Source: a virus
Strand: one strand, 5' to 3'
Virus record (IMG/VR): IMGVR_UViG_3300009506_000001
Location: 32,001-96,000 of that record
Length of the DNA: 64,000 bases
Part shown: positions 1-64,000 of the stretch, in pieces
How positions within the stretch are numbered: position 1 is the stretch's first letter
How the letters are laid out: each line of letters begins with the position of its first letter
Made by a program: the position numbers and the translations under genes
The notes under the pieces: model-generated
Told to the model about the DNA's origin: nothing
The model's database searches: none
The model's input: only the letters and a program-made list of their open reading frames with translations

Positions 1-2
1 TT

Positions 3-827
3 TGGATTTCGATATGTGTAGATGACTGCTTTCTTACCAAACTCTATAATGTGCATCACTTGTATAGATTTAAGGATCTGAATGTTGCCAAGATCAGAAC
101 TGGATGGTAGGACTCCGGTCCCTGCTGCATAATCCAGTCCAGGTTGGTTTGTGTTAATTCCACCTGTTGCTCGATCTGGAGTTCTCAGATCCTCTGTTAG
201 AAGAGATGCTGTTTCGGCAGCGTTCCAATCCATTCCAGATTCTTCATATTCGCTTGCATAAGCATCTTCCATAATGTTTGTGATAGGACTCATCAAACGG
301 ATGTACGTATTCCACCAGCTTCCTGTTGCATCTTTCAAGTCGTCATACATTGTGATGGTTGCAGGTTGAAATTCAGAGCGTCGAAGAACCTGAGTACGGT
401 AATTGTACATATTGACTTCTTCATATTGGTAATTCATATTGGGGCGGGTCGCCTGTTTCACAAACCAATAAGGTGCACCATCAGGAAAAGCTGTGCCACC
501 AAATAGTGTCTGGAAGTCCGGATACAACTCAAACTTCGTTGCAAACATGAACGGAAATTTTGGTGGCTGCAAGGCCGAGAAGAAACTTGCATAAGGTGTT
601 GGGGGACAGCGAAGTTCATTTAGTGCACTTGAAAACTGCCCGGCTACAATATCACCACGCTTGAAAGCATTGACGCCACCTTCAATACGATCACCAATGT
701 TCTCCAGCGTTTGCTGAACATTATCATAGTCACGACGAAGATCACGGGTACGGAAAGATGGGGATCGGCCACCCAAATTGGTACCTGTTGTTGTAAAACT
801 TGTCAAACACATGCGTGGATCTGGCAT
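3..827 (-). CDS. Tail-tube-like protein (gp19/gp54-like paralog), truncated by the window edge
   Basis: Not in the ORF track. Read manually: MPDPRMCLTS...QPPKFPFMFATKFEL...FVKQATRPNMNYQYEEVNMYNYRTQVLRRSEFQPATITMYDD, a tube-fold motif. AGGAG RBS and TAAATA late promoter upstream. Confidence 0.7.
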   Translation of the reverse strand, partial: MPDPRMCLTSFTTTGTNLGGRSPSFRTRDLRRDYDNVQQTLENIGDRIEGGVNAFKRGDIVAGQFSSALNELRCPPTPYASFFSALQPPKFPFMFATKFELYPDFQTLFGGTAFPDGAPYWFVKQATRPNMNYQYEEVNMYNYRTQVLRRSEFQPATITMYDDLKDATGSWWNTYIRLMSPITNIMEDAYASEYEESGMDWNAAETASLLTEDLRTPDRATGGINTNQPGLDYAAGTGVLPSSSDLGNIQILKSIQVMHIIEFGKKAVIYTYRNP

Positions 828-870
828 ACTATCTCCTTATTGTGGGAGTATTTATGTTTGGGAACCAGGC

Positions 871-898
871 AAAAAAGAGGGTGCTTTTGCACCCTCTT
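871..898 (-). terminator. Intrinsic terminator after the tail tube gene
   Basis: Minus strand AAGAGGGTGC-AAAA-GCACCCTC-TTTTTT. Confidence 0.8.
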
Positions 899-947
899 AA
901 CCACTTCCTGTGGAGCTTTCGTCCTTGATTACTTCCTCCGTGAAGTA

Positions 948-1541
948 TTAGTTGTTATCCTGGCCTGGACCACCTGTTGCAACACCCTGACCCTGATCAT
1001 ATCCACCAATCAACTGGCGAGCATGGTCGTAGCGAATCATCATTGTGATCTTCACAGGCTCACTTCCGGAGTAATCAAGTTCACCCCAATCTATGTTTTG
1101 TAGCCAGCAACCTTCAACGAACCACTGTTCAATAACGGTTTCGTTACCATCCAGCAGGTCAAGTGTTGTAACAAACTTGTAGAGAGAACCCTCACCACGT
1201 GCTGCCAACCACTGTCCTTCAGAACCAATCAACCACTGCTGTGCCTGCTCCTGATCCTGAATGACTCTTGATGCTGTACCCGTAACGTCATCTTCAACCG
1301 TTAGTGTCATTGGCTCAAAGTTGTGCTTACCAGCAACCCAAGCGACAGAATTGTAACGGTGTAGAGGAACTTCTTCAAAGTTCAATACTGGTCGTGTAAC
1401 AGTAACAGCCTGCATTGACAGTGGCTGGGAGTCAACACCTCCACCCATGTTACTGAACGTAACACGCCATCTGTTGTTTAGCTTTGGCTGTAGAATACCA
1501 TTACCAACGCCTGGGATTCCGATATCGTTTATAGTTGCCAT
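948..1541 (-). CDS. gp19: Tail tube protein
   Basis: PKLNNRWRV, VTRPVLNFEEV, WVAGKHNFEPMTLTVEDD, ELDYS motifs; follows the sheath gene. Confidence 0.9.
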   Translation of the reverse strand: MATINDIGIPGVGNGILQPKLNNRWRVTFSNMGGGVDSQPLSMQAVTVTRPVLNFEEVPLHRYNSVAWVAGKHNFEPMTLTVEDDVTGTASRVIQDQEQAQQWLIGSEGQWLAARGEGSLYKFVTTLDLLDGNETVIEQWFVEGCWLQNIDWGELDYSGSEPVKITMMIRYDHARQLIGGYDQGQGVATGGPGQDNN

Positions 1542-1567
1542 GTCGTTTTTCCTTAAATGTTTAACAT

Positions 1568-1575
1568 TATTTATA
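1568..1575 (-). promoter_or_regulatory. T4-type late promoter TATAAATA
   Basis: Exact TATAAATA just upstream of the tube gene. Confidence 0.8.
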
Positions 1576-1595
1576 TTATCAGCGTTATCTCTCTA

Positions 1596-3812
1596 TTAGA
1601 TCTCAGCCCCAGTAGAGACGATTCTGATTGGTATATAAATGAATTCAGCAGCCTTGACTGGCTTCAATGCCACGTCAATGTACATCTCGTTACGGTCAAT
1701 ACGAGCTGGTGTATTATTTGTTTCATCACAAATCGTAGCAAAGTCATACAAACCACGCTTGACGACGATGTCGCTCAAGAATGCATCCACAACAGCCTTC
1801 AAGTTATTACGTGTTAGCTGATCGTTTGGCTGGAACACAAAGCTCATTGTATTCTTACGTAGCTGACGACGGATGTACGCAATCAGACGAGTAACATTGA
1901 TGCGGTCAAGAGCACTTGCATCTGGTGCAGATGTCTTCTGACCCCAAACCAGAATACCACGACCTGGGAAGAACGCAATTGGGTTAACATTGACAAAGTA
2001 GCGATATAGATCGTCACGCTGTCCCTGATCAACATAAGTTGGAACAAATGTTGTTGGTAGTCCGAGAGTACCGGACACATAACCAAGCTCAGATACGCCT
2101 GTAACAAGACCACGACGAGTACCTGCTGGTGCAAACCAAACCTCAGAAACGCTGTCACTGTATGCCCAAGTCTTCAGTGCTGTACCAGAAGGAGCTACAA
2201 CAATCTCCTTACCATCGACATTTGTAACAACCTGCCATGGGTAGTAGTAAGAGATCAAGTTACTTGATGCACGATCTGCTGTCTGTGCCCAAGCAACAGC
2301 CTGGGAAGGTGTCATGTAAGAAGGTGTGTCACCAATTACAACAGCCTCCTGCTTGATAGCATTGCTAACTGCTAGATCAACTAGCTCAGCATTTGTTTCC
2401 CAGTAACCTGGGCAAACGATAATGTTGTATTCAAAGTTCTCAGAGCGAACATCGCTGTTACCAACAATCTCTGCCTGTAGAGCTGTCACAATAGCCGTAC
2501 GACGGGCAGCATCGTTAGCACCTAGGCTTGTTAGGTTAAAGAACTCATGTGTGTACTTGTAGTCATCTGCAGCAGCGATCAGATCGTCTGCAGCATCCTG
2601 TGCTGTCCACTCTTCTGGGAAGGATGGATTAGAACCAGCACCTGGGAATGTACCATCGGAACCTGGACCAACTGTATCACCGTTTGCATTAATGTTATTG
2701 GTTGTACCAGAACGACCTTCGATACCAACATATGGTGGTGCAACTGCTGGCTGGTCAAAGCCGTTAGGAAATACATCCAAACCACCGGTTAGAGAGGAGT
2801 CATCCTCAAATGTTGCTTCTACGTTTGAGAAGGAATACAGAGGATAAACAACATCGGTCATTGCATCGTTTAGCAGAGATAGGTACTCGGAAGAATCAAT
2901 TGTCTCCTTGTAACCATCAACACCGGTTGTAGTTGTTGCTGTGTAGCCATCTGGGCTACCTGGAACCATTGTCTGGAAGAAGCCAGGAGTTGTCATAACA
3001 ACAGATGTGCTAGAACCTAGCTCTGTACCACCACCGTTAACAGCATCGCTCTTGATCTGGATGGCACCAGATACTAGTGTTGCTGTTGCAGCAGAGCCAA
3101 GCTGGGCATTAATGTCATTTAGTAGCGATCCAACATTGTGAACGTCTGGAGAACCTGCTGGTGTACCACCTGGGGAACCAACACCTGGAAGTGGGGAACC
3201 TGTTGGTGCACTCAAAGTTAGGACAATTGGAGTACCATCAACAGTAACTGTGGCTGTATCACCTGCAACAACGTTTAGCACTGTTGCATTTGTCAAAGCT
3301 GCCGTGTAAGATAAAGTAACGTAGGCATTTACCCAAGGATCACCTGGGAACTTCTGGTTTGTTAGGTTTGTCTCTGTAAGGTAAGTATTGACAAGGTTTT
3401 CCAATACAAAGGAAGCTTCCGTAACCTTCGTATCCCAAAGGGTGCGAAGATTGTCAATGTTGTCATCAAGGTTAACATTTGCACGAACCACATATGCAAG
3501 GGAACCCTGATTCAAATACTGTTGCAGAGCAGCCAGACCGTACTCGTTACGAGCATCGCCATCGTGACGGTTTCCAGAAGAATCTTCTAGGAAAGCTGGA
3601 ACACCGTAAAGTTCCAGAGCTGTCTTCTGAGAAGTAACGGTTCGAACAACACCACTCTCATAAGTGCCTGGTGCTGGCGTCACACCGTCCTGCTGGACTT
3701 TTTCATCCTGTGTTGCGATGAAGAACAAAGGAACTGTGGAAGAGCCTGCTGGAATGAAAAAGCTCTCATCAGTTACCGTTACACTTACACCTGGGCTTAC
3801 TAATGTTGCCAT
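1596..3812 (-). CDS. gp18: Contractile tail sheath protein with an inserted surface domain
   Basis: MATLVSPGVSV start; WFAPAG..RG, WGQKT, LDRINVTRL, ICDETNNTP..IDRN, KPVKAAEFIYIP motifs. Confidence 0.96.
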   Translation of the reverse strand: MATLVSPGVSVTVTDESFFIPAGSSTVPLFFIATQDEKVQQDGVTPAPGTYESGVVRTVTSQKTALELYGVPAFLEDSSGNRHDGDARNEYGLAALQQYLNQGSLAYVVRANVNLDDNIDNLRTLWDTKVTEASFVLENLVNTYLTETNLTNQKFPGDPWVNAYVTLSYTAALTNATVLNVVAGDTATVTVDGTPIVLTLSAPTGSPLPGVGSPGGTPAGSPDVHNVGSLLNDINAQLGSAATATLVSGAIQIKSDAVNGGGTELGSSTSVVMTTPGFFQTMVPGSPDGYTATTTTGVDGYKETIDSSEYLSLLNDAMTDVVYPLYSFSNVEATFEDDSSLTGGLDVFPNGFDQPAVAPPYVGIEGRSGTTNNINANGDTVGPGSDGTFPGAGSNPSFPEEWTAQDAADDLIAAADDYKYTHEFFNLTSLGANDAARRTAIVTALQAEIVGNSDVRSENFEYNIIVCPGYWETNAELVDLAVSNAIKQEAVVIGDTPSYMTPSQAVAWAQTADRASSNLISYYYPWQVVTNVDGKEIVVAPSGTALKTWAYSDSVSEVWFAPAGTRRGLVTGVSELGYVSGTLGLPTTFVPTYVDQGQRDDLYRYFVNVNPIAFFPGRGILVWGQKTSAPDASALDRINVTRLIAYIRRQLRKNTMSFVFQPNDQLTRNNLKAVVDAFLSDIVVKRGLYDFATICDETNNTPARIDRNEMYIDVALKPVKAAEFIYIPIRIVSTGAEI

Positions 3813-3867
3813 TTTTGTTTCTCCTTACTAGAAATCCTTTACTTTGTATTGTTTAAGATTGTACCTA

Positions 3868-3875
3868 TATTTATA
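3868..3875 (-). promoter_or_regulatory. T4-type late promoter TATAAATA
   Basis: Exact motif upstream of the sheath gene. Confidence 0.8.
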
Positions 3876-3884
3876 TGCGGGACC

Positions 3885-4655
3885 TTAAAAGTCGGGCAAA
3901 TCCAACGTGTCACCGTCAAACCACAGCTCATATCCAATTCCCTGTGCATCCAATTCGGCAACCATTTCCTCGTTTGTTATTGCTGCGTTACTTACGGTGC
4001 CAATTCTGGCGTAAATGTCCTTAACAAACTCATCCTTGAGATTTGCTGGTGCTGATATCCAAATTGGAACCGTAAAAGTCAAATTACTGATCAGCATTCG
4101 ACGATCTGTACCAATAGGGTAATTATCCTCATAATCAACGCCAGTTAGCTCAACTGTTGTTAGTTTGGTCCAATCAAACATTGAATCGTTTATTTGAATT
4201 TGCACAATAGGGTCAAAGACCATCAGCAGCTGTTCCAGAATCTGATAACGCTGTTCGTGGTTGCTTGCCCAGATTGCAACGTTTGTGGTTAGCTTGTACG
4301 GAATAGGCATCTGCTGACGAACAGCTGTAATGTCATCTGGAATAGCACCACCACGTGGCAAATACGTGTTACGACGAACTTGTCCAACACCTTTTCGCAT
4401 GTCGGGGGCGAGTTCAATTCCCGCAACGTTGGCACTCATGATTGGAAGGCGAATAGGTTTATTCTGAGTAAACTGGCCTTTAATCCAAGCCACAACACGA
4501 TCTCTATTACCAAACATAATTGGAACAGAAATAAGCTCCTCCTCGTCAGATCGATCGCTCTTTCCAACAGCCACCTGCAACCCTGCAAATATTGCCATAA
4601 ACTGCAACATGTACTTTTTAATTTGCTGATCGTAATAGTAGTGTTTAATTGCCAT
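3885..4655 (-). CDS. gp15: Tail sheath stabilizer / tail terminator
   Basis: HYYYDQQIKKY..F, VPIMFG, PIPYKL, QILEQLL..F.P pattern; synteny. Confidence 0.8.
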   Translation of the reverse strand: MAIKHYYYDQQIKKYMLQFMAIFAGLQVAVGKSDRSDEEELISVPIMFGNRDRVVAWIKGQFTQNKPIRLPIMSANVAGIELAPDMRKGVGQVRRNTYLPRGGAIPDDITAVRQQMPIPYKLTTNVAIWASNHEQRYQILEQLLMVFDPIVQIQINDSMFDWTKLTTVELTGVDYEDNYPIGTDRRMLISNLTFTVPIWISAPANLKDEFVKDIYARIGTVSNAAITNEEMVAELDAQGIGYELWFDGDTLDLPDF

Positions 4656-4664
4656 GCTAATACC

Positions 4665-6338
4665 TTACTTTGCTATATCATCTGATGGTGTTCGTGTTGA
4701 GCTTCCAAGGAACTCCTGTAAAACTGGTTTCGTCATATCAGATGCTGAACGCTTATCGGATTCCATGAATACCCATCTGCCCTTTGCAACTGAATACCTA
4801 AACAGCCGTGCTGGAATTGATGCATCGTAACCTGTGTAAGTTAAACGGTGCCAGTCACCGTCCGATGGACTTGCTGGCATTACATCGCCTTCTGTGTATG
4901 GCAAACCATTTGGTGGTAGACCATCCTGCACATATAATTGTTTTGGGTTTAGACCTATGTTACGCAATCCTTGAGCCGCACCTCTTTGCTGAGCCTCTGC
5001 TGCCTCCAACTGTGCTTCACTAAATTGGGTGACATCAGCCGGATCAACGCCTCTTTCGGGTAAATCATTTTGATCGGACGCTGTCTGTTCAACAGTCTGT
5101 GAAATATCCGAGTAATCCTGAAAGATAGGGTGTAGACCGTCGTCCATACCATGAGTCTGGTCGAAGTTCTGGAGGTAACCTGTACCGTCGTCATATCCTT
5201 CTAATCCACCAAATATGTCTGCTGTCTCTTCCGTTGCAAGCATTGGGGCAACAATGACACGTTGCAACAGTGGCTGCCAACCAGGCGTGTATCCATCCGT
5301 TGCCCATGCAATGTCAGTCACCTCCATATACTTCTTGATAGGCTCAAGAGTTGGTGTGTACTGTTGCTCACTTGGCATCTCTATGATATCACCAATAACC
5401 AAAGGACGACCAAGAACCTTAACCACAGCATTGAAGCTGACTGTCAAGTAAAATGTCTGCGATGGTAACTCAATACCAAATCGAGCCATATCAGATTGGA
5501 CATCCAACAAGTCATATGATGCTTTTATTTCAACACTTTGATCAGCATAATCACGATCTCGGTTCTCATGCCAGATCTTATCTTGGATGTCATCGATTGT
5601 TGTTAGGTCGTAATCAAACATCTCAAGGGCTTGTACAGCCCAAGGATCACTTGCACCACCATTAAATTCTACTGGACGCAACCTCCAGTACCGCATTGGA
5701 ACTGTGTTGTTGAATCGAATTGTATTCCAACAATCATCATCGGGAAGTGTTAGGAGAGCAGCACCATACCACTTAATCTTGTCCGCAGATCGTTCAAGCC
5801 GAATCTTTGTAGCTCGGTTAACAGCATTTGCCCCCTGTTTAATCTTGATCGATGCAACGTTATGCTTAATGGATGTATCAACACCATAACGAGCACGGCC
5901 ATTGTCAAGTCTTATTTCACCAAAGTCATAGCCGATGTATGCTGATACAGTAACACCAGATCCTTTTTGTGCAGATCGCCATTCCGTTGTGTACGTGGTG
6001 AATGCTTGTTCTTTTGGAAACCCTGTTTGATCACCACTTGAAATAGCGGATCCATTTTCTGTTAAGTCAACGAGACGACCCTGCTCATGTACACCAAGCA
6101 GCTTGAATACATTGATATCTGCACCACCAATCTGAAGGTTCTCCTCAACTACGTCATCTATGAAGCAGTTATCTCGGTTTTTAGACAACTCCCAAGGCTT
6201 ACAAGTAGCACCGTGGTTGGATGTTGGACAGCCATCACTAGTGCAGCTTCCTGTATCTTCCTCGGGTGTTGTTCCGATTAGATTTCCTTCGTCATCGTAT
6301 TCGGCTGAGCAGATTGAGTCGTTATCGCAATTTGCCAT
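4665..6338 (-). CDS. Neck/head-completion protein (gp14-like) with an inserted discoidin (F5/8C)-like domain and Cys-rich N-terminus
   Basis: IQDKIWHENRDRDY, DMARFGI, LGRPLVIGDIIEMP; insert with YIGYDFG...RYWRLRP...WAVQALEMF. Confidence 0.7.
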   Translation of the reverse strand: MANCDNDSICSAEYDDEGNLIGTTPEEDTGSCTSDGCPTSNHGATCKPWELSKNRDNCFIDDVVEENLQIGGADINVFKLLGVHEQGRLVDLTENGSAISSGDQTGFPKEQAFTTYTTEWRSAQKGSGVTVSAYIGYDFGEIRLDNGRARYGVDTSIKHNVASIKIKQGANAVNRATKIRLERSADKIKWYGAALLTLPDDDCWNTIRFNNTVPMRYWRLRPVEFNGGASDPWAVQALEMFDYDLTTIDDIQDKIWHENRDRDYADQSVEIKASYDLLDVQSDMARFGIELPSQTFYLTVSFNAVVKVLGRPLVIGDIIEMPSEQQYTPTLEPIKKYMEVTDIAWATDGYTPGWQPLLQRVIVAPMLATEETADIFGGLEGYDDGTGYLQNFDQTHGMDDGLHPIFQDYSDISQTVEQTASDQNDLPERGVDPADVTQFSEAQLEAAEAQQRGAAQGLRNIGLNPKQLYVQDGLPPNGLPYTEGDVMPASPSDGDWHRLTYTGYDASIPARLFRYSVAKGRWVFMESDKRSASDMTKPVLQEFLGSSTRTPSDDIAK

Positions 6339-6784
6339 TACATTACATCCGTATCACCGTCATAGTGCTCTTCGTGTTCCTCTGCATCTTTCTTTGTTTT
6401 ACGAACTGTATTCTTTAGGTGGTTAGGTGGTGAATAAATTGTGTAGACTTTTAGGTCTTCATCACCATCATTCACAAGGTTGTGCTCTGTGCCCTGTGGG
6501 ACAACGAAAGCAAACCCATCACTGATCTGCTCTTCCTTACCATTCAGGATGACTTTACCTTTACCTTTCTCCACTCTGATAAACTGATCAATTGCTTCGT
6601 GCACTTCCATTCCAATGTCACCACCTGGTGGAATGCTCATTACAACCACTTGTAGATTTCGTGCGGTAAACAGAACTCGACGATAGTCATCATTTTTGAT
6701 TGTATCTTTCTCGATATCGGTAACAAAGTGATCGTGCCCCTTCTCACCTTTGATTGCTTTTTCAAATAGGTCCCAGAGATGCAT
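6338..6784 (-). CDS. Cupin-domain protein (mannose-6-phosphate-isomerase-like) with a short N-terminal leader
   Basis: IGMEVHEAIDQFIRVEKG and VPQGTEHNLVN cupin motifs. Confidence 0.88.
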   Translation of the reverse strand: MHLWDLFEKAIKGEKGHDHFVTDIEKDTIKNDDYRRVLFTARNLQVVVMSIPPGGDIGMEVHEAIDQFIRVEKGKGKVILNGKEEQISDGFAFVVPQGTEHNLVNDGDEDLKVYTIYSPPNHLKNTVRKTKKDAEEHEEHYDGDTDVM

Positions 6785-7011
6785 TATTTTATCCTCTTTT
6801 CTAAGTCACGAAGTGCTTTTGACTTCTTCTTTTTCTTTTCTTTTTGCTCACACCAGTCACGGTCTTTGCAGAATTTGTTTGGTAAAGGGGCATTCACATC
6901 ACCATAGTGCTGCAACATTGATGCTGGAGTAGGACGGGAGGCATCCGGTCCCGATGCTGGAACACCTCCACCGCCCCAATCCTGTCCTTCTATAATCTCG
7001 TGCAGTTTCAT
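6784..7011 (-). CDS. Small basic protein, possible internal head protein
   Basis: Translationally coupled with its neighbours; MKLHEIIE leader; Lys-rich C-terminus. Confidence 0.6.
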   Translation of the reverse strand: MKLHEIIEGQDWGGGGVPASGPDASRPTPASMLQHYGDVNAPLPNKFCKDRDWCEQKEKKKKKSKALRDLEKRIK

Positions 7012-7012
7012 G

Positions 7013-10000
7013 TTAACCTATGATAAACTCGTTGTGCATGCCGTACTCTTCGACATTGTTTGTGACGTTGTCCATGATTTCCTGTAGCAACAGTTCTTGC
7101 TCATCCTTTGCTTCCTGTGCTAGATCAGAGGCATTCAAGGAAACACCACCACCTGCACCTGGCAACGAACCATACTTACCACGGATCTGTGCAAGCATCT
7201 TCTTGCATTCAGATACTGCCCATCTTTCAATCCAACGTCCCGTGAAGCGATCAGTTAGTAGCTCCTGCTCTGTTCTTTCTACTGCCACGTCCATTAAGAT
7301 TGTTTCACCTATTGAAAATCTCTGATGTAGTGTTAGTGCACGAGCTGCTTCATTCCAATGGAATCCTAAACGGGAAGCAAATAGATGTTCCATCTGTTCA
7401 ATGTATTCACTCACCAAATGGAAACTTAACAGATCAAACGTTCCCATGTTGTACAAGTGCTGAAGAACAACCTGACCAAATACACCTGAACCGTGTGCAC
7501 TTGACAAGAAAGCAGAAGTAACACGGAAGCAACCCATAACCTGAACAATCTTATCAAAGCCATACTGTCCATCAGGCAACGTGTAACCCTGTCCTTCATT
7601 ATCATCGTCTGCATCTGGTTTTGTTAGCTTATAGATTTGCTTGCCTGGCTCAATGTACAGCTTCATGAAACCACGATGATAACCAGAACCACTATGTCGA
7701 CGCAATTCCTTCAAAGCAATATCAATTGCCTTGTACATCTGGTTCTTTGTTAGCTCCACTTCTACAGTTGGATAGCCAAGCAAGAACAAAATCTCATTCA
7801 TCATCTCACGACGCTCATCCTGAGATCCATCTGTACCAATACCCTCCTGTTCGTAAGAAGGGATGCAAGATAGTCCATCTGTACCTGCCAATGGGCAGTG
7901 AATTGTTGGCTGTGGACTGAATGCAAACATCAATTCGTTTAGGTTTGGATCTTTCGATAGATCAACCAATGAATCATTACCGGTTGAACCAGTTGTGAAA
8001 ACAATCGTTGTGGATGATGCAATGGCTGCGGTTGCAATAGCAGAGGCCGCAACCCATGTTGTTCCATCCCATTCCTTCAAGGTATTTGTTGCCAAATCAA
8101 ACCACAAATCACCCGTATCTGGTGTCAATGGTGTCGTACTGAAGATAATGTTAACCCAGTTTGTACCATTCCACATCGACAGCGTAGAGTGTTGTGTATC
8201 ATACCAGAAGGTTCCTGCAGGGAGCGTTGCCTGTGAAGGATCATCTGGAGAATCCACTGGATTAAACTCTACCCATGCCCCTGCAACAAGCTCTGACCAT
8301 TCTCCTGTTGTTGGATTATACCATACCGTTCCATTTGCAACAGAGGTTGGATCAGTTGGAGATGAAATGAATGTAGCCTCTTGCCACTTTGTACCATCCC
8401 AAACATACATGAGCTCTGTTGCACTGCTGTACCAAACGACCCCTGCTGGGAGAGCAATATCAGCTGTTGGATCAAGCGTACTTTGTGTGAAACTTACAAC
8501 TGGTACCCATGCACCTGCAACTGAGTCCCAAACATTTAGTACGTCTGTGTCAGAGTTCCACCACGTATCACAAGACTCTATGTCAGTTGGATCTACACCA
8601 TAGACGATTGCACACTGAGAAACCCAAGCTGTATTTGCTCCATTACGTTGGAACACTTCACCATCATTGTTAACCCAATACTGATTAGCAGTTGGACTCG
8701 TAGGTTTTGCTCCAACCGTCAATAGCTCACCTATAACTGTTGATCCTGTAGAGCTGTAGTCGGCAAGCGATGTAAACAAGTTTCCACCAGCTGTGATTAC
8801 TGGCTCCGACTCATCTGCACTAATTAGTCGAACTGTTGTTGATGGCTGCGAACCAACAAAACCAATTGTTGCAAGTAAATTAAGTGGTGACTGATCGCCC
8901 AGCTGAGCATTAATAGCTGCGAATACTTTATCAAATCGACCATCGGTTGCATTGCAGACGTTTACAACAATGTTGAAAACCTCACCACCAACAGTAATTG
9001 TTTCGGTGTACTCACCAACTGCCAATGCCAAGTCACTTGCAGAGTGTCCTGCACCAAGTGTAAAGTCAATGTAACTTCTTCCGATTGGATTCCAGATTCC
9101 AACAACCGGTGTATCATATTGCCACAATAGGCTATTGATATCATCAAACCAATATGTACCAGCCGTTAATGCTGTTGGATCTTCGTTCCAGTATAAAGCT
9201 TCGATTTCTTCCCACGTGCAAGTGTCTTCGTTGTATTGGCGAAGGAGAAGGTCTGTAGGATTATACCAATAGTAACCACAGTTGGCTGTAACACCAACTG
9301 ATGGATCTGTTGTCTGGTCATATAGTGTATCTTCACACCATACGTTACCACACCAATGGAATGCTGCTGATGGGGATCCTGAACGGTACCAATAGTCGGT
9401 CCCACTCAAGTTTACTGTTAGTAGTGGATCCTTTGAGTATCGTAGAATCTGACTCTCAGGGATTACATCCCAAGAAGCACCATTCCACTGATATAGAATA
9501 TCATCGTCATTGTCATACCAGTAATTGCCAACTGCTAGTGCGGTTGGATCCGTAGGCTCATTAAGCACAGGGATTTCAGTGTGCTCATAGCCATCCCACT
9601 GATAGAGGACACCTGTTGTTGTATTATAATAGTAGGAGTTTGTATTAGGTGGTATAGTACTCTGTGGAGCCGTTGTAAGCTGTTCCAATTGAACATTAAT
9701 GGCATCAATAAGATCTGCATATGTCTGTGCATCGGAACCATTTACAATAATTGTGTACTCTGTGCCATCGATCTCCATTAACATGGAGTAGTCTCGACCA
9801 GCTGTCAATCCTGTTCCATCCGTTGGCTCAAAAGCAGTTGCCCATTCAACAGTAACTGTACCAGCTGTATCTGGTGTGCTCTGCAAACACTTGTCTAGGG
9901 AGTAGGCATATACACCTTCGCAGTGATAACGGTTTTCACAATCAACAGCATAAGCATTGACGAAATATGCAACACCTTCTTGCATGCCTGTGATATCAAG

Positions 10001-10354
10001 AGTCGTGGTAAAGGTTCCACCTGTACCTTTTTCAACGCATTCGTAGAAGGCACCAACCACCAGAGCTGTCCCAATAACATCTCCTACGTGCAGATCGCTG
10101 TCTGCTGTTGGATCGGCAGTATATTGCGTTCCATTCGTTGGACACGGCGTATCACGGTTTGCACCAACAGTATCGATTGTGATAACGATACCACCGTAAG
10201 CCTGATTTTCAGATGTACACCCTAATGCTGGAGGTGGAATGTTCCACGAAATACGACCAGTTGTAGCACTCGTACGATCGAGTGTTACTGTGATTTCACG
10301 GCCCTCTTGAATGATCAGGTTTGGTGCATCAGCAAAAGCGTCAAATGTTCCCAT
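7013..10354 (-). CDS. Neck protein (gp13-like C-terminus) with a large Trp-rich repeat N-terminal region
   Basis: C-terminal LGYPTVEVEL, IRGKYGSLPG.GG.VSLN, FIIG end; many W(Y/F)xxxxxLxxWxG repeats. Confidence 0.8.
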   Translation of the reverse strand: MGTFDAFADAPNLIIQEGREITVTLDRTSATTGRISWNIPPPALGCTSENQAYGGIVITIDTVGANRDTPCPTNGTQYTADPTADSDLHVGDVIGTALVVGAFYECVEKGTGGTFTTTLDITGMQEGVAYFVNAYAVDCENRYHCEGVYAYSLDKCLQSTPDTAGTVTVEWATAFEPTDGTGLTAGRDYSMLMEIDGTEYTIIVNGSDAQTYADLIDAINVQLEQLTTAPQSTIPPNTNSYYYNTTTGVLYQWDGYEHTEIPVLNEPTDPTALAVGNYWYDNDDDILYQWNGASWDVIPESQILRYSKDPLLTVNLSGTDYWYRSGSPSAAFHWCGNVWCEDTLYDQTTDPSVGVTANCGYYWYNPTDLLLRQYNEDTCTWEEIEALYWNEDPTALTAGTYWFDDINSLLWQYDTPVVGIWNPIGRSYIDFTLGAGHSASDLALAVGEYTETITVGGEVFNIVVNVCNATDGRFDKVFAAINAQLGDQSPLNLLATIGFVGSQPSTTVRLISADESEPVITAGGNLFTSLADYSSTGSTVIGELLTVGAKPTSPTANQYWVNNDGEVFQRNGANTAWVSQCAIVYGVDPTDIESCDTWWNSDTDVLNVWDSVAGAWVPVVSFTQSTLDPTADIALPAGVVWYSSATELMYVWDGTKWQEATFISSPTDPTSVANGTVWYNPTTGEWSELVAGAWVEFNPVDSPDDPSQATLPAGTFWYDTQHSTLSMWNGTNWVNIIFSTTPLTPDTGDLWFDLATNTLKEWDGTTWVAASAIATAAIASSTTIVFTTGSTGNDSLVDLSKDPNLNELMFAFSPQPTIHCPLAGTDGLSCIPSYEQEGIGTDGSQDERREMMNEILFLLGYPTVEVELTKNQMYKAIDIALKELRRHSGSGYHRGFMKLYIEPGKQIYKLTKPDADDDNEGQGYTLPDGQYGFDKIVQVMGCFRVTSAFLSSAHGSGVFGQVVLQHLYNMGTFDLLSFHLVSEYIEQMEHLFASRLGFHWNEAARALTLHQRFSIGETILMDVAVERTEQELLTDRFTGRWIERWAVSECKKMLAQIRGKYGSLPGAGGGVSLNASDLAQEAKDEQELLLQEIMDNVTNNVEEYGMHNEFIIG

Positions 10355-10379
10355 AGATTATACTCCTAGTATGCAGGAG

Positions 10380-10387
10380 TATTTATG
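10380..10387 (-). promoter_or_regulatory. Late promoter (CATAAATA)
   Basis: TAAATA core upstream of the neck gene RBS. Confidence 0.65.
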
Positions 10388-10412
10388 CGGAGTTATGAAA
10401 AGACTTGGGGTG

Positions 10413-10931
10413 TTACGCAGGGACTGCTTGTTTCATTTGGGCCAATAGCTTGTCCATCTGGTTGATGTAAGCCTTGAAGGTCTGGGGAGATACTTGGCCC
10501 TGTTGCTGCGGAGCCTCTTGACCCTGTTGTGGAGTTCCTGCGGTTTGTGCAGCCTGACGGGTCTGGCGAAGTGGTGTACTTTTTACTGCCGTCGCCAATG
10601 CTTGTTTGGCCTGTGGCATCATTTGAGCGAGAGGAGTTCTCCCAGCTTTCTTCAACTCATCGGGAGCGACAAGCCCCTTTGAGGCTAGAAACGTCTGGAG
10701 ATCTTTTGCGGTTACTTGCTTTGCACTTTTGCCTTGAGATCCAGCCCACTTGTTGAATTCAATATTGAGGTCCTTGATTTTACGTTCAGCATCGGCCTTT
10801 GCACCAAGGTTAGCTGCTGTTCCCTTCATGCCAGGAATTTTGCCTGCAACCTTTGCTAGACCACGATTGATAAATTCAACTTCGTCTAGCTGTTTGACTT
10901 CAGTATTGATTGATTGGAGCAGTTTCATCAT
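10413..10931 (-). CDS. Hypothetical late protein, probable internal head protein
   Basis: AATAAATA directly before ATGATG; MMKLLQSINTE...LDE leader; Lys/Ala/Gln-rich. Confidence 0.65.
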   Translation of the reverse strand: MMKLLQSINTEVKQLDEVEFINRGLAKVAGKIPGMKGTAANLGAKADAERKIKDLNIEFNKWAGSQGKSAKQVTAKDLQTFLASKGLVAPDELKKAGRTPLAQMMPQAKQALATAVKSTPLRQTRQAAQTAGTPQQGQEAPQQQGQVSPQTFKAYINQMDKLLAQMKQAVPA

Positions 10932-11586
10932 CGTATTTATTGTGATGAAGATTTTCAACTGCTTTTTTGATAAGGAGAATTCGGTTCAGTTTCGGGATTG
11001 AGGTAGAACACAGGTTCTGTAAAGTCTTGCGAGCAACAAGGATTTTCGTGGCTTGCAACTCAACTGGTCCGGAGGCCACAAACATAGACATCTGTCCGAA
11101 AATATCTTCGGCATCAATTCCTACAGCTTCACTATCCAGTACTTTGAAAATTTCGGACGGACTGAACTTTCCGATTTCGTCTAAAACAGGGTGAATAACG
11201 AGCTTCATTACTCGACGGATCATTGGATGAACACTAATCTTCGTTGCACCAGACAGCTGGACGGATCGAGTGAAATGAGTGTAGAGGGCATCCTCTACTT
11301 CCTCAGCAATGTCGTTCCAGAAAGCAACAAACGTTGTGTCTTTACGACGCTTCTTACCGGTTCCAGTAACAACAGGAGCACCGTTGTCAACGACAATCGT
11401 TTCCGGTGTGAGGTGGTCCAGTAGGATCTCACGTGTCATGTCGATCGCTTCGATGATCTCAAAGGTGCTGAGAGTGTTTCGCAGATCTTCAACCGCAAGC
11501 GGTGTATTTGCCCGAACGAGCATTTTCATAGCAGGTTCGATCATGGGCAAAACATTCTCAGAAGTAAAACCGAGATCATTCGACAT
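10900..11586 (-). CDS. Hypothetical protein
   Basis: 228-aa ORF in the operon direction. Confidence 0.7.
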   Translation of the reverse strand: MSNDLGFTSENVLPMIEPAMKMLVRANTPLAVEDLRNTLSTFEIIEAIDMTREILLDHLTPETIVVDNGAPVVTGTGKKRRKDTTFVAFWNDIAEEVEDALYTHFTRSVQLSGATKISVHPMIRRVMKLVIHPVLDEIGKFSPSEIFKVLDSEAVGIDAEDIFGQMSMFVASGPVELQATKILVARKTLQNLCSTSIPKLNRILLIKKAVENLHHNKYDDETAPINQY

Positions 11587-11606
11587 AGCTTGTTACCTTT
11601 GTAATG

Positions 11607-11951
11607 TTAGCAGAAATCAGGGTCGTAGTTTAGCTCTTCAAAAGCGTTCTTCGACAACCAACTTTTTAGTTTCTCACCTGTCCAATACACAGACATCTCC
11701 TCATCAGGGTTGATACTTTCGAGGATAACTGATACTGGCTCAGGGGTGTTGATGTCATCATAACGCCACTCAACAATAATCGATTGTTTTGGCTTGAGAG
11801 CAACTTCCTGACGCTCGTCACGAGATTCACCTACACGAATCTTACAGTACTTTTTGACTGTATATTTTGTGGAGGCGATAGGAGTTTCTTGGATGGCTTG
11901 ACGAAGCCTCTCCTTAGAGTCTAGGTAATCTCTGAAGGTCATTTTCTCCAT
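11607..11951 (-). CDS. Hypothetical late protein
   Basis: AATAAATA at 11958-11965 just upstream; MTFRDYL leader. Confidence 0.7.
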   Translation of the reverse strand: MEKMTFRDYLDSKERLRQAIQETPIASTKYTVKKYCKIRVGESRDERQEVALKPKQSIIVEWRYDDINTPEPVSVILESINPDEEMSVYWTGEKLKSWLSKNAFEELNYDPDFC

Positions 11952-11978
11952 GACTAATATTTATTCGAATACTCCGTT

Positions 11979-12293
11979 TTACTCGCCAACTATTAACCAA
12001 AACACACGTTTACCAATCTTGAACTCCGTAAACTCGGGGCGAATTATGTTTCGCCACAAGTCTTGGTCAGGATCATTTTTGAACTTTTCGTTACCTTGCC
12101 GCTGTTTATTGATCTGTCTTACTTGACCAGTAGACTTAAAAAAGCCTACCTTAACCAACAAGGCAGGAAGGAAGATGTCACCTTTTTCGTTACGGACATC
12201 ATCCATATCGAACGTGATGGTCTCTTCCTTTTTGGAAACACCCAATAGCTCGAGGGCCACCAACGGTGAGCCGATAACGATATTGTCGATCAC
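11979..12293 (-). CDS. S4-like RNA-binding domain protein (resembles the TyrRS C-terminal domain)
   Basis: LPALLVKVGFFKSTGQVR...FKIGKRVFWL pattern. Confidence 0.55.
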   Translation of the reverse strand: MIDNIVIGSPLVALELLGVSKKEETITFDMDDVRNEKGDIFLPALLVKVGFFKSTGQVRQINKQRQGNEKFKNDPDQDLWRNIIRPEFTEFKIGKRVFWLIVGE

Positions 12294-12472
12294 TTTGCTT
12301 CACTCTCTTTTCTGGATGCTCGCCACGCTTCGTTGGCCCCAGATTGAGCACGGGCCGCACATTGACGAACGCCAATAATGTCACCTTCTTCAAGTGCGTT
12401 GAGGGCTGCCCACAGCTCGGATTCAATTTCCTTTTTCAGGTCATCAAGTTGGCTCACGTGGCCTCCAGGCAC
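12290..12472 (-). CDS. Hypothetical small helical protein
   Basis: Stop overlaps the next start; sigma70-like promoter upstream. Confidence 0.55.
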   Translation of the reverse strand: MPGGHVSQLDDLKKEIESELWAALNALEEGDIIGVRQCAARAQSGANEAWRASRKESEAK

Positions 12473-12487
12473 TATTCAATGGAGTAT

Positions 12488-12516
12488 ACAGTACAGTGGA
12501 AAACCTGAAAAGTCAA
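12488..12516 (-). promoter_or_regulatory. Host sigma70-like promoter
   Basis: TTGACT-17 nt-TACTGT right after the capsid terminator. Confidence 0.5.
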
Positions 12517-12524
12517 CAGGCAAT

Positions 12525-12552
12525 AAAAAAGGGCGTCCGAAGACGCCCTTTT
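12525..12552 (-). terminator. Intrinsic terminator after the major capsid gene
   Basis: AAAAGGGCGTC-TTCG-GACGCCC-TTTTTT (cUUCGg loop). Confidence 0.9.
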
Positions 12553-12579
12553 CTGCTTTACGACTAACGTCGCTACTAC

Positions 12580-14043
12580 TTAGGCAATATCAAGAGCCTG
12601 AACTGTGATCTTACCGTAGTAGTCACGGCTGTTACCCAACGATGTTGTTGGATCCGTGAAGCTGGTCTTACCATAACGAGTCATCAAGGAGACAACTGGC
12701 TGGAATGTGACTGGGTTAACAATCACGCCAGAGCTCATCAATGGGATGTATGGTGCGTAGAAGTAACCAGCATCCGTTTCACCGTTACCACCCTTGTAAC
12801 CAAGGAGGATTGTGTCGTTACCGTCGTTACGAGCGGCAGCAGTTGGATCAGAGAAAATACCATCTGCAGGTGAGTTAACACCTAGAACACCAGCCTGGTT
12901 CCATAGGTAGCTGTAGACCTTGATTGTGCCGTTAAGCGTACCAACTAGCATTGTGTTGTTAGGACCCTTGAAGGAACCGCTAACAGCTGGAGCAAAGACG
13001 GACTTAGCAGCAGACTGTAGAACGGAAACGACCATTGGGGAAGCAACCATGAAGTTAGCAGAACCACGACGTGTACGACGGCCAATCTCGTTAGCAACGA
13101 AGTTAACAAGAACACCTAGGTTAGCTAGGCGGTCACCGATGTAAGCTGGGGTGTAGTTACCAGCTGTACCGTATGCACCAGCACCAGCACCGTCAAATAC
13201 AGCTGTTGTACCAGCAAGAGCGATAAGATCACCAAGGATCTCGGAATCGATTTCCTGAACGATTTCAGCGGAAAGACCCTGAGTCATCTCGGACTCTAGA
13301 TCCAAACCGTGCTGTGCGTTCAAGTCCTGCATGGCCTCGATTGTCCAACCAGCCTGTAGCTTACGGCTACGAGCTTCAACTGCCTGGCTGACAACCTCTA
13401 GGCTCATCTTACGACCACCAGAACCTTCGATTGTGGAACCGGAACCACCAACCGTACAACCAGCTGTTGCGTCAAGGGTGGAACCCCAACCTTCACCAGT
13501 TGTTGTAGTAGCTGCGATATCAGCAACACCATCCTGCTCACCAAGACCGGAAGCACCAGCTGTCTGGGCATCGTCTGGAGCACCTAGTGGGGAAGCACTA
13601 GAAACAGCACCGGAATAGAAGCTACGTAGGTATGGGTTGAAACCAGCAACCGAAGTTGGGTTACCAAATGCTTCATCACCAGCTGTGATGCTCTGCTCGC
13701 CAACGGTAGTAGATGGGAAACGACCGTTATCGGTAGCAGCCTCACCATACTTGTAACGTAGGGAGTAAACTAGGCCAACTGGACCGGACATTGGCTGAAC
13801 ACCAACAAGCTCAGTAGCAATTGTACCTGGGATGACACGACGGATCATTGGGATAAGAATCTTACGGAAACCGGCGATGTCGTGTGCAGCTGTGGAACCA
13901 TGTGGCTGACCAGCTGCTGTTTCATGAAGAACGTAGTTCTTCTGGTTTTCTAGAAGAGGACCAACGACCTTGGCCTGTGCGGCATCAAGACCTTCCATCA
14001 AGGCTTCTTTGGTCTCACTCCAATTTTCAAACATTTCGTCCAT
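12580..14043 (-). CDS. gp23: Major capsid protein
   Basis: LLENQ, VGVQPMSGPVGLVYSLRY, ARSRKLQAGWTIEAMQDL, GYFYAPYIPL, FQPVVSLMTRYG. Confidence 0.97.
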   Translation of the reverse strand: MDEMFENWSETKEALMEGLDAAQAKVVGPLLENQKNYVLHETAAGQPHGSTAAHDIAGFRKILIPMIRRVIPGTIATELVGVQPMSGPVGLVYSLRYKYGEAATDNGRFPSTTVGEQSITAGDEAFGNPTSVAGFNPYLRSFYSGAVSSASPLGAPDDAQTAGASGLGEQDGVADIAATTTTGEGWGSTLDATAGCTVGGSGSTIEGSGGRKMSLEVVSQAVEARSRKLQAGWTIEAMQDLNAQHGLDLESEMTQGLSAEIVQEIDSEILGDLIALAGTTAVFDGAGAGAYGTAGNYTPAYIGDRLANLGVLVNFVANEIGRRTRRGSANFMVASPMVVSVLQSAAKSVFAPAVSGSFKGPNNTMLVGTLNGTIKVYSYLWNQAGVLGVNSPADGIFSDPTAAARNDGNDTILLGYKGGNGETDAGYFYAPYIPLMSSGVIVNPVTFQPVVSLMTRYGKTSFTDPTTSLGNSRDYYGKITVQALDIA

Positions 14044-14089
14044 TTTAATCTCCTTAGAGTTGAGTTTGTTTGTTAATACTTACTAGCGA

Positions 14090-15037
14090 TTACTTAAGCC
14101 CTGCTAGACGCTGTAGGCGAACACGAGCAGCCTCTGTTAGGTGCTCTTTGCCTGCTACATCTTCAGCAGCTCTTTCTTCTTTCAAGGTTTCATCGTCACC
14201 AGTGACAACCTTACCGTCACTTTCGGACAACACTTCACCTTCATCTTCGGTGCCTTCAGCTAGTACTGTATCTTCCTTCTCTGAAGCCTCCTCAACGACC
14301 TCTGCACTCTCACGTAGTACACGGCCGATGAAGGTTTGATAGCCCTCTTCAAGCTGTTCTGTTGCAACGTTACGAAGGATAGCCTCCATAACCTCACGGG
14401 AACGACCTGTCAAAGGTTTTAGCACTGTCGTGAGCTTAGCGTCACGCTCCATCTTGGCCAACTTACGCTCGCTCTCTTCAAGAGCAGCAGTTGTGTCAGA
14501 TAGACGCTCTTCTGTCTCACGTAGTGTTCCTTCTAGGGACTCGTCATCAGCATAGTTTGTTGCGTACTCGTTAGCGAATGCTTCGAAGAGCTTACGGCCA
14601 AACTGGACCTTACGTGCGTCTTCGATATCTTCACGGAGTTCTTCAACTTCAGCTGCTAGGCGAATCTCCAAAAATGCGTCGAGTTTCTCGACAAGTTCTG
14701 CTAGGTCAGACTTGAGCTCCTCGCCCATCTCCGACTTAGCTTCAACCACCTTTTCAGCATACTCAGCTTCTAGGTCACGGAAACGATTAATGTCGTCCTT
14801 AAGCTCAGCAACTTCTTCCGCTAGGAAATCACCAATCTTGGTGTCAATTGCTTCGATTAGGGCATCACGCTCCTGCATCCACTGCTCAGTTAGCTCGGTG
14901 CGAACGTCAGCCTCAGTAGCCTTACGGACTTCTTCGACTGCCTCAGTTAGCTTTGTGCTTAGAGCTGTTTCAAGTTCTTTCTTTGTATCCTCAGAAAGCA
15001 CTTCAGCCTCTAGCAATTTTTGAAGTAGTTCTTCCAT
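14090..15037 (-). CDS. gp22: Prohead core scaffold protein
   Basis: Acidic coiled coil; GRKLFEAF motif; upstream of the capsid gene; start placed at MEELL after a GAGGAG RBS. Confidence 0.85.
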   Translation of the reverse strand: MEELLQKLLEAEVLSEDTKKELETALSTKLTEAVEEVRKATEADVRTELTEQWMQERDALIEAIDTKIGDFLAEEVAELKDDINRFRDLEAEYAEKVVEAKSEMGEELKSDLAELVEKLDAFLEIRLAAEVEELREDIEDARKVQFGRKLFEAFANEYATNYADDESLEGTLRETEERLSDTTAALEESERKLAKMERDAKLTTVLKPLTGRSREVMEAILRNVATEQLEEGYQTFIGRVLRESAEVVEEASEKEDTVLAEGTEDEGEVLSESDGKVVTGDDETLKEERAAEDVAGKEHLTEAARVRLQRLAGLK

Positions 15038-15133
15038 TCTTTCGCTCCTCTGTAACTTAGAGTTTGTTGTGTTCAAATGAAGTTTACGTAAACTTATTGT
15101 TTTACAATTGTTATTTATGTTGCTTTAATACAC

Positions 15134-15168
15134 AAAAAGGTTTTTATCCCCTTGCGGAGATAAAAACC
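15134..15168 (-). terminator. Intrinsic terminator
   Basis: GGTTTTTATCTCC-GCAA-GGGGATAAAAACC-TTTTT. Confidence 0.8.
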
Positions 15169-15225
15169 CTATAGTTTTGGGGAAGTTATGATAACCCTAA
15201 AGTAGGTATTTATTTGAACTTTTTG

Positions 15226-15438
15226 TTATGCAACAACTGCATATGTGGCAATATCGTACCAGTCGGCAGCTTCACCTGCTGGGGAGCCAGCAGCCTGACG
15301 TGCAACTGCAACTGCACCCAAACCACCATTTGCATCAGATACAAAAACCAAGTTACCAAGATAATCAGCTGCTACAGGTAGAGTTGCTAGTGTATACGAG
15401 ACCAGTTGAGCTGGACGTCCATTATTTAATAGTGCCAT
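15226..15438 (-). CDS. 70-aa putative capsid decoration protein, paralog 2
   Basis: MALLNNGRPAQLVSYTLATLP...; near-duplicate of 15465-15677; AAGGAA RBS. Confidence 0.7.
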   Translation of the reverse strand: MALLNNGRPAQLVSYTLATLPVAADYLGNLVFVSDANGGLGAVAVARQAAGSPAGEAADWYDIATYAVVA

Positions 15439-15464
15439 TTGCGTATTCCTTTTAAAACTTTGTA

Positions 15465-15677
15465 TTAGGCTACAACTGTGTAGTCGACAACATCGACCCA
15501 TTCAGCAGCTTCACCAATTGGAGAACCACTGGTGTAACGTGCAACTGCAACTGCACCCAAACCACCATTTGCATCAGATACGTAGACCAAGCTGCCAACG
15601 TGCAGTGCAGCTGCTGGTAGAGTTGCTAGCGTGTAAGAGACCAGCTCAGCTGGACGTCCGTTATTTAATAGTGCCAT
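15465..15677 (-). CDS. 70-aa putative capsid decoration protein, paralog 1
   Basis: YTLATLPAAA..G.LVYVSDA motif; late promoter at 15720-15727; located in the head cluster. Confidence 0.7.
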   Translation of the reverse strand: MALLNNGRPAELVSYTLATLPAAALHVGSLVYVSDANGGLGAVAVARYTSGSPIGEAAEWVDVVDYTVVA

Positions 15678-15719
15678 TTTTCTTTCTCCCGTTAAGTAAG
15701 TTTAAAGTATTTGTTATAT

Positions 15720-15727
15720 TATTTATA
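15720..15727 (-). promoter_or_regulatory. T4-type late promoter TATAAATA
   Basis: Exact motif. Confidence 0.75.
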
Positions 15728-15735
15728 AAACAAAG

Positions 15736-16371
15736 TTATTTCTTGGCGTACAAACCCTGGTTGATGAAATCAATAATTGCTTTCTTGAAGTACTCTTGAG
15801 CATCAGGATCTTCCTTAACGGTCTCTGCCAAGGTCATTGCTTTGCGTCCTTTGCTGTTCATCATCATGGATTCATAAACGGCTTCTGGTACTGCACCAGG
15901 TGCAGAAGGTGTTGCAACAAGATCAACTGTAACAAAGTTGAAATCCGAAACACCACCACCTTCATTGACAGCACCAGCACCACGACTGGAGACGCCAATC
16001 TTCACACCACTCTTTACGAGCTCACGAGCAATGTTGCCCATTGGAGTGCCAAGTAGCTTAGCCTTCCCAACAGCATTGTTGCCCTCCATACGCATCTCTG
16101 TGATGACGTGAGAGATACGGTCAAGATTGATTGTAAGCGTCTGTGGATGATCTAGCTCACCGAAGATACCACCATGTTCCTTAATAGTCTGCTGAGCATT
16201 GTCAACAGCCTTAGTAAGTTCAGATAGTGGGTAGATACGACCGTTCCGATTCTTCAGTTCTGCCTGCATATACACGCCAGAAAGCCAGACATTTTTACCG
16301 TCATGGCTAGCTTCTGTGATAAGACCAGCCTCTTCAGCACCAAGTGATTCGATCAGTAGTGAATGTTCCAT
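15736..16371 (-). CDS. gp21: Prohead protease
   Basis: NRNGRIYP, GELDHP, INLDRISH, GVSSRGAG, DLVATPSAP. Confidence 0.95.
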   Translation of the reverse strand: MEHSLLIESLGAEEAGLITEASHDGKNVWLSGVYMQAELKNRNGRIYPLSELTKAVDNAQQTIKEHGGIFGELDHPQTLTINLDRISHVITEMRMEGNNAVGKAKLLGTPMGNIARELVKSGVKIGVSSRGAGAVNEGGGVSDFNFVTVDLVATPSAPGAVPEAVYESMMMNSKGRKAMTLAETVKEDPDAQEYFKKAIIDFINQGLYAKK

Positions 16372-16394
16372 GATTCTTTCCTTGTCAAATTGAC

Positions 16395-17201
16395 TTATTC
16401 GACCTTACCGAATTTATTCTTTGCACGAAGAGCAAATTCAATCTCGTTCTGTCTTTCAAACTCTGCGGAACCTTTCTTGTGAGGACCAGACTTCTTGAGT
16501 TTTGCAAGCATTGACTTTAGCTCTGCTTCGGTCTTGCCTTTGTACTTGCCCTTTTCCTTGGTGTCCATTTTACCTGGGTGTGCCCACTTTTCGGCAAGCT
16601 CTTTACCATCACGGGAACCGTGAACGTTGCGAGCCTTATCGGTGCGACGATCTTCTTTCATGCCGTCACCGTGAGGGCTCTTTGTACCCATTGGAGCATC
16701 CTTTAGGCCCCTAGCACCTTTGTCTTCGGACTTGGCACCACGGGAATTATCCTTGTGAGGAACATCTTTGTAAGCGTCACCACACTTCTCGTCGGCACCA
16801 GACTTGCTATCTGCCTTTAGCTTACGAGCGTCTTTCTTGACCTTCTCATAGCCATATCCACGAGAGTTATCCTTGTGAACAACTTTCTTGTATGCTTCAC
16901 CACGATCACGATTCATCATAGACTTGTCGTGGGACATTGCGGACTCCTTCATTTTTTCTTTCTTTTCTTCCTTCTCGTCGTCCTCGTCTTCGTCCTCATC
17001 CTCGTCTTCGTCTTCGTCGTCTTCTTTCTCTTCCTTCTCGCCCTTTTCTTCCTTCTCTTCTTTCTCGTCTTCCTCTTCCTTTTCTTCACCTAGGACGATT
17101 CCACGAGTCTTAGAAGCAAGATAGTCATGAAGGTGCTTGGATGCAGCATCCGTGTCATCAGAGATGATTGCTTCAAGCATAGCACGTAGATGTTTCTTCA
17201 T
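16395..17201 (-). CDS. Prohead core protein (gp67-like) with an acidic tract and basic C-terminal segments
   Basis: Between portal and protease genes; E/D tract; N-terminal helix shared with 17214-17366. Confidence 0.7.
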   Translation of the reverse strand: MKKHLRAMLEAIISDDTDAASKHLHDYLASKTRGIVLGEEKEEEDEKEEKEEKGEKEEKEDDEDEDEDEDEDEDDEKEEKKEKMKESAMSHDKSMMNRDRGEAYKKVVHKDNSRGYGYEKVKKDARKLKADSKSGADEKCGDAYKDVPHKDNSRGAKSEDKGARGLKDAPMGTKSPHGDGMKEDRRTDKARNVHGSRDGKELAEKWAHPGKMDTKEKGKYKGKTEAELKSMLAKLKKSGPHKKGSAEFERQNEIEFALRAKNKFGKVE

Positions 17202-17213
17202 TGTCGTATCCTT

Positions 17214-17366
17214 TTAGTCGTCTGTGTCTGGAGTCTCATCAGGAACTCCGTGAATTTCTTCACGCATTCTATCACTTAGATAGTCATGGAATGCGATCTG
17301 AGCCTCTTCAGGTTTGTCATTGATCAATGCGTCTAGCATTGTATTCAGCTTGTCTTTATCAGCCAT
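17214..17366 (-). CDS. 50-aa prohead core protein (gp67-like paralog)
   Basis: Below the ORF-track cutoff: MADKDKLNTMLDALINDKPEEAQIAFHDYLSDRMREEIHGVPDETPDTDD; GAGGAG RBS; late promoter at 17385-17392. Confidence 0.75.
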   Translation of the reverse strand: MADKDKLNTMLDALINDKPEEAQIAFHDYLSDRMREEIHGVPDETPDTDD

Positions 17367-17435
17367 AACAAATTCTCCTCTTACTATTTATGGGTTTAGA
17401 CGTATTTACTTTTGTTTTTACGCCGCTCCCTAATA

Positions 17436-18275
17436 TTAAAGGTCGAATTCTAGACGATAACCAACGATTGTACCGCTGTCGCTGATTGCAGTCTGTGCAG
17501 TTGTCAAGGCTGTGCCAGAAAGAGCAGCACCCCAATCGGAGGTCCCATCCCACATACGAATCGTTGTACCATCAACTAGATAGTAATCTGTGGAAACCTT
17601 GTAAACAGTTGCTGCAGAGCTCCAGTTGACATCGTCGGAAGTTTTCACATGATCCTGGAACCATGCACCTGCATCAGGGTCATGGTATTCAAAAGTCCAA
17701 GCAACTGGAGCACCTGTATCGACCATTGCTGCTGGAACAGTGATGGCGTAAGACGTTACATCTGGAAGAGTACGGCTTGGAGCGTCCGCACCCGTGTAGA
17801 ACATGTACTGCAATGAAAATGGATCAGCCGCTGTAACCTTATCGGTTGTCGTCCAGTAGGTGAGGAAGTTGTTATCAATTAGGGTATAAATCTGACGACG
17901 TGTTTTGATAGCTGCACGCCAATCCGATACAATCGTGATTGTTGTGTTAGGCTCACCACGTCGGTTTGATGTGAATGTGTCACAACCGACCTCATATGTA
18001 CCTGCATATGTTCCACTTGTGATTACACGTGACCACGTATGTGCACCTGCACTACAAGCGGTGTGACCCAAATCAGCTTCAAACATATCAACGTCTGGGG
18101 TAGCGGAACTACTATCGTCGTCGTAGAGATATTCAATCTCCATGATGCTGACAGGTGTTTCATTATCAGCGGATTCTGTGATGTTTAGCCGCCAACCATT
18201 TGCCTGCAGTGCAAAGGTGGATGCTGAAGCAACAAGTAGCATTAGGCCTGCAAAAGCAGCAAAGAATTTGTTCAT
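17436..18275 (-). CDS. Secreted (signal peptide) protein with a discoidin/galactose-binding-like fold
   Basis: MNKFFAAFAGLMLLVASASTFA signal; WRLNIT...SIMEIE and SYAIT...PVAWTFE motifs; late promoter at 18303-18310. Confidence 0.65.
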   Translation of the reverse strand: MNKFFAAFAGLMLLVASASTFALQANGWRLNITESADNETPVSIMEIEYLYDDDSSSATPDVDMFEADLGHTACSAGAHTWSRVITSGTYAGTYEVGCDTFTSNRRGEPNTTITIVSDWRAAIKTRRQIYTLIDNNFLTYWTTTDKVTAADPFSLQYMFYTGADAPSRTLPDVTSYAITVPAAMVDTGAPVAWTFEYHDPDAGAWFQDHVKTSDDVNWSSAATVYKVSTDYYLVDGTTIRMWDGTSDWGAALSGTALTTAQTAISDSGTIVGYRLEFDL

Positions 18276-18305
18276 GTTCATCTCCTCAAGAAGTTATAAC
18301 GGTAT

Positions 18306-20045
18306 TTATTGTAGACCGCCTGCTTCTGCGGCTCCTGGACCACCTGCTTCGGCTTGTGCGGCTTCTATGCCAGCTCCACCACCTGCTTCGCCACCTGCAC
18401 CGGCCTCCATTCCCATTTCACCGCCAGGTGCTCCTAAAGGTGCTGGACCACCCATTGCGGACATGCCGCCAACGCCACCAAGTGCACCCATTTCCTCACC
18501 AGTACCATACAACATAGGCAGATCACCAGGCTTTTGGTTATCTGGGTCCATGCCACGCTCTTCACGCAGCATACGCTCGTTCATAATAATCTCTTCGTCT
18601 TCCATCTGTAGGTAACGAGACAGAATGAAACGCTTAGACAGATATGGAATCGAATCTGCAGAACCATACGTACCAAGTAATGCAGCATCCGTCTCCTGCT
18701 GACGATATACACCAAAGTTTGTTGGGTCTGGAAGACGAATTCGATATAAAGCCTCATCAATAATGATGTTGGAACGGCGAAGATATTTCTTGAACTCTGC
18801 ATCAAGAACCTGTTCTATATAGCCCTGTAGTCGCTGAATGTAAAGAGCAAAACGTAACTCCTGGATGTAAGCAACACCAACTTTACCATCATTAAAGACT
18901 GCACCTTCTGCACCTTCTGTCATGTAGGAAGTAGGTATACGAAGACCACGCCATACTTTCTTCTGGAAGTATTCCAAGTCAGCCAATTCACCAAGGCCCT
19001 GACCACCAGGCAATGTATCAACTTTGGAACCACGACCATCAGCACGCTGAGCAAAGAAGAAGTCTTCACTCATTGATTGTGGATTGTAAACAGAATCTAC
19101 GTTCTGCTGGCCACCATTGATGGTTGGAACCTTCTTCTGTTTGATTTCATTCTTGATCTGCTCCAGGTACGTCTTAACACGCTGTGGAGGCATTTTACCA
19201 ACGTCAATATAGAAAACACGACGTTCTGGTGCACGCTGAATACGATAAATGATAACAGCATCTTCGAGCAGTTCCTTTTGCTTGTGAGCACGATAGACTG
19301 GTCCAAGAACAGAGTCACCAAATGGTGCTGCATCGGACATGTCATCATTTAGTGTGAAGCGAACGATTTCATCTGATGGAACAAGCTCTGTGCTAATGTC
19401 TGAGGAGGCACTTGAGACGGGTACACCATAGCTTGCCTTTACTTTCTTTGAATCTGTTTTAACCTGCCAACCGAGAACATTTGTAACATCATTTTCATCA
19501 ACTAAGGCACCAACAATGTTCTTTGGATGAATGTACTGCCACTTGACTGTTGGTTCTTGTTTAATTTTTCGGAAGAAACAATCCCCATACTTTGCGGTCA
19601 TTCGGGAAACTTTAAACAGCCGTGTCTCCCAGTCGTGAATCTGGCTCCAATACTTCAGAGCAGCTTTTAGGGTCAATACTGTGGAGTTTGAAACTCGCTC
19701 TTCCTTTTCGGCGTCAACCTGAACGATTAGGCACTCGTCGGTTTTGGGTTCGTTACCCGTCATTTCTTCGGCAATTGTGTCAAGGGCACGAGCGACCTCA
19801 ACGTCGTTGTCCATAAGATCGTATTCACGGTAACGGGTGAGACGAGAAGCAGAACCCTGAACAAGACGCTGATACCAGCTGAAATTACCATACGCACCTT
19901 GGTCACCAATTGACTGATTGTCGGTAACTTTCGTGACGTTAGGCTTTGGTTCAACCAATTTGTAGAAACCAGTCCACTTTGCGTGGTTACTGGTTCGTCT
20001 TGGCTGTTGTTCCTGAGCTGAAAAGTCTTGTGCTAGTTCTGGCAT
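18306..20045 (-). CDS. gp20: Portal protein
   Basis: LLEDAVIIYRIQRAPERRVFYIDVG, SMSEDFFF, TLPGGQGLGE; Gly-rich tail. Confidence 0.97.
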   Translation of the reverse strand: MPELAQDFSAQEQQPRRTSNHAKWTGFYKLVEPKPNVTKVTDNQSIGDQGAYGNFSWYQRLVQGSASRLTRYREYDLMDNDVEVARALDTIAEEMTGNEPKTDECLIVQVDAEKEERVSNSTVLTLKAALKYWSQIHDWETRLFKVSRMTAKYGDCFFRKIKQEPTVKWQYIHPKNIVGALVDENDVTNVLGWQVKTDSKKVKASYGVPVSSASSDISTELVPSDEIVRFTLNDDMSDAAPFGDSVLGPVYRAHKQKELLEDAVIIYRIQRAPERRVFYIDVGKMPPQRVKTYLEQIKNEIKQKKVPTINGGQQNVDSVYNPQSMSEDFFFAQRADGRGSKVDTLPGGQGLGELADLEYFQKKVWRGLRIPTSYMTEGAEGAVFNDGKVGVAYIQELRFALYIQRLQGYIEQVLDAEFKKYLRRSNIIIDEALYRIRLPDPTNFGVYRQQETDAALLGTYGSADSIPYLSKRFILSRYLQMEDEEIIMNERMLREERGMDPDNQKPGDLPMLYGTGEEMGALGGVGGMSAMGGPAPLGAPGGEMGMEAGAGGEAGGGAGIEAAQAEAGGPGAAEAGGLQ

Positions 20046-20067
20046 TGTGATTCCTATAGGTTTTCGG

Positions 20068-20075
20068 TATTTATA
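20068..20075 (-). promoter_or_regulatory. T4-type late promoter TATAAATA
   Basis: Exact motif upstream of the portal gene. Confidence 0.8.
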
Positions 20076-20092
20076 CTCTGGAATATCGTCGC

Positions 20093-21850
20093 TTACTTGT
20101 TCTTGCCTTTACCCTTACCAATGACCTGTGGTTTAGTGTTTGCAACAACCTTTCCTTGCATCTTCAGCTGCTCTTCTAGTTTGGCTAGTGTCTCTTTCAG
20201 TATCTGGATGCTTTGCTGGTCTGTCATTCGCTGTTGTTCAGTATCAGTTGCTAGCCGTTCATTCAATGTAGCGAGTGTCACATTCACGTCCCCAATTTTT
20301 TGGGCGGTTTCCTGTGTTGCTTTAATTGCATCATCACGCTGTTGGGCTGCCGCTCTTTCTTGTTCTTCCTGTGTTGTAAAATATCCTTTAAGTGCTCCAA
20401 TGACTCCCTTCTCAGCGACGTCAGAGCCAACCTTCAAAGCAGCCACTGCTGCCCCTGCCTTCAATGCAAACGTTCCAACATCTTTGATCATGCCAGGAAC
20501 TTCCGGTACCCAGCTCTTTTCCATAACAGCACTGAGTTTGTCAAGAGCACTTGCAACTCCTGCAAGGTTCTCCGTGTTCTTACCCATTATTTTGATGTTA
20601 TCACGTTGGGCTTGAGTGATCTTGCCTCCTGCTTCCCCTAGCTTTGTTGCAAATACATCTGGAAGCTTATCTAGACCAGTCTTCATTGCTATCATGCTGA
20701 CAGATAGCTCTTTACCAAGTCCCTGTGTGCGAGACTCCTTAGCTAATGTTTGGAATTGGCCGAGAGCTTTTGCCATCGTCTGACGCTCTTGCTCAGTTGC
20801 TCGATCACCTTTGCGGTAAATGTTTGCAACCTCTTGAGCATTCTCAATACCCAGAGCAGCCATACCAGCCTGCATTTTCGCTGCTTCCTTAATACGATCG
20901 AGAGGCCCCTTACCACTTAACTTCTCAAGAGCTTTTGATGCAGCCTCTGCTTGCTCCGTCGACATACCCATTGCCTTCAGGTTCTTGTAGCGATCCTGAA
21001 TTTCTAGTAGTATTTGTAGGCGACGTTTTTTATCAGCGGCACTCATCAAACGGGTACGAACTTCATCCTCTTTTACCATGCCTTTGAGGTAATCTCTGGA
21101 CTCTTCATACGTGATACCCATCTTCAACAAATCATCGTTTGTCCTATCGAGTCGCTTTCCAAATTCTCCATATAGATCACTTGCCTTTCCACCTGAGTAG
21201 GTAAGAAGATTCATCATCTCAGTCTGATGCTTCATGGCTTCTACATGATCACCAATTCGATCAAAGTATTTGCTCTGCTGCGATGCCAACTTATCTTGCC
21301 ATTGACTGAAGCCCCCCATGTTGATAGATGCAATACGGGAAGTTTTATTAAACTCATTTAGTTCCTTGATTGAAACACCAAGCATTTGGAATGTTTTTGC
21401 TGTACGATCAGCGTAGGCCTTAAAGCCCGTTGATGCACCTTTCAAACCATCCTGCAATTCAGAAAAATCACCGTCCAGTGCCTTTGCAATTGCCGATTGT
21501 AGGCTACCAGCATCCGAAAATGCCTCCATGCTGCCATCTAGTGCTTGCACACCACCAGTTATGCCCGATCGGAACTCATCCATAAGCATACCAATGCCTC
21601 GGTTTCCAGTGAGGTTCCGAATCGAATCCATTGTGTCAGAAAGGTAACCAGTGAATTTCTTAGTTGCTGTTGTGGCTTTTTGGAAGGCAGTAGTATTCTG
21701 GGTTACTGCATTTGTGTTGTCACCACGGCCACCACCTCCGCCACCACCAGCAGCTGCTCCGTTGCCACCAGCCGCATTACGGAATGCTTCCTCAATCTGG
21801 CCGATTGCTTGACGGGAATAACTTTGTATAATTACTGTTTGGTCAGTCAT
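20093..21850 (-). CDS. Tape measure / baseplate hub protein (gp29-like)
   Basis: 585 aa, helical Ala/Gly/Lys/Met-rich; late promoter at 21881-21888; divergent from the gp26-like gene. Confidence 0.6.
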   Translation of the reverse strand: MTDQTVIIQSYSRQAIGQIEEAFRNAAGGNGAAAGGGGGGGRGDNTNAVTQNTTAFQKATTATKKFTGYLSDTMDSIRNLTGNRGIGMLMDEFRSGITGGVQALDGSMEAFSDAGSLQSAIAKALDGDFSELQDGLKGASTGFKAYADRTAKTFQMLGVSIKELNEFNKTSRIASINMGGFSQWQDKLASQQSKYFDRIGDHVEAMKHQTEMMNLLTYSGGKASDLYGEFGKRLDRTNDDLLKMGITYEESRDYLKGMVKEDEVRTRLMSAADKKRRLQILLEIQDRYKNLKAMGMSTEQAEAASKALEKLSGKGPLDRIKEAAKMQAGMAALGIENAQEVANIYRKGDRATEQERQTMAKALGQFQTLAKESRTQGLGKELSVSMIAMKTGLDKLPDVFATKLGEAGGKITQAQRDNIKIMGKNTENLAGVASALDKLSAVMEKSWVPEVPGMIKDVGTFALKAGAAVAALKVGSDVAEKGVIGALKGYFTTQEEQERAAAQQRDDAIKATQETAQKIGDVNVTLATLNERLATDTEQQRMTDQQSIQILKETLAKLEEQLKMQGKVVANTKPQVIGKGKGKNK

Positions 21851-21972
21851 TTATTAATTCTCTTTGAATGGAATCCTTTATATTTATGGTTGGTATCTCC
21901 CCGAAGTTTGCGATGTAAATAATTATTGAGGAGGATGTAAATATCCTGCACTTACTTTACGAGGAAAACTAA

Positions 21973-22758
21973 ATGTCTGAACCAAATACCCAAAATCCAC
22001 TATTACAACGTGCTCACATTCCAGGGCAGACGTTTGCATTGCCGTCTGGAGGTATCTTCTACACGCACGGAGAGTTGGATGAAAGTGTTGAGAATGGTGA
22101 GGTTGTGGTTCATCCTATGGTCACTATGGACGAGATCATTATGAAGACCCCCGACAAGATCCTTAACGGTGTAGCTATCTCAGAGGTGTTCAAACGCTGC
22201 ATACCACAAGTCCTGAAGCCAAACCAGCTCCTTGCTCGTGACGTTGATTTTCTAGTCGTATGTCTTCGCAAGGTTACATATGGAAATCAGATTGAGCTAA
22301 GCTACACCCACAACTGCAAAGATGCCCAGGAACACTCTTATCTCGTTCCTCTCGATCCACTCATTTCTCACGCTAAGAAGATTGATGCTGCATCGGCCAA
22401 ACAAGACTACACTCTCACGTTGCCTAATCAGCAGGTGGTGAAATTGCTACCACCGAAGTATGAGCAGATGCTACATTTCTATCAATCCTACAATGCAAAT
22501 GCAACGCAGGAGGAGGCTCATCGTCGGCTAATGGAAACGACGTCATCGTTGATCGAATCCGTAGATGGAATTACAAACCGTGACAATATTGTAGAATGGG
22601 CAATGACAATCCCTGCAGGTTACACAAAGGCCATCGGAGATCGTGTTGCTAGTGTTAGCACGTGGGGCCCGGAATTGAAGTCAAAGATTAAGTGTAGGGA
22701 CTGCGAAGAGGAAGTGGAGGTTGATATCTCACTTAACCCTATGCATTTTTTTTCATAA
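21973..22758 (+). CDS. Baseplate hub assembly chaperone (gp26-like)
   Basis: LPSGG, DVDFLVVCLRKVTYG, terminal CxxC and ...PMHFFS end. Confidence 0.8.
   Translation: MSEPNTQNPLLQRAHIPGQTFALPSGGIFYTHGELDESVENGEVVVHPMVTMDEIIMKTPDKILNGVAISEVFKRCIPQVLKPNQLLARDVDFLVVCLRKVTYGNQIELSYTHNCKDAQEHSYLVPLDPLISHAKKIDAASAKQDYTLTLPNQQVVKLLPPKYEQMLHFYQSYNANATQEEAHRRLMETTSSLIESVDGITNRDNIVEWAMTIPAGYTKAIGDRVASVSTWGPELKSKIKCRDCEEEVEVDISLNPMHFFS
22746..22752 (+). other. Putative -1 ribosomal frameshift slippery heptamer T-TTT-TTT
   Basis: CAT TTT TTT TCA TAA at the end of the gp26-like gene; the -1 frame is open from 22737 to 22976. Confidence 0.6.
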
Positions 22759-22793
22759 CGCTGAAAACAGGAACTCATGAAGACATCATCAAG

Positions 22794-22976
22794 ATGTTTA
22801 ATGAGATGGACAGGTCAGTTAAGAACCTTCTCAAATCTGTCATCCAATTGGTTTACTTTATGAACGGCTCAATACAATACGACGACATGATGTGGAGAAC
22901 GCCCTTTGAAAGGGATCTAATGGAAGAGTTTGTTATAGAGCACTTGAACGCAAAGGCCAAAGCATTGAAACGATAG
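22794..22976 (+). CDS. Baseplate hub assembly catalyst (gp51-like), probably the C-terminal part of a frameshift product
   Basis: LVYFMNGSIQYDDMMWRTPFERD pattern; no clear RBS. Confidence 0.65.
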   Translation: MFNEMDRSVKNLLKSVIQLVYFMNGSIQYDDMMWRTPFERDLMEEFVIEHLNAKAKALKR

Positions 22977-23000
22977 GATCTGGTTTTCAGCGATCCAACA

Positions 23001-23028
23001 AAAACGGCCCGAAGGGCCGTTTTCTTTT
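23001..23028. terminator. Bidirectional intrinsic terminator
   Basis: AAAACGGCCC-GAA-GGGCCGTTTT between convergent genes. Confidence 0.85.
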
Positions 23029-23227
23029 AGTAGTAGTTGGTAGGTTTCCTGCCTTGTGCCTTTTGGTACTGTGCATCGATCCAGGCACCAAGACGAGGGC
23101 CACTATTGGAAACACGAGTGTTCAGTGCCTTTTCAGTCTCCGACTTGCCCCTGAAAAAGACTTTATCGATTGTTTGGCCAACAATGCAGATCACAATCAG
23201 CCAAAGCATGTAGCCCATAAAAGTCAT
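23027..23227 (-). CDS. Small membrane protein
   Basis: N-terminal hydrophobic helix; AGGAG RBS; own promoter. Confidence 0.65.
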   Translation of the reverse strand: MTFMGYMLWLIVICIVGQTIDKVFFRGKSETEKALNTRVSNSGPRLGAWIDAQYQKAQGRKPTNYY

Positions 23228-23251
23228 ATCAATCTCCTATTCAATGACGAT

Positions 23252-23279
23252 ATTATACCCTAATTGGTAGAAAGGTCAA
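23252..23279 (-). promoter_or_regulatory. Sigma70-like promoter
   Basis: TTGACC-16 nt-TATAAT. Confidence 0.65.
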
Positions 23280-23282
23280 CAA

Positions 23283-24887
23283 TTAGATGGGTTTGTATGC
23301 GTCTTTCCACCACTGAGGAATGCGGTTTCGTGTCTGATTGTACAGATATCCCCACGATTCATCAAGTATATACACAACTCCCCAGTCATCCTTTGATCTG
23401 ACCACACGGCCTCCTCCCTGTATGATATCAATCAAGGCACGTCGTTGGTACCATTCCTTCGACATCTGCATGCGTCGTTTGATCCACTGGTCACCCATGT
23501 AGCCAAATGGCACCTTTGCAAAGATGGCAAATCTAGCCAAGTCACCATGAAGGTCAAGTCCCTCAGTTATGCTCGGTGAAATCAGAATCGATGGTTTCTT
23601 CAAACCAGTGAACTGACGGATAACAGCATTGCGGTCATCTCCGCTGTCAGGGTTGTGGTGGATAATCTGATGTTCAATTGTACCATCGAGTTGTTCCACT
23701 AGCCATTTGCTAATTGCAAAGTTGGCAGTATGGATGATTCCAGACTCTCCTTCGTGAAAGGCTGCGATGTCTCGAATCTTAGTCAGCATGTTTTGACGTT
23801 CGATCTCCTTTTCATCATCCTGATTTCGCCACGATGCATTCATCTTCATAACAGGAGAGTAGAGCACATGGCGATTCTCAACAGGGAACTCGGAATCAAG
23901 TGAAAGGAATGCAGTCTCTTCTGGAGGCAGTCCCAAGTCAGCACAGAAGCCTTCCTTGTTCAGTATCGTGGACGACATGAAAAGGAACTGATCGGCTTGT
24001 GGCTTCAGTATCTCATGGAAGTTGCGAGCACCTGTCACCTGCTTAAATTTCAACATCATTTTGTCAAACGTAAGCACGTATTCCCGTTCCAGCTGGGAAT
24101 TCATTATGAGGCCGAATTCCATCAGCTCGTCAATGTGGTCTTCTAGTGACGAGTACTCACGTATCTTTTTAATTTCAGATCTACTCAGTTCGTTGCCGCC
24201 TTTATCAAGCAACGGTTCAACTTCGTGAAACATGCTGGTCAGGGCTTCTTCCGCTTTGGGTAAGTACGTCTGCTTTACCCAATCACGTGCAGAGAGGAGG
24301 TTGTGTTGGGAAAGGTCGGGGAACTCTACACCAAATTTATCGCAGCGTTTCTTTGATACTGAAACAGCGTTGAATTCCACAAGGTGCTCTTCAACGGTAT
24401 GACATTCATCAAGGATCATAACCCTGCGTTTATCTTTTTCAGTAAACACTGGTGTAAATGCAAACAGGAGAAGGGCCAGCTTGTAATTGAAAACAGTATT
24501 AGGTGAGGATTTAGCTCTACCCACTGCCATGCTAAAAGGGCAGCTGTCACACCTAGGCTTGACTAGGCTTCCAATGTCGCATGTGGTGTTCTTAGAACGG
24601 CACTCGTAGTTTCCTTTTCCGTACAGAGATGCAATTAGCGATGCATCAAAGGACCGCTCATATTGCTCTTGTAAAATACGTTGAGGTGTCAGTATAAAAG
24701 AGCTTCCTCGTTCATCTTTAAGCCAACGGGAGAAACAAATGCCGATAGCGGATTTGCCCACACCTACCGGTGCTTCGAGTAAGAGGTATTTGGCCTTTTG
24801 TGTGGCCAGCCACTCCAATGCCTCTACCTGCTTGGGTCTTGGCTCGGAGTCTAGGGGGAAGTAATCTAAGATATTTTTCTCGTTCAT
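23283..24887 (-). CDS. DinG/Rad3-family SF2 helicase
   Basis: EAPVGVGKS, GKGNYEC..C..C..C Fe-S cysteines, DECH, EGLDL, QGGGRVVRS; start at MNEKN inferred from a TTGTCA-17-TATGGT promoter just upstream. Confidence 0.9.
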   Translation of the reverse strand: MNEKNILDYFPLDSEPRPKQVEALEWLATQKAKYLLLEAPVGVGKSAIGICFSRWLKDERGSSFILTPQRILQEQYERSFDASLIASLYGKGNYECRSKNTTCDIGSLVKPRCDSCPFSMAVGRAKSSPNTVFNYKLALLLFAFTPVFTEKDKRRVMILDECHTVEEHLVEFNAVSVSKKRCDKFGVEFPDLSQHNLLSARDWVKQTYLPKAEEALTSMFHEVEPLLDKGGNELSRSEIKKIREYSSLEDHIDELMEFGLIMNSQLEREYVLTFDKMMLKFKQVTGARNFHEILKPQADQFLFMSSTILNKEGFCADLGLPPEETAFLSLDSEFPVENRHVLYSPVMKMNASWRNQDDEKEIERQNMLTKIRDIAAFHEGESGIIHTANFAISKWLVEQLDGTIEHQIIHHNPDSGDDRNAVIRQFTGLKKPSILISPSITEGLDLHGDLARFAIFAKVPFGYMGDQWIKRRMQMSKEWYQRRALIDIIQGGGRVVRSKDDWGVVYILDESWGYLYNQTRNRIPQWWKDAYKPI

Positions 24888-24921
24888 GCAAACACCATAC
24901 ACCAACTCAGACCCAATGACA

Positions 24922-24963
24922 AGAGATAAAATACTTCGGCCTTCGGCCTCGTATTTTATCTCT
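24922..24963. repeat. 13-bp inverted repeat / hairpin
   Basis: AGAGATAAAATAC-N16-GTATTTTATCTCT. Confidence 0.7.
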
Positions 24964-25190
24964 CGCATTAGATTTCTAAACTAATCGGCGTTCTTAATAT
25001 AATGTACAATTCCCCCGTTTTGGGGTTCAAGATAAATTCCCCAGCAGTACTCAAAATCGGGTTCGCACCGCAGACGTCTACGCCCATAACGAAGTCTTTA
25101 AGCACGAGTCTGCCTGACGGCATTTAGACCAATGTCGTGCGTTTAACGAAATCTCCGTTCGCTGTAGGATTTGTGTGTAAACACTGCTAA

Positions 25191-25535
25191 TTAAATAGCC
25201 AGTGCTGAACCCTGTTCGATTAAGTCGGTAGCTCTTCTGCTTTCCGTAGCAGGTTTGTTATTTTCTATGATTTGGAAGCTTGTCTGGGTTTTTGTCTGGA
25301 AGTAGTCTAGTAGTTCTTCGTCTGTGTAAACATTGTTGGGATATACATCTTTCTTGTCAATTTTCAATCGGGACCAAAAAATTCGGAAACCTTCAGATTT
25401 TTCGTAGATTGAAATTTTTTCGGGGAGGGAGAGTTCTGATTGATGGGAGGAAAAATAATTGAGAATAGAAGACCACTGGATTAAATCACTAAAGTCAGCT
25501 TCTAAGGCTGTCCGAATATTATTCGGGATGGTCAT
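25191..25535 (-). CDS. Hypothetical late protein
   Basis: AAGGAG RBS; TATAAATA at 25570-25577; AT-rich composition. Confidence 0.55.
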   Translation of the reverse strand: MTIPNNIRTALEADFSDLIQWSSILNYFSSHQSELSLPEKISIYEKSEGFRIFWSRLKIDKKDVYPNNVYTDEELLDYFQTKTQTSFQIIENNKPATESRRATDLIEQGSALAI

Positions 25536-25615
25536 TTCATCTCCTTTACGTTTCTGCCTAAATCGGAACTATTTATAACTCCCTACTATAACCCATCGAA
25601 AAAATTTTGGCAACG

Positions 25616-25813
25616 CTACGAGCGTAAACTTGAAGTCGGTCTGTGCACACCTCGGCCCCAAATTCTGAAGCCACCAGCAGTGGAGACAATAATACGCTCC
25701 AGCACGTCCTTCTTCTCACAATATGGACAATCTGTGAGCTTGTCATCTTTCATGCTCTGCTGTGTTTCGAATACTTCGTTACAATCGTGACACTTGTATG
25801 TGTACGTAGCCAT
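25616..25813 (-). CDS. FmdB-family zinc-ribbon protein
   Basis: MATYTYKCHDC...FE...CPYC...R pattern. Confidence 0.85.
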   Translation of the reverse strand: MATYTYKCHDCNEVFETQQSMKDDKLTDCPYCEKKDVLERIIVSTAGGFRIWGRGVHRPTSSLRS

Positions 25814-26101
25814 TTAGTCATCTCCTAGTAGTTTCATTGCATCGTCATAATTGGTTATCTGATCACGTACTCGTTCCCGTACTTTAGCAACAATATCAGG
25901 AACGGCCGCAGGTTGTCCGTCACGGATAGGTAGGTACAGAACCTCAAATCCACGCTTGTTAAACAAAGGACCTACGCTTTCCTTTACTTTCTCCAGGTAG
26001 TCCCTGACACGCTGTGGAGGCATTTTACCAACGTCCACGTACATTACTATCAGGTCCATCTCTGGATCGTATTCGCTCAAGTTTAACATTTCAACCTGCA
26101 T
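25814..26101 (-). CDS. Small protein carrying a copy of the portal clip motif
   Basis: YVDVGKMPPQRVRDYLEKVK versus portal YIDVGKMPPQRVKTYLEQIK. Confidence 0.75.
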   Translation of the reverse strand: MQVEMLNLSEYDPEMDLIVMYVDVGKMPPQRVRDYLEKVKESVGPLFNKRGFEVLYLPIRDGQPAAVPDIVAKVRERVRDQITNYDDAMKLLGDD

Positions 26102-26585
26102 TGTGTTTGTCCTCTGCGACCTTTGCTATCCAATATGCATCTGTAAGGTCGTATAATCCTGTTGTTTTCTTCACCCCTAATTTTAAAAACTGTTTTTGGG
26201 CGTTTTCGGGTAATGCCTCATATAGCGCTTCCTTCTTGGCTTTACCATCATCTGTCGCAAATTTCTTTACGGTCTTTGGGGAGACGATTTCAATTGGAAA
26301 TTGTCCCCTGCAATGAAATCTAAGTTTGTTGATGATAACAAACTGTAGTCCAGCTAAGTCACGTGTTGCGTCGCCTCGCATTCCAAATGCCAACCCTTCA
26401 ATGGCAATAACGTCCGGTTTGTGCACATCCGCAAGCATCTGAATATGTGTACCGATCCAATTTGCTCGTTCGTGCACATCCATTGCTTTCGGAGACTTGA
26501 GGGCTTCGGTATGAACCAACTCATCATCTCTCAAAAGAACAAGCCCAGTGCAACTGTAACTTTGGTCTATTCCTAATACTTTCAT
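26091..26585 (-). CDS. ruvC: Holliday junction resolvase, RuvC-like
   Basis: VLGIDQS..TG, IAIEG, PKTVKK..T..GKAKK, DLTDAY. Confidence 0.9.
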   Translation of the reverse strand: MKVLGIDQSYSCTGLVLLRDDELVHTEALKSPKAMDVHERANWIGTHIQMLADVHKPDVIAIEGLAFGMRGDATRDLAGLQFVIINKLRFHCRGQFPIEIVSPKTVKKFATDDGKAKKEALYEALPENAQKQFLKLGVKKTTGLYDLTDAYWIAKVAEDKHNAG

Positions 26586-26633
26586 GACCGTATATAGGAT
26601 GACCCTTGTAGCTAGATACCTTTCATTGCCTCC

Positions 26634-26870
26634 TTATATGCCTTTCATCGCACGGTCGTAAGCGTCGTCAGAAGACTCTTCGTCATCCTCAATCACGGGT
26701 AGTTCTTCAACAAAGAAGTCATTTTCTTCGATTAGAATCTCTTCTAGGATCTCGAACAGGTCATCTAGTGACTCAACGATCTCTTCGACTGTTTTGAAAT
26801 CATCCTGCTGCTGTTGTGGCTGTGCCATAACAAGGTTCCAGCCCCGCATTCTCCAATAATCGTATTCCAT
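26634..26870 (-). CDS. Small acidic protein
   Basis: Coupled to the gp46 stop; ends DAYDRAMKGI. Confidence 0.6.
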   Translation of the reverse strand: MEYDYWRMRGWNLVMAQPQQQQDDFKTVEEIVESLDDLFEILEEILIEENDFFVEELPVIEDDEESSDDAYDRAMKGI

Positions 26871-28657
26871 TAGTCCTCCTTGATGTAACTGAATCCCTTT
26901 GTCATTTGTATTGTCATCACATTATCAAAGGCAGCGTTTATTTCGTCTCTGTGTGAGATCACATATAGTGATAGTTTCTCATCACGGGACTTCCGTTTTA
27001 GCATTTTAGCAGCAGCCTGGACACCAACAGCGTCTAGACCAACATCTAGCACTTCGTCCAGCATGCATACATTGATCTTTGTGTGCAACTGCTGCAGGAC
27101 ATCTCTGAACGCAAGCGATAGTGCCAAATTAACACGAGCACGTTGGCCGTTCGAAAGGTTACCGAAGTCTAGCGGATGACCGAACTGGTTAATCTCAGCG
27201 GTCAACTCATGCGTAAACTCAACAGTATGTGGCAGACCAAGATCACTCAAATACTGTTGCAGTTTCTTATTTAGGTACGGAATGTTCTTGTTCAGTAGAG
27301 CCTTACGGACAAAACTATCCTTCTTTGTCAACAGCTTATGCAAAAACTTTTGGTGATCAATAAGTTTCACGAGAGCATTGGTTTCATCGTGCACAACTGG
27401 ATCCAGTTCAACGGCCTCAAGTTCCTCGAGAGGTTCGATGTATGGATTGACGGACTCCTTGAGATCCTCAATGCGGGTTTCAATGTTAGCAGCTTGGCTT
27501 TTGATTTCCAAAAGCTCATTCAAATTGGATACGGTGATCGTTTCTTTCACGGCAGCCAATTGCTTGGTGAGATCGTCTGTCTCAGCATCGTACGTAGCGA
27601 GGCCTTCTTCGGCTATCTTAACCGCTTCGGTCTTCACTGCAATCTTGTCGTGCAGTTCCTCTATCTTTTCGTCTGCGTCAGCGAATTTCTGTAAGCAGTA
27701 AGGACACTTCTCATCTTGGAGGTGTCCAAGTTCCTTTTGGTACTTGGCAAGGTCTCTTTCGATGCGTTTTAATTCTGTTGATACTTCTCGCTGCTGGGCA
27801 ATGTTGGCGTTAATGTTACTCTCGAGAATATTCTTTCTCTCGTGAGCCTCACGCTCTGCCTCAACATCAACATCCGCCACCTTAGCAAGTTTCGCTTCTA
27901 ATGAGGCAATTTGTTTTTCATTTTGTTGCTCCCAACCAACAACACGCTGCTTGGCAGCCTTTAACTGCTGTGAATGTCTTTCGTGCTCACGCTCAAGTTG
28001 CGTCTGTTTGGCCTTGACGATCTCAAGCCTCTGCTCATTTTCCTTGATGGTAGTCTTGAGTGCCTCAGCCTTTTCGGTCAGGGTTGTGAGGTCAAATAAT
28101 TCCTCAATGATTCGGGTCTGGCAAGCCTGCGTTGGATGCCTTACAGGCAAATCCAAGAACGGAATGTGGATTGCAGAGAAGACTACAATGCGGCTGAATA
28201 GCTCGTGTGGAATACCAATGACCTCTTCGATGGCCTTGTTTGTATTGGACACGCTATCACGGGTGCGTTCGTCTTCGTCTGTGAAATCGTAAGATCCTTC
28301 TTTCACATAGTATTTGACATAGTTGCCAGCAGCGTAAGACTTTGACTTACGGACACGCTTGATGTGGTAATATGTACCGTCCTTTTCAAAGGTAACAGTG
28401 ACTTCCATGTTCTTTTTGTTGATGTTGTTGACAAGGTTGTCGAGCGAGATGTTGGACAGCGGCTTACCGTAAACAGCGTAAGCGAGTGCGTTGATGATGA
28501 CAGTTTTACCAACACCATTAGCACCAGTACCGCCAGATGTGTTATCAAGGTCCTCACCAACAATAAGTGTTGTGCCATTACGATCCAGTTGGACGACCGT
28601 CGTGTTATTACCGTACGACATGAAGTTTCGCATTGTGATGGAGATGAATCTAATCAT
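26870..28657 (-). CDS. gp46: Recombination endonuclease ATPase subunit (Rad50/SbcC-like)
   Basis: NFMSYG, GANGVGKT, CPYC zinc hook, LSNGQ, LDEVLD, VISH. Confidence 0.95.
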   Translation of the reverse strand: MIRFISITMRNFMSYGNNTTVVQLDRNGTTLIVGEDLDNTSGGTGANGVGKTVIINALAYAVYGKPLSNISLDNLVNNINKKNMEVTVTFEKDGTYYHIKRVRKSKSYAAGNYVKYYVKEGSYDFTDEDERTRDSVSNTNKAIEEVIGIPHELFSRIVVFSAIHIPFLDLPVRHPTQACQTRIIEELFDLTTLTEKAEALKTTIKENEQRLEIVKAKQTQLEREHERHSQQLKAAKQRVVGWEQQNEKQIASLEAKLAKVADVDVEAEREAHERKNILESNINANIAQQREVSTELKRIERDLAKYQKELGHLQDEKCPYCLQKFADADEKIEELHDKIAVKTEAVKIAEEGLATYDAETDDLTKQLAAVKETITVSNLNELLEIKSQAANIETRIEDLKESVNPYIEPLEELEAVELDPVVHDETNALVKLIDHQKFLHKLLTKKDSFVRKALLNKNIPYLNKKLQQYLSDLGLPHTVEFTHELTAEINQFGHPLDFGNLSNGQRARVNLALSLAFRDVLQQLHTKINVCMLDEVLDVGLDAVGVQAAAKMLKRKSRDEKLSLYVISHRDEINAAFDNVMTIQMTKGFSYIKED

Positions 28658-29723
28658 GGACTACTCTTATTTCTTTATATTGTTGTATGAGCATCTTGTT
28701 GTCAATGTGATCACTTTCGATACCTTCGAGCATCATTATGACCAAATCATCAACACCTTGAAGTTCGACATTGTCCCAATCGATGTCAGCTTCTGTCTCG
28801 GAAAGAGCGGTCTTAATTTCAGGTGACTCTTCCAGTACGAATTCTCGGAGTTGGTAGTTGTCGAGAAACTTCTGTTTCAGATACGTACTCTCCTCGAAAG
28901 TGATAGGAACATCAACAAGGCAATTGACACGGGCATCAGGGTAAAGGATATCTTTACGTTTCTCCTTGTCAAGAATGTCGGTTAGACGAGTCTTGGTATA
29001 CCGAGGTAGCTCGTCCCAATTCTCAAACCACATCTCGTCACTTTCGTGGTCGTAAATCATCATGCCACGATCATCATCACCTGCATCACCAAAGTCCATT
29101 GGGAATGTATTACCAATGTAAACAACGTTAGAATCAGGTTGAGTCTGGCGTTTGTGGAAGTGACCGGACACAATGTGCTTTGGACCTTTGAAGTCAGCAC
29201 TATCAGGACCGGTTGGCATTGTGATGTTGTAACCCGTAACAATGAAGCCTTTGAATTCAAAGTGCCCTGCCCAAAAAGGAACGTCAAGGTATTGCATCAA
29301 GTCGGAATACTCTTCGTGAAATAAGTAAGGTGCAAAGAGTACCGAACCCATAATTTCGGAACGAACAGTCGGCTGGTCAATAATGACAAAGTTTTTGAAT
29401 TCGCTGTGTGTTACGACCGAGTGAACGTCACGGGAGTTTCGATAGTACAGGTCATGGTTGCCGACAACGAAGTATACAGGCAGACCAAGAGCATCCAGCA
29501 TTTTTGCTCCTTGGTAGGAGTAATGCAGGGTGTGGATGTTCAACGCACTGCGGTTCTCGTTCCAGTCGCCTAGGAACGCAACGTAATCAATGTCATTCTT
29601 TTTGACTTGTTCGCAGAACCATTCAATGTAGCGAATACAATCCTGATTGTGCTGAATCGAGTTTGCTTTCTTACCGAAATGAATGTCGGTGAAGTAGGCT
29701 CCTCGTTTTAGCCTATGACCCAT
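28650..29723 (-). CDS. gp47: Recombination nuclease subunit (Mre11/SbcD-like)
   Basis: TDIHFG, GDW, GNHD, GHFE, SGHFH. Confidence 0.95.
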   Translation of the reverse strand: MGHRLKRGAYFTDIHFGKKANSIQHNQDCIRYIEWFCEQVKKNDIDYVAFLGDWNENRSALNIHTLHYSYQGAKMLDALGLPVYFVVGNHDLYYRNSRDVHSVVTHSEFKNFVIIDQPTVRSEIMGSVLFAPYLFHEEYSDLMQYLDVPFWAGHFEFKGFIVTGYNITMPTGPDSADFKGPKHIVSGHFHKRQTQPDSNVVYIGNTFPMDFGDAGDDDRGMMIYDHESDEMWFENWDELPRYTKTRLTDILDKEKRKDILYPDARVNCLVDVPITFEESTYLKQKFLDNYQLREFVLEESPEIKTALSETEADIDWDNVELQGVDDLVIMMLEGIESDHIDNKMLIQQYKEIRVVHD

Positions 29724-29756
29724 AAACCACCCTTTTTCGAATTTTTATTTTTAGGG

Positions 29757-30491
29757 TTAAAATTCTAATATGTCCGATGATTGTTCATCGACATGTTTCT
29801 TTTCTTGCTCGAGTTGTTTTCTCAACCTTTCGTTTTCTTCAAAATCTTGTTCGTCATGAGCAAAGTTTCTATCATGCTGCTTTTCGTTTCCAAAGGCAAC
29901 ATTTTTCGTTTTTTGTTGCTCCTCATACGCAGCCGTATAGGTAAAAGAGGGTGAGAGACCCTGGCTAACAAGCACTTCGTCCCTGATGTCACGCTGACGA
30001 CGCTCTTGGTTCAAATACTGTATGAATGAATTCTTGACGCACTGAGTAAAGAAGGCAAACGCATTTGTGCTCCGTTCAGGATTAAATGACTTCCAAGTTT
30101 TCACCAATGACATTAGAGCATATGCCTGCATGTCATCATTGTAAGTGTAGTTTGCAAAGTTCCCCTTTTTACCATAACGGGCAACCAACGTCAAAAGCAT
30201 ATGGGCAAGTTTGTCGGTCATCTTGTCCTGTTCCTTGCTTTTCACAGCCTCTGCAAGAAGGTCAGCATTGTTTAGATAATTGGTTTTACGCTTCTTTTTA
30301 GGTGCAACGACAGGGGGCTTGCTTGAAGTTTTCTTGGCAGCAGCCTTCTTCTTGGCTACTTTCTTTTTAGCAACCTTCTTCTTTGTGACCGCTTTCTTTT
30401 TGGTAACGGCCTGCTTCTTGGTAGGAGCCTTTTTGGTAACGGCTTTCTTTTTGGTGACTTTTTTCTTCGTGGTCTTTGTTGTTTTCGCCAT
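29757..30491 (-). CDS. gp55: Late-transcription sigma factor with a histone-H1-like Lys-rich N-terminus
   Basis: NYLNNADLL, NFANYTYNDDM, FNPERSTNAFAFFTQ..NSF motifs. Confidence 0.85.
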   Translation of the reverse strand: MAKTTKTTKKKVTKKKAVTKKAPTKKQAVTKKKAVTKKKVAKKKVAKKKAAAKKTSSKPPVVAPKKKRKTNYLNNADLLAEAVKSKEQDKMTDKLAHMLLTLVARYGKKGNFANYTYNDDMQAYALMSLVKTWKSFNPERSTNAFAFFTQCVKNSFIQYLNQERRQRDIRDEVLVSQGLSPSFTYTAAYEEQQKTKNVAFGNEKQHDRNFAHDEQDFEENERLRKQLEQEKKHVDEQSSDILEF

Positions 30492-30545
30492 TGTGTTTCC
30501 TATACACTTATTGTTATTATGCCAGCGTATACTTTGAATGGTCCA

Positions 30546-30574
30546 AGTATACGGTGGATTTTACTTCATGTCAA
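30546..30574 (-). promoter_or_regulatory. Near-consensus sigma70 promoter for the gp55-gp47-gp46-ruvC operon
   Basis: TTGACA-17 nt-TATACT. Confidence 0.8.
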
Positions 30575-30578
30575 CAGA

Positions 30579-30586
30579 CATAAATA
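30579..30586 (+). promoter_or_regulatory. Late promoter CATAAATA
   Basis: Upstream of a GAGGAG RBS and GTG at 30613. Confidence 0.7.
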
Positions 30587-30612
30587 TCTCAACAGGATAC
30601 GAGGAGAACTCC

Positions 30613-31221
30613 GTGTTAAAGTTTAAAGCATACGCAAACATCAACGAGGCAACCAAAGAAAAGCTAGACACAAGCAACGATCAGCCTGTTGTAATTGCAC
30701 CAGGACGATTTAATCCGCCTACACGAGGACATCAGCTGATGATCCGTGAGCTGATTGCTTTGGGGCAGAAGCTGAATGCTAAGCCAGTTGTTATTGTGGT
30801 TGATTCGGGAAAGTATGATGAGCGTAATCCTCTCACAGGCGAAGTCCGCAAAGAGTATATACTAAAAATGTTCCCTGGGGTGACCATTCACGTCGCCAAA
30901 AATCCTTATGAAGCAGTTTTTGATCTGCATGATAAGCACGGTGAAGTTCCTGTTGGTGGTGTGACGGGTGCGGATCGTGCCAAGAACTACAAGAACATGA
31001 TCGGCCGAATATTTGGTCCTAAAGAGGAAGAACAGTACGAAGCGGTTATTCTCAATAGAGACCCTGATGCGGTGGACGATGTGGCAGGAGTTAGTGGAAC
31101 GAAAGCTCGTGAGGCAGCAGTCGCAAACGATGAAGGTGCTTTTCGGGCAATGACAGGTCTAGGGCATGAAGATGCAATGCAGCTCATGTCACAAATACGC
31201 AAGGGAATGGGAATTAGTTAA
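30613..31221 (+). CDS. HIGH-motif nucleotidyltransferase (cytidylyltransferase-like)
   Basis: GRFNPPTRGH, NPL, G.DR, SGTKAR; start reassigned to the GTG after the RBS. Confidence 0.85.
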   Translation: MLKFKAYANINEATKEKLDTSNDQPVVIAPGRFNPPTRGHQLMIRELIALGQKLNAKPVVIVVDSGKYDERNPLTGEVRKEYILKMFPGVTIHVAKNPYEAVFDLHDKHGEVPVGGVTGADRAKNYKNMIGRIFGPKEEEQYEAVILNRDPDAVDDVAGVSGTKAREAAVANDEGAFRAMTGLGHEDAMQLMSQIRKGMGIS

Positions 31222-31979
31222 TGGCAACAATTTCGAGAGCATCTGACGTTGAAAACCAATATAAGGTCCGACTAGGAGTAGCAACCAAATACACCGGAAT
31301 GGCTACGGATATCCAAGAGCTCCGTAGGCGTCAAGTTACGTTTAATGTGACTCCAGAAGTAACGGAAAACCGAAACGTCAACTATAAGTCACTGGAACCA
31401 CTGCACATGCCAGGCCAGATATTGGTATATGGTGGCACATCATCACGAACTTTCGCTTTGAACAACGTTCGGCTAATTTCTCGAACCACAAGAGAAGCGA
31501 CAGAAAACATGCGAACGCTACACTTGCTACGAAGTTGGGCAATGCCTTATTTTGGCAATTCATCTACGCTGTCCCCTAAACAGAAGCAAAATCGTGTCGA
31601 TCAAAACTATCAAGGCGGAAATGTACCACAAGCCAACGCAAACCCGGACTCCCGCACAGGAGTTGGTATGGAGCTTTTAGGTGCTCCACCCGACGTCTTG
31701 CTTCTCTCGGCATATTCGGCAGAGGGTGAGTATGTGACGCAGGGTAACAATTCAAAGCGTACAAGAATGGTTGCAACAAACATTCACAATGTCCCTGTTG
31801 TTATTACAAACCTAACAATTCCATATCCATCAGATGTTGACTACATTCCAGCTGAGGATGGTCAGCCAATGCCAAGAATGATGACGATTGATTTGCAGCT
31901 AACGGAAACACATTCACCACAAGAATATAATCAGTTCTCGTTGCAAGATTTTCGTAAGGGAATACTCTCAAACTTTTAA
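31221..31979 (+). CDS. Baseplate / tail-tube initiator-type protein (gp48/gp54-like)
   Basis: GAPPDVLLLSAY, NVPVVITNLTIPYPSDVDYI; precedes the gp53-like gene. Confidence 0.6.
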   Translation: MATISRASDVENQYKVRLGVATKYTGMATDIQELRRRQVTFNVTPEVTENRNVNYKSLEPLHMPGQILVYGGTSSRTFALNNVRLISRTTREATENMRTLHLLRSWAMPYFGNSSTLSPKQKQNRVDQNYQGGNVPQANANPDSRTGVGMELLGAPPDVLLLSAYSAEGEYVTQGNNSKRTRMVATNIHNVPVVITNLTIPYPSDVDYIPAEDGQPMPRMMTIDLQLTETHSPQEYNQFSLQDFRKGILSNF

Positions 31980-31988
31980 GGAACCAGT

Positions 31989-32336
31989 ATGGCATCAAGA
32001 ACATCAGTGCAAAATAGAGAATCTCGTTACACACAGGGTGGAGAGACCGAGACCTATGAAAAGCGGTTGGGGTGGTGGGAGCGTGACATTGACACATTCC
32101 AACCAGATGTTTCCGACATAATTGTGACCATAGCTCCTCAATATGACCGGCGACCAGATAAGATGGCATTTGACTTCTATGGTCGTTCTGGCCTGATGTG
32201 GTTGGTCCTTCAGTATAATAGCATTGTAGACATCAATGAAGAGTTCATTGCAGGCAAGAAAATTCGGTTGCCTGAGCCTTCTCGTGCATCTCTCACCCTC
32301 CTAAATAAGAGAACGGGTGGAGTTCCAGCCGAGTAA
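31989..32336 (+). CDS. Baseplate wedge protein (gp53-like, LysM-like)
   Basis: YDRRPDKMAFDFYG...LMWLVLQYN.I.D...F..GKKIRLP. Confidence 0.8.
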   Translation: MASRTSVQNRESRYTQGGETETYEKRLGWWERDIDTFQPDVSDIIVTIAPQYDRRPDKMAFDFYGRSGLMWLVLQYNSIVDINEEFIAGKKIRLPEPSRASLTLLNKRTGGVPAE

Positions 32337-32346
32337 GGAAAAATGA

Positions 32347-34464
32347 ATGTCAACGCCTACTAACCCTTTATCCAAATATCGCTCCTATGCCTACCAGCAA
32401 ATTTTAATTGCTTGCGATACTACTGAGACCGCTGAGAAATTGGCAGCGAACAATCAGTTTCTGGAATTTCTTCGGGTTAAGGATGCCGAACGTCTTAACA
32501 CCCCTCAGTTCCCCTACGCCAAATACAAGCCATATGACATTGCCCTAGATAAAGGACGAACCGGAAAGTATTGCATTATCATTAATGGTATGCAGGATGC
32601 AGAGTTTGTTATCAACAGCGTTCAGTGGTATAGCACTGTTGTTGCTGATGCAGGTGGTATAGGTAATGAATACTCCACACTAGATGTGGCAGGTGAAATG
32701 GAAATTCAGGAACCACAGGGCGTTCGTTTTATGAACGTGCTCGCTGAAATTGCAGACCAGCTTGACAGCAATGCAAGCGGATTGGTCTTTATGCTGAAGA
32801 CTGTATTTGTTGGACACTCTACTCCAAATTATCAAGATGATGGCTTTCCGGATCCAATCACTAACGTCCGTCCAATACTTTTTTGGATGTCAGATATTAC
32901 TGGTTCGTTTGCTGTAACAGGCGGATCGTACAAGATAGAGTTTGCTGCGATCAATCATGGTGTCTCTAAGCAAAAACACATTCTACATGGAGCGGACCGT
33001 ATCACAATCGACACTGCAAAGGGCAGTGATGGGTGTGAAGCGAATACGTTATCAGGAGCACTGTGTCAGCTTCAGTCTAAAATCAAAGTCATTTACGACA
33101 AATATTATCAGCAAGTTAAGTCGGACGTAGAAAATACAGTTGGTCCAGACGGCAAAAAGTTAATGTTTGAAGGGCGGCAAGTTGAGTATGTAATCGAAGC
33201 GGAAGAACCATTAGATGGCCCAGATTACTTGGTGACTGATTTTAAAGACTCTGCTACTAACACAGCTGAATCAAACAAAGGTGGCATAATTGTTCTGTCT
33301 GGTGAGCCAACGGTTGAGGCTGCTATCCTAGCTATTGCAAAGCGTTGTCCAAAACTCCAAGAGGACTTGGTGGTTGGTGATGGACAAAATACAAAGAGAG
33401 TGAAGTACGTTCCAAAAGTAGCAACAACCATTGAATCAACGGATACAAGCTATAAGATCATTTACAAGCTACGTCGTGTTATTGAATCTCGAAATGATAT
33501 CCTTACCGTTCTAGCAAAACGCAAGACAGATGATCTATCGGACCTGGATAGAAAAATTTTGCAGAATACTCTGGTCCTAGATTACATGTACACTGGTAAG
33601 AATATTGATATCCTGGATTTTGATATCAAGATGGAGATGGGTTTAACTTTGTTCCAGAACATGACAACATCGGAGAACCTACCCTCTACGGGTGAAACTA
33701 CCGATGGTGGTGTAATTGATTCCTCATTAGCAGTTGCAAAACCAATTGACGTTACGGCAACAAAGTCGGGTCGTATACGAAAGAAGACACCAATTTTCCT
33801 TAGCACACGAGCAAAAGAACTTGCTATCAAACATACAAGAAATCCAAAGCGAGCTTTGGACTTTCAGGAAGCATTGAATCGTCATGCCGCAATTGAAAAC
33901 ATTGAGTCTGTTGTAAAGATTCATGGAAATCCTGGCCTGCTAAATTCAGTTAATAGAATGCCTTCTGATATCACGAGTATCAAAAAGGATACTGATACAA
34001 AAGCAACTGTGGATAAAAACCTGCAAACGTCAGATGGAGTGCCACAGGATCAAGATGTTTTTCCATACTGGGAAACAATTCCTGCTATTGTAAAGATCAA
34101 TATCAAGATGCCATCGACATATTTCAGTGGAGCTCAGAATTCAGGTGACTACAGCGAGCCATTTTGGTACGAAGGTTATTATTATTGCTATGCAATAGAA
34201 CAGATGTTTGACAATGGTGAGTTTGTGCAGAAGTTGCATATGGTTAGTATCCCAAAAAGTTCAGCAGAAGAGAACCAACAAACCGACAAGTCGAAGACAG
34301 AACAGACAACTCAAACACAAACAGAAAACCAGGTAACGAAGACGTCGGGTTCTGGTACAAGTGCTGGTACATCTGGACAGGCGGCACCACTTGTGATTGT
34401 CATAGATAAAGATGCATCTTACTATACTTCAAAAGAATACCAAGAGGCTAATACCGATCAATGA
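32347..34464 (+). CDS. Baseplate hub protein (gp27-like)
   Basis: NPLSKYRSYAY, DYMYTGKNIDIL, IHGNP, F.NGEFVQKL; precedes the spike gene. Confidence 0.6.
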   Translation: MSTPTNPLSKYRSYAYQQILIACDTTETAEKLAANNQFLEFLRVKDAERLNTPQFPYAKYKPYDIALDKGRTGKYCIIINGMQDAEFVINSVQWYSTVVADAGGIGNEYSTLDVAGEMEIQEPQGVRFMNVLAEIADQLDSNASGLVFMLKTVFVGHSTPNYQDDGFPDPITNVRPILFWMSDITGSFAVTGGSYKIEFAAINHGVSKQKHILHGADRITIDTAKGSDGCEANTLSGALCQLQSKIKVIYDKYYQQVKSDVENTVGPDGKKLMFEGRQVEYVIEAEEPLDGPDYLVTDFKDSATNTAESNKGGIIVLSGEPTVEAAILAIAKRCPKLQEDLVVGDGQNTKRVKYVPKVATTIESTDTSYKIIYKLRRVIESRNDILTVLAKRKTDDLSDLDRKILQNTLVLDYMYTGKNIDILDFDIKMEMGLTLFQNMTTSENLPSTGETTDGGVIDSSLAVAKPIDVTATKSGRIRKKTPIFLSTRAKELAIKHTRNPKRALDFQEALNRHAAIENIESVVKIHGNPGLLNSVNRMPSDITSIKKDTDTKATVDKNLQTSDGVPQDQDVFPYWETIPAIVKINIKMPSTYFSGAQNSGDYSEPFWYEGYYYCYAIEQMFDNGEFVQKLHMVSIPKSSAEENQQTDKSKTEQTTQTQTENQVTKTSGSGTSAGTSGQAAPLVIVIDKDASYYTSKEYQEANTDQ

Positions 34465-35915
34465 ACGCTGAAGAATTTCCACTCATAACCGTTGGCACTG
34501 TTGTCGATACAAATGATCCACAACAGAATGGCCGCCTACGTGTCAATTGTCCTAGATGGGGTGATACCCCTGACACGAAAGTTACGGATATGGCGTGGGC
34601 CGCATATGTTTCACCGTTTGGTGGTATTCTAACACGTGGTTATCGGGGACCTGAGAATGTAACAACAGGTGGTCCAGTTGCTTATGGTATGTGGGCTATT
34701 CCAAAAGTTGGCTCCCTTGTTCTTTGTATGCTAGTAGATGGCGATCCAAACCACCGTGTGTGGATTGGATGCTTGCAAGCGGATCACATGATGCATACGC
34801 TTCCAATGGGACGATATCTGGATGGTGGTGAAACGGGCCCTGTATCTTCCACAGAGCAGCCAATAGAACCCCTTGCATCTAATATGGATGAGGCATTTGG
34901 AACTGCATCGGGAAATTACGAGCGTTTAACACGAGGTACAGAAGGACAGGCTGCATCTATTAGTAATACGATAATTGATAAAGTTGTCAGTGCAAAGGCT
35001 GATTATCGTCAGAGTATTTTTGATCGTACGGGTTACCAGCACACTCGCATTCGCCCTGATATTGGATTTGCAGAAACAGAAGGTGGGAACTTTGATCCAC
35101 AGACGTATAGTTTGACAACACCAGGGCTGCACTCGTTCGTTATGGATGATAGTTTGAAGAATGGAAAGATTCGTATTCGCTCAACATCTGGCAACCAAGT
35201 CATTCTGGATGATACAAATGAACGTATCTACATCAGTACAGCAGAGGGTAAAAGCTGGGTTGAGCTAGATCAGGCTGGCAACATTGATGTCTATTCTGAT
35301 CGACGCATTTCGATGCATGCCTTGAAAGGATTCAACTTCACAACAGAGGGTGAGTTTAGAGTATCAGCGGGCTCAATTCACCTTCGAACACAAACAGGAA
35401 CTCGCATCGAGGCTGATACAACAATCGATATTCGCTCAGGAACAACATTGAATGCAAATGTGGGTTCAACAATGAGCCTGAGTGTTGCCTCTAACCTTGA
35501 TATTCAGACTGGAGGGTATTTCAATACCACATCAGGTGGTGCATATAATGTGACGTCTGGTTTGACATTGAGACTAACCTCAAGTGGTGTAATGGATTTC
35601 CAAGCAGGCGGCAATCTGAACCAAGATGCACCAGAAATTCATTTGAATGACGGATTATCATCTGCAGCAACCGGAGCAAGCACGACTGCAGCCACCCATG
35701 CATATACAACAAGCCGTGTGCCAATTCATGAACCTTGGGGTCGAATTTCAAATAATTCGGCACTAACGGATCAAGACGTATCCACGAATGCAATTGCATC
35801 TGTGTTGAATATGACAAACACTTCAGGCACACTGGAGCTTTCATACACAAGTGCAGATGCAAACAAAGTAGATTTGGGTGATAATTTGGGTCGAAATGAC
35901 AATTGGCGACGTTAA
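34461..35915 (+). CDS. Central spike protein (gp5/VgrG-like: OB fold plus beta-helix, no lysozyme domain)
   Basis: GTVVDTNDPQQNGRLRV, YGMWAIP, SGNQVILDDTNE, RVPIHEPW. Confidence 0.85.
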   Translation: MNAEEFPLITVGTVVDTNDPQQNGRLRVNCPRWGDTPDTKVTDMAWAAYVSPFGGILTRGYRGPENVTTGGPVAYGMWAIPKVGSLVLCMLVDGDPNHRVWIGCLQADHMMHTLPMGRYLDGGETGPVSSTEQPIEPLASNMDEAFGTASGNYERLTRGTEGQAASISNTIIDKVVSAKADYRQSIFDRTGYQHTRIRPDIGFAETEGGNFDPQTYSLTTPGLHSFVMDDSLKNGKIRIRSTSGNQVILDDTNERIYISTAEGKSWVELDQAGNIDVYSDRRISMHALKGFNFTTEGEFRVSAGSIHLRTQTGTRIEADTTIDIRSGTTLNANVGSTMSLSVASNLDIQTGGYFNTTSGGAYNVTSGLTLRLTSSGVMDFQAGGNLNQDAPEIHLNDGLSSAATGASTTAATHAYTTSRVPIHEPWGRISNNSALTDQDVSTNAIASVLNMTNTSGTLELSYTSADANKVDLGDNLGRNDNWRR

Positions 35916-35945
35916 ATAAATACGTAACAACCTAGGGAAACTTAC

Positions 35946-36317
35946 ATGGCACTCTACAAAGGCTACAGCACATTTGAGTATGAACGCAATAAGTCGCTCA
36001 AAATCACTGACCTCGAACTGGTAAAGTTGGATATCCTGAACCAAATCTTTACCCGTAAAGGCGAGCGTGTTATGATGCCTAATTTTGGGTCAATAGTCCC
36101 TGATATTGTTTTTGAGCCGTTAGACGACGTAACTCTTGCAATTCTGGAAGAAGATTTGAATGCGGTGGTAAATTTTGATCCTCGTGTCGATCTGTTAGAA
36201 TTCAGTTTGCAGCCTGATTATGACAATAGTTTGGTCACGGTTCACATGAAATTACTTTTTGTCGAGTTCGATCTTGTAGACGATGTCGACCTGAATATAC
36301 TCTTTGAGGGTTCATAA
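35946..36317 (+). CDS. gp25: Baseplate wedge protein
   Basis: TRKGERVMMPNFGS..FEP...FDPRV; late promoter at 35915-35922. Confidence 0.9.
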   Translation: MALYKGYSTFEYERNKSLKITDLELVKLDILNQIFTRKGERVMMPNFGSIVPDIVFEPLDDVTLAILEEDLNAVVNFDPRVDLLEFSLQPDYDNSLVTVHMKLLFVEFDLVDDVDLNILFEGS

Positions 36318-39300
36318 TGAGCAGAATTATAAGCAGAGCAGAAGCCTGGGAACGTGCGTATGATGTGTTTCAGGAAGTAAACTTCAACGCATTTGACTAC
36401 AACTCAATCAAACAGTCGCTGATTGACTACATGAAGTTGTACTTCCCTGAGGACTTCAACGATTTCATCGAATCCAGTGAATTTGTTGCAATCATGGAAC
36501 TGTTTGCTTATGTTGGGGAACTGTTGTCCTATCGTCTTGACTTAAATGCTCACGAGAACTTCATCACACAGGCACAACGTAAAGAATCTGTTCTACGCCT
36601 AGCCAAACTGATTTCTTATACAGCAGCCCGTAACATTCCAGCTCGTGGTCTCACGAAGATGACATCCATCCAGACCACAGAGGCTGTCTATGATTCGAAT
36701 AGTGTTAATCTAGCTAACACAAAGATCAATTGGAACGACACAAATAATTCCAACTGGAAAGAGCAGTTTGTTCTTATTTTGAACCGTGTGTTGCGTCAGA
36801 GCTTTGGTTCTGTATCTCCAACTGAGCGTGTTCAGGTTGACGATGTCATTTTTGAACTTTACCAGCTTAATAATAACCCAATCACCAATGGCGTCTTCCC
36901 TTATACAGCAAATGTGTCAGGTAAGTCATACCCAATGGAGTTGGTGCCATCTTCCTTGGACTCCAATGGTCCATTAGAACGTCGTCCAGATAATACATCG
37001 GCATTTAGTATCCTTTATGGCTCTGATGGTCTTGGTGATGGTTCCGATACAACTGGTTTCTTCTTCTTTACAAAGCAGGGCTCACTTGCAAATCTCACCA
37101 CAACATTTGATGGTGTAACACCAAACCAGACCTTCGATATTACGGTCAACAACATCAACGACGCTGACGTTTGGTTTAACAACATCGACCCAGACACAGG
37201 TGAGACGATCGATGATGGCACGGTTGCAGATGGTGTTTCAGGTGAGTGGCAGGAAGTTGATCTTGCAAATGCTCAGAACATTATCTTCAACACAAACAGC
37301 CGTCGTCAGAAGTATGAGATCGAAACTCTAGCCAATGACCAGATTCGTTTAGTCTTTGGTGATGGTGAGTTCTCGGATATTCCTTCTGGTACGTTTCAGG
37401 CTTGGTACCGTACCTCTGCAAATGAAGACCTAGTTATTCCACAAAATACCGTTGTCAACAAAACATCAAGTTTCACATATGTTGACATTAGTGGTAACGT
37501 CCAGACGCTCACATTTACGTTCTCTCTGATCAACTCTCTGCAGAACGCTTCTCCATCGGAAGACATTGATCACATTCGTCGTGTGGCACCATCTGTTTAC
37601 TATACACAGGATCGTATGGTCAATGCTCGTGACTATAACGTCTTTATGCTCCAAGATCCTTCGATTTTAAAACTCCGAGCAGTCAATAGAACATTTGCAG
37701 GTGACTCGGCATATCTTGCATGGCACGACCCAACTACCACATACGAAAGTGCAAAACTAATTGGTGTGGATGGTGCATTGTATGTGGATCAACGAACGAA
37801 CACGGTTCAAACTGCAACGACAGATTTAACGGAGTTGGTTGATTCATACATCCAACCAATCCTTTCTACTACAGATTTCTTTACCATACTTGAGTCACAC
37901 AACCCTGCTGTGCCACTCAGAAAGACGTTCACACCTACACAGCGTACCAATCTAATTGATACGTTACAGGACATTGTTGATGGTATTCAGTTCTCACCTC
38001 TATATATTTACGTTGATGGTACAACCTTTGATTGGGAATTTGTATCAGGGGGTGGTTCAGTATCAGTGTCCCCACCAGGCCTAACGGATCCACTTATGGA
38101 CTTCGATACGCCAATCATCGAAGTTGTATATGATCCAGGTGCATCAAATGGTTTGATCTGGACAGTTAACTACCAAGGTGAGAGATATATTATCCAAAGT
38201 AATGGTACTCGCTTCTGGAACGTGAACCAGGGTAGCGTTATCGATTATGACACACTTAACACCGTTTCAGATACAATTACCTTGCTTCGGGCCAACTTGG
38301 ATGACACGTGGCAGGGTATACTAACACAGGATTGGGCATTCGACGTTGTTGGCCAAGAACTCAATGTTGACCAGACAACAGACATCAACCGTCTGAATGT
38401 TCTTCCTGTGGACGTAAATGGGGATAATATTCCTGACAACATGAGTTTGGACTATTTGTTCGATGGTGACTTGACACTCACGGTGTCCGCTGGTCAGGTC
38501 CAGTTACCGTTTACAGTTCTCTATAATGACTTTGTTGGAACGGGTTCACCAACAAGTGCGTTGCTTAGTGTATTGGGCGACGTGAGTGGCCCAATGCAGA
38601 TCGGTGTGGACTTTACGTTGCTTGAGCCAGATGGCACGACTGCAATTAGTGGTGAGTCGGGTAGTATCCTTTCTGTTCCAGCAGATGCAACAATCGTGCT
38701 TTCGAACAAAGACTTTGTTTACTTCACTCGAGCCGATTCAAGTAGCGACTGGGAACTTGCTGCCCCTGCTTCAACCACAGTGATCAACGGTTGGTACACG
38801 GAAACTGCAACAGCAGGAACCTATCCGGACAACTGGGACAACACAAGTGCCGTGTATCGTCGCCTTCGTGGTCGTACAGATTACAATTTCTCGTGGTTCC
38901 ATAGTGCAGAACGCTTCTCACTTATTGACCCTTCACAGTCAAACATCATTGACATGTTTGTCATTCCACGTGGATACTATACGGAGTTGACAGAATGGTT
39001 AAGTGGTGAAACGTCAGTTGAACCTGACGCACCAACTCCACTTGATCTACGTACAACGTATGGATATCTTCTTGATAGTAAGATGATTTCTGATACGGTT
39101 GTGTTACATCCCGGCCAGTTCAAAATTTTGTTTGGGTCTAAGGCTCCTTCAGGTCTCCGAGCAACGTTCAAGGTCATTCGTTCGTCAACAGCAAAACTCA
39201 CAGACAATGAAGTTAAGACCCGAATTGTTGGTGTGGTTGAAGAGTTCTTTGATATTAACTTGTGGGAATTTGGGGAGACTTTCTATTTCACAGAGTTGGC

Positions 39301-39493
39301 CGCAGCTGTTCACGACAATCTAAAGTCTGAGATTGATTCCATCGTCATAGTGCCTCTTTCTGCAGGAAACCAGTTTGGTGACATGTTTGAGGTGGTTGCT
39401 CGTGAAGACGAAATTCTGCAAGCTGACATTGGGGTCGAGGATATCGAAGTCGTCACGTCCTATACGTCACAAAATCTTCGTCAAGATATTTAA
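36317..39493 (+). CDS. Baseplate wedge protein (gp6-like)
   Basis: YFPEDFNDFIESSE, ENFITQAQRKESVLRLAKLISY, FGDG, QDRMVNARDY, WEFGETFYFTEL. Confidence 0.85.
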   Translation: MSRIISRAEAWERAYDVFQEVNFNAFDYNSIKQSLIDYMKLYFPEDFNDFIESSEFVAIMELFAYVGELLSYRLDLNAHENFITQAQRKESVLRLAKLISYTAARNIPARGLTKMTSIQTTEAVYDSNSVNLANTKINWNDTNNSNWKEQFVLILNRVLRQSFGSVSPTERVQVDDVIFELYQLNNNPITNGVFPYTANVSGKSYPMELVPSSLDSNGPLERRPDNTSAFSILYGSDGLGDGSDTTGFFFFTKQGSLANLTTTFDGVTPNQTFDITVNNINDADVWFNNIDPDTGETIDDGTVADGVSGEWQEVDLANAQNIIFNTNSRRQKYEIETLANDQIRLVFGDGEFSDIPSGTFQAWYRTSANEDLVIPQNTVVNKTSSFTYVDISGNVQTLTFTFSLINSLQNASPSEDIDHIRRVAPSVYYTQDRMVNARDYNVFMLQDPSILKLRAVNRTFAGDSAYLAWHDPTTTYESAKLIGVDGALYVDQRTNTVQTATTDLTELVDSYIQPILSTTDFFTILESHNPAVPLRKTFTPTQRTNLIDTLQDIVDGIQFSPLYIYVDGTTFDWEFVSGGGSVSVSPPGLTDPLMDFDTPIIEVVYDPGASNGLIWTVNYQGERYIIQSNGTRFWNVNQGSVIDYDTLNTVSDTITLLRANLDDTWQGILTQDWAFDVVGQELNVDQTTDINRLNVLPVDVNGDNIPDNMSLDYLFDGDLTLTVSAGQVQLPFTVLYNDFVGTGSPTSALLSVLGDVSGPMQIGVDFTLLEPDGTTAISGESGSILSVPADATIVLSNKDFVYFTRADSSSDWELAAPASTTVINGWYTETATAGTYPDNWDNTSAVYRRLRGRTDYNFSWFHSAERFSLIDPSQSNIIDMFVIPRGYYTELTEWLSGETSVEPDAPTPLDLRTTYGYLLDSKMISDTVVLHPGQFKILFGSKAPSGLRATFKVIRSSTAKLTDNEVKTRIVGVVEEFFDINLWEFGETFYFTELAAAVHDNLKSEIDSIVIVPLSAGNQFGDMFEVVAREDEILQADIGVEDIEVVTSYTSQNLRQDI

Positions 39494-39557
39494 ACCACGA
39501 TTTTAACTGTTGGTTCCTTCTAATAAATACTTGGAACATCGTGGAGTATAAGAAACT

Positions 39558-42500
39558 GTGACCGACAATTCAGATTACACAAAGCCTAGAACCAATCTCT
39601 ATGACCTATTACCAGAAGTTTATAAATCTGGTGTCAATCGTAGTGTTCTAGAGGCATCCATTAACCGTTTCCTAACAAAGAGTCAGACAGACCGAGTTAT
39701 AGGATATATTGGGCAGGGTAATCCAAACGCTGCAATCAATCGTCAGATTGCGGAGCCAACTCCACAGCGTCAAGCATATCAGTTGCAACCAATGATCTAC
39801 AGCAAGATTGGCACTGTAGAACATATGGCATCCTTTAAAGACATTGAGAACGAATTAACACGCCTTGGTGTGGATCCGCTGCTAATGCAGGAGTGGGGTG
39901 ATGCACTTGCATTTAACTGGGCTCCCCCAATTGACTTTGATAAGCTAATCAACTACCGAAATTACTATTGGTACAATGAAGAAGACCCAACGGAAGATCC
40001 ACAGTACCTAACAATTCGTAGTGACTGTGTTCGTGCACAGGCAGCACTTGATGAATATAATCTTCTTCTTGATACAATTGGTGCTTTGCATGCAATAGTT
40101 GGTCTGGATGCAATGAATCACACTATCAGTATTGCAACAGACTTAACAGGTACATTTACGGAAGGTTTTATCTTCTATGTAAAGAATTCAACCAACAGCA
40201 CCATCAATGCTGAATTCTATACGGTTGTATCATCTGCGTACAATGCTGGTTCAGACGCAACAGTCATAACAGTTAATGTGAGTGGTTCACCTGTATTTGA
40301 TGATTCAATCATTGATGGTGATGTTTCGCTTGAAGAAGGTGTGAACATTTATGAAGCTGCACGGGACTGCTTCTGTGCTGGGGAAGTTGGTTGGTCTGGT
40401 GGGCTTTGGGATGATAACCAAGTTGGTACAGTGATATGGAATACACAGCTTATTCTAAGTATCAGCTATCCTAATGAGGCAGCTTGGTTGGCTGCTCACT
40501 GCCCGGGTTCACCAACGTGTCCAGAAGAAACAAATCTATGGTATGATACGAGTACAGATGAATTGAAGCAGTACAACGGCAGTGCATGGGTTGTTGTTCA
40601 GCGTAACTTTGGCAGTATCCTTGCAGTAACTACAGGTGGTAACACTTGGGATTACTCTAAGCAGTGTCACTTTGCATCCAATGATTGGATTACACAGAAC
40701 AAGTGGCTTCACCAAAACCAGGTACCTAACTTTTCAATTGCAAAGCAAGCTCAGATTCCTATTATTGAGTTTATTTCAACCATTGAGCTAAATGCGTGGA
40801 CAAAGATCACCTATATCTGGCAGTATCGTCCAGCATCAACGGAGCCTTGGGAAAGTGCGGCGGTTGCTCGTCCAAATCTTTTTGAGCTAATTGGTGTTGA
40901 TACTTATACGATTGATGTGGGTCTTCAAGAGATAGTGTTCGATGCTCGTTATGGTGATTTAACACCATTCCTTGAAGCTGGCACAGAAATTATTCTTGAT
41001 GGTACTACCGATAATGATGGCACATACACAATTGATTACTCGTTCTTCTGTGAAGAGGTAGCAGGACAAAAATATCAGACTCGAATTCGTTTAGTTGAAA
41101 CATTAACATCGACAACCGCTGATGGTATTATTACACCAGCATACACTTCACGTGGTGATGCATATGAAGGTGTGCATGTTCATTGGTCTTTTGTACAAGA
41201 GGACGAAGCCTTCCCAACCGTGTATATTCCGTTGAACCCAATGTTAGAACTTCCAACCAATCCTCCACTGCCAGCAGTAGCGGATACGTATTGGCAGTAT
41301 ACGCTAGGCTTATTTGCAGAGGAAATTCTTGCCACGACGAAGAGCCTTGGTACTCTAACTATTATAGGAGCCTCTTCGGGTTCCCCAACATATTGGGAGA
41401 TTGCAGGAGACCATACAGCAGCATTTTCCGATCCAAACCTAATCGGTGTTGGTGGAACTATAACTGTTAGTGGAAACCTGGGTGGTGGTAATACTGATTA
41501 CACTATAACAAGTGTATCGCTGGTTGGTGGAAATACTCGCATTGGTGTTGCAGGTTCGATTCCAGCAGCCGCAGTTGCAGCTACAACAAAGGGTGAGCTT
41601 TTTGCTCATTGGACATTCACTTTTGATTCATCGCTACGAGATGAAACATTAGAAGGTACAAACGACCTCCGTGTTTATATTGAGGATACTCGTCAGTATG
41701 GTAACTATGATGAGATCGCTGTTACAGGTTCGCCAACCCCCGATTGTTCATATGTGGGTGGAATCCTTATCCGTGCACCTCTAGAACAGTATCAGATGCT
41801 GCGTGTAGAGGTAGGTGCAGCCGCATGTTGTGATATTGGTTACAATTGGGTTGGTGTACGTACAAATACCGATGATGGTTCCTTTAACCCAGCCACCGAT
41901 CTTGAATGTGTCAGCTTGGTTCAGTTTAAGAAACTGGAACAGGTCAAGTCCGAAACAAACCAATATCCATTGTTTGACTTGTTTGATGTAGAAGGAAATC
42001 CTCTTAATGTTGCATCACGTATTTTTGCATTCCAAGAGTCGCAGTCCTATCCAGTCAATACACTTGTCAATAAGCGTATTGTTACAAGTAGTGATGGTCG
42101 AGATTATTACTTCGAGCAGTACCTAACACCAGAAGATAATGGTGTACTTTATGCCTACCGTGAAGCATCTAACTCTTTCTGGTATGACTCTGATAATGAA
42201 ATTTTGTATCAGTGGAAGAATGGTACTTGGAATCCAAAGATTGTTACAACAGATTTTAGTACTAGTTCTACAACTGCATGTTATGTTGCACCGGTTGTAA
42301 GTAATATGGTGCCAGGCTCACCATACATTGATGTTGATGGTATGCTTTGGTTTAATACTAACAACAATTCTGTATACGTTAGCGATGGTTCCAGTTGGAC
42401 ACTAAATTCACTGATAACTGCGGATGTTGTTATTAGTGATGCTGATCCAGGGCTAAACTCTATTTGGAGAACAGGACCAACAGATACAAGCTGTGCAGAT

Positions 42501-45500
42501 AGTGAAACTTATGTTCCAGAGTGGGTCGATGGTGATCGTAATCCATTAACTGTGGGTGATCCAAACGGTGACTGGGAAATTCCTGATCAGTTATACTTCA
42601 ACCCACTACATGAAAATCGCAAGGTCCTTTCCTACACCGATCTATACACCCATTTCACAAGCGTGATCAATGCTCAGGATGTGCCACCAGGATTCCTAGG
42701 TACACCAGCTGAAATGTTCCATGCTATTTTGGATGTTAACTATGGTGCGGGTGGCACCATGAAGGAATATAATAACAGCTACGATACCTTCTTGTCATCA
42801 ATCTTTAACCAGACCGTAAACCCAGTTGAGCTGTATGAGTTTGCTCATGATGCGTACGAAAATGCCATCAGTCAGTTGAAGGAATACTTCCGTCGAGATG
42901 CTTCCGTAACAATGGTTGATACTACACCTTCCACTGTCGCTGATCTGTCCACTGCCCTTACAGATGCAATTTTGTTCCTTTATGAATCAAATGATATTGC
43001 AAGTTTGGTGTATGGTGATACGACAGCTTATAATGCAACAACGGGGCTCGGTGTTAAAAACTGGCCTGCAACCTTACCATTCTTTGATATGGTTTACAAG
43101 GTTGAACCACAACAGATTTATGATCCAACAATCGGTTTGAATGAAATACTTCACCATGATGGTCATTACTCCCACATTGAGTTCAATCCAACAACAATTG
43201 AAACGGCTAACCGTAGAATTATTAGCACCACTGATACACGATCATCCAATCCAACTGGGAAGATGGGTGCTGCGGTTGCTTCGACTCCCCCAGATTCATT
43301 CCTTGCTTATCAAACTATGTTTGGTAACACATCGGCCCTTTATTGGTATGATACCTCCAATTCAAGAAACCGTATCATGTATCGTATGTCGGCCGTGGCA
43401 GTGGGTGAGATTGCTCCTGCTATAGATCTAGCGGAAGGTGCATTCTGGTATGACACAGCAGTTAACCAGCTAAAGATTCTTCAGTCTGGTAGTTGGGTAA
43501 ATGATCCAAGTGTTGGTCCAGGATATTTGAGTGATATCAGTAATGGATACTACGGTGCTTGGGAATTGATTGATTTTAACAAGTTGTTCTCGGATGTCAT
43601 TTACAACACAGAGACACGACTATGGGAAGCTGCTCCCGAAGATCCTACTTTGGTATTTGATTTTGATACTACATTTGCAGAGGATCCTGTGCTAACCGAT
43701 CAGCTATTTGAAGAGCAGTTTGCAAGTTTTGTTAGCCAGGCAGAGATTCTTGATCCTTATGCCAACGAAGAGTATATGAGTGATGATCCATATACTTGGA
43801 ATTATAAGACAGCCACTGTTAGTGGTAGCCCTCCATCATTAATGCCACAAGTGGGAGCATCTTATGTGTCCGGTGGCGATTGGCGTGATGTTTACCAGAA
43901 GCAATTAGGTACTCCGTATCCGCACTTTGAACCATGGGTACTTCAGGGGTATTACACAAAACCAGATTGGTGGGATACATCGTATCCAGCGGTTGCTGGA
44001 CGCCGTTGGTCCTCAGCAATGTGGACTAACATCGTTAGTGGTATTGTCCCTGCTGGAGAACTACTTGCTGATGGTAGTGTCAGTACAGGTGTTGCAGGAG
44101 AGGCAACACAGTACAATTACATTCCTGTCAACATGGACACAGGTGTTGTGAAGGATGGAGCTGGTAACACTTATAGCCCAGATGCTCTACTACCTCCAGT
44201 AACGATCCTCCCTATAACAAAGGGTGGTATCCCTAGCATCTACCCTATTCGATCAATTTGGACAGCCTATGCACAGGTTCCAAATGCGGCAGATGATTAC
44301 AACTATGACGATGCTGGGACAGTGGAATGGGCTTGGGAGAATTCCTCTCAGTACTTGTACGATAGCCTTAAGGTTGCATTCAAAATTCAACCTATTCGCT
44401 TTATTCATTCTACACTTGGTATCGATTTTGTATATGTCGGCTGCCTAAATGTTGACCAAAATACACAGAAGGTATATGCACACCAGAATACTTTGTTCCA
44501 TGGTGACCTGCAGCCAGACAATACCATCTTCCGTGTGCCTGGTACACTACAGTGGTATACAAACTACAACAGAGCTAGTGGATATGACATTAGTTCATCC
44601 AACTTCCGTCGTATGTGGTCAGGATGGGATACCTATCTATCTTACCAGTTCTCAACTGTAATCGATACGACTTCGTTAATCTTGTCAAGTACAATATTCG
44701 ATGTGGTAGAGGAAGACTACCAAGTTACATTGAAGCGTTCCCCTGGTATTGAGGATCACACAGTTGATGCATTGAAGGTTTCTATTCTCAAGTCGCCTCC
44801 AACTTTAATCAATCAAGATACACAGAGCCAGTGGACATTTAATGTTAGCTCGTACTCACCAACTGGTCGTCCAATGCCTTATTATGGAAGTCAAACCTAC
44901 AACTTTACGGTTGATATTGGTACGGATGTCCTAACATTGACAGATGTGTATGGACGTACTGCACCTTGGACAGATGGACAAGCTGTCTATCTATCATCAA
45001 CAGAATTCTTGCCTTCACCACTGTTGGCAGATACACCATATTATGTAACAAAGGTAGCTGCAAATCAGTATACCCTATCAACATCCCCAGGTGGACCAAT
45101 CGTTGATATCCTGAGTGCTGGTACAGGAACACAGTCCATATTCCAAGTTCAGTCAACCTTCACAGCACTGGAAGGTGCGACAACATCGGCTAATTGGTAC
45201 CACGTTGAGCTTGATACAGACCTAGTGCTAACAGCGACTCCACCAACACAGATTAACGGATTTCAGAACCTGATCTCGTTTATTGATGGTTACGCTGCCT
45301 ATGCAGCAGAGGTTGATAACTTTAGGTTCAACCACGCGGTAACGGATATTGATGCTGCAACTGGTAAGGTTACTAACTGGCAGCTAGAAGAAGAGCGTTT
45401 GATTAATTGGGCTTACAGTTCCCGTAAAGCAGAGCGGTTCCGTCGTGATCAGTATCCGGTAACTGCATTAGCTTCTACGGATACATTTACGTATAGTGAA

Positions 45501-48500
45501 CAGGCTCCGGGTGGTTGGACAACAGGAACTGTGGTGGATGTATTCACGGAAGGAACGCTGCCACAGCCTCTAGTTCCAAATACAACCTACTATATTATTC
45601 AGGATACAAGTTCAACATTTAAGTTGGCTATCACATCACGCAATGCTCGTAATGGCATTGCAATTGATTTACTCACGGATGGTGTAGGTGACCTATATGT
45701 CCGTGCTGCGCTTTCAGCTCAAACAGCTCCAACATTTGAAGTAAATCCATTTAAGTACAACCTGTGGATTGCAACACCAGAAGGCATTGTCTCGGATCTT
45801 GTAAAGGGGCCATTTGCAGATGTACGTACTAACCAGCTGTTACTAGATCAGTATGGCACTCAGTTGCCTTCAAGTGATGTATTGCCACTACGTGAAGATC
45901 AGCTAACACGTATTAATGTTCAGGAAGGCATTGAGAATACAGTGTCTCCAATTGCTCCACCAGGGTTTGAGTTGTACAACAACCTACATCTAACCAGTGC
46001 ACACATCTACATTGATGGATATGAGCACGTTATTCTATTCCAAGATTATGCAGCAACAGGTAATGTCATCTATGATTCATTCCTAGGGTTAAATACGGCC
46101 AAGTTTGATATACAGATGGACCGTAGTACGGAATTCTCCTTCCGACCAAACCTTGGTGGTTTTGTTTTAGTAGACAACAGCAATACGACTGGTCGATCTC
46201 GTTTCTCTCGTAACATTGAAGGTCAGGTTGATGACCTACGGTATGCGTATGATACATATCGAACAGTGGAGTCCAATAGGATTGTTGCGGAGGCCCGTGC
46301 TTCTTTGGGTTACGATGGAGCAAGGGATTACCTAAATGCTATTAACATCAATCCAAAGTCGCAATTCATTTTCTGGCGCGGAATGATTCAGCAGAAAGGG
46401 TCGGTAAACAGCGTGAAAGCATTTATCAATTCTCGTCGCTTCGTCGATGCAAAAATTGATGAGTACTGGGCTCGTAAGATTGCTGACTTTGGTAATGCCA
46501 ACGAATACACACTTCCAGAAGTGCAGCTATTTGCCTCTGATGGTAACTTAACGGAACTGCGTCTAGAATTTGTAGATCCAAATGAAACAGCTTCAACGGG
46601 CTTCATTGGTATTTCAAATAATGATCAAGATCGTTGGTATGAATATCCAAACCAGAAAGAATTCTTCGATGCAAACGGTAACATGTATTTCAATGCAGAG
46701 GCAACCTCTTTAGATGATTCACCAAGTTTTGTTCTATTTGGTGGTCATTACTATTATGAAACACCAGAGATATGTGATACGGTTGTTGCTACATACTATA
46801 ATTTTGATGGAAGCCCACATACAGACCAAACAGAGCGGTTGATAGAAGGAGTTGACTATATCCGAGTGAACTCTCGATTGATTGATTTTGGAACAACCAA
46901 TCCAACTACGGTATGGCCAAACCTAAAGGTTTACACAATCAATCCTGCAGAGCAGCGACACAATCCAGCCAAGGTGCGCGATGCTGTGGATGATTTGACA
47001 CTAACGAACGTTATTATTTGGGATCCAGCTCGTGGTCATCATTATCCTCAAGCCATCCAACTTGTAGATGTTACAGGACCATCGGATCCAGCTTTGATTC
47101 AATATGGTTACAGTGACAGCATAGATCCAGCACAGACAGCAGTAGGATCACCAGCAAGTCAGTATCCTTATGGTAGCAACGCTGTGAACACAACTTGGTT
47201 GGATTCCAGTCTCCTTGCATTTGTTCCTTACTCTGACACGGCAGTATTCACAGACACGTTTGAGAGACTACGTCGCTGGGGTAAACTAGCTGACTTTGGT
47301 GACTATAAGATGTACCAGTGGACCGAATCTGATGTTCCACCAAGCGAGTATAATGCAATTGCAGAAGAACAAGAGGGTGACATTACAATTGCTGAAAGTC
47401 AGCGCGTGAATGGCCGTGTCCGTGAAGTTGTGTATGAAGGTGACGGTGGATCTCCAATTGGATGGACAGAGTATCCATTTGAAGTGGAGGAGTATGCAAG
47501 CCGTATCGTTTATGGTGCCCCTTCATTCACAATTAGCAGTGCTCATCCAGCAACGCTATATGTAAATGGTTTGCTAGTTGGAACCTTCACAAGCTCAGCA
47601 GCTATCAGTGCAGAAATATCAGGCCTCGATTATACTGATGCAGATCATATTCATGTTGCAAAGTACTATCCAACAGATGCTGATATTGATGACATAACAT
47701 GGAAGAAAGATACACCATACACAACTGAACAGAAGGTTATTGATGGTGAGCCTGTTACTAAGTATTACTTCTGGGTTGGTGAAAAGACAGTTCGTCAGAC
47801 TTATCGGAATAAGGCTGTCACAATGGTGGAAGCACAAATCCAGTTGAATAAAGTGCCAGTGCCATACGTGATTGTTCAGAACATTGATACAGCTGGTTCC
47901 CCTACGCCATCGGTTGTTATTCCTCGTCGATACACACAGGCTATCATTCGTGGATTGAGTGCATATGTAAATGCCGATGATCGATACACATTACGGTTTA
48001 CACGTGATTTCACATACCGTGACAATCTATCAACGACCGATCCTTTATACGGCCCTGATAGTATTCAGAACCGCCACCAGGAATGGTCTATCTTTAGACA
48101 GGAACAGCAGTACTCAATTGATCGTGATCTATGGAACATCCTAACCGAATCAATTATCGGACAGACTCTAGCTTCACTAGGTGGAACAGCAGTGCGTGTA
48201 CCTTCCTTGAATAAAGAGCTATATGATGACGAGAATGACACGTCAACACGAATTGGTTTTGGTGATGGTCAAGCCTTTTGTGATGGTGCTTCTGGTTGGG
48301 AGGCAATTCTATCATACCTCCAGGATGGTAGTAACGACTTTGCCCCAATAGATATTAATACGTTCTTTGATACATGGGATCCACTATCGTTGACACCACG
48401 TGACTCAACAGATGCACAGACAATTGCAGACATGATGGATGATATCTATAATACCTTTACATATGAGAACGTAAACCGCATGTGGTTCTCAGCCTTGCTA

Positions 48501-48608
48501 ACTGCGGCACTGCCATACCAGCACCGATATGCAGATTTGTTTAAGACATCTTTCATCGCATTGCATGGTATTAGAATTTTGGAAACATCAGGACTGTTTG
48601 ATGATTAA
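39558..48608 (+). CDS. Giant 3016-aa baseplate/tail structural protein (gp7-like wedge with many inserted domains)
   Basis: FNWAPPIDFDKLINYRNYYW, YPLFDLFD, PHFEPW; Trp-rich repeats; late promoter at 39522-39529. Confidence 0.75.
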   Translation: MTDNSDYTKPRTNLYDLLPEVYKSGVNRSVLEASINRFLTKSQTDRVIGYIGQGNPNAAINRQIAEPTPQRQAYQLQPMIYSKIGTVEHMASFKDIENELTRLGVDPLLMQEWGDALAFNWAPPIDFDKLINYRNYYWYNEEDPTEDPQYLTIRSDCVRAQAALDEYNLLLDTIGALHAIVGLDAMNHTISIATDLTGTFTEGFIFYVKNSTNSTINAEFYTVVSSAYNAGSDATVITVNVSGSPVFDDSIIDGDVSLEEGVNIYEAARDCFCAGEVGWSGGLWDDNQVGTVIWNTQLILSISYPNEAAWLAAHCPGSPTCPEETNLWYDTSTDELKQYNGSAWVVVQRNFGSILAVTTGGNTWDYSKQCHFASNDWITQNKWLHQNQVPNFSIAKQAQIPIIEFISTIELNAWTKITYIWQYRPASTEPWESAAVARPNLFELIGVDTYTIDVGLQEIVFDARYGDLTPFLEAGTEIILDGTTDNDGTYTIDYSFFCEEVAGQKYQTRIRLVETLTSTTADGIITPAYTSRGDAYEGVHVHWSFVQEDEAFPTVYIPLNPMLELPTNPPLPAVADTYWQYTLGLFAEEILATTKSLGTLTIIGASSGSPTYWEIAGDHTAAFSDPNLIGVGGTITVSGNLGGGNTDYTITSVSLVGGNTRIGVAGSIPAAAVAATTKGELFAHWTFTFDSSLRDETLEGTNDLRVYIEDTRQYGNYDEIAVTGSPTPDCSYVGGILIRAPLEQYQMLRVEVGAAACCDIGYNWVGVRTNTDDGSFNPATDLECVSLVQFKKLEQVKSETNQYPLFDLFDVEGNPLNVASRIFAFQESQSYPVNTLVNKRIVTSSDGRDYYFEQYLTPEDNGVLYAYREASNSFWYDSDNEILYQWKNGTWNPKIVTTDFSTSSTTACYVAPVVSNMVPGSPYIDVDGMLWFNTNNNSVYVSDGSSWTLNSLITADVVISDADPGLNSIWRTGPTDTSCADSETYVPEWVDGDRNPLTVGDPNGDWEIPDQLYFNPLHENRKVLSYTDLYTHFTSVINAQDVPPGFLGTPAEMFHAILDVNYGAGGTMKEYNNSYDTFLSSIFNQTVNPVELYEFAHDAYENAISQLKEYFRRDASVTMVDTTPSTVADLSTALTDAILFLYESNDIASLVYGDTTAYNATTGLGVKNWPATLPFFDMVYKVEPQQIYDPTIGLNEILHHDGHYSHIEFNPTTIETANRRIISTTDTRSSNPTGKMGAAVASTPPDSFLAYQTMFGNTSALYWYDTSNSRNRIMYRMSAVAVGEIAPAIDLAEGAFWYDTAVNQLKILQSGSWVNDPSVGPGYLSDISNGYYGAWELIDFNKLFSDVIYNTETRLWEAAPEDPTLVFDFDTTFAEDPVLTDQLFEEQFASFVSQAEILDPYANEEYMSDDPYTWNYKTATVSGSPPSLMPQVGASYVSGGDWRDVYQKQLGTPYPHFEPWVLQGYYTKPDWWDTSYPAVAGRRWSSAMWTNIVSGIVPAGELLADGSVSTGVAGEATQYNYIPVNMDTGVVKDGAGNTYSPDALLPPVTILPITKGGIPSIYPIRSIWTAYAQVPNAADDYNYDDAGTVEWAWENSSQYLYDSLKVAFKIQPIRFIHSTLGIDFVYVGCLNVDQNTQKVYAHQNTLFHGDLQPDNTIFRVPGTLQWYTNYNRASGYDISSSNFRRMWSGWDTYLSYQFSTVIDTTSLILSSTIFDVVEEDYQVTLKRSPGIEDHTVDALKVSILKSPPTLINQDTQSQWTFNVSSYSPTGRPMPYYGSQTYNFTVDIGTDVLTLTDVYGRTAPWTDGQAVYLSSTEFLPSPLLADTPYYVTKVAANQYTLSTSPGGPIVDILSAGTGTQSIFQVQSTFTALEGATTSANWYHVELDTDLVLTATPPTQINGFQNLISFIDGYAAYAAEVDNFRFNHAVTDIDAATGKVTNWQLEEERLINWAYSSRKAERFRRDQYPVTALASTDTFTYSEQAPGGWTTGTVVDVFTEGTLPQPLVPNTTYYIIQDTSSTFKLAITSRNARNGIAIDLLTDGVGDLYVRAALSAQTAPTFEVNPFKYNLWIATPEGIVSDLVKGPFADVRTNQLLLDQYGTQLPSSDVLPLREDQLTRINVQEGIENTVSPIAPPGFELYNNLHLTSAHIYIDGYEHVILFQDYAATGNVIYDSFLGLNTAKFDIQMDRSTEFSFRPNLGGFVLVDNSNTTGRSRFSRNIEGQVDDLRYAYDTYRTVESNRIVAEARASLGYDGARDYLNAININPKSQFIFWRGMIQQKGSVNSVKAFINSRRFVDAKIDEYWARKIADFGNANEYTLPEVQLFASDGNLTELRLEFVDPNETASTGFIGISNNDQDRWYEYPNQKEFFDANGNMYFNAEATSLDDSPSFVLFGGHYYYETPEICDTVVATYYNFDGSPHTDQTERLIEGVDYIRVNSRLIDFGTTNPTTVWPNLKVYTINPAEQRHNPAKVRDAVDDLTLTNVIIWDPARGHHYPQAIQLVDVTGPSDPALIQYGYSDSIDPAQTAVGSPASQYPYGSNAVNTTWLDSSLLAFVPYSDTAVFTDTFERLRRWGKLADFGDYKMYQWTESDVPPSEYNAIAEEQEGDITIAESQRVNGRVREVVYEGDGGSPIGWTEYPFEVEEYASRIVYGAPSFTISSAHPATLYVNGLLVGTFTSSAAISAEISGLDYTDADHIHVAKYYPTDADIDDITWKKDTPYTTEQKVIDGEPVTKYYFWVGEKTVRQTYRNKAVTMVEAQIQLNKVPVPYVIVQNIDTAGSPTPSVVIPRRYTQAIIRGLSAYVNADDRYTLRFTRDFTYRDNLSTTDPLYGPDSIQNRHQEWSIFRQEQQYSIDRDLWNILTESIIGQTLASLGGTAVRVPSLNKELYDDENDTSTRIGFGDGQAFCDGASGWEAILSYLQDGSNDFAPIDINTFFDTWDPLSLTPRDSTDAQTIADMMDDIYNTFTYENVNRMWFSALLTAALPYQHRYADLFKTSFIALHGIRILETSGLFDD

Positions 48609-48619
48609 TGGAGAGATAA

Positions 48620-49726
48620 ATGGTAACTACAATTGATCCAGTAGCCGGGTTAGTTTCTTATGTAGAAGAAATCAAACCTTACCACTCAAAAATTATTGAG
48701 GTATTAGTTGAGTACATCCACACGGACTGTATTGATGTTACTATCACTGAAGACTTTGAGTTGGCACTGGGTGTTCCAGCAGATGTCTCGGCCTGGGGTT
48801 GGACCGAAGAAGAAGCTAACCGAATGTTCAATGACAACTGGACAAACTACCAGTTATCAGGAGCAAGTTCATCCGGTGGTTATTGGGAGATTAATGGAAA
48901 GTTTGACGCTGACTTTGTGCTCGGTGACAAAATCCTAATCAAGAATGAATACGGTTTTCGTGAGTACACCGTTACTAGTGCACTAGCATTAACAGCATCG
49001 GTGAATGGTACAACGGTTTACACAACACGTATCTACGTATCTGAAACGATTCCAGCTTCTGTGGATGCCACCATTGGTTCTCCACCACAACAAGTTCCTA
49101 TTGCGGGTGCAATTTTTCATTCAACTGCATATGCCTACGACGCTAATATAAACACTTATACATTGAAAGCTGGGCTTGTGTTTCCATCCCCTGCTGGAGT
49201 CGAGGAGCATGCCAACTGTGGTGGTTTTGGTACACAATTTGAAAGCGTGCTTCAGTCTGCAGCATTGGTTCCAAATTCCATTTTGGCCATCAATGCGGGC
49301 CTACGATATTTTGAGATAAGCAACACCCTTGCCGCACCAATATCGGGTGCCAGTACATGGGCAGATATCTTGAAGTATGGTGTGAAGTTTAACGTGTCCG
49401 GCACCGCCAGTGACGGCGAGTATACGGCATTTCTATCCGTTCCAAGTGGAGGCTCTCCGGATATCCTGAGAGTGTATGTACTCGAGGCAATCGCCTCCTC
49501 TGCGGGTGCAGGTGGCACTTTAACGGTACGAGAGTGGGGCTATGACGAACCGGACGTTTGCACAAATCAGGGCCAGTCGCTTGCTTTGGAATCCCGTGTT
49601 AGCGAAGTGGCCTCCATTGAGATAAACGACGTTTATTATAACTTCCTACATGGGTGGGATATGGGTCACTGGGACCTGGGTGGGTATGATGGTGGACCGT
49701 TCACTGTTATCATAACGTCCACCTAA
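48620..49726 (+). CDS. Baseplate structural protein
   Basis: YVEEIKPYHSKI motif; GWD..WD..GYD tail; operonic. Confidence 0.65.
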   Translation: MVTTIDPVAGLVSYVEEIKPYHSKIIEVLVEYIHTDCIDVTITEDFELALGVPADVSAWGWTEEEANRMFNDNWTNYQLSGASSSGGYWEINGKFDADFVLGDKILIKNEYGFREYTVTSALALTASVNGTTVYTTRIYVSETIPASVDATIGSPPQQVPIAGAIFHSTAYAYDANINTYTLKAGLVFPSPAGVEEHANCGGFGTQFESVLQSAALVPNSILAINAGLRYFEISNTLAAPISGASTWADILKYGVKFNVSGTASDGEYTAFLSVPSGGSPDILRVYVLEAIASSAGAGGTLTVREWGYDEPDVCTNQGQSLALESRVSEVASIEINDVYYNFLHGWDMGHWDLGGYDGGPFTVIITST

Positions 49727-49747
49727 ATATAGCGATAGGAAGGGCAC

Positions 49748-50728
49748 ATGGCACGAATCAATTTCAGACAGGGCATAGTACGAACTCATGCAACAGCGTT
49801 ACAGTTTACAGCTGGGAACACTGTTATTCTTTTGGATGGACAGACCGCCCCTGTTGTGCTTAACTTTGCTGATGGCCCAAATGATGACTACCTATGGGAA
49901 GAAGCTCTGCTAGTTGATCCAGCTTGGACCGATTTACCATCGGCAAATGAGTATTGGTTGTACATTGACATTGATAAGATGACGGCTGAGCGTACCTTTG
50001 GTACAACCATCTACCAGCCACTTGATCAGCCAAACACACCAAGCAACCCTGCTGTTGGTCAGCATTGGTTTGATACAAGATCCACCCAGACTGTGATGAA
50101 GGTCTGGGCAGGTTCAAGGTGGACAGAAAAAGTTCGTATGTTTGTGGCAAAGGTTAGTGGTTTAACTATCTTCCCATACAGCACGGGCACACAAGCAGGA
50201 TTAAATGATAGTGTTCTATCAGGTCGTATTCTCTATGACGACGAAAACAGAACACAACCTATCAAGAAATATGATAGACGAGGACAAGGAAAATTCATTA
50301 CAACTGAGTCTGTGATTTTTTCACAGTTCTCAAACATAACAGGCTTTAAGGTTGCTCAGGGACTCGTAGAAGGTCAAGCAATTGAAAACATTCCGCAATA
50401 TTACGCAGTCGCTCTTAGAGGAGGTGAATACAAGATCGGACTGGCAAAAAACGGAACGAGTGGTGGAGCACAGCCAGGACCTTATCCAGCAATTGGTATT
50501 GCTACGGAAGATTTTGTTACAGGCGAGACGCATACGTATGCGGCAAATGGTTATATCACCGACGACAATTTCAATTGGATAGAGGACCCTGGTACATATA
50601 TTTTTGTGGGACCGACGGGGCAGTTAACAACAAGTGTACCACAATCAGGATCACTTCAGCGTGTTGGGGTTGTTATCAATACGTATACGATCCAGATCGA
50701 CATACAACCAATTATAATTTACGGATAA
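49748..50728 (+). CDS. Virion structural protein
   Basis: GQHWFDT Trp repeat; C-terminal IGIATE...GTYIFVGPTGQLT cement-like module. Confidence 0.65.
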   Translation: MARINFRQGIVRTHATALQFTAGNTVILLDGQTAPVVLNFADGPNDDYLWEEALLVDPAWTDLPSANEYWLYIDIDKMTAERTFGTTIYQPLDQPNTPSNPAVGQHWFDTRSTQTVMKVWAGSRWTEKVRMFVAKVSGLTIFPYSTGTQAGLNDSVLSGRILYDDENRTQPIKKYDRRGQGKFITTESVIFSQFSNITGFKVAQGLVEGQAIENIPQYYAVALRGGEYKIGLAKNGTSGGAQPGPYPAIGIATEDFVTGETHTYAANGYITDDNFNWIEDPGTYIFVGPTGQLTTSVPQSGSLQRVGVVINTYTIQIDIQPIIIYG

Positions 50729-50731
50729 GCC

Positions 50732-51034
50732 ATGGCTAACTATGTAGACTTACTACTTGATAAAGACACTGGTAAAATAGTTGCCAAGGGTGGTGTCACT
50801 GGTGGTAGTGGTGGTGGTTCTGGTAAGGGATACCTCTATGAACAACTGGTAGCCGCAACGACATGGACAATAACACACGGACTTGCCTCTGACCAAGTTC
50901 TTGTGCAAGTCTACGATGAAGTTGGAGAAATGGTACTTCCCGACTCCATTGAGATCACAGATACAACAACCGTTACAATTACATTTCTTGATGCGATGGC
51001 TGGAACGGCTCATTTGATATTCTTTACGGTTTAA
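50732..51034 (+). CDS. Small virion protein with a W-x-I-x-H-x-L beta domain
   Basis: TTWTITHGL...VQVYD...P..I...TVTITF. Confidence 0.7.
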   Translation: MANYVDLLLDKDTGKIVAKGGVTGGSGGGSGKGYLYEQLVAATTWTITHGLASDQVLVQVYDEVGEMVLPDSIEITDTTTVTITFLDAMAGTAHLIFFTV

Positions 51035-51036
51035 TC

Positions 51037-52848
51037 ATGCAGATTAATGGCAATCTAAAATTTAGAACATTAGGCAAAGGTGAGTTGCAAAATGCAATCA
51101 TTGAACGCCTTGCATCTGCCCCAATAGGTGAACCGGGACGAATTTACTTCAATACGACCGATAATTTCTACTACTTCTTTGGTGCAGGTTCCCCAGCCGT
51201 ATGGGAAAAGATTGCACCAGGTTCTATTGCTAGTAACTTATTATTGGCGATGGGCTACGTAAATGTCGATGGTACATTCAATGCAAGTACATTTTCAACA
51301 TTCGCCGTTATTGGTTCACCAATCTCAAACCTAGTTGACGTACTACAGGCACTCGATTCACAATTCTGCCCTGCACTTTTGGATTTCTGCACTGTGGGAG
51401 CAACAACAGCAGCAGATCAGTTCTACTACAGTACCGCAGCTGGAACACTTGCTTTAGGAACAATAACAGCCGCAGGTCGTGCACTTGTTGACGACGCTGA
51501 CGCTGCCACGCAGCGTACGACACTGGGACTTGTTGCAGGAGGTGCAGGGGACATTTGGGTTGAGAAGGCTGGTGATACAATGACTGGTGTTCTATCGATG
51601 TCAACAGGCACATATATCACCATTCCTGATTTGCCCGCAAATCCAACCGATGCAACCAACAAAAACTATGTTGACCAGATTGCTTCTAGTATTCGTTGGC
51701 GTGAACCAGTTCAAGATCCAGATCTAGTAGATATTGTTTCAGCTGAACCGGTAGCTGATGTAACCGCAGTTGGTGATACTGTTACGTATATTAAGTGGGG
51801 TGGAACACAAGGTGAAATGTGGGGAGTTGGTTCTCCAGGTTCCGTTACAAATGTTGTAAATGGAGACATCCTTACATATAAACTTACAGATGCTGGAAGC
51901 CCGTTAGCTGGCACATGGGTCCGTATAGGAACTTTGGTAGCGGGCTCCCGTTTTATTATTGCTGCGGAGCATGGTCATATTCATTCGAGCCTCGCATTGC
52001 TTGGTTTCAACAACTATGATCTTATTGAATATGTAGATGGTGGTGGCTCACCAGGAACAAATCCTTACACAGCTGGTGCATGGACTCGTCCGGAGGGACT
52101 TGCAAATGTGGGTTCACCATCTCCAATAGATGGTTCACCAAACAACGAAATTCCTAATGGTACAACCGTACTGTGTAGTAACAGTCTTTCTTACCATGCT
52201 GGACATTCGTACTCCTATGACAGAATATCGGCTTCATGGATTGAAATATCAGGCCCAGGTGCTGTTCAGGCAGGCACTGGACTATCTTACAGTGGAAATA
52301 TTTTAAATGTAAACCTTGGTGCTGGTATTATTGAGTCACCAGCAGATGAAGTTGGTATTGATCTTTATGATACCGTAACAGGTGCAATTATTTTAACGAC
52401 AGATGGGACAACACGTTCAACAGCTGCAAATTCACAACTGCAACTACTGCTAACTCCATCGGGTGGATTGGTGCAGGATGCAACAGGCCTATCAGTTGAT
52501 CTTGCACTTGGTGGTTTGAATAATGTTACCGATACAGGTGCAGCCGCAGGCAATGTTCCAGTTGTATCAGACGGTAGCCCACTAGCATACACAGCTCAAG
52601 CACTACAGTTTAACTATGACTCGACCCTACACGGCGGTGCTGCAACAAGCCACACCATAACGCATAATTTGGGTCAGCAATTTGTGAATCCAACAGTATA
52701 CCTGCAGGACAGCAGCCCTCTGACATACAGACAAATTATTCCACAGAGTGTTACGTTGGATAGTGTAAACCAGCTAACTGTTACGTTTAACAAGGCAATC
52801 AACTGTGTGGTTGTGGTAATGGGTGTTCCAGGGGTGGGCCTAGCATAG
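51037..52848 (+). CDS. Tail-fibre-like virion protein
   Basis: KAGDTMTG, DATNKNYVD, AGTGL fibre motifs; C-terminal THNLG domain. Confidence 0.75.
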   Translation: MQINGNLKFRTLGKGELQNAIIERLASAPIGEPGRIYFNTTDNFYYFFGAGSPAVWEKIAPGSIASNLLLAMGYVNVDGTFNASTFSTFAVIGSPISNLVDVLQALDSQFCPALLDFCTVGATTAADQFYYSTAAGTLALGTITAAGRALVDDADAATQRTTLGLVAGGAGDIWVEKAGDTMTGVLSMSTGTYITIPDLPANPTDATNKNYVDQIASSIRWREPVQDPDLVDIVSAEPVADVTAVGDTVTYIKWGGTQGEMWGVGSPGSVTNVVNGDILTYKLTDAGSPLAGTWVRIGTLVAGSRFIIAAEHGHIHSSLALLGFNNYDLIEYVDGGGSPGTNPYTAGAWTRPEGLANVGSPSPIDGSPNNEIPNGTTVLCSNSLSYHAGHSYSYDRISASWIEISGPGAVQAGTGLSYSGNILNVNLGAGIIESPADEVGIDLYDTVTGAIILTTDGTTRSTAANSQLQLLLTPSGGLVQDATGLSVDLALGGLNNVTDTGAAAGNVPVVSDGSPLAYTAQALQFNYDSTLHGGAATSHTITHNLGQQFVNPTVYLQDSSPLTYRQIIPQSVTLDSVNQLTVTFNKAINCVVVVMGVPGVGLA

Positions 52849-52861
52849 GATAAATATTAAG

Positions 52862-53524
52862 ATGGAAATATATGGTGACTTAAATTTTAAGGAGGTGGGA
52901 CAGTTAGTTGCAGCTGCACTTCAAGAAGAGAGCATGGCTCAGTTCCCAGATGCTGTTGCAAGCTTTGCTGTGGGTGCAATTAAGCAAGGTCGCCTTGCCT
53001 TCTTCAACAACCGTGTATGGATTGCAGTAATACTTACGGCAAATGGAAGTCCAGTTGAAGAAATAGCAACCTGGGTTCCAATCACCAATGAAATAAATGC
53101 ACACGTACATACACAGCCAGTAGCATCAACCCTGTGGACCGTTTCACACAATCTTATTGCTGGTACCCCTGCAGTTCAGGTCTATGACAATACTAATGAA
53201 ATGGTTATTCCAACAAACATAATTCCAATTGATAGCAACACAGTATCGATAGAATTTGATACACCTGTTTCTGGTCGTGCTATTGTGTTGAAAGGAATAT
53301 TTGATGGTAATCAACCTCAAGCACAGCTTTTTGCGTTTGAGGAAACAATCTCTGTAGCATCTAATACTTGGGTAATTGGTCATGGCCTAGGACGGTATCC
53401 AATCGTACGTGTATTCCTTGATACAAATGAAGAAATACAACCAGCATCAATTGTTCACGATAGTTTGATGCAAGTAACAATAACATTTAGCTCTGCACAA
53501 GTAGGTACAGTAAGGTTAGTATAA
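52862..53524 (+). CDS. Virion protein with two H-x-L beta domains
   Basis: WTVSHNL... and WVIGHGLG...; TAAATA at 52851. Confidence 0.7.
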   Translation: MEIYGDLNFKEVGQLVAAALQEESMAQFPDAVASFAVGAIKQGRLAFFNNRVWIAVILTANGSPVEEIATWVPITNEINAHVHTQPVASTLWTVSHNLIAGTPAVQVYDNTNEMVIPTNIIPIDSNTVSIEFDTPVSGRAIVLKGIFDGNQPQAQLFAFEETISVASNTWVIGHGLGRYPIVRVFLDTNEEIQPASIVHDSLMQVTITFSSAQVGTVRLV

Positions 53525-53745
53525 TGCCACAGATTACTATTACAAAAGCATATACGGAAACCTTTGCAGCTTCTACAACTTGGGTTGTTCAGCATCGCCT
53601 GGGCACTATTGCTCCTGTTGTGGATTGTTGGTCAGGTGGTAGTCCAGATGAAAAGATGATGCCAGTTTCGGTTGTTGCAAATTCACCAAGCAAAGTGACG
53701 ATTACTTGGTCTGTACCAACAACAGGAAGGGTATATGTGGTTTAA
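53524..53745 (+). CDS. Small virion protein (single H-x-LG domain)
   Basis: TTWVVQHRLG...; coupled to the upstream stop. Confidence 0.7.
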   Translation: MPQITITKAYTETFAASTTWVVQHRLGTIAPVVDCWSGGSPDEKMMPVSVVANSPSKVTITWSVPTTGRVYVV

Positions 53746-53754
53746 GGATTTGAC

Positions 53755-53985
53755 ATGGTAGCAGGATACGATCATACACAGTCATCACCATCCACAACGT
53801 GGACGATTACGCACTCATTGGGGACAACTAATGTTGCAATCGATGCCATTTTGTCATACAATGGCTCGCCTGCCACAGTAGAAAAAGTTATTCCACTGCA
53901 TTTTATTGTGGTGGATGCAAATACAATTAAGGTTTTATTTTCAGCGGCTCAGAAGGGATATGCAAGAGTTGTTGGTGGGGTTTAA
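53755..53985 (+). CDS. Small virion protein (single H-x-LG domain)
   Basis: TTWTITHSLG...; AAGGA RBS. Confidence 0.7.
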   Translation: MVAGYDHTQSSPSTTWTITHSLGTTNVAIDAILSYNGSPATVEKVIPLHFIVVDANTIKVLFSAAQKGYARVVGGV

Positions 53986-53999
53986 CGGAGGAAAGGATA

Positions 54000-54437
54000 A
54001 TGCTTTTTGATACAATTACGTACATAACTGGTGCCGATCACAACTACGATCTTGCAGGTAGTACGCTGCAGACGCCAACAGCTGGTAGTACAATAATGCG
54101 AATAACAGCTATACGAGCATTCTTGTTACCACAGAATCTTGTTGGTAGCGCAATCGATGCCCAAACAGGACCATCGTCCCCTGCTGGTTCGCCAATTAGC
54201 AACCTTGCTGTTGACATTCGTGTAAATGGTATTTCACAAGGAATATTCTCATTTACGGGCGTTGTTGGTAGTCCAATTCCAGCACTGAGTTCACTAATGT
54301 CGGCCGCAGATAGCATCACAGGAACATTGGCGTCAGGAGATGTTAGTGTTGCGGTTGGTGATATTGTGGAAATGGTGCTGAATACTGTTGCTAGTGCAGA
54401 TGCGATTTCGGTCACAATCAAGACTTTAGCTGCGTAA
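54000..54437 (+). CDS. Putative virion protein
   Basis: GGAGG RBS; beta-rich; operonic. Confidence 0.65.
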   Translation: MLFDTITYITGADHNYDLAGSTLQTPTAGSTIMRITAIRAFLLPQNLVGSAIDAQTGPSSPAGSPISNLAVDIRVNGISQGIFSFTGVVGSPIPALSSLMSAADSITGTLASGDVSVAVGDIVEMVLNTVASADAISVTIKTLAA

Positions 54438-54482
54438 ACCTCCTGGCATAAATACATAAAATACAGTTTAGGAGCTGATCAA

Positions 54483-55649
54483 ATGAAAGAAAGTTTACCG
54501 ATCGTCGTTGAGGGTCATGTTCACATCGAAGACGACCTTGGAAATGTCCTTTTGGACAAGAAGAATGCTGTGCATCCGCAGAATTTGGCCCGTGTCATAT
54601 CCCGTGCTCTTTCCAATGAAAGCAACTATTTCATCTATCGAATAGCATATGGAAATGGTGGAACCGTCGTTGATCCAACAGGTCTGGTCAACTTCAAGAC
54701 CCCAAACGATGGGCTTCCACCAGATCTTCAGGAATGGCGTTCCCGTTTGTACAATGAGACGTATTCGGAAATCATCGATGACAGCAATTCTAATATTGGT
54801 ATTGATCCAGGCTCCATTGGTACCTCTGTTTCCCGTCCAGGTGGTGGTTCAAACCCAGATGGCGATCCAGCAACAGTTACTCACGTTTCTGGCCCAGGTG
54901 TTCGTAGCCAAGAATTGGGTGTTCTATCACAGGTAGTTATTGCATCTACAATCAACCCAACAGAGCCAACAGGGCAGATTAGCTCCGACCTAGATCCAAA
55001 CCCTGGCACATCCGGTGACGCTGTTGAGAACACAGATGGTACGTTTGTGTTTGATGAACTTGGTCTATATACGACAGGTGCAGGTGCATCGGACAGTAAT
55101 GCTTACCACCAGATTGATGTTGGAGACAAAACCGCCCAAGATGATACCGGTCTCGTAAGTGGTACTACATATGACTTCCAGTATGATGCTGGTGCTGGTA
55201 CTGTTGTTACATCTGTGACACCAATAGGCACAGGTGGTGGCTCTCCAGCAGTTGTTACCTACCAAGATTTGATTGATGCATTGAATGCAGTGCTTCCATC
55301 AGGCCCTTCTGGTGTTGTTGCCTCCATCACAAACAATGAAGTTATCCCAACAGTTAACACATTTGGTTATCTACAGTTCACCACAAATGCAACTGGAGCA
55401 AGTGCAACGATAACTGTGAATAACACAGGTGCAACTCCACTATTCACGGCCCTTGGGCAGACTACACCTCTGACCAACAACGCACCAGTTGCTGGTGAAG
55501 ATGCAGGTGTTCAGAATAATGCGACGGCCCCTGCAACAGAGCGTGAGCGTTTGCTAACACACGTTATCTTCTCACCTGTTTTGAAGTCTGCAAATAGAAC
55601 ACTATCGATTACATATACACTAACTGTAAGTGTTGCTCGATCCTCATGA
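54483..55649 (+). CDS. Baseplate protein (gp8-like) with an inserted domain
   Basis: GHVHI..KKNAVH, GNGGT, FVFDELGLY, LLTHVIFSPVLKSANR; late promoter at 54447-54454. Confidence 0.7.
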   Translation: MKESLPIVVEGHVHIEDDLGNVLLDKKNAVHPQNLARVISRALSNESNYFIYRIAYGNGGTVVDPTGLVNFKTPNDGLPPDLQEWRSRLYNETYSEIIDDSNSNIGIDPGSIGTSVSRPGGGSNPDGDPATVTHVSGPGVRSQELGVLSQVVIASTINPTEPTGQISSDLDPNPGTSGDAVENTDGTFVFDELGLYTTGAGASDSNAYHQIDVGDKTAQDDTGLVSGTTYDFQYDAGAGTVVTSVTPIGTGGGSPAVVTYQDLIDALNAVLPSGPSGVVASITNNEVIPTVNTFGYLQFTTNATGASATITVNNTGATPLFTALGQTTPLTNNAPVAGEDAGVQNNATAPATERERLLTHVIFSPVLKSANRTLSITYTLTVSVARSS

Positions 55650-56179
55650 CAGTATTAACGCTGCCATATGATCAAGCTCGTAGCTTAATCATTGACGGTG
55701 ATATTGTTTTCATTAAGGACAGCCCGAGTTGGGTAGGCAGTGTCATTCGCTTTTTCACCAAATCTAGATATTCCCATGTTGGTATTGCCTTTTGGATTAC
55801 TACGGGTGGTATAACACGGTTAATGATGGTTGAAGCACAGGGTGGAAGTCGTCGACGTATCGTAAATCTAAGCAAGTATGCTGGTGTGGAACTGGATATA
55901 ATGAAGGCACCAAAACCTTGGCCAGATGTTGCACCTCGTGCCTTGGAACACCTAAGTGATGTTCCGTATGGATATATGGAAGCAGCTTATATTGGAATAG
56001 TAGAGGCAATGCAACAGTATTTTGATGTTACACTTCCACGAAAGAATTTTAATGGTGAAATTTGTTCTGAATTTGTAGCCCGTGTTCTGGAGCTACCTTC
56101 CCAGCATGTTAGCCCACAAGCACTGATGGATCAGTTGGTTGAAATGGGCGTCAAGCCTGGCTTACTGGTGAGAGGGTAG
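55646..56179 (+). CDS. Permuted papain-like NlpC/P60 enzyme (YiiX/YaeF family)
   Basis: GDIVF...IRFFTKSRYSHVGI...EA...PY...CSEFVA (His before Cys). Confidence 0.85.
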   Translation: MTVLTLPYDQARSLIIDGDIVFIKDSPSWVGSVIRFFTKSRYSHVGIAFWITTGGITRLMMVEAQGGSRRRIVNLSKYAGVELDIMKAPKPWPDVAPRALEHLSDVPYGYMEAAYIGIVEAMQQYFDVTLPRKNFNGEICSEFVARVLELPSQHVSPQALMDQLVEMGVKPGLLVRG

Positions 56180-56217
56180 CCGAAACTACCCCCTCATTTC
56201 CCTGTAACTCCCGTCCC

Positions 56218-56613
56218 TTACTTCTTCGCAGGAGCTTTCTCAGCAGCAGGAGCATTGCGTGGAGCAATACGTGGTGCAGCAGCACCAATACGACCCATCT
56301 GAGGATTCATAACCTTACCACTTGGAGTTAGAACCTTAACATACTGGTGGAAATAGTCAAGTGAGTTTGCACCATTTCCAAGAGTAACATTGCTCATCAA
56401 ATCCCATAGCTCATACATGTGAGCGTTACGGTTGGTGATGATGCGGAACAAACGCTGCTTATCGATACCATCCATCTGGTCGAGACGGATGAAGTACAAG
56501 CCCGTGTTGGATTCCTTGACAACGGCAACCTCAGTGAGAATGCCCTGGCCTTCTAGATCTACCCAGCCAACATGTGGGTATTTTCCCTTGATTACATTAA
56601 TTGCTTCTGACAT
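56218..56613 (-). CDS. Hypothetical late protein
   Basis: Start at MSEAIN after an AGGAG RBS; TAAATA at 56658-56663. Confidence 0.7.
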   Translation of the reverse strand: MSEAINVIKGKYPHVGWVDLEGQGILTEVAVVKESNTGLYFIRLDQMDGIDKQRLFRIITNRNAHMYELWDLMSNVTLGNGANSLDYFHQYVKVLTPSGKVMNPQMGRIGAAAPRIAPRNAPAAEKAPAKK

Positions 56614-56689
56614 TTTGTGTCTCCTTTGGTTGCGAATTAACAGTTTTTTGTTACCATTATTTAGAGACCGCAAAAGGAGGGGTTACCAA

Positions 56690-57922
56690 TTACCCAAGTT
56701 TAATTAGGCCGGAGGTATAGGAATTTGAGCTAGTTTGGGTCAAAACACTATTACGTAATCCTGGCGAACTGTCCGATTTTGTGCTGATGTGTATCCAGGG
56801 GTTTCTGGCAAACCATTCGAGGATCAGCTGATCAAACTTAATGTTATCTCGAATATATTGTGCACGGGAGTAGTAGGTATCACCAGTTGAGGCTGTTCCA
56901 TGAATGTCAAGGAACTGTATATCAGCAGCCTGCCCTAGGTCGTGTTGGCTACTACCGGAACCATTTCGCCATCCAGATGTAATTACCATTGTGTGTGTTG
57001 GTGTTGGACTACCGGCATCGATAGCAGTTAAACCATACGTGGTGTCATCACTATTTCTGTAGAGTGCGTATATTGGTTCAAGTACAGTATTAGCGAGATA
57101 GCAGAGGTTTCGAAGAATCTCTTTTTGTGTTAGTCCACACGCCTGTGTAACAGAGGATGTAAACTCATAGCTACTAACAAATGCATCAACAGTTAGATCT
57201 GCTAAAGTGAAATTAGCTGAGAGCTGCACCTCAGGCCACGTTCCAGGGGTTCGAGCCCAAGTTGCAAAGGTTGGTGGTTGTGGTGAACCAGTTGGGTGCG
57301 ATGCCCAGTTAAAATTATCGGGGAGTGCCTCAATCACAGCACATGTATAAGGAGTCGGTGTATTTGAGACCGTTGTATTATCTGTGGCAAGCACCTCAAC
57401 TGGTCGAGGTGTTGTATTGGGAGGTAGGTTAGGAGGTGAGCCAACATTTAGTGGATCGTCATTGTGGACAACGACATGTGCATCTGCTCGTGTAAAGTTT
57501 TCCTTTGTTTGAATCGTGTTCACATTTAAAGGAGACCCGTAAGGAAGAGCTGTTAGACCATCGGTACTACCGTACGAGTTCATTGGTGGATTGTGGTCAG
57601 CAATTGCACCAGCACCACCAGCACACAAAAATACATTGCTTGAACCACCAACACGAGTGTGTCCGCAAGAGTCCACATTTCCAGTAAAGTTTACTTTATC
57701 AGTTACACCAGCACCACCGGCAAAGACCGTTGGACAGCCTTGTTGTGTTACCCAGTTACCTGCACAGTGGATGTTGCCATGATCACAGGCACTGTCAGAG
57801 GTGCCAACGGAACCGTCAATGGCAACAAGCAGTGTATTTGCATAAACGGTTGTATTTGGCGATACATTATTAATTGCACCACCTGCACTATTGGCATCGC
57901 CTATTCGTTGAATTGCTGGCAT
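56690..57922 (-). CDS. PAAR-like spike-tip protein fused to a peptidase M15-family domain
   Basis: N-terminal MPAIQRIGD...H...DSCGH...GSSNVF; C-terminal LSANFTL.DL, ITSGWR..SSQHDLGQAAD, DQLILE..WIHIS. Confidence 0.85.
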   Translation of the reverse strand: MPAIQRIGDANSAGGAINNVSPNTTVYANTLLVAIDGSVGTSDSACDHGNIHCAGNWVTQQGCPTVFAGGAGVTDKVNFTGNVDSCGHTRVGGSSNVFLCAGGAGAIADHNPPMNSYGSTDGLTALPYGSPLNVNTIQTKENFTRADAHVVVHNDDPLNVGSPPNLPPNTTPRPVEVLATDNTTVSNTPTPYTCAVIEALPDNFNWASHPTGSPQPPTFATWARTPGTWPEVQLSANFTLADLTVDAFVSSYEFTSSVTQACGLTQKEILRNLCYLANTVLEPIYALYRNSDDTTYGLTAIDAGSPTPTHTMVITSGWRNGSGSSQHDLGQAADIQFLDIHGTASTGDTYYSRAQYIRDNIKFDQLILEWFARNPWIHISTKSDSSPGLRNSVLTQTSSNSYTSGLIKLG

Positions 57923-57936
57923 GGTTTCTCCTGGTC

Positions 57937-57952
57937 AATAAATATATTTATC
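57937..57952. promoter_or_regulatory. Face-to-face pair of late promoters forming a palindrome
   Basis: ATAAATATATTTAT at 57938-57951 between divergent genes. Confidence 0.65.
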
Positions 57953-57981
57953 AGGGAAAGACACATTCAAAGGAGTTGAAT

Positions 57982-58377
57982 ATGGAAAAGGGTAATAAAA
58001 TGGCAGATATAGATTCGTGGCGGAAATTTCATCTTGCGATCGCTGAGTGGATTGATGCCTGGCGTTTGATTCCTCGTGCGGTGGTTATTTTGTTTGGGTT
58101 CGGTGCCGCTCACGTTACGAAATGGTATATGGGTTTGCATCCATATATTCTTGAGGGATGTGTTGAAGCTGGTGGGAAGGTTTCTGAGTGTATCGTCCAG
58201 GCACCCACAACACAGCATACAGCGCTGCTTTCTGCATTGTTTGCATTGGCAGCAGCTGTGTTTGCATTCTATTCAAATGCAGGTCGTAAGTGGAACGGAT
58301 TCAGTCACTGGAACAAACCAGAGAGCAAAGAACGTAAGGCACCAAAGCCACAGGATGACGAACCAAGTGGTGGTTAA
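57982..58377 (+). CDS. Two-TM membrane protein, putative holin
   Basis: IDAWRLIPR followed by two hydrophobic helices and a charged C-terminus; AAGGAG RBS. Confidence 0.55.
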   Translation: MEKGNKMADIDSWRKFHLAIAEWIDAWRLIPRAVVILFGFGAAHVTKWYMGLHPYILEGCVEAGGKVSECIVQAPTTQHTALLSALFALAAAVFAFYSNAGRKWNGFSHWNKPESKERKAPKPQDDEPSGG

Positions 58378-59366
58378 CGGCTAAGCAGGTCCGTGAACTG
58401 TTCTAAATTTTCGGCAATCTTGGACATTTCATATTTGCCCAAGAACTTCATGAACTGAAAGTAGTTGAACTTGCCAGGATTCTCGACTTCTTTGAGAATT
58501 TCGGTGAACATTGCTGCACGGATGTTTTCGGGCTGGTTGCGTAGATTCATCAGCAGCATGCCTTCGTTGAGCATATCCTTCACAACACGCTCTACAGGCT
58601 GTCCATCTTTTGTGTCTGTCCATGTCTCGTGGAGCAGTTTGTTCCGCTCATAATCATCTTCATACGCTTTCAGAATACGTGTCCAACGGATGCCAGGACG
58701 TGCTGACTGAACATGATCGCCAGCATCACCTTTGAGACCCTTGCACCACAGGAAGAAATCCACAGACTTGTGGTCTTCGGGAATGTTGATCTTACCAGTT
58801 TTGTCTTTGAGACAATCACGGATTGCACTTTCAATCGTGATTTGTTTGCCATCGAAAGGATCATATTGAACGACGTTCGGGAAGAACGTATCACGTCCTC
58901 GGCCAAGGTTCTGGGCAAGATCTCGGTCACGGCTGACAATGATGATCTCATCTTCGCCATCTTCGCCGTAAGCCTCTACGAAACCTGCAACCAGATCGTC
59001 CGCCTCGAGTTCGTTACCAGCAAGACAAATAACGCTGGTGTGCTTCCGCATTAGGTCTTCGAATTCGTCAACGTGTTCTTTGAAGCGTTCGAACTTCTCC
59101 TGCTCCTTTGGTGTCATGTTGAGACGACGGTTGCCCTTGTACTTTTTCGAGGTTAGAGCCTCCTCAGATGCGGTGTATGTCTTACGCCAACTGTGCCGGT
59201 CGAATGCCATCACAACACGGTCAGGACGAAACTTCTTGTAGAACTTGTTCATGCTCATTAGTCCTGTGTGGTGAGCAAGCCCAGTACTTGTGTCTACATC
59301 GTGCTGTTTGTTAGCGAAGAACGTACGGTATAGCACGTTCGAAATATCAAAAACAAGGTACTTCAT
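58374..59366 (-). CDS. rnh: RNase H / 5'-3' exonuclease
   Basis: FDISN, SWRK, YKGNR, LEADD, SRDRD, GDAGD. Confidence 0.88.
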   Translation of the reverse strand: MKYLVFDISNVLYRTFFANKQHDVDTSTGLAHHTGLMSMNKFYKKFRPDRVVMAFDRHSWRKTYTASEEALTSKKYKGNRRLNMTPKEQEKFERFKEHVDEFEDLMRKHTSVICLAGNELEADDLVAGFVEAYGEDGEDEIIIVSRDRDLAQNLGRGRDTFFPNVVQYDPFDGKQITIESAIRDCLKDKTGKINIPEDHKSVDFFLWCKGLKGDAGDHVQSARPGIRWTRILKAYEDDYERNKLLHETWTDTKDGQPVERVVKDMLNEGMLLMNLRNQPENIRAAMFTEILKEVENPGKFNYFQFMKFLGKYEMSKIAENLEQFTDLLSR

Positions 59367-59761
59367 TATTCGTTCTCGTTGTATTGGTCGTCAGCCATAT
59401 CTTCTGCTACCTGCTTAGCAAGCACAGCGACGTAGCGTTGGATAACGGCATTGTCATCGACGCCAGTGTATCCATTGTCACGGAGATGCTTTACAAAAGC
59501 ATCATTCCAGTCGAGGTCAATCTTGATGCCTTTTTCGGGGTCTTGGACGATACCTTTGATCTCGACCCATGGTTCCTCAGAGGCCTTCATTCGAGCAGCC
59601 TCTTCTTCACGAGCCTTTTCCTCGGCAGCTAGACGAGCACGCTCTTCTTCACGAGCCCTTTTTTCAGCTTCAGCAATTTCCTTGCGACGCCTTTCGTCCT
59701 CTTCACGAATCTCAGCGAGAAGCTCATCTTTTAGTGTTTTTCTGCTTTTCCATCCGAACAT
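59366..59761 (-). CDS. Hypothetical protein
   Basis: Coiled coil followed by EPWV...LDWNDAFV..L...GY.G. Confidence 0.7.
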   Translation of the reverse strand: MFGWKSRKTLKDELLAEIREEDERRRKEIAEAEKRAREEERARLAAEEKAREEEAARMKASEEPWVEIKGIVQDPEKGIKIDLDWNDAFVKHLRDNGYTGVDDNAVIQRYVAVLAKQVAEDMADDQYNENE

Positions 59762-59946
59762 TGTTGGTTCCTTATATGAATCTTTTTAAGTGCTTCCAAC
59801 TGTCGTTTGGCCCTACAACATTTAAGCAGTTCCTCAGATGAGCAGGAAATAACCCCAGGACCAGAGATCCGAACTGACTTCTTGTGTGGACATTCCTTAG
59901 AAGGATCTTCCTCACAACGTGTGTTGTATAGACGTTCGTCTGACAT
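59731..59946 (-). CDS. Small Cys-rich hypothetical protein
   Basis: Starts right after the clamp stop codon. Confidence 0.45.
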   Translation of the reverse strand: MSDERLYNTRCEEDPSKECPHKKSVRISGPGVISCSSEELLKCCRAKRQLEALKKIHIRNQQCSDGKAEKH

Positions 59947-59947
59947 C

Positions 59948-60652
59948 TTATACCTTTGGAAGTACGTAGACTCCTAGACCACTGACCTTGACGAGCATGG
60001 TGCCTTTTCCGCCGACGCTGAAATGATCAACAGAACTATCCTTAAACAGAGCCAGGAGTGTCTTTACAGGGTACTTATACGTAAATTTACCTTCGCTTCC
60101 CTCTGTGAGCGGTGTTGCTTTTTCAGCAAACTGGTGCTCAAACGTGTCATTGTTCACGTCAACCAGCGAGAAATGCACTCCGTCTCCGTCGCTGTGAAAC
60201 TCGACAAGGTCAGAGCCCATTGCAGCAGCACCTTTCTGGAGTAGCTTGACAGCCTCTGCTGTGACATCTACACGAGCACTTGGTTCGTCATTAATGACAC
60301 GAGGAGCACGGATCGTTGTTGGGTTGGCACACCGATAATCAACTTTGGTGCCTTTTGCTTTCAGTGTTAGGGACCGAACGAATCCTTTGTCGCTGCCATC
60401 CATCACAGCCTCGACTGCAAACCCGTCTAGGTCTTTAACAACATCCAGACGCTGTAGAAATACATCTGTACGATTCAGGCCAATCGAGCCAATTTCCAAT
60501 TCAGGGACCTCCTTTTCAAGAAGAACGACTGTGTGGTTATCGGCAAGGCCTCGTACACTTTCAGGATCGATGATGATGCTGTCAATATCAACGATACCAG
60601 CAGTGTGGACAACATTCTGAATAAAGGAAAGGGTTTCATCGGATAGTTTCAT
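59948..60652 (-). CDS. gp45: DNA polymerase sliding clamp
   Basis: 234 aa, MKLSDETL start, two-domain clamp size; near the polymerase gene. Confidence 0.7.
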   Translation of the reverse strand: MKLSDETLSFIQNVVHTAGIVDIDSIIIDPESVRGLADNHTVVLLEKEVPELEIGSIGLNRTDVFLQRLDVVKDLDGFAVEAVMDGSDKGFVRSLTLKAKGTKVDYRCANPTTIRAPRVINDEPSARVDVTAEAVKLLQKGAAAMGSDLVEFHSDGDGVHFSLVDVNNDTFEHQFAEKATPLTEGSEGKFTYKYPVKTLLALFKDSSVDHFSVGGKGTMLVKVSGLGVYVLPKV

Positions 60653-60690
60653 TGTTATTATCTCTTATTGTTAGTTTGGTCTTAACTATA

Positions 60691-61101
60691 CTAAAATTGA
60701 AGCAAATTGTCAACCACATCCTGTTGCTTTTGTTCTTCAAGCTCTTTTGGGTTTTTCCATTCTTGAATTAGAAAACCGTGCTTTCGTTTAACCCATTCAG
60801 CGAAAACGTGCCGATGACAAAAGTCGGTAGGTGTTTCATAACACAGGAAGTATGTTGGATGTGGCCAGGAGTTCAACCAGTTGAGCCATCCCATGCTGAG
60901 TTCCAGTCTGTTTAGCTGGGCTAAGTACTGCCGTGCATATTCTTCTTCGCTAATGCGACCCTCTTTCACGCCGCAGATCATGTCCCATGTTGGGGCAATA
61001 ATTTTTAGGTGTGGCCCTTTAAACCAATCAGGGGGTCTGCGGCTAATTGAAACCGCGTTTGGGTCTGTTCCCTTACGAGCGTAATTAGATGTGTAGATCA
61101 T
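60691..61101 (-). CDS. DUF488-like protein
   Basis: MIYTSNY, SIS..PP.W, LAP-like IAPTW, LCYE...FCHRH..AEW. Confidence 0.75.
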   Translation of the reverse strand: MIYTSNYARKGTDPNAVSISRRPPDWFKGPHLKIIAPTWDMICGVKEGRISEEEYARQYLAQLNRLELSMGWLNWLNSWPHPTYFLCYETPTDFCHRHVFAEWVKRKHGFLIQEWKNPKELEEQKQQDVVDNLLQF

Positions 61102-61316
61102 TCTTTATCTCGAACAACCAGGGCAAGTGCACACATGGCACTGTAACGCATGTCCCTTATGCGAGGGTTATTGATGGCCTCTTCCATTTTTTCGACCATC
61201 ATTAGTATGCTCTTTCGAAGAAAGTCCTCATCGACGTCCTGACGTTCGGTCAGTGCACCAAGCACCTTCATGTCGTTACAAACGATCGCCGCCACTTTCT
61301 GGTATTCGTCAACCAT
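61098..61316 (-). CDS. Hypothetical protein
   Basis: Coupled to the polymerase stop and the next start. Confidence 0.6.
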   Translation of the reverse strand: MVDEYQKVAAIVCNDMKVLGALTERQDVDEDFLRKSILMMVEKMEEAINNPRIRDMRYSAMCALALVVRDKE

Positions 61317-63868
61317 TAGAACCCTAGTAAATCTTCTACAACAAGCGATTGTGCTGTTGGTACTTCTTTACCAATAGCCTTGATAATGTTACCCAGTGGA
61401 TTGTCAACAAGTCGTTCAATGTGCATTTGTCGATTGATTGTGAAGTTCTCCAAGAACCACTCCGGTACATCGTGCAAGTCAGTTGGAAGTGCAATGCTCT
61501 TGAACTTGCCGTACTTCTTCGTTAGGTAGAAAACCTTAATCTTCATACCAGACGTAATTGCACCGCTAACACGATCGCCGTGCTGCTCGATCATCTTGTT
61601 GTAGTGAATTGCTGCAGCAACATGCCCAGGCAAACGAGTATTCGGATCATGTTCAAGGTTGGTTGTGTATTCCTCAACCTTGTTGACGCCTTTAGGAAGA
61701 CCAATCGCCATAATGTCATCGGTGGTTTCAATGTAGTGCTTGAATTCAACAATATCGTTAGCGATATCGGCCCATTCTTCGCCCTTGAGCAACCGACCCA
61801 CGTATTCATTCAACTTTTTACCAACAGCAGGTGGAATTGTTGTTTTCTTTGTGTCCAAGCCCATAACTTTGAGCTTATCAACCTTCTCGCCTTCGTTGTC
61901 GATTACACGAAGGATGTAGCGTTTCTTTTCAACGAAGATCCCACGAGAAGCGACAACTTCTCGACCAGCCTTGATAATATCATCGAACCCTGGCTGACAC
62001 AAGAACGTCTCACGCATGAATTCCTGGAACGATGCTGTGACCTTTTCGCCAGCAGCATCAGCAATCACAACAGCCTCTTCAGCATTCTCGGCAAACAAGG
62101 CAAAGTATGTGGAGTCTGTGTCACCATATAGAACAGCCTCACCGCTAGCATCATATACACCAGTCATCACTTCGTTCGTTTTTGCACACTGATGTCGAAG
62201 GATAGCACGACCTGTGCCAGTTGTACTCTCGCCCATACGTAAGTCAGAATACCTGAAGTATGCGTTGTTGAGAGCACCGTACAAGCTGTTTAGCTTGATC
62301 TTGTATACGTATTGTAACCGGTCATAATACGACTTCTTGCCTTTGTCCTCTGCCTCTGCTTTCAGTGCCTGATATTTCTTACGAGTAGCGTACCAGTCTT
62401 CAAGTATGGCTGGAATGATGCCTTTCTTCTCCTGTGAGAAGACAGTACCGAACCCACTGATGGCCCATTTACGTTCTCGCATTACAGAACGCCACTCTTC
62501 GCCCGTGTATTCTTCTTCGGAGCCATCTTCGTAGGCAAGAACTAACGTCACCATTGTCCCTTTAGCAATGTTCTCGGCCGCCTTCGCACAGTCGTCAAAC
62601 TGACCAATGAGCGTTTCAGGACTAATATTGATAGAGCGAATAGCAGAAGGATACAGCGAATTGATGTCGATTGATCCAATCCAATCATGCATACCTGTCT
62701 TTGGTTCGAGCACAAACGCCCCTGCAATACTGCCCTGCTCGGGATCACCCATGTCAGGAAAACGCATGTCCATCTCATGCACAATGTAGTTGTTGATAGC
62801 AAGCTCAGCGAGTTTTAGTGTGCCTGTAACATGCTTCCACAACCCAGTAGAAAGGTGGTACATTTCATTTGCCAGAGCAACGTATCCTAGCTTTTCTTCA
62901 AACCCCTTTAGGACCTCCGTGTCACGAAGGTTGTATCGACAGAACCAAGCAAAGTCATTTCGATACAAATCAGCCAAGGTGCCATTGTATTCCAACTTTG
63001 GTAGGTCAGGAAGCATTTCGTCGGCAATCGATTCCAACTTGTACGAAGGACGTTCAGCCATCTCATACTTCTTGAATAGAGCAAGATAGTCACAGCTGAT
63101 ACGACCATGAAGGTCAATTGTTGTGTTAGTGCGACCGAACATCTCAACTTCACGATACTTAGGGCGTCCAGCATGTGGGAATGACAACATGTCGAAGTAC
63201 TTCATGCCAAGCGTGCGTTCAAGGCGTTTCGCTATATAAGGTACGTCGAAGAAGTCACTGTTCCAACCTGCAATGAGGTCAGCATCTTCAATCTCGCCAA
63301 TAATGCTGAGAAGCAATTCTTTTTCGTTTTCGCAGAGGTAAACTTCGATCTCTGTGTCATCTGGATACTCCTCGATCTCGTTCATCTTCTTGGAGAGAGA
63401 TTCTTCGGTCCAGGTTTGACCGTCAGGAGGAACCGCGTACAACACCATCCTATGTTCCCATTGGTGATACATAGCGATGGAGTTGATTGGAGCGTAAGGG
63501 TTATCAACGCTAGAGAACCCTATCTCGGTATTGTAATCAACCTCAATATCAAGAAAGGTGATATGGAGCTTGGGAGCTGGAACCTGATAGTACCGCTCGG
63601 AAAGAAACTTTAGTTCGGGTGGAAGATCTGACTCGAACATTTCAACACCACTGCCACGACATTCACTACGAGCGGCGTTGTATTCTTCGTTTGTTGCAAA
63701 ATCGTGACGAGTGAGTTTGTCACCGTAAATGCTTACGTGCTTACCTTTGGGATCTTTCGTGAAGAAATAGTACGGAGCACGGTGATTGTTAAGAGTTCTT
63801 TCACCGTCCTCCGTACGTTCCCAAACAATGATATCGTCGCCCTTTCGGACAGCAGATATGTAGCTCAT
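61316..63868 (-). CDS. gp43: Family B DNA polymerase
   Basis: DIEVD exonuclease I, YNLRD, SIDINSLYPS, KIKLNSLYG, YGDTDS, KKRY. Confidence 0.97.
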   Translation of the reverse strand: MSYISAVRKGDDIIVWERTEDGERTLNNHRAPYYFFTKDPKGKHVSIYGDKLTRHDFATNEEYNAARSECRGSGVEMFESDLPPELKFLSERYYQVPAPKLHITFLDIEVDYNTEIGFSSVDNPYAPINSIAMYHQWEHRMVLYAVPPDGQTWTEESLSKKMNEIEEYPDDTEIEVYLCENEKELLLSIIGEIEDADLIAGWNSDFFDVPYIAKRLERTLGMKYFDMLSFPHAGRPKYREVEMFGRTNTTIDLHGRISCDYLALFKKYEMAERPSYKLESIADEMLPDLPKLEYNGTLADLYRNDFAWFCRYNLRDTEVLKGFEEKLGYVALANEMYHLSTGLWKHVTGTLKLAELAINNYIVHEMDMRFPDMGDPEQGSIAGAFVLEPKTGMHDWIGSIDINSLYPSAIRSINISPETLIGQFDDCAKAAENIAKGTMVTLVLAYEDGSEEEYTGEEWRSVMRERKWAISGFGTVFSQEKKGIIPAILEDWYATRKKYQALKAEAEDKGKKSYYDRLQYVYKIKLNSLYGALNNAYFRYSDLRMGESTTGTGRAILRHQCAKTNEVMTGVYDASGEAVLYGDTDSTYFALFAENAEEAVVIADAAGEKVTASFQEFMRETFLCQPGFDDIIKAGREVVASRGIFVEKKRYILRVIDNEGEKVDKLKVMGLDTKKTTIPPAVGKKLNEYVGRLLKGEEWADIANDIVEFKHYIETTDDIMAIGLPKGVNKVEEYTTNLEHDPNTRLPGHVAAAIHYNKMIEQHGDRVSGAITSGMKIKVFYLTKKYGKFKSIALPTDLHDVPEWFLENFTINRQMHIERLVDNPLGNIIKAIGKEVPTAQSLVVEDLLGF

Positions 63869-64000
63869 TTACGCAGCATCCTCGTCTTCTTTGCGGCCTT
63901 CAACAAGGGTTTCGTACAGGATCGAAAACTCTTCATTCTCTGCCTGAACATCTGCGTAGTTGTGTTTGTACATGGTGCTGGCGATCTTGCGAATCATCTT
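63869..64000 (-). CDS. dsbA: Double-stranded DNA-binding protein DsbA-like (3' end only)
   Basis: Manual translation KMIRKIASTMYKHNYADVQAENEEFSILYETLV... Confidence 0.6.
   Translation of the reverse strand, partial: KMIRKIASTMYKHNYADVQAENEEFSILYETLVEGRKEDEDAA

Follow-up and report, generated by a model that had tools for sequence, protein, structure and literature searches.

A Gly-Ser-Pro tripeptide enriched in outer virion proteins of a marine-sediment jumbo phage: a candidate serine O-glycosylation sequon

The 64,000-nucleotide stretch of phage DNA analysed here (the window) raises the question of why one tripeptide, Gly-Ser-Pro (GSP), recurs in so many structural proteins of a single virion, and what might read it. 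The source is an uncultured T4-like jumbo phage from marine sediment, a member of the Rak2/XacN1 group, represented by a 155-kb contig that covers about 44% of its genome. A gp18-like sheath and related core genes place it among the T4-like contractile-tail jumbo phages, the sheath being 51% identical to that of XacN1. Logan contigs from one marine-sediment run, which may be the source sample, are identical, with zero differences, to window positions 51655-53982 and 54005-56548.

Excess of GSP and its distribution among proteins

GSP was counted in two scopes, the 62 ORFs of the window and the whole 155-kb contig. The original prediction had reported about 38 GSP in 14 ORFs against an expectation of about 3 over some 8,300 aa; a recount gave 38, agreeing gene by gene, and the expectation computed from per-protein composition was 2.6 for 8,369 aa. 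When all 62 ORFs were taken, with no picking of GSP-bearing genes, 38 were observed versus 4.6 expected (P~1e-21), and the maximum reached in 1000 shuffles was 13. The motif runs on beyond the window elsewhere in the contig, which holds 72 GSP versus 10.3 expected (log10P -35; P~1e-35), while the runner-up tripeptide reached a log10P of only -6. A dipeptide-based expectation for the contig was 19, and the other five permutations of G, S and P were found 8-18 times each. Each position of the motif is exact: before SP only G is enriched, within GxP only S, and after GS only P. The broader xSP motif was not enriched in this contig or in the genomes of its relatives, nor were the comparable turn motifs GTP, DSP, NSP and ASP or the permutations of GSP. 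A search of the literature on a GSP motif in phages returned nothing.

Serine at the contig sites is encoded by TCN in 54 cases and by AGY in 18, and codon use varies as freely as had been claimed, with all four Gly codons, both Ser families and all four Pro codons represented. Such diverse codons, together with unrelated flanks and no common nucleotide sequence, rule out a DNA repeat or mobile insertion. A count of GSP-codon DNA patterns was also tried as a genome classifier and was dropped because it separated genomes too poorly. Protein-level selection, likewise part of the original prediction, is well supported by the codon diversity, by loop sites kept amid diverging flanks and by independent origins, as is the conclusion that the motif is read by something acting in trans.

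Across the contig, 29 proteins of the outer virion module carry 70 GSP versus 4.9 expected, about 14 times chance, in a class partly assigned by gene position, so that this class test is not fully independent. The reported absence from internal parts held up, with 0 versus 1.35 expected in 18 internal or assembly proteins, a class that includes the major capsid protein; the remaining 140 contig ORFs have 2 versus 3.9. GSP recurs in more than 25 proteins, and the tail tube has none. The label "virion-wide" was overstated for this phage, as GSP is absent from the major capsid protein and from the 326-aa, 100-aa and 557-aa proteins of the module.

Placement in loops and turnover of single sites

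The tail sheath (738 aa; 1596..3812, minus strand; Pfam sheath, T4 gp18 fold) has four GSP at residues 205, 212, 220 and 285, all inside a lineage-specific inserted domain (residues ~164-295), and column conservation over residues 150-300 is about 0.1-0.2. When mapped onto an AlphaFold model, these sites fall in loop or coil. A neck-region protein of 1113 aa (7013..10354, minus strand) has one GSP at residue 326, and its orthologs in relatives with a GSP excess have 0-5. Two paralogous proteins of about 70 aa (15226..15677, minus strand), encoded between the protease and scaffold genes, carry one GSP each and are putative capsid decoration proteins, judging from gene position. In relatives, nearly all GSP of the major capsid protein fall within variable loops, close to residues 134, 153, 171-174 and 399; the protein of the source phage (12580..14043, minus strand) has ASP and NSP at the equivalent loops.

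On the plus strand, a 1058-aa baseplate wedge protein (36317..39493), labelled gp6-like from the original prediction and gene order, has one GSP, and the large baseplate protein of 3016 aa (39558..48608) has ten distributed along its chain, and comparison with a 70%-identical ortholog shows sites kept, gained and lost. A 368-aa protein of the baseplate module (48620..49726) has two, and a fibre-like protein of 603 aa (51037..52848) has eight, its orthologs (54-71% identity) having 4-8, some at different loops. Three small paralogues of 220, 73 and 76 aa (52862..53985) carry one each in short loop insertions. In the 145-aa protein that follows (54000..54437), two GSP sit on insertions of 6 and 3 residues, and orthologs with 60-63% identity are without them; a single-sequence AlphaFold model of this protein had a pLDDT of 36 and was unusable. 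The single GSP of the gp8-like protein (388 aa; 54483..55649) is SSP in two orthologs. Four further sites lie in a 410-aa PAAR-like/peptidase protein (56690..57922, minus strand), for which the PAAR Pfam match was obtained on the syntenic gene of a relative.

Alignment with orthologs showed that GSP arrive as loop insertions of 3-6 residues and are gained or lost singly. Sites persist while their flanks diverge, different relatives have gained them independently at different loops, and the flanks have nothing in common beyond small residues. Up to seven GSP are clustered in one loop at locus L046. Single sites thus turn over while the genome-wide excess persists. From alignments and the sheath model, the acceptor serines would lie in loops of outer proteins that are probably exposed in the assembled virion.

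The GSP trait in relatives and its possible readers

Among relatives the trait is bimodal, at either 3-11 times expectation (GSP+) or about 1 time (GSP-). The GSP+ genomes, given as observed/expected, are G000 (this contig; 72/10), G003 (32/4), G008 (75/6.7), G009 (46/10), G011 (19/3.6), G014 (29/4), G032 (87/16) and G033 (23/7), and the GSP- genomes are G005, G006, G007, G010, G013, G034 and G037. G012 (8 versus 5.8 expected) and G069 (partial loci, with about four GSP near the large baseplate gene) are ambiguous, and the status of G020 and G070 was scored from partial loci only. The same proteins in sister lineages have GSP at chance level. An 8-marker tree requires two changes of the trait, with GSP- G010 nested among GSP+ genomes.

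A search for glycosyltransferases found none, nor a PF01973 match, in the 155-kb source contig (44% complete), but glycosyltransferase genes were present in the complete GSP+ relative G032 and on contigs linked to four further GSP+ genomes. The gene that tracks the trait encodes a GT42/Maf-like protein (PF01973) of about 215 aa, usually within a variable cluster whose other members differ by genome (GT8-like, GT25, GT32, methyltransferase, sulfotransferase, epimerase or radical-SAM). Such a cluster occupies positions 44,286-51,328 of the complete GSP+ genome G032, and in G010 the corresponding syntenic position is empty. Three relatives, G032, L625 and L627, carry the Maf-like gene in cis with GSP proteins, and L627 comes from the same sample as G011; for G008, G009 and G033 the gene is linked by same sample and matched GC, not by contiguity. 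Profile searches gave no match in G010 (90% complete), G037 (92%), or G020 and G070 (both 100%), four relatives without the GSP excess, as judged for G020 and G070 from partial loci. In sample 3300009506, which has an 81-85% relative, no Maf-like contig was among the best 80 matches, which is not evidence of absence. The GSP-linked Maf-like genes form a single branch (SH-aLRT 97) with an order roughly as in the phage tree.

One G032 paralog matches Pfam PF01973 at 37.4 bits, above the cut-off, and the tracking paralog at 22.6, below it. By profile, the nearest solved structures are CstII-type sialyltransferases, weakly (E 0.004); the value for Maf 5mu5 was E 0.86. The phage proteins, at 206-270 aa, do not have the multi-domain architecture of about 600 aa that marks Maf flagellin glycosyltransferases, and the single-domain protein of about 215 aa could act on sugars instead of serine. 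Distant Maf-like genes (26-39%) in D3, CcrColossus, XacN1 and other distant loci come with no clear GSP excess, and the idea that GSP accompanies every Maf-like gene broke down in these and in LR756500; in GSP- G005 a protein of 958 aa contains a PF01973 domain. Three other candidate writers were rejected, as all occur in GSP- relatives: a 2OG-Fe(II) oxygenase, a papain-like C92 protein (window 55646-56179) and, more weakly, a cytidyltransferase-like gene (window 30538-31221).

Since the GSP trait follows a phage sugar-transferase cluster, GSP is most likely an attachment signal for a phage-made sugar coat, and we put the probability that GSP marks Ser for O-glycosylation, as the sequon of a glycan coat on the virion, at about 0.6. 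Of the enzyme sequon originally predicted, the trans-read motif stands and O-glycosylation gains comparative support, but the source fragment yielded no modifying enzyme. Motif and transferase genes are co-distributed over only about two independent events, and both are confounded with a PrkA cassette that fits them equally well. In the proposed mechanism, the remaining ~56% of the source genome would carry a Maf-like sugar cluster, one of whose transferases would prime the Ser of GSP in the host cytoplasm; other cluster enzymes would extend or decorate the glycan to give a variable sugar coat, which may change surface charge or shield the particle against proteases, grazers or adsorption to sediment. 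Somewhat short of an even chance is given to the broader idea that this sediment jumbo-phage lineage has its own sequon pathway, in which a small phage transferase would recognise GSP wherever a loop is exposed and an exchangeable gene cluster, resembling a bacterial O-antigen locus, would determine the glycan, giving phage "serotypes".

The alternative that survives best, although unlikely, is that GSP is read by an enzyme of a shared host group, for example a cytoplasmic glycosyltransferase or a kinase, and that the phage clusters have another role or only extend the glycan. It would suit a source contig without a detected writer, and a host switch would explain why G010 has lost several traits together. 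Against this, the phage cluster tracks the GSP trait and is inherited roughly along the phage tree, and we know of no bacterial GSP-specific enzyme. Also in its favour, PMC13445384 reports that a phage tail protein is modified by an enzyme which the host encodes.

Slightly less likely is that the phage PrkA(YeaG)-YeaH-SpoVR cassette phosphorylates GSP or recognises it in another way. The cassette is present in the source genome (contig 134,444-139,345, outside the window), and its PrkA is annotated as a serine kinase. In GSP+ G000, G003, G009, G032 and G033 it is flanked by PhoH and a MazG-like gene, and it is also present in G068 and G074; it is absent from this site in G010, G006, G007, G013, G069 and G070, and from the complete G020. 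As this distribution is the same as that of the Maf-like gene, PrkA stays in contention. The pairing with GSP is not one-to-one, however, as G037 (16 versus 13.8) and Ralstonia phage RsoM2USA (8 versus 6.2, 100-kb structural region) have the cassette without an excess, and it may be no more than a marker of the clade or of its host group. PrkA is, moreover, an AAA+ stress protein; its activity as a kinase is contested, and the targets reported for it are metabolic. No literature on PrkA or SpoVR in phages was found.

Unlikely to the same degree is a docking role, in which unmodified GSP loops would bind an accessory protein of the virion, for example hair-like fibres or a cementing protein. 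The spread of GSP through loops of many outer parts would fit, and related jumbo phages have hairy appendages, but flanks alike only in small residues would leave a binding surface of just three residues, and the seven GSP clustered at L046 suit modification density better than a stoichiometric interface. Nor is any virion protein co-distributed with the trait, the trackers being the PrkA cassette, a few small non-virion genes and the Maf-like gene. Least likely is a favoured turn that stiffens or protects loops with no reader: Gly, Ser and Pro are frequent in turns, Ser-Pro bonds resist many proteases and orthologs dispense with single sites, but equivalent turn motifs are not enriched, sister-lineage proteins are at chance level and the excess appears and vanishes genome-wide as one trait.

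Relation to known glycosylation systems

If O-glycosylation at GSP is correct, a single tag that functions in over 25 unrelated folds would reveal how phages come to coat entire particles. It would also allow modified virions to be predicted from metagenomic sequence, and as a portable tag of three residues it could be a compact means of site-directed glycosylation in bacteria. Tests of the idea need no phage culture, given acceptors of 73-145 aa, natural GSP-free orthologs as controls and candidate enzymes from the complete relative.

No O-glycosylation system of the bacterial cytoplasm is known to us to use an exact sequon of three residues. Maf enzymes O-glycosylate surface-exposed Ser/Thr in the cytoplasm, and no Maf sequon is described in the same work (bioRxiv 10.1101/2020.06.03.131540). 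The likeness to Maf (PF01973/DUF115) and CstII (GT42) lies in the PF01973-positive protein encoded by relatives and in weak CstII profile similarity; the solved Maf (5mu5), however, has 666 aa and targets flagellin, whereas the phage protein has about 215 aa and its acceptors would be virion proteins. Within the same broad phage group, ORF373-375 of the Xanthomonas jumbo phage XacN1 include Maf-like and GT8-like homologs directly beside putative fibre genes, with no function annotated, in a region rich in mucin-like Thr-Pro repeats (TPT 161 versus 16) where GSP is at chance level.

The N-X-S/T sequons of enveloped-virus glycan shields also lie in surface loops and keep their number while sites shift. 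Those shields are Asn-linked and host-made, whereas GSP, a putative acceptor, is an exact tripeptide centred on Ser and belongs to a bacteriophage. To our knowledge, a few actinophages are the only tailed phages in which glycosylation of the virion is established; the glycosyltransferases of mycobacteriophages are phage-encoded. In mycobacteriophages, glycosylation forms a glycan shield on virion surface proteins (Freeman et al. 2023, PMID 37329881, in the account given via PMC12619734). In that account, the modification is at the C-termini of capsid and tail-tube subunits, whereas here an internal tripeptide is shared by more than 25 proteins and the tube is without it. The two systems would be alike in a virion-surface glycan acting as a shield, which is proposed here from sequence evidence.

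GSP excess and its placement in the virion

The source contig is viral and linear, 155,245 bp in length and an estimated 44% complete; the window spans its bases 32,001-96,000. Its tail sheath has the T4 gp18 fold, and the nearest isolates by sheath (45-59% identity) are the jumbo phages CM1, RsoM2USA, Xoo-sp13, XacN1 and the Rak2-group phages. The best-matching public run, possibly the source, is a marine-sediment metagenome in whose contigs two stretches of the fibre region are identical.

The original prediction counted about 38 exact Gly-Ser-Pro (GSP) tripeptides in 14 structural ORFs, and recounting over these 8,369 aa (2.6 expected) gave exactly 38. Across all window ORFs the total is again 38, where 4.6 would be expected, and the proposed shuffle control reached a maximum of 13. 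The whole contig contains 72 GSP against 10.3 expected (log10P -35), or at least 73 with a 221-aa gene absent from the gene calls (contig 22,418 to 23,083, + strand). The runner-up tripeptide had a log10P of only -6, and permutations of G, S and P occurred 8 to 18 times. Each position was specific, with only Gly preferred before SP, only Ser in GxP and only Pro after GS. Since the Ser codons at contig sites come from both families (54 TCN, 18 AGY), GSP is not a DNA repeat, and the predicted protein-level motif stands.

Outer-virion-module proteins (n = 29, partly assigned by gene position) carry 70 GSP against 4.9 expected, and the remaining 140 contig ORFs carry two. The predicted absence from internal parts held for all 18 internal or assembly proteins, the major capsid protein among them. 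Between the portal and protease genes lies a protein with a signal-peptide-like N-terminus (window 17436-18281, - strand) and no homolog among the relatives compared; a second such N-terminus is found at contig 152,837-153,388.

All four sheath sites fall in coil, within an inserted domain of low conservation. Among relatives, 34 for the sheath and 77 for the capsid, GSP is almost confined to variable loops, which differ by lineage. When orthologs at 54-90% identity were aligned, as originally proposed, GSP segments behaved as 3-6-residue insertions gained and lost between lineages: the majority were retained as their neighbours diverged, some were lost, and others were new elsewhere. In the 145-aa protein, both sites are precisely the two insertions that 60-63%-identical orthologs lack. 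As no fold requires any given site, yet the genome retains many, we infer that the motif is read by something acting in trans.

Distribution among related phages

In whole contigs, GSP is 3-11 times expectation in eight genomes (the studied contig G000, G003, G008, G009, G011, G014, G032 and G033) and at chance in seven (G005, G006, G007, G010, G013, G034 and G037). An eight-marker tree needs two trait changes, with GSP-poor G010 nested among GSP-rich genomes. These are most simply read as a single gain followed by a single loss, but the branch uniting the two GSP-rich groups is unsupported (54/22). With two changes, the trait is strongly clade-bound and its correlations are based on few events.

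Several other genes were noted in this comparison. Small stand-alone proteins encoded between the thyA and DHFR genes (L004 11851-12219, - strand; G032 236,003-236,649) were seen in GSP-rich relatives only, and one has a weak match (PHROG 23, E 6e-5) to the C-terminal region of the tail sheath. A permuted papain-like (C92) gene closing the baseplate/fibre operon (window 55646-56179, + strand) has a counterpart in GSP-poor relatives. Short additional major capsid protein paralogs lie distant from the head genes (L620 12100-12738, L709 12937-13602, G032 24,225 and 323,016). Jumbo phage G032 encodes a glutamate-receptor-like ion channel (107,966-108,982, L304; SBP_bac_3, Ion_trans_2, Lig_chan), and a metacaspase (Peptidase_C14) gene at contig 148,751-149,848 is also present in G009 and G012.

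Candidate readers of the motif

Reading of GSP by a host enzyme is improbable, though it leads the alternatives. Somewhat less probable is that the writer is the intact PrkA(YeaG)-YeaH-SpoVR cassette, carried outside the window (contig 134,444-139,345, L005/L006). Every GSP-rich relative covering the PhoH / MazG-like site has the cassette between those genes; at this site it is cleanly absent in G010 and absent in GSP-poor genomes. Within the clade it fits the trait as well as the sugar cluster does. Outside the clade, G037 and RsoM2USA carry it with no GSP excess, and a kinase role for PrkA is doubtful; it is ranked as a rival. A protein docking site is equally improbable, and a turn preference alone is the least probable.

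The preferred reading, to which we give a probability of about 0.6, is that the GSP serine is O-glycosylated by phage enzymes, with variable cluster genes setting the glycan of a virion sugar coat. No PF01973 or glycosyltransferase match was found in the 155,245-bp contig, which is an estimated 44% complete and without the accessory half of the genome. The complete GSP-rich relative G032 has a cluster in which two PF01973-type genes are accompanied by a GT8-like gene, methyltransferases and a radical-SAM gene; the cluster is missing from G010, where the genes on either side directly adjoin each other. Using a profile of the shorter (about 215-aa) Maf-like gene, the best viral matches were contigs sharing samples with G008, G009 and G011, and homolog lookup gave a Maf-like contig from the sample of G033. 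GC contents agreed within the sample-matched pairs (0.356/0.360, 0.457/0.453, 0.409/0.390 and 0.394/0.405), and adjoining genes were clade-typical. Two recovered Maf-like loci (L625, L627) have GSP proteins in cis. The profile had no match in G010, G037, G020 or G070 (all 90-100% complete; G020 and G070 rated GSP-poor from partial loci). The clade's Maf-like genes form one supported branch, ordered roughly as the phage tree. Their closest structures, by a weak profile match, are CstII sialyltransferases, and Maf enzymes carrying a PF01973-type domain O-glycosylate Ser/Thr (10.1101/2020.06.03.131540).

The rest of the cluster is variable in content, with genes for GT25, GT32, sulfotransferases, an epimerase and an NTP transferase. 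Near gp30.3 (L619-L623, L625, L626, L709, L728), each genome has its own combination of GT25, GT32, sulfotransferase, methyltransferase, epimerase and radical-SAM genes.

No clear GSP excess accompanies the distant Maf-like genes of D3, CcrColossus, XacN1 and many metagenomic phages. In D3-like phages a Maf/sialyltransferase-like gene directly follows the major head gene; in Pseudomonas phage D3 it is orf7 (L602, 5951-6409), with no GSP excess beside it. XacN1 has long putative fibre genes with Thr-Pro repeats at 251-264 kb (L497; TPT 161 against 16 expected in 50 kb), directly adjoining unannotated Maf-like and GT8-like genes (ORF373-375); the region offers a test case for virion glycosylation in a phage that can be cultured.

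Proposed mechanism and known systems

Phage enzymes would O-glycosylate the GSP serine before or during assembly, the glycan would be determined by the variable cluster genes, and the outcome would be a sugar coat over sheath, neck, baseplate and fibres. The sequence comparisons establish the motif itself, where it is placed, how its sites turn over and which genes share its distribution; for the studied phage we infer the cluster, the reaction, the sugar and a benefit. Literature searches found no description of a GSP motif system. New here are the clade-wide presence/absence pattern with loss in G010, the connection to a single Maf-like subfamily through shared samples and in cis, the recognition of PrkA as a confounder, and the finding that distant Maf-like genes come with no clear GSP excess.

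In its changing gene mix from genome to genome, the phage sugar cluster resembles an O-antigen locus. The nearest mode of action is virion glycosylation in mycobacteriophages, as cited in PMC12619734. The proposed GSP system would work alike; unlike the mycobacteriophage one, it would use an internal tripeptide across many proteins.

Follow-up and report, generated by a model that had tools for sequence, protein, structure and literature searches.

A free-standing protein related to the portal clip domain in an uncultured giant T4-like phage, a candidate mimic of the terminase docking site

In phage T4, the clip of the portal protein gp20 comprises residues 279–358, folded as three strands and one helix, and lies exposed on the outer side of the capsid, as the attachment site of gp17 and subsequently of gp13 (PMC4493910). 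Residues N291, M292, R295 and K296 at the clip tip face or contact gp17, and their mutation abolishes packaging (PMC4493910). A 24-residue peptide corresponding to gp20 residues 288–311 binds gp17 and inhibits packaging (cited in PMC4493910). The roles of the T4 clip are confirmed in PMC9958956, where the resolvase gp49 (endonuclease VII) is also reported to be bound to the portal. A preliminary description of the DNA analysed here had named this segment of gp20 as a terminase-docking region and endonuclease VII as a partner of the portal, and both points agree with the published work.

The window analysed is a stretch of 64,000 nucleotides that represents bases 32001–96000 of a 155-kb IMG/VR record with a CheckV completeness of 44%. 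Related records reach 350 kb and carry terminal repeats, and the source is therefore considered to be an uncultured giant T4-like phage. The portal encoded in the window, which contains YIDVGKMPPQRVKTYLEQIKN, matches the T4 gp20 structures 3JA7 and 6UZC with an E value of 1e-32. In the clip region, residue n of the window portal corresponds to T4 residue n+7, as judged by a phmmer alignment to 3JA7. The motif VFYIDVGKMPPQRVK.YLE.IKNEI shows almost no amino-acid variation among 80 related portals, and the codons for it vary freely.

A second, much shorter ORF in the window (Table 1) encodes a protein, designated P0001, that contains YVDVGKMPPQRVRDYLEKVKE. A ribosome-binding sequence (GAGGA) is located 9 nt 5′ of its ATG, there is an 11-nt overlap between its start and the end of the upstream RuvC-like gene, and its own stop runs into the ATG of the downstream zinc-ribbon gene as TAAATG. 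The extent, strand, length and motif given for this ORF in the preliminary description, and the presence of YIDVGKMPPQRVKTYLEQIKN in the portal, were borne out. No Pfam (E ≤ 0.01), PHROG or NCBIfam family was matched by P0001, and the INPHARED phage collection included no match to the region at the DNA level or to P0001 at the protein level. P0001 also falls below the Pfam Portal_T4 threshold and, as a protein of this size that aligns to portal residues 277–347 only, is not a full T4-type portal protein.

Table 1. Features of the window and of the mosaic relatives of P0001. Positions are those of the window; residue numbers refer to the protein named.
Feature	Position	Strand	Evidence or details
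P0001, clip mini-protein gene, 95 aa	25814..26101	(-)	ORF translation
P0001 residues 19-43, clip strand beta1 and helix, VMYVDVGKMPPQRVRDYLEKVKESV	25973..26047	(-)	BLASTP, hhalign 97%; corresponds to portal 277-301, T4 gp20 284-308
P0001 residues 53-71, strands beta2-beta3, EVLYLPIRDGQPAAVPDIV	25889..25945	(-)	hhalign to portal 329-347 FFFAQRADGRGSKVDTLPG
P0001 C-terminal tail NYDDAMKLLGDD, copy of the [YF]-[DEN]-x-A-M tail	25817..25852	(-)	Motif search
29-nt patch identical to the portal gene, encoding the clip tip D-V-G-K-M-P-P-Q-R-V	26007..26035	(-)	Exact match
Twin of the 29-nt patch in the portal gene, portal residues 281-290	19177..19205	(-)	Exact match
Portal gene, 579 aa, T4 gp20 type	18306..20045	(-)	PF07230 E 2e-94; phrog_213 E 8e-98
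TATAAATA, T4-type late-promoter motif, 22 nt 5′ of the portal ATG	20068..20075	(-)	Motif search
RuvC-like resolvase, 164 aa, directly upstream of P0001	26091..26585	(-)	PF02075 24.1 bits (cut-off 22.2); phrog_159 E 2e-35
Zinc-ribbon gene, 65 aa, directly downstream of P0001	25616..25813	(-)	PF09723 E 9e-13
78-aa acidic ORF ending AYDRAMKGI, two genes upstream of P0001	26634..26870	(-)	L004 homologue ends AYDRAMKGL
Mosaic piece similar to portal 294-322			P0026, P0038
Mosaic pieces similar to portal 319-347 and 355-369			P0016, P0017, P0024, P0025
Mosaic piece similar to portal 468-497			P0054
Mosaic piece, P0028 109-138, similar to window major capsid protein 67-96			Pfam Gp23 match
Mosaic piece, P0035 104-124, similar to window major capsid protein 210-230			

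BLASTP aligned P0001 residues 19–43 with the portal at 16 of 25 identical positions (64%, E 7e-10). When a family profile built from 10 sequences was compared with the portal profile using hhalign, 27 columns were aligned (97%), and a profile of 43 sequences placed P0001 residues 19–73 on portal residues 277–347 over 55 columns (97.2%, E 2.9e-11), with LYLPIRDGQPAAVPDIV opposite FFFAQRADGRGSKVDTL and the portal loop 303–328 skipped. The family member P0033 is related to portal residues 277–350 by a single BLASTP segment that has its gap at the same place. Homology to the clip was judged by strand β1, helix α6 and the β2–β3 hairpin, all of which are found in P0001. Given the n+7 offset and the limits of the T4 clip, P0001 is the counterpart of T4 residues 284–354, a clip without the long loop. 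As far as can be judged from sequence, P0001 is very probably a free-standing paralogue of the portal clip domain, with high confidence for residues 19–45 and moderate confidence for residues 53–73. The stand-alone copy of a clip motif recognised in the preliminary description was thus a real one, and the copied part is larger than first seen, extending to the whole clip (residues 19–73).

Like the T4 gp20 clip (PF07230; 3JA7, 6UZC), P0001 presents one strand, a helix and two further strands in that order, and its tip residues are identical to those of the portal of its own phage. It differs from a T4-type portal in that the stem, wing and crown, as well as the ~25 residues of the portal loop 303–328, are absent; in the addition of an N-terminal extension and a C-terminal tail of its own; and in being encoded in a recombination gene row and not in the head operon. 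By the n+7 offset, residues 23–46 of P0001 are the positional counterpart of the T4 gp20 peptide 288–311. The counterparts of T4 N291, M292, R295 and K296 are K26, M27, Q30 and R31, which are identical to K284, M285, Q288 and R289 of the window portal, and both the K-M and the Q-R pair lie within the 29-nt patch listed in Table 1. The T4 peptide is a laboratory reagent, whereas P0001 is a natural protein of a distant T4-like phage, and its binding to terminase is predicted only.

A first AF2 model of P0001, made from 2 sequences, had a pLDDT of 64. The later model, made from 43 sequences, consists of a strand (residues 17–23), a helix (29–48) and a strand (53–60), with pLDDT >90 over residues 21–60. 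A structure search of the ESM Atlas identified a cluster of Portal_T4 fragments (TM 0.50 over P0001 residues 13–74), which is taken as a lead only. Foldseek and VIA-align searches of the PDB with both models returned generic strand–helix–strand folds and no portal; the clip makes up only a minor portion of the long portal chain. The best PDB match was of the 4-oxalocrotonate tautomerase type (Foldseek E 0.1; VIA Z <5), and such units, which have a common small fold, are the nearest structural neighbours of the model at a non-significant level. They work as oligomers, which fits the tandem members of the clip family described below. Assignment of P0001 to the 4-oxalocrotonate tautomerase superfamily was rejected, as the protein starts with MQVEM and so has no catalytic N-terminal proline, sequence similarity is absent, and the Foldseek E value is 0.098. 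In the AF2 monomer, β1 is paired with β2 of its own chain, whereas in the portal it is paired with the neighbouring subunit. Hence, the tip of P0001 may be presented differently from that of the portal.

Relatives of P0001 were sought by an exhaustive HMM profile search of 1.84 billion representatives; a word-indexed search had given one relative. A total of 55 relatives were identified at E ≤ 1e-3, including 18 at E ≤ 1e-10, and the best matches were P0004 (4.5e-29) and P0005 (7e-26). Nearly all of the 55 are 70–255 aa in length and come from short metagenomic contigs, as do P0003 and P0004 according to a cluster look-up. In P0004, the tip includes G-N-M-P-P-K-N and H-M-Q and is thereby similar to that of T4. 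The family is characterised by three motifs in the order L-x-L-S-x-[YF]-D-P-x-x-D (N-terminal), V-D-V-G-K-M-P-P-x-R-V-x-x-Y-L and R-G-F..L.I-P.R.G, together with a length of about 80–140 aa, and P0001 has all of these features. Distant members are 42–58% identical to P0001 over the full length. No model in Pfam, PHROG or NCBIfam covers the family. The ORF for P0001 is therefore a real conserved gene, and the 55 relatives counter the possibility, allowed for in the preliminary description, that the ORF was not conserved.

Several members of the family carry two clip modules in tandem, namely P0032, P0033, P0041, P0042, P0047, P0050 and the protein encoded at L130 1297–1668 in genome G024, and this arrangement fits a strand–helix–strand unit that works as a dimer. 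Longer members are mosaics, in which the clip module is joined, in varying order, to short pieces 40–60% identical to conserved portal segments that include the loop, β2–β3, the start of the stem helix and the crown. Pieces of the major capsid protein are found in two members (Table 1). That conserved peptides of head proteins have been captured repeatedly is the main reason to consider a role in mimicry or as a decoy.

The exact 29-nt match between the genes for P0001 and the portal, reported in the preliminary description, was confirmed, as was the match of CTCCAGGTA at equal offset (25991–25999 and 19161–19169). A repeat finder extended the pair to 54 nt with 83% identity, including CTCCAGGTA. 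Only two copies of the 29-mer are present in the 155-kb record, and no additional copy was found there with up to 5 mismatches. Within IMG/VR, the exact 29-mer was found beyond the source only in the portal gene of the closest relative, L004, the portal of which is 89% identical, and among the 80 related portals exact runs of 29–31 nt shared with P0001 were confined to those of the source and L004. By our estimate, the chance expectation of an exact 29-nt match in 64 kb is ~1e-8. With the amino acids given, the probability of identical codons at D-V-G-K-M-P-P-Q-R is ~0.0013–0.0023 under the codon usage of the source phage, or ~6e-5 when Y-L-E is included.

Contig L134 carries both a family member and a portal gene, and there the ten tip residues are identical in the two proteins but 7 of 9 degenerate codons differ, indicating that the motif is kept by selection on the protein. 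As the codon identity in the source phage is improbable by chance and the codons in L134 differ, the 29-nt identity points to a local and recent conversion and not to a standing mechanism. The likeliest origin of the exact DNA match is therefore a short tract recently converted from the resident portal gene. An assembly artefact is an unlikely source of the match because the two copies have unrelated flanks and sit in frame within separate conserved genes. The codon identity agrees with the recent copying or gene conversion proposed in the preliminary description, whereas the further proposal, that this keeps the two genes in step, is not supported, given the synonymous differences in L134. 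A comparison of four genomes likewise gave no support for co-variation between the tips of the mini-protein and its cognate portal. The two proteins have the same tip in the source genome G000 and in L134, both with a portal tip of the clade-consensus type, and the mini-protein does not follow the portal in G024 and G025, where the portal tip is deviant.

P0001 is encoded in a minus-strand row of genes for a 244-aa Lys-rich protein, SbcD-like and SbcC-like proteins, the 78-aa ORF, the RuvC-like protein, P0001 and the zinc ribbon, beyond which lie a TATAAATA motif, a 114-aa ORF and a helicase gene. In the closest relative, L004, the genes for SbcD, SbcC, a homologue of the 78-aa ORF, RuvC and the zinc ribbon are found in the same order, with a gap of 20 nt between the last two and no gene for P0001, and at least 8 further relatives have a tight RuvC–zinc ribbon junction with no room for it. 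Hence, P0001 is considered an accessory insertion in the source lineage. A profile search of 24 related records, among them one complete and one 90% complete genome, detected a family member only in G024, where a tandem two-module form lies among genes for nucleotide metabolism. The complete or near-complete genomes G016 (350 kb) and G007 include no clip mini-gene, which indicates that the gene is dispensable.

Elsewhere, family members are located between SbcC and RuvC in L134 and L151. In L135, the member follows a 164-aa ORF and lies near genes for a primase and a helicase; this 164-aa ORF was considered as a RuvC and rejected, as it has no BLASTP similarity to RuvC and no PHROG or NCBIfam match. 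The member in L133, which is 42% identical to P0001, is 12 nt 3′ of a large terminase gene that is itself preceded by a small terminase gene (region L133 3969–6291). This adjacency is suggestive. It is one of six known contexts, and the large terminase gene of the source phage, at about 29.5–31.1 kb in G000 C1, is ~27 kb from that for P0001. The proximity to RuvC emphasised in the preliminary description is real in the window, but the functional tie it implies is weakened by L004 and the at least 8 others that have the junction without P0001, and by the members found elsewhere.

No T4-type late-promoter motif (TATAAATA) precedes the genes for RuvC or P0001. The best σ70-like site, matching 11 of 12 consensus positions, is ~4.5 kb upstream of P0001 and 5′ of the gene for the 244-aa protein, and the region holds no excess of such sites (18 found, 13.6 expected). 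The claim that the row is driven by σ70 depends on this one site and is not upheld. That P0001 is expressed before the portal is plausible, in that the row is tightly packed and of an early type and the portal gene has TATAAATA, but this timing derives from gene order only. A copy of TATAAATA is found at 25570–25577(-), within the 80-nt gap between the zinc-ribbon gene and the 114-aa ORF (25191–25535), so that transcription of a late unit may begin within the early-type row.

The C-terminal tail of P0001 recurs on other small proteins. The tail is defined as the motif lying no more than ~12 residues from the C-terminus of a small protein and following acidic residues, as is the case in P0001. 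In addition to P0001 and the 78-aa ORF, two small ORFs in G000 C1, at 2340–2738(-) and 152271–152492(-), end in DDAYERAMRGI or DDAYDRAMDFLNP. The tail is therefore present on at least four ORFs of the record, and the strict motif occurs elsewhere at 3.3e-5 per residue. About 23 of 43 clip-family members carry it. In relatives, the slot between SbcC and RuvC is hypervariable and is occupied by small unrelated ORFs arranged in rows; of the 76 ORFs in it, 18 have the tail, including four consecutive ORFs in L134 and three in L015. The unrelated ORFs with a tail of the form (D/A)-[YF]-[DEN]-R-A-M-[KGS]-h-h are located at L151 8495–9787, L134 9495–10614, L015 1646–2414 and L036 2321–3601. No ORF with the tail motif was found in the complete relative G016. 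The tails differ from one another at synonymous sites, which indicates that the motif works at the protein level and rules out a DNA-level recombination cassette site. The tail is read as a short docking helix for a common partner, a putative hub. We presume that its [FY]-x-x-A core resembles recombinase-binding FxxA motifs.

The reading preferred here is that P0001 is a clip paralogue acting as a soluble mimic that competes for terminase. The gene would have entered the source lineage between the RuvC and zinc-ribbon genes as an accessory gene, and its tip patch would later have been converted by the resident portal gene, leaving 29 identical bases. Expression of P0001 from the early-type row of recombination genes would precede that of the late portal, and the protein would show the same tip, G-K-M-P-P-Q-R, with which the portal docks the large terminase. 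As the two tips are the same, P0001 would bind the docking surface of terminase as a soluble competitor, and could either hold the motor or its nuclease in check until proheads exist or tie terminase to the hub bound by the tail. We infer the timing of expression, the binding to terminase and the effect on packaging, and the whole statement, mechanism included, is given a probability of roughly 0.45. Against competition for terminase stand the PDB fold searches, which gave no portal, the single terminase-adjacent context among six, the tips in G024 and G025 that do not track their portals, and the dispensability of the gene.

A role in countering host immunity would make use of the same resemblance. 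P0001 would imitate the part of the portal that is sensed by Avs4-type or similar defences, titrating or blocking them before the portal appears. Accessory, patchy and fast-moving genes in a hypervariable slot are typical of counter-defence, and this reading would also account for longer relatives that append further conserved portal pieces (P0016, P0017, P0024, P0025, P0054) or major-capsid pieces (P0028, P0035). The conserved N-terminal region of the capsid protein is the reported Gol trigger of the Lit defence (PMC3014915). However, P0001 itself has the clip only, no sensor is known for the uncultured host, and a protein resembling a trigger ought to activate a sensor and not to silence it, unless it blocked oligomerisation; an immune decoy is rather unlikely for P0001. 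The capsid piece of P0028 may fall in the Gol region. Less probable again is an action on portal assembly, in which the free clip would pair its strands with the clips of portal monomers, either delaying ring formation in the manner of a chaperone or cap, or acting as a dominant-negative poison against portals of related co-infecting phages. A lone strand–helix–strand unit normally needs a partner sheet, several members are tandem duplications, and a tip almost invariant in 80 related portals would allow one mimic to fit many phages. However, the phage's own portal would also be poisoned, a portal-adjacent context is not known among family members, and the part that is best conserved and was converted is the outward-facing tip and not the strand edges.

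An adaptor that links RuvC or another recombination protein to the packaging machine, replacing the contact between endonuclease VII and the portal in T4, is suggested by the translational coupling of P0001 to RuvC, by the members adjoining RuvC in L134 and L151 and by the report of gp49 bound to the T4 portal (PMC9958956), and the common tail would suit docking to a common hub. We nevertheless rank it slightly below an effect on portal assembly and consider it improbable. The three instances beside RuvC come from relatives with shared synteny and so count as non-independent; the mini-gene lies on one side of RuvC in some genomes and on the other side in others; RuvC is present without it in L004 and in most other relatives; the ORF upstream of the member in L135 has no similarity to RuvC; and the tail also occurs on unrelated small proteins far from RuvC. 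The sporadic distribution of the gene and its absence from complete relatives would be in keeping with a functionless fragment of the portal, captured by illegitimate recombination and open by chance. This is strongly disfavoured, as 55 relatives keep features foreign to the portal (the N-terminal L-x-L-S-x-Y-D-P, R-G-F and the tail), distant members are still 42–58% identical to P0001 from end to end, the reading frame is undisrupted and has a ribosome-binding site and translational coupling, and in L134 the motif is kept in amino acids despite 7 synonymous changes. Competition for terminase remains the reading preferred among those considered.

What appears to be new at this locus, from its sequence, is a known domain, the portal clip, living as a separate protein, together with its probable 29-nt conversion patch, its insertion between the genes for RuvC and the zinc ribbon and the link to the slot of tail-bearing genes between SbcC and RuvC. 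The portal clip is the hub for the packaging motor and then for the neck, and packaging in T4 is blocked by a synthetic peptide that spans precisely this segment. A copy of the clip that is natural, conserved and separately expressed would be a phage-encoded regulator or mimic of the terminase–portal interface, and full-text literature searches on portal mimics and decoys found no paper describing such a protein. P0001 also offers a ready-made probe of the terminase–portal contact. If the immune-decoy reading were true, these phages would be imitating their own conserved structural patterns. The tail points to a putative hub protein served by many small accessory proteins, and the mosaic members show that short conserved pieces of head genes have been captured repeatedly. 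A broader and doubtful proposal is that giant T4-like phages make soluble 'epitope' mimics, composed of a folded clip, in some cases with portal stem or crown or capsid peptides, and in many cases with an address tail, that intercept readers of virion surfaces. Either the pattern-recognition immunity of the host or the packaging motor of the phage itself could be the reader intercepted. If this proposal holds, such proteins would represent a general mimicry strategy not described in the literature searched.

Additional features were observed in the sequences examined. The portal has a Gly/Ala/Met-rich, low-complexity C-terminal extension of ~60 aa (window 18306–18460(-)) that T4 gp20 does not have, and the DNA under it contains 30-nt direct repeats. 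In the head operon, a 224-nt direct repeat with 79% identity at 15217–15679 represents two tandem small paralogous genes. In L134 (6133–9483), the SbcC-like gene matches the window SbcC in three separate pieces over 3.3 kb, and it may be interrupted by an insertion or by an intein- or intron-like element, or may be rearranged.
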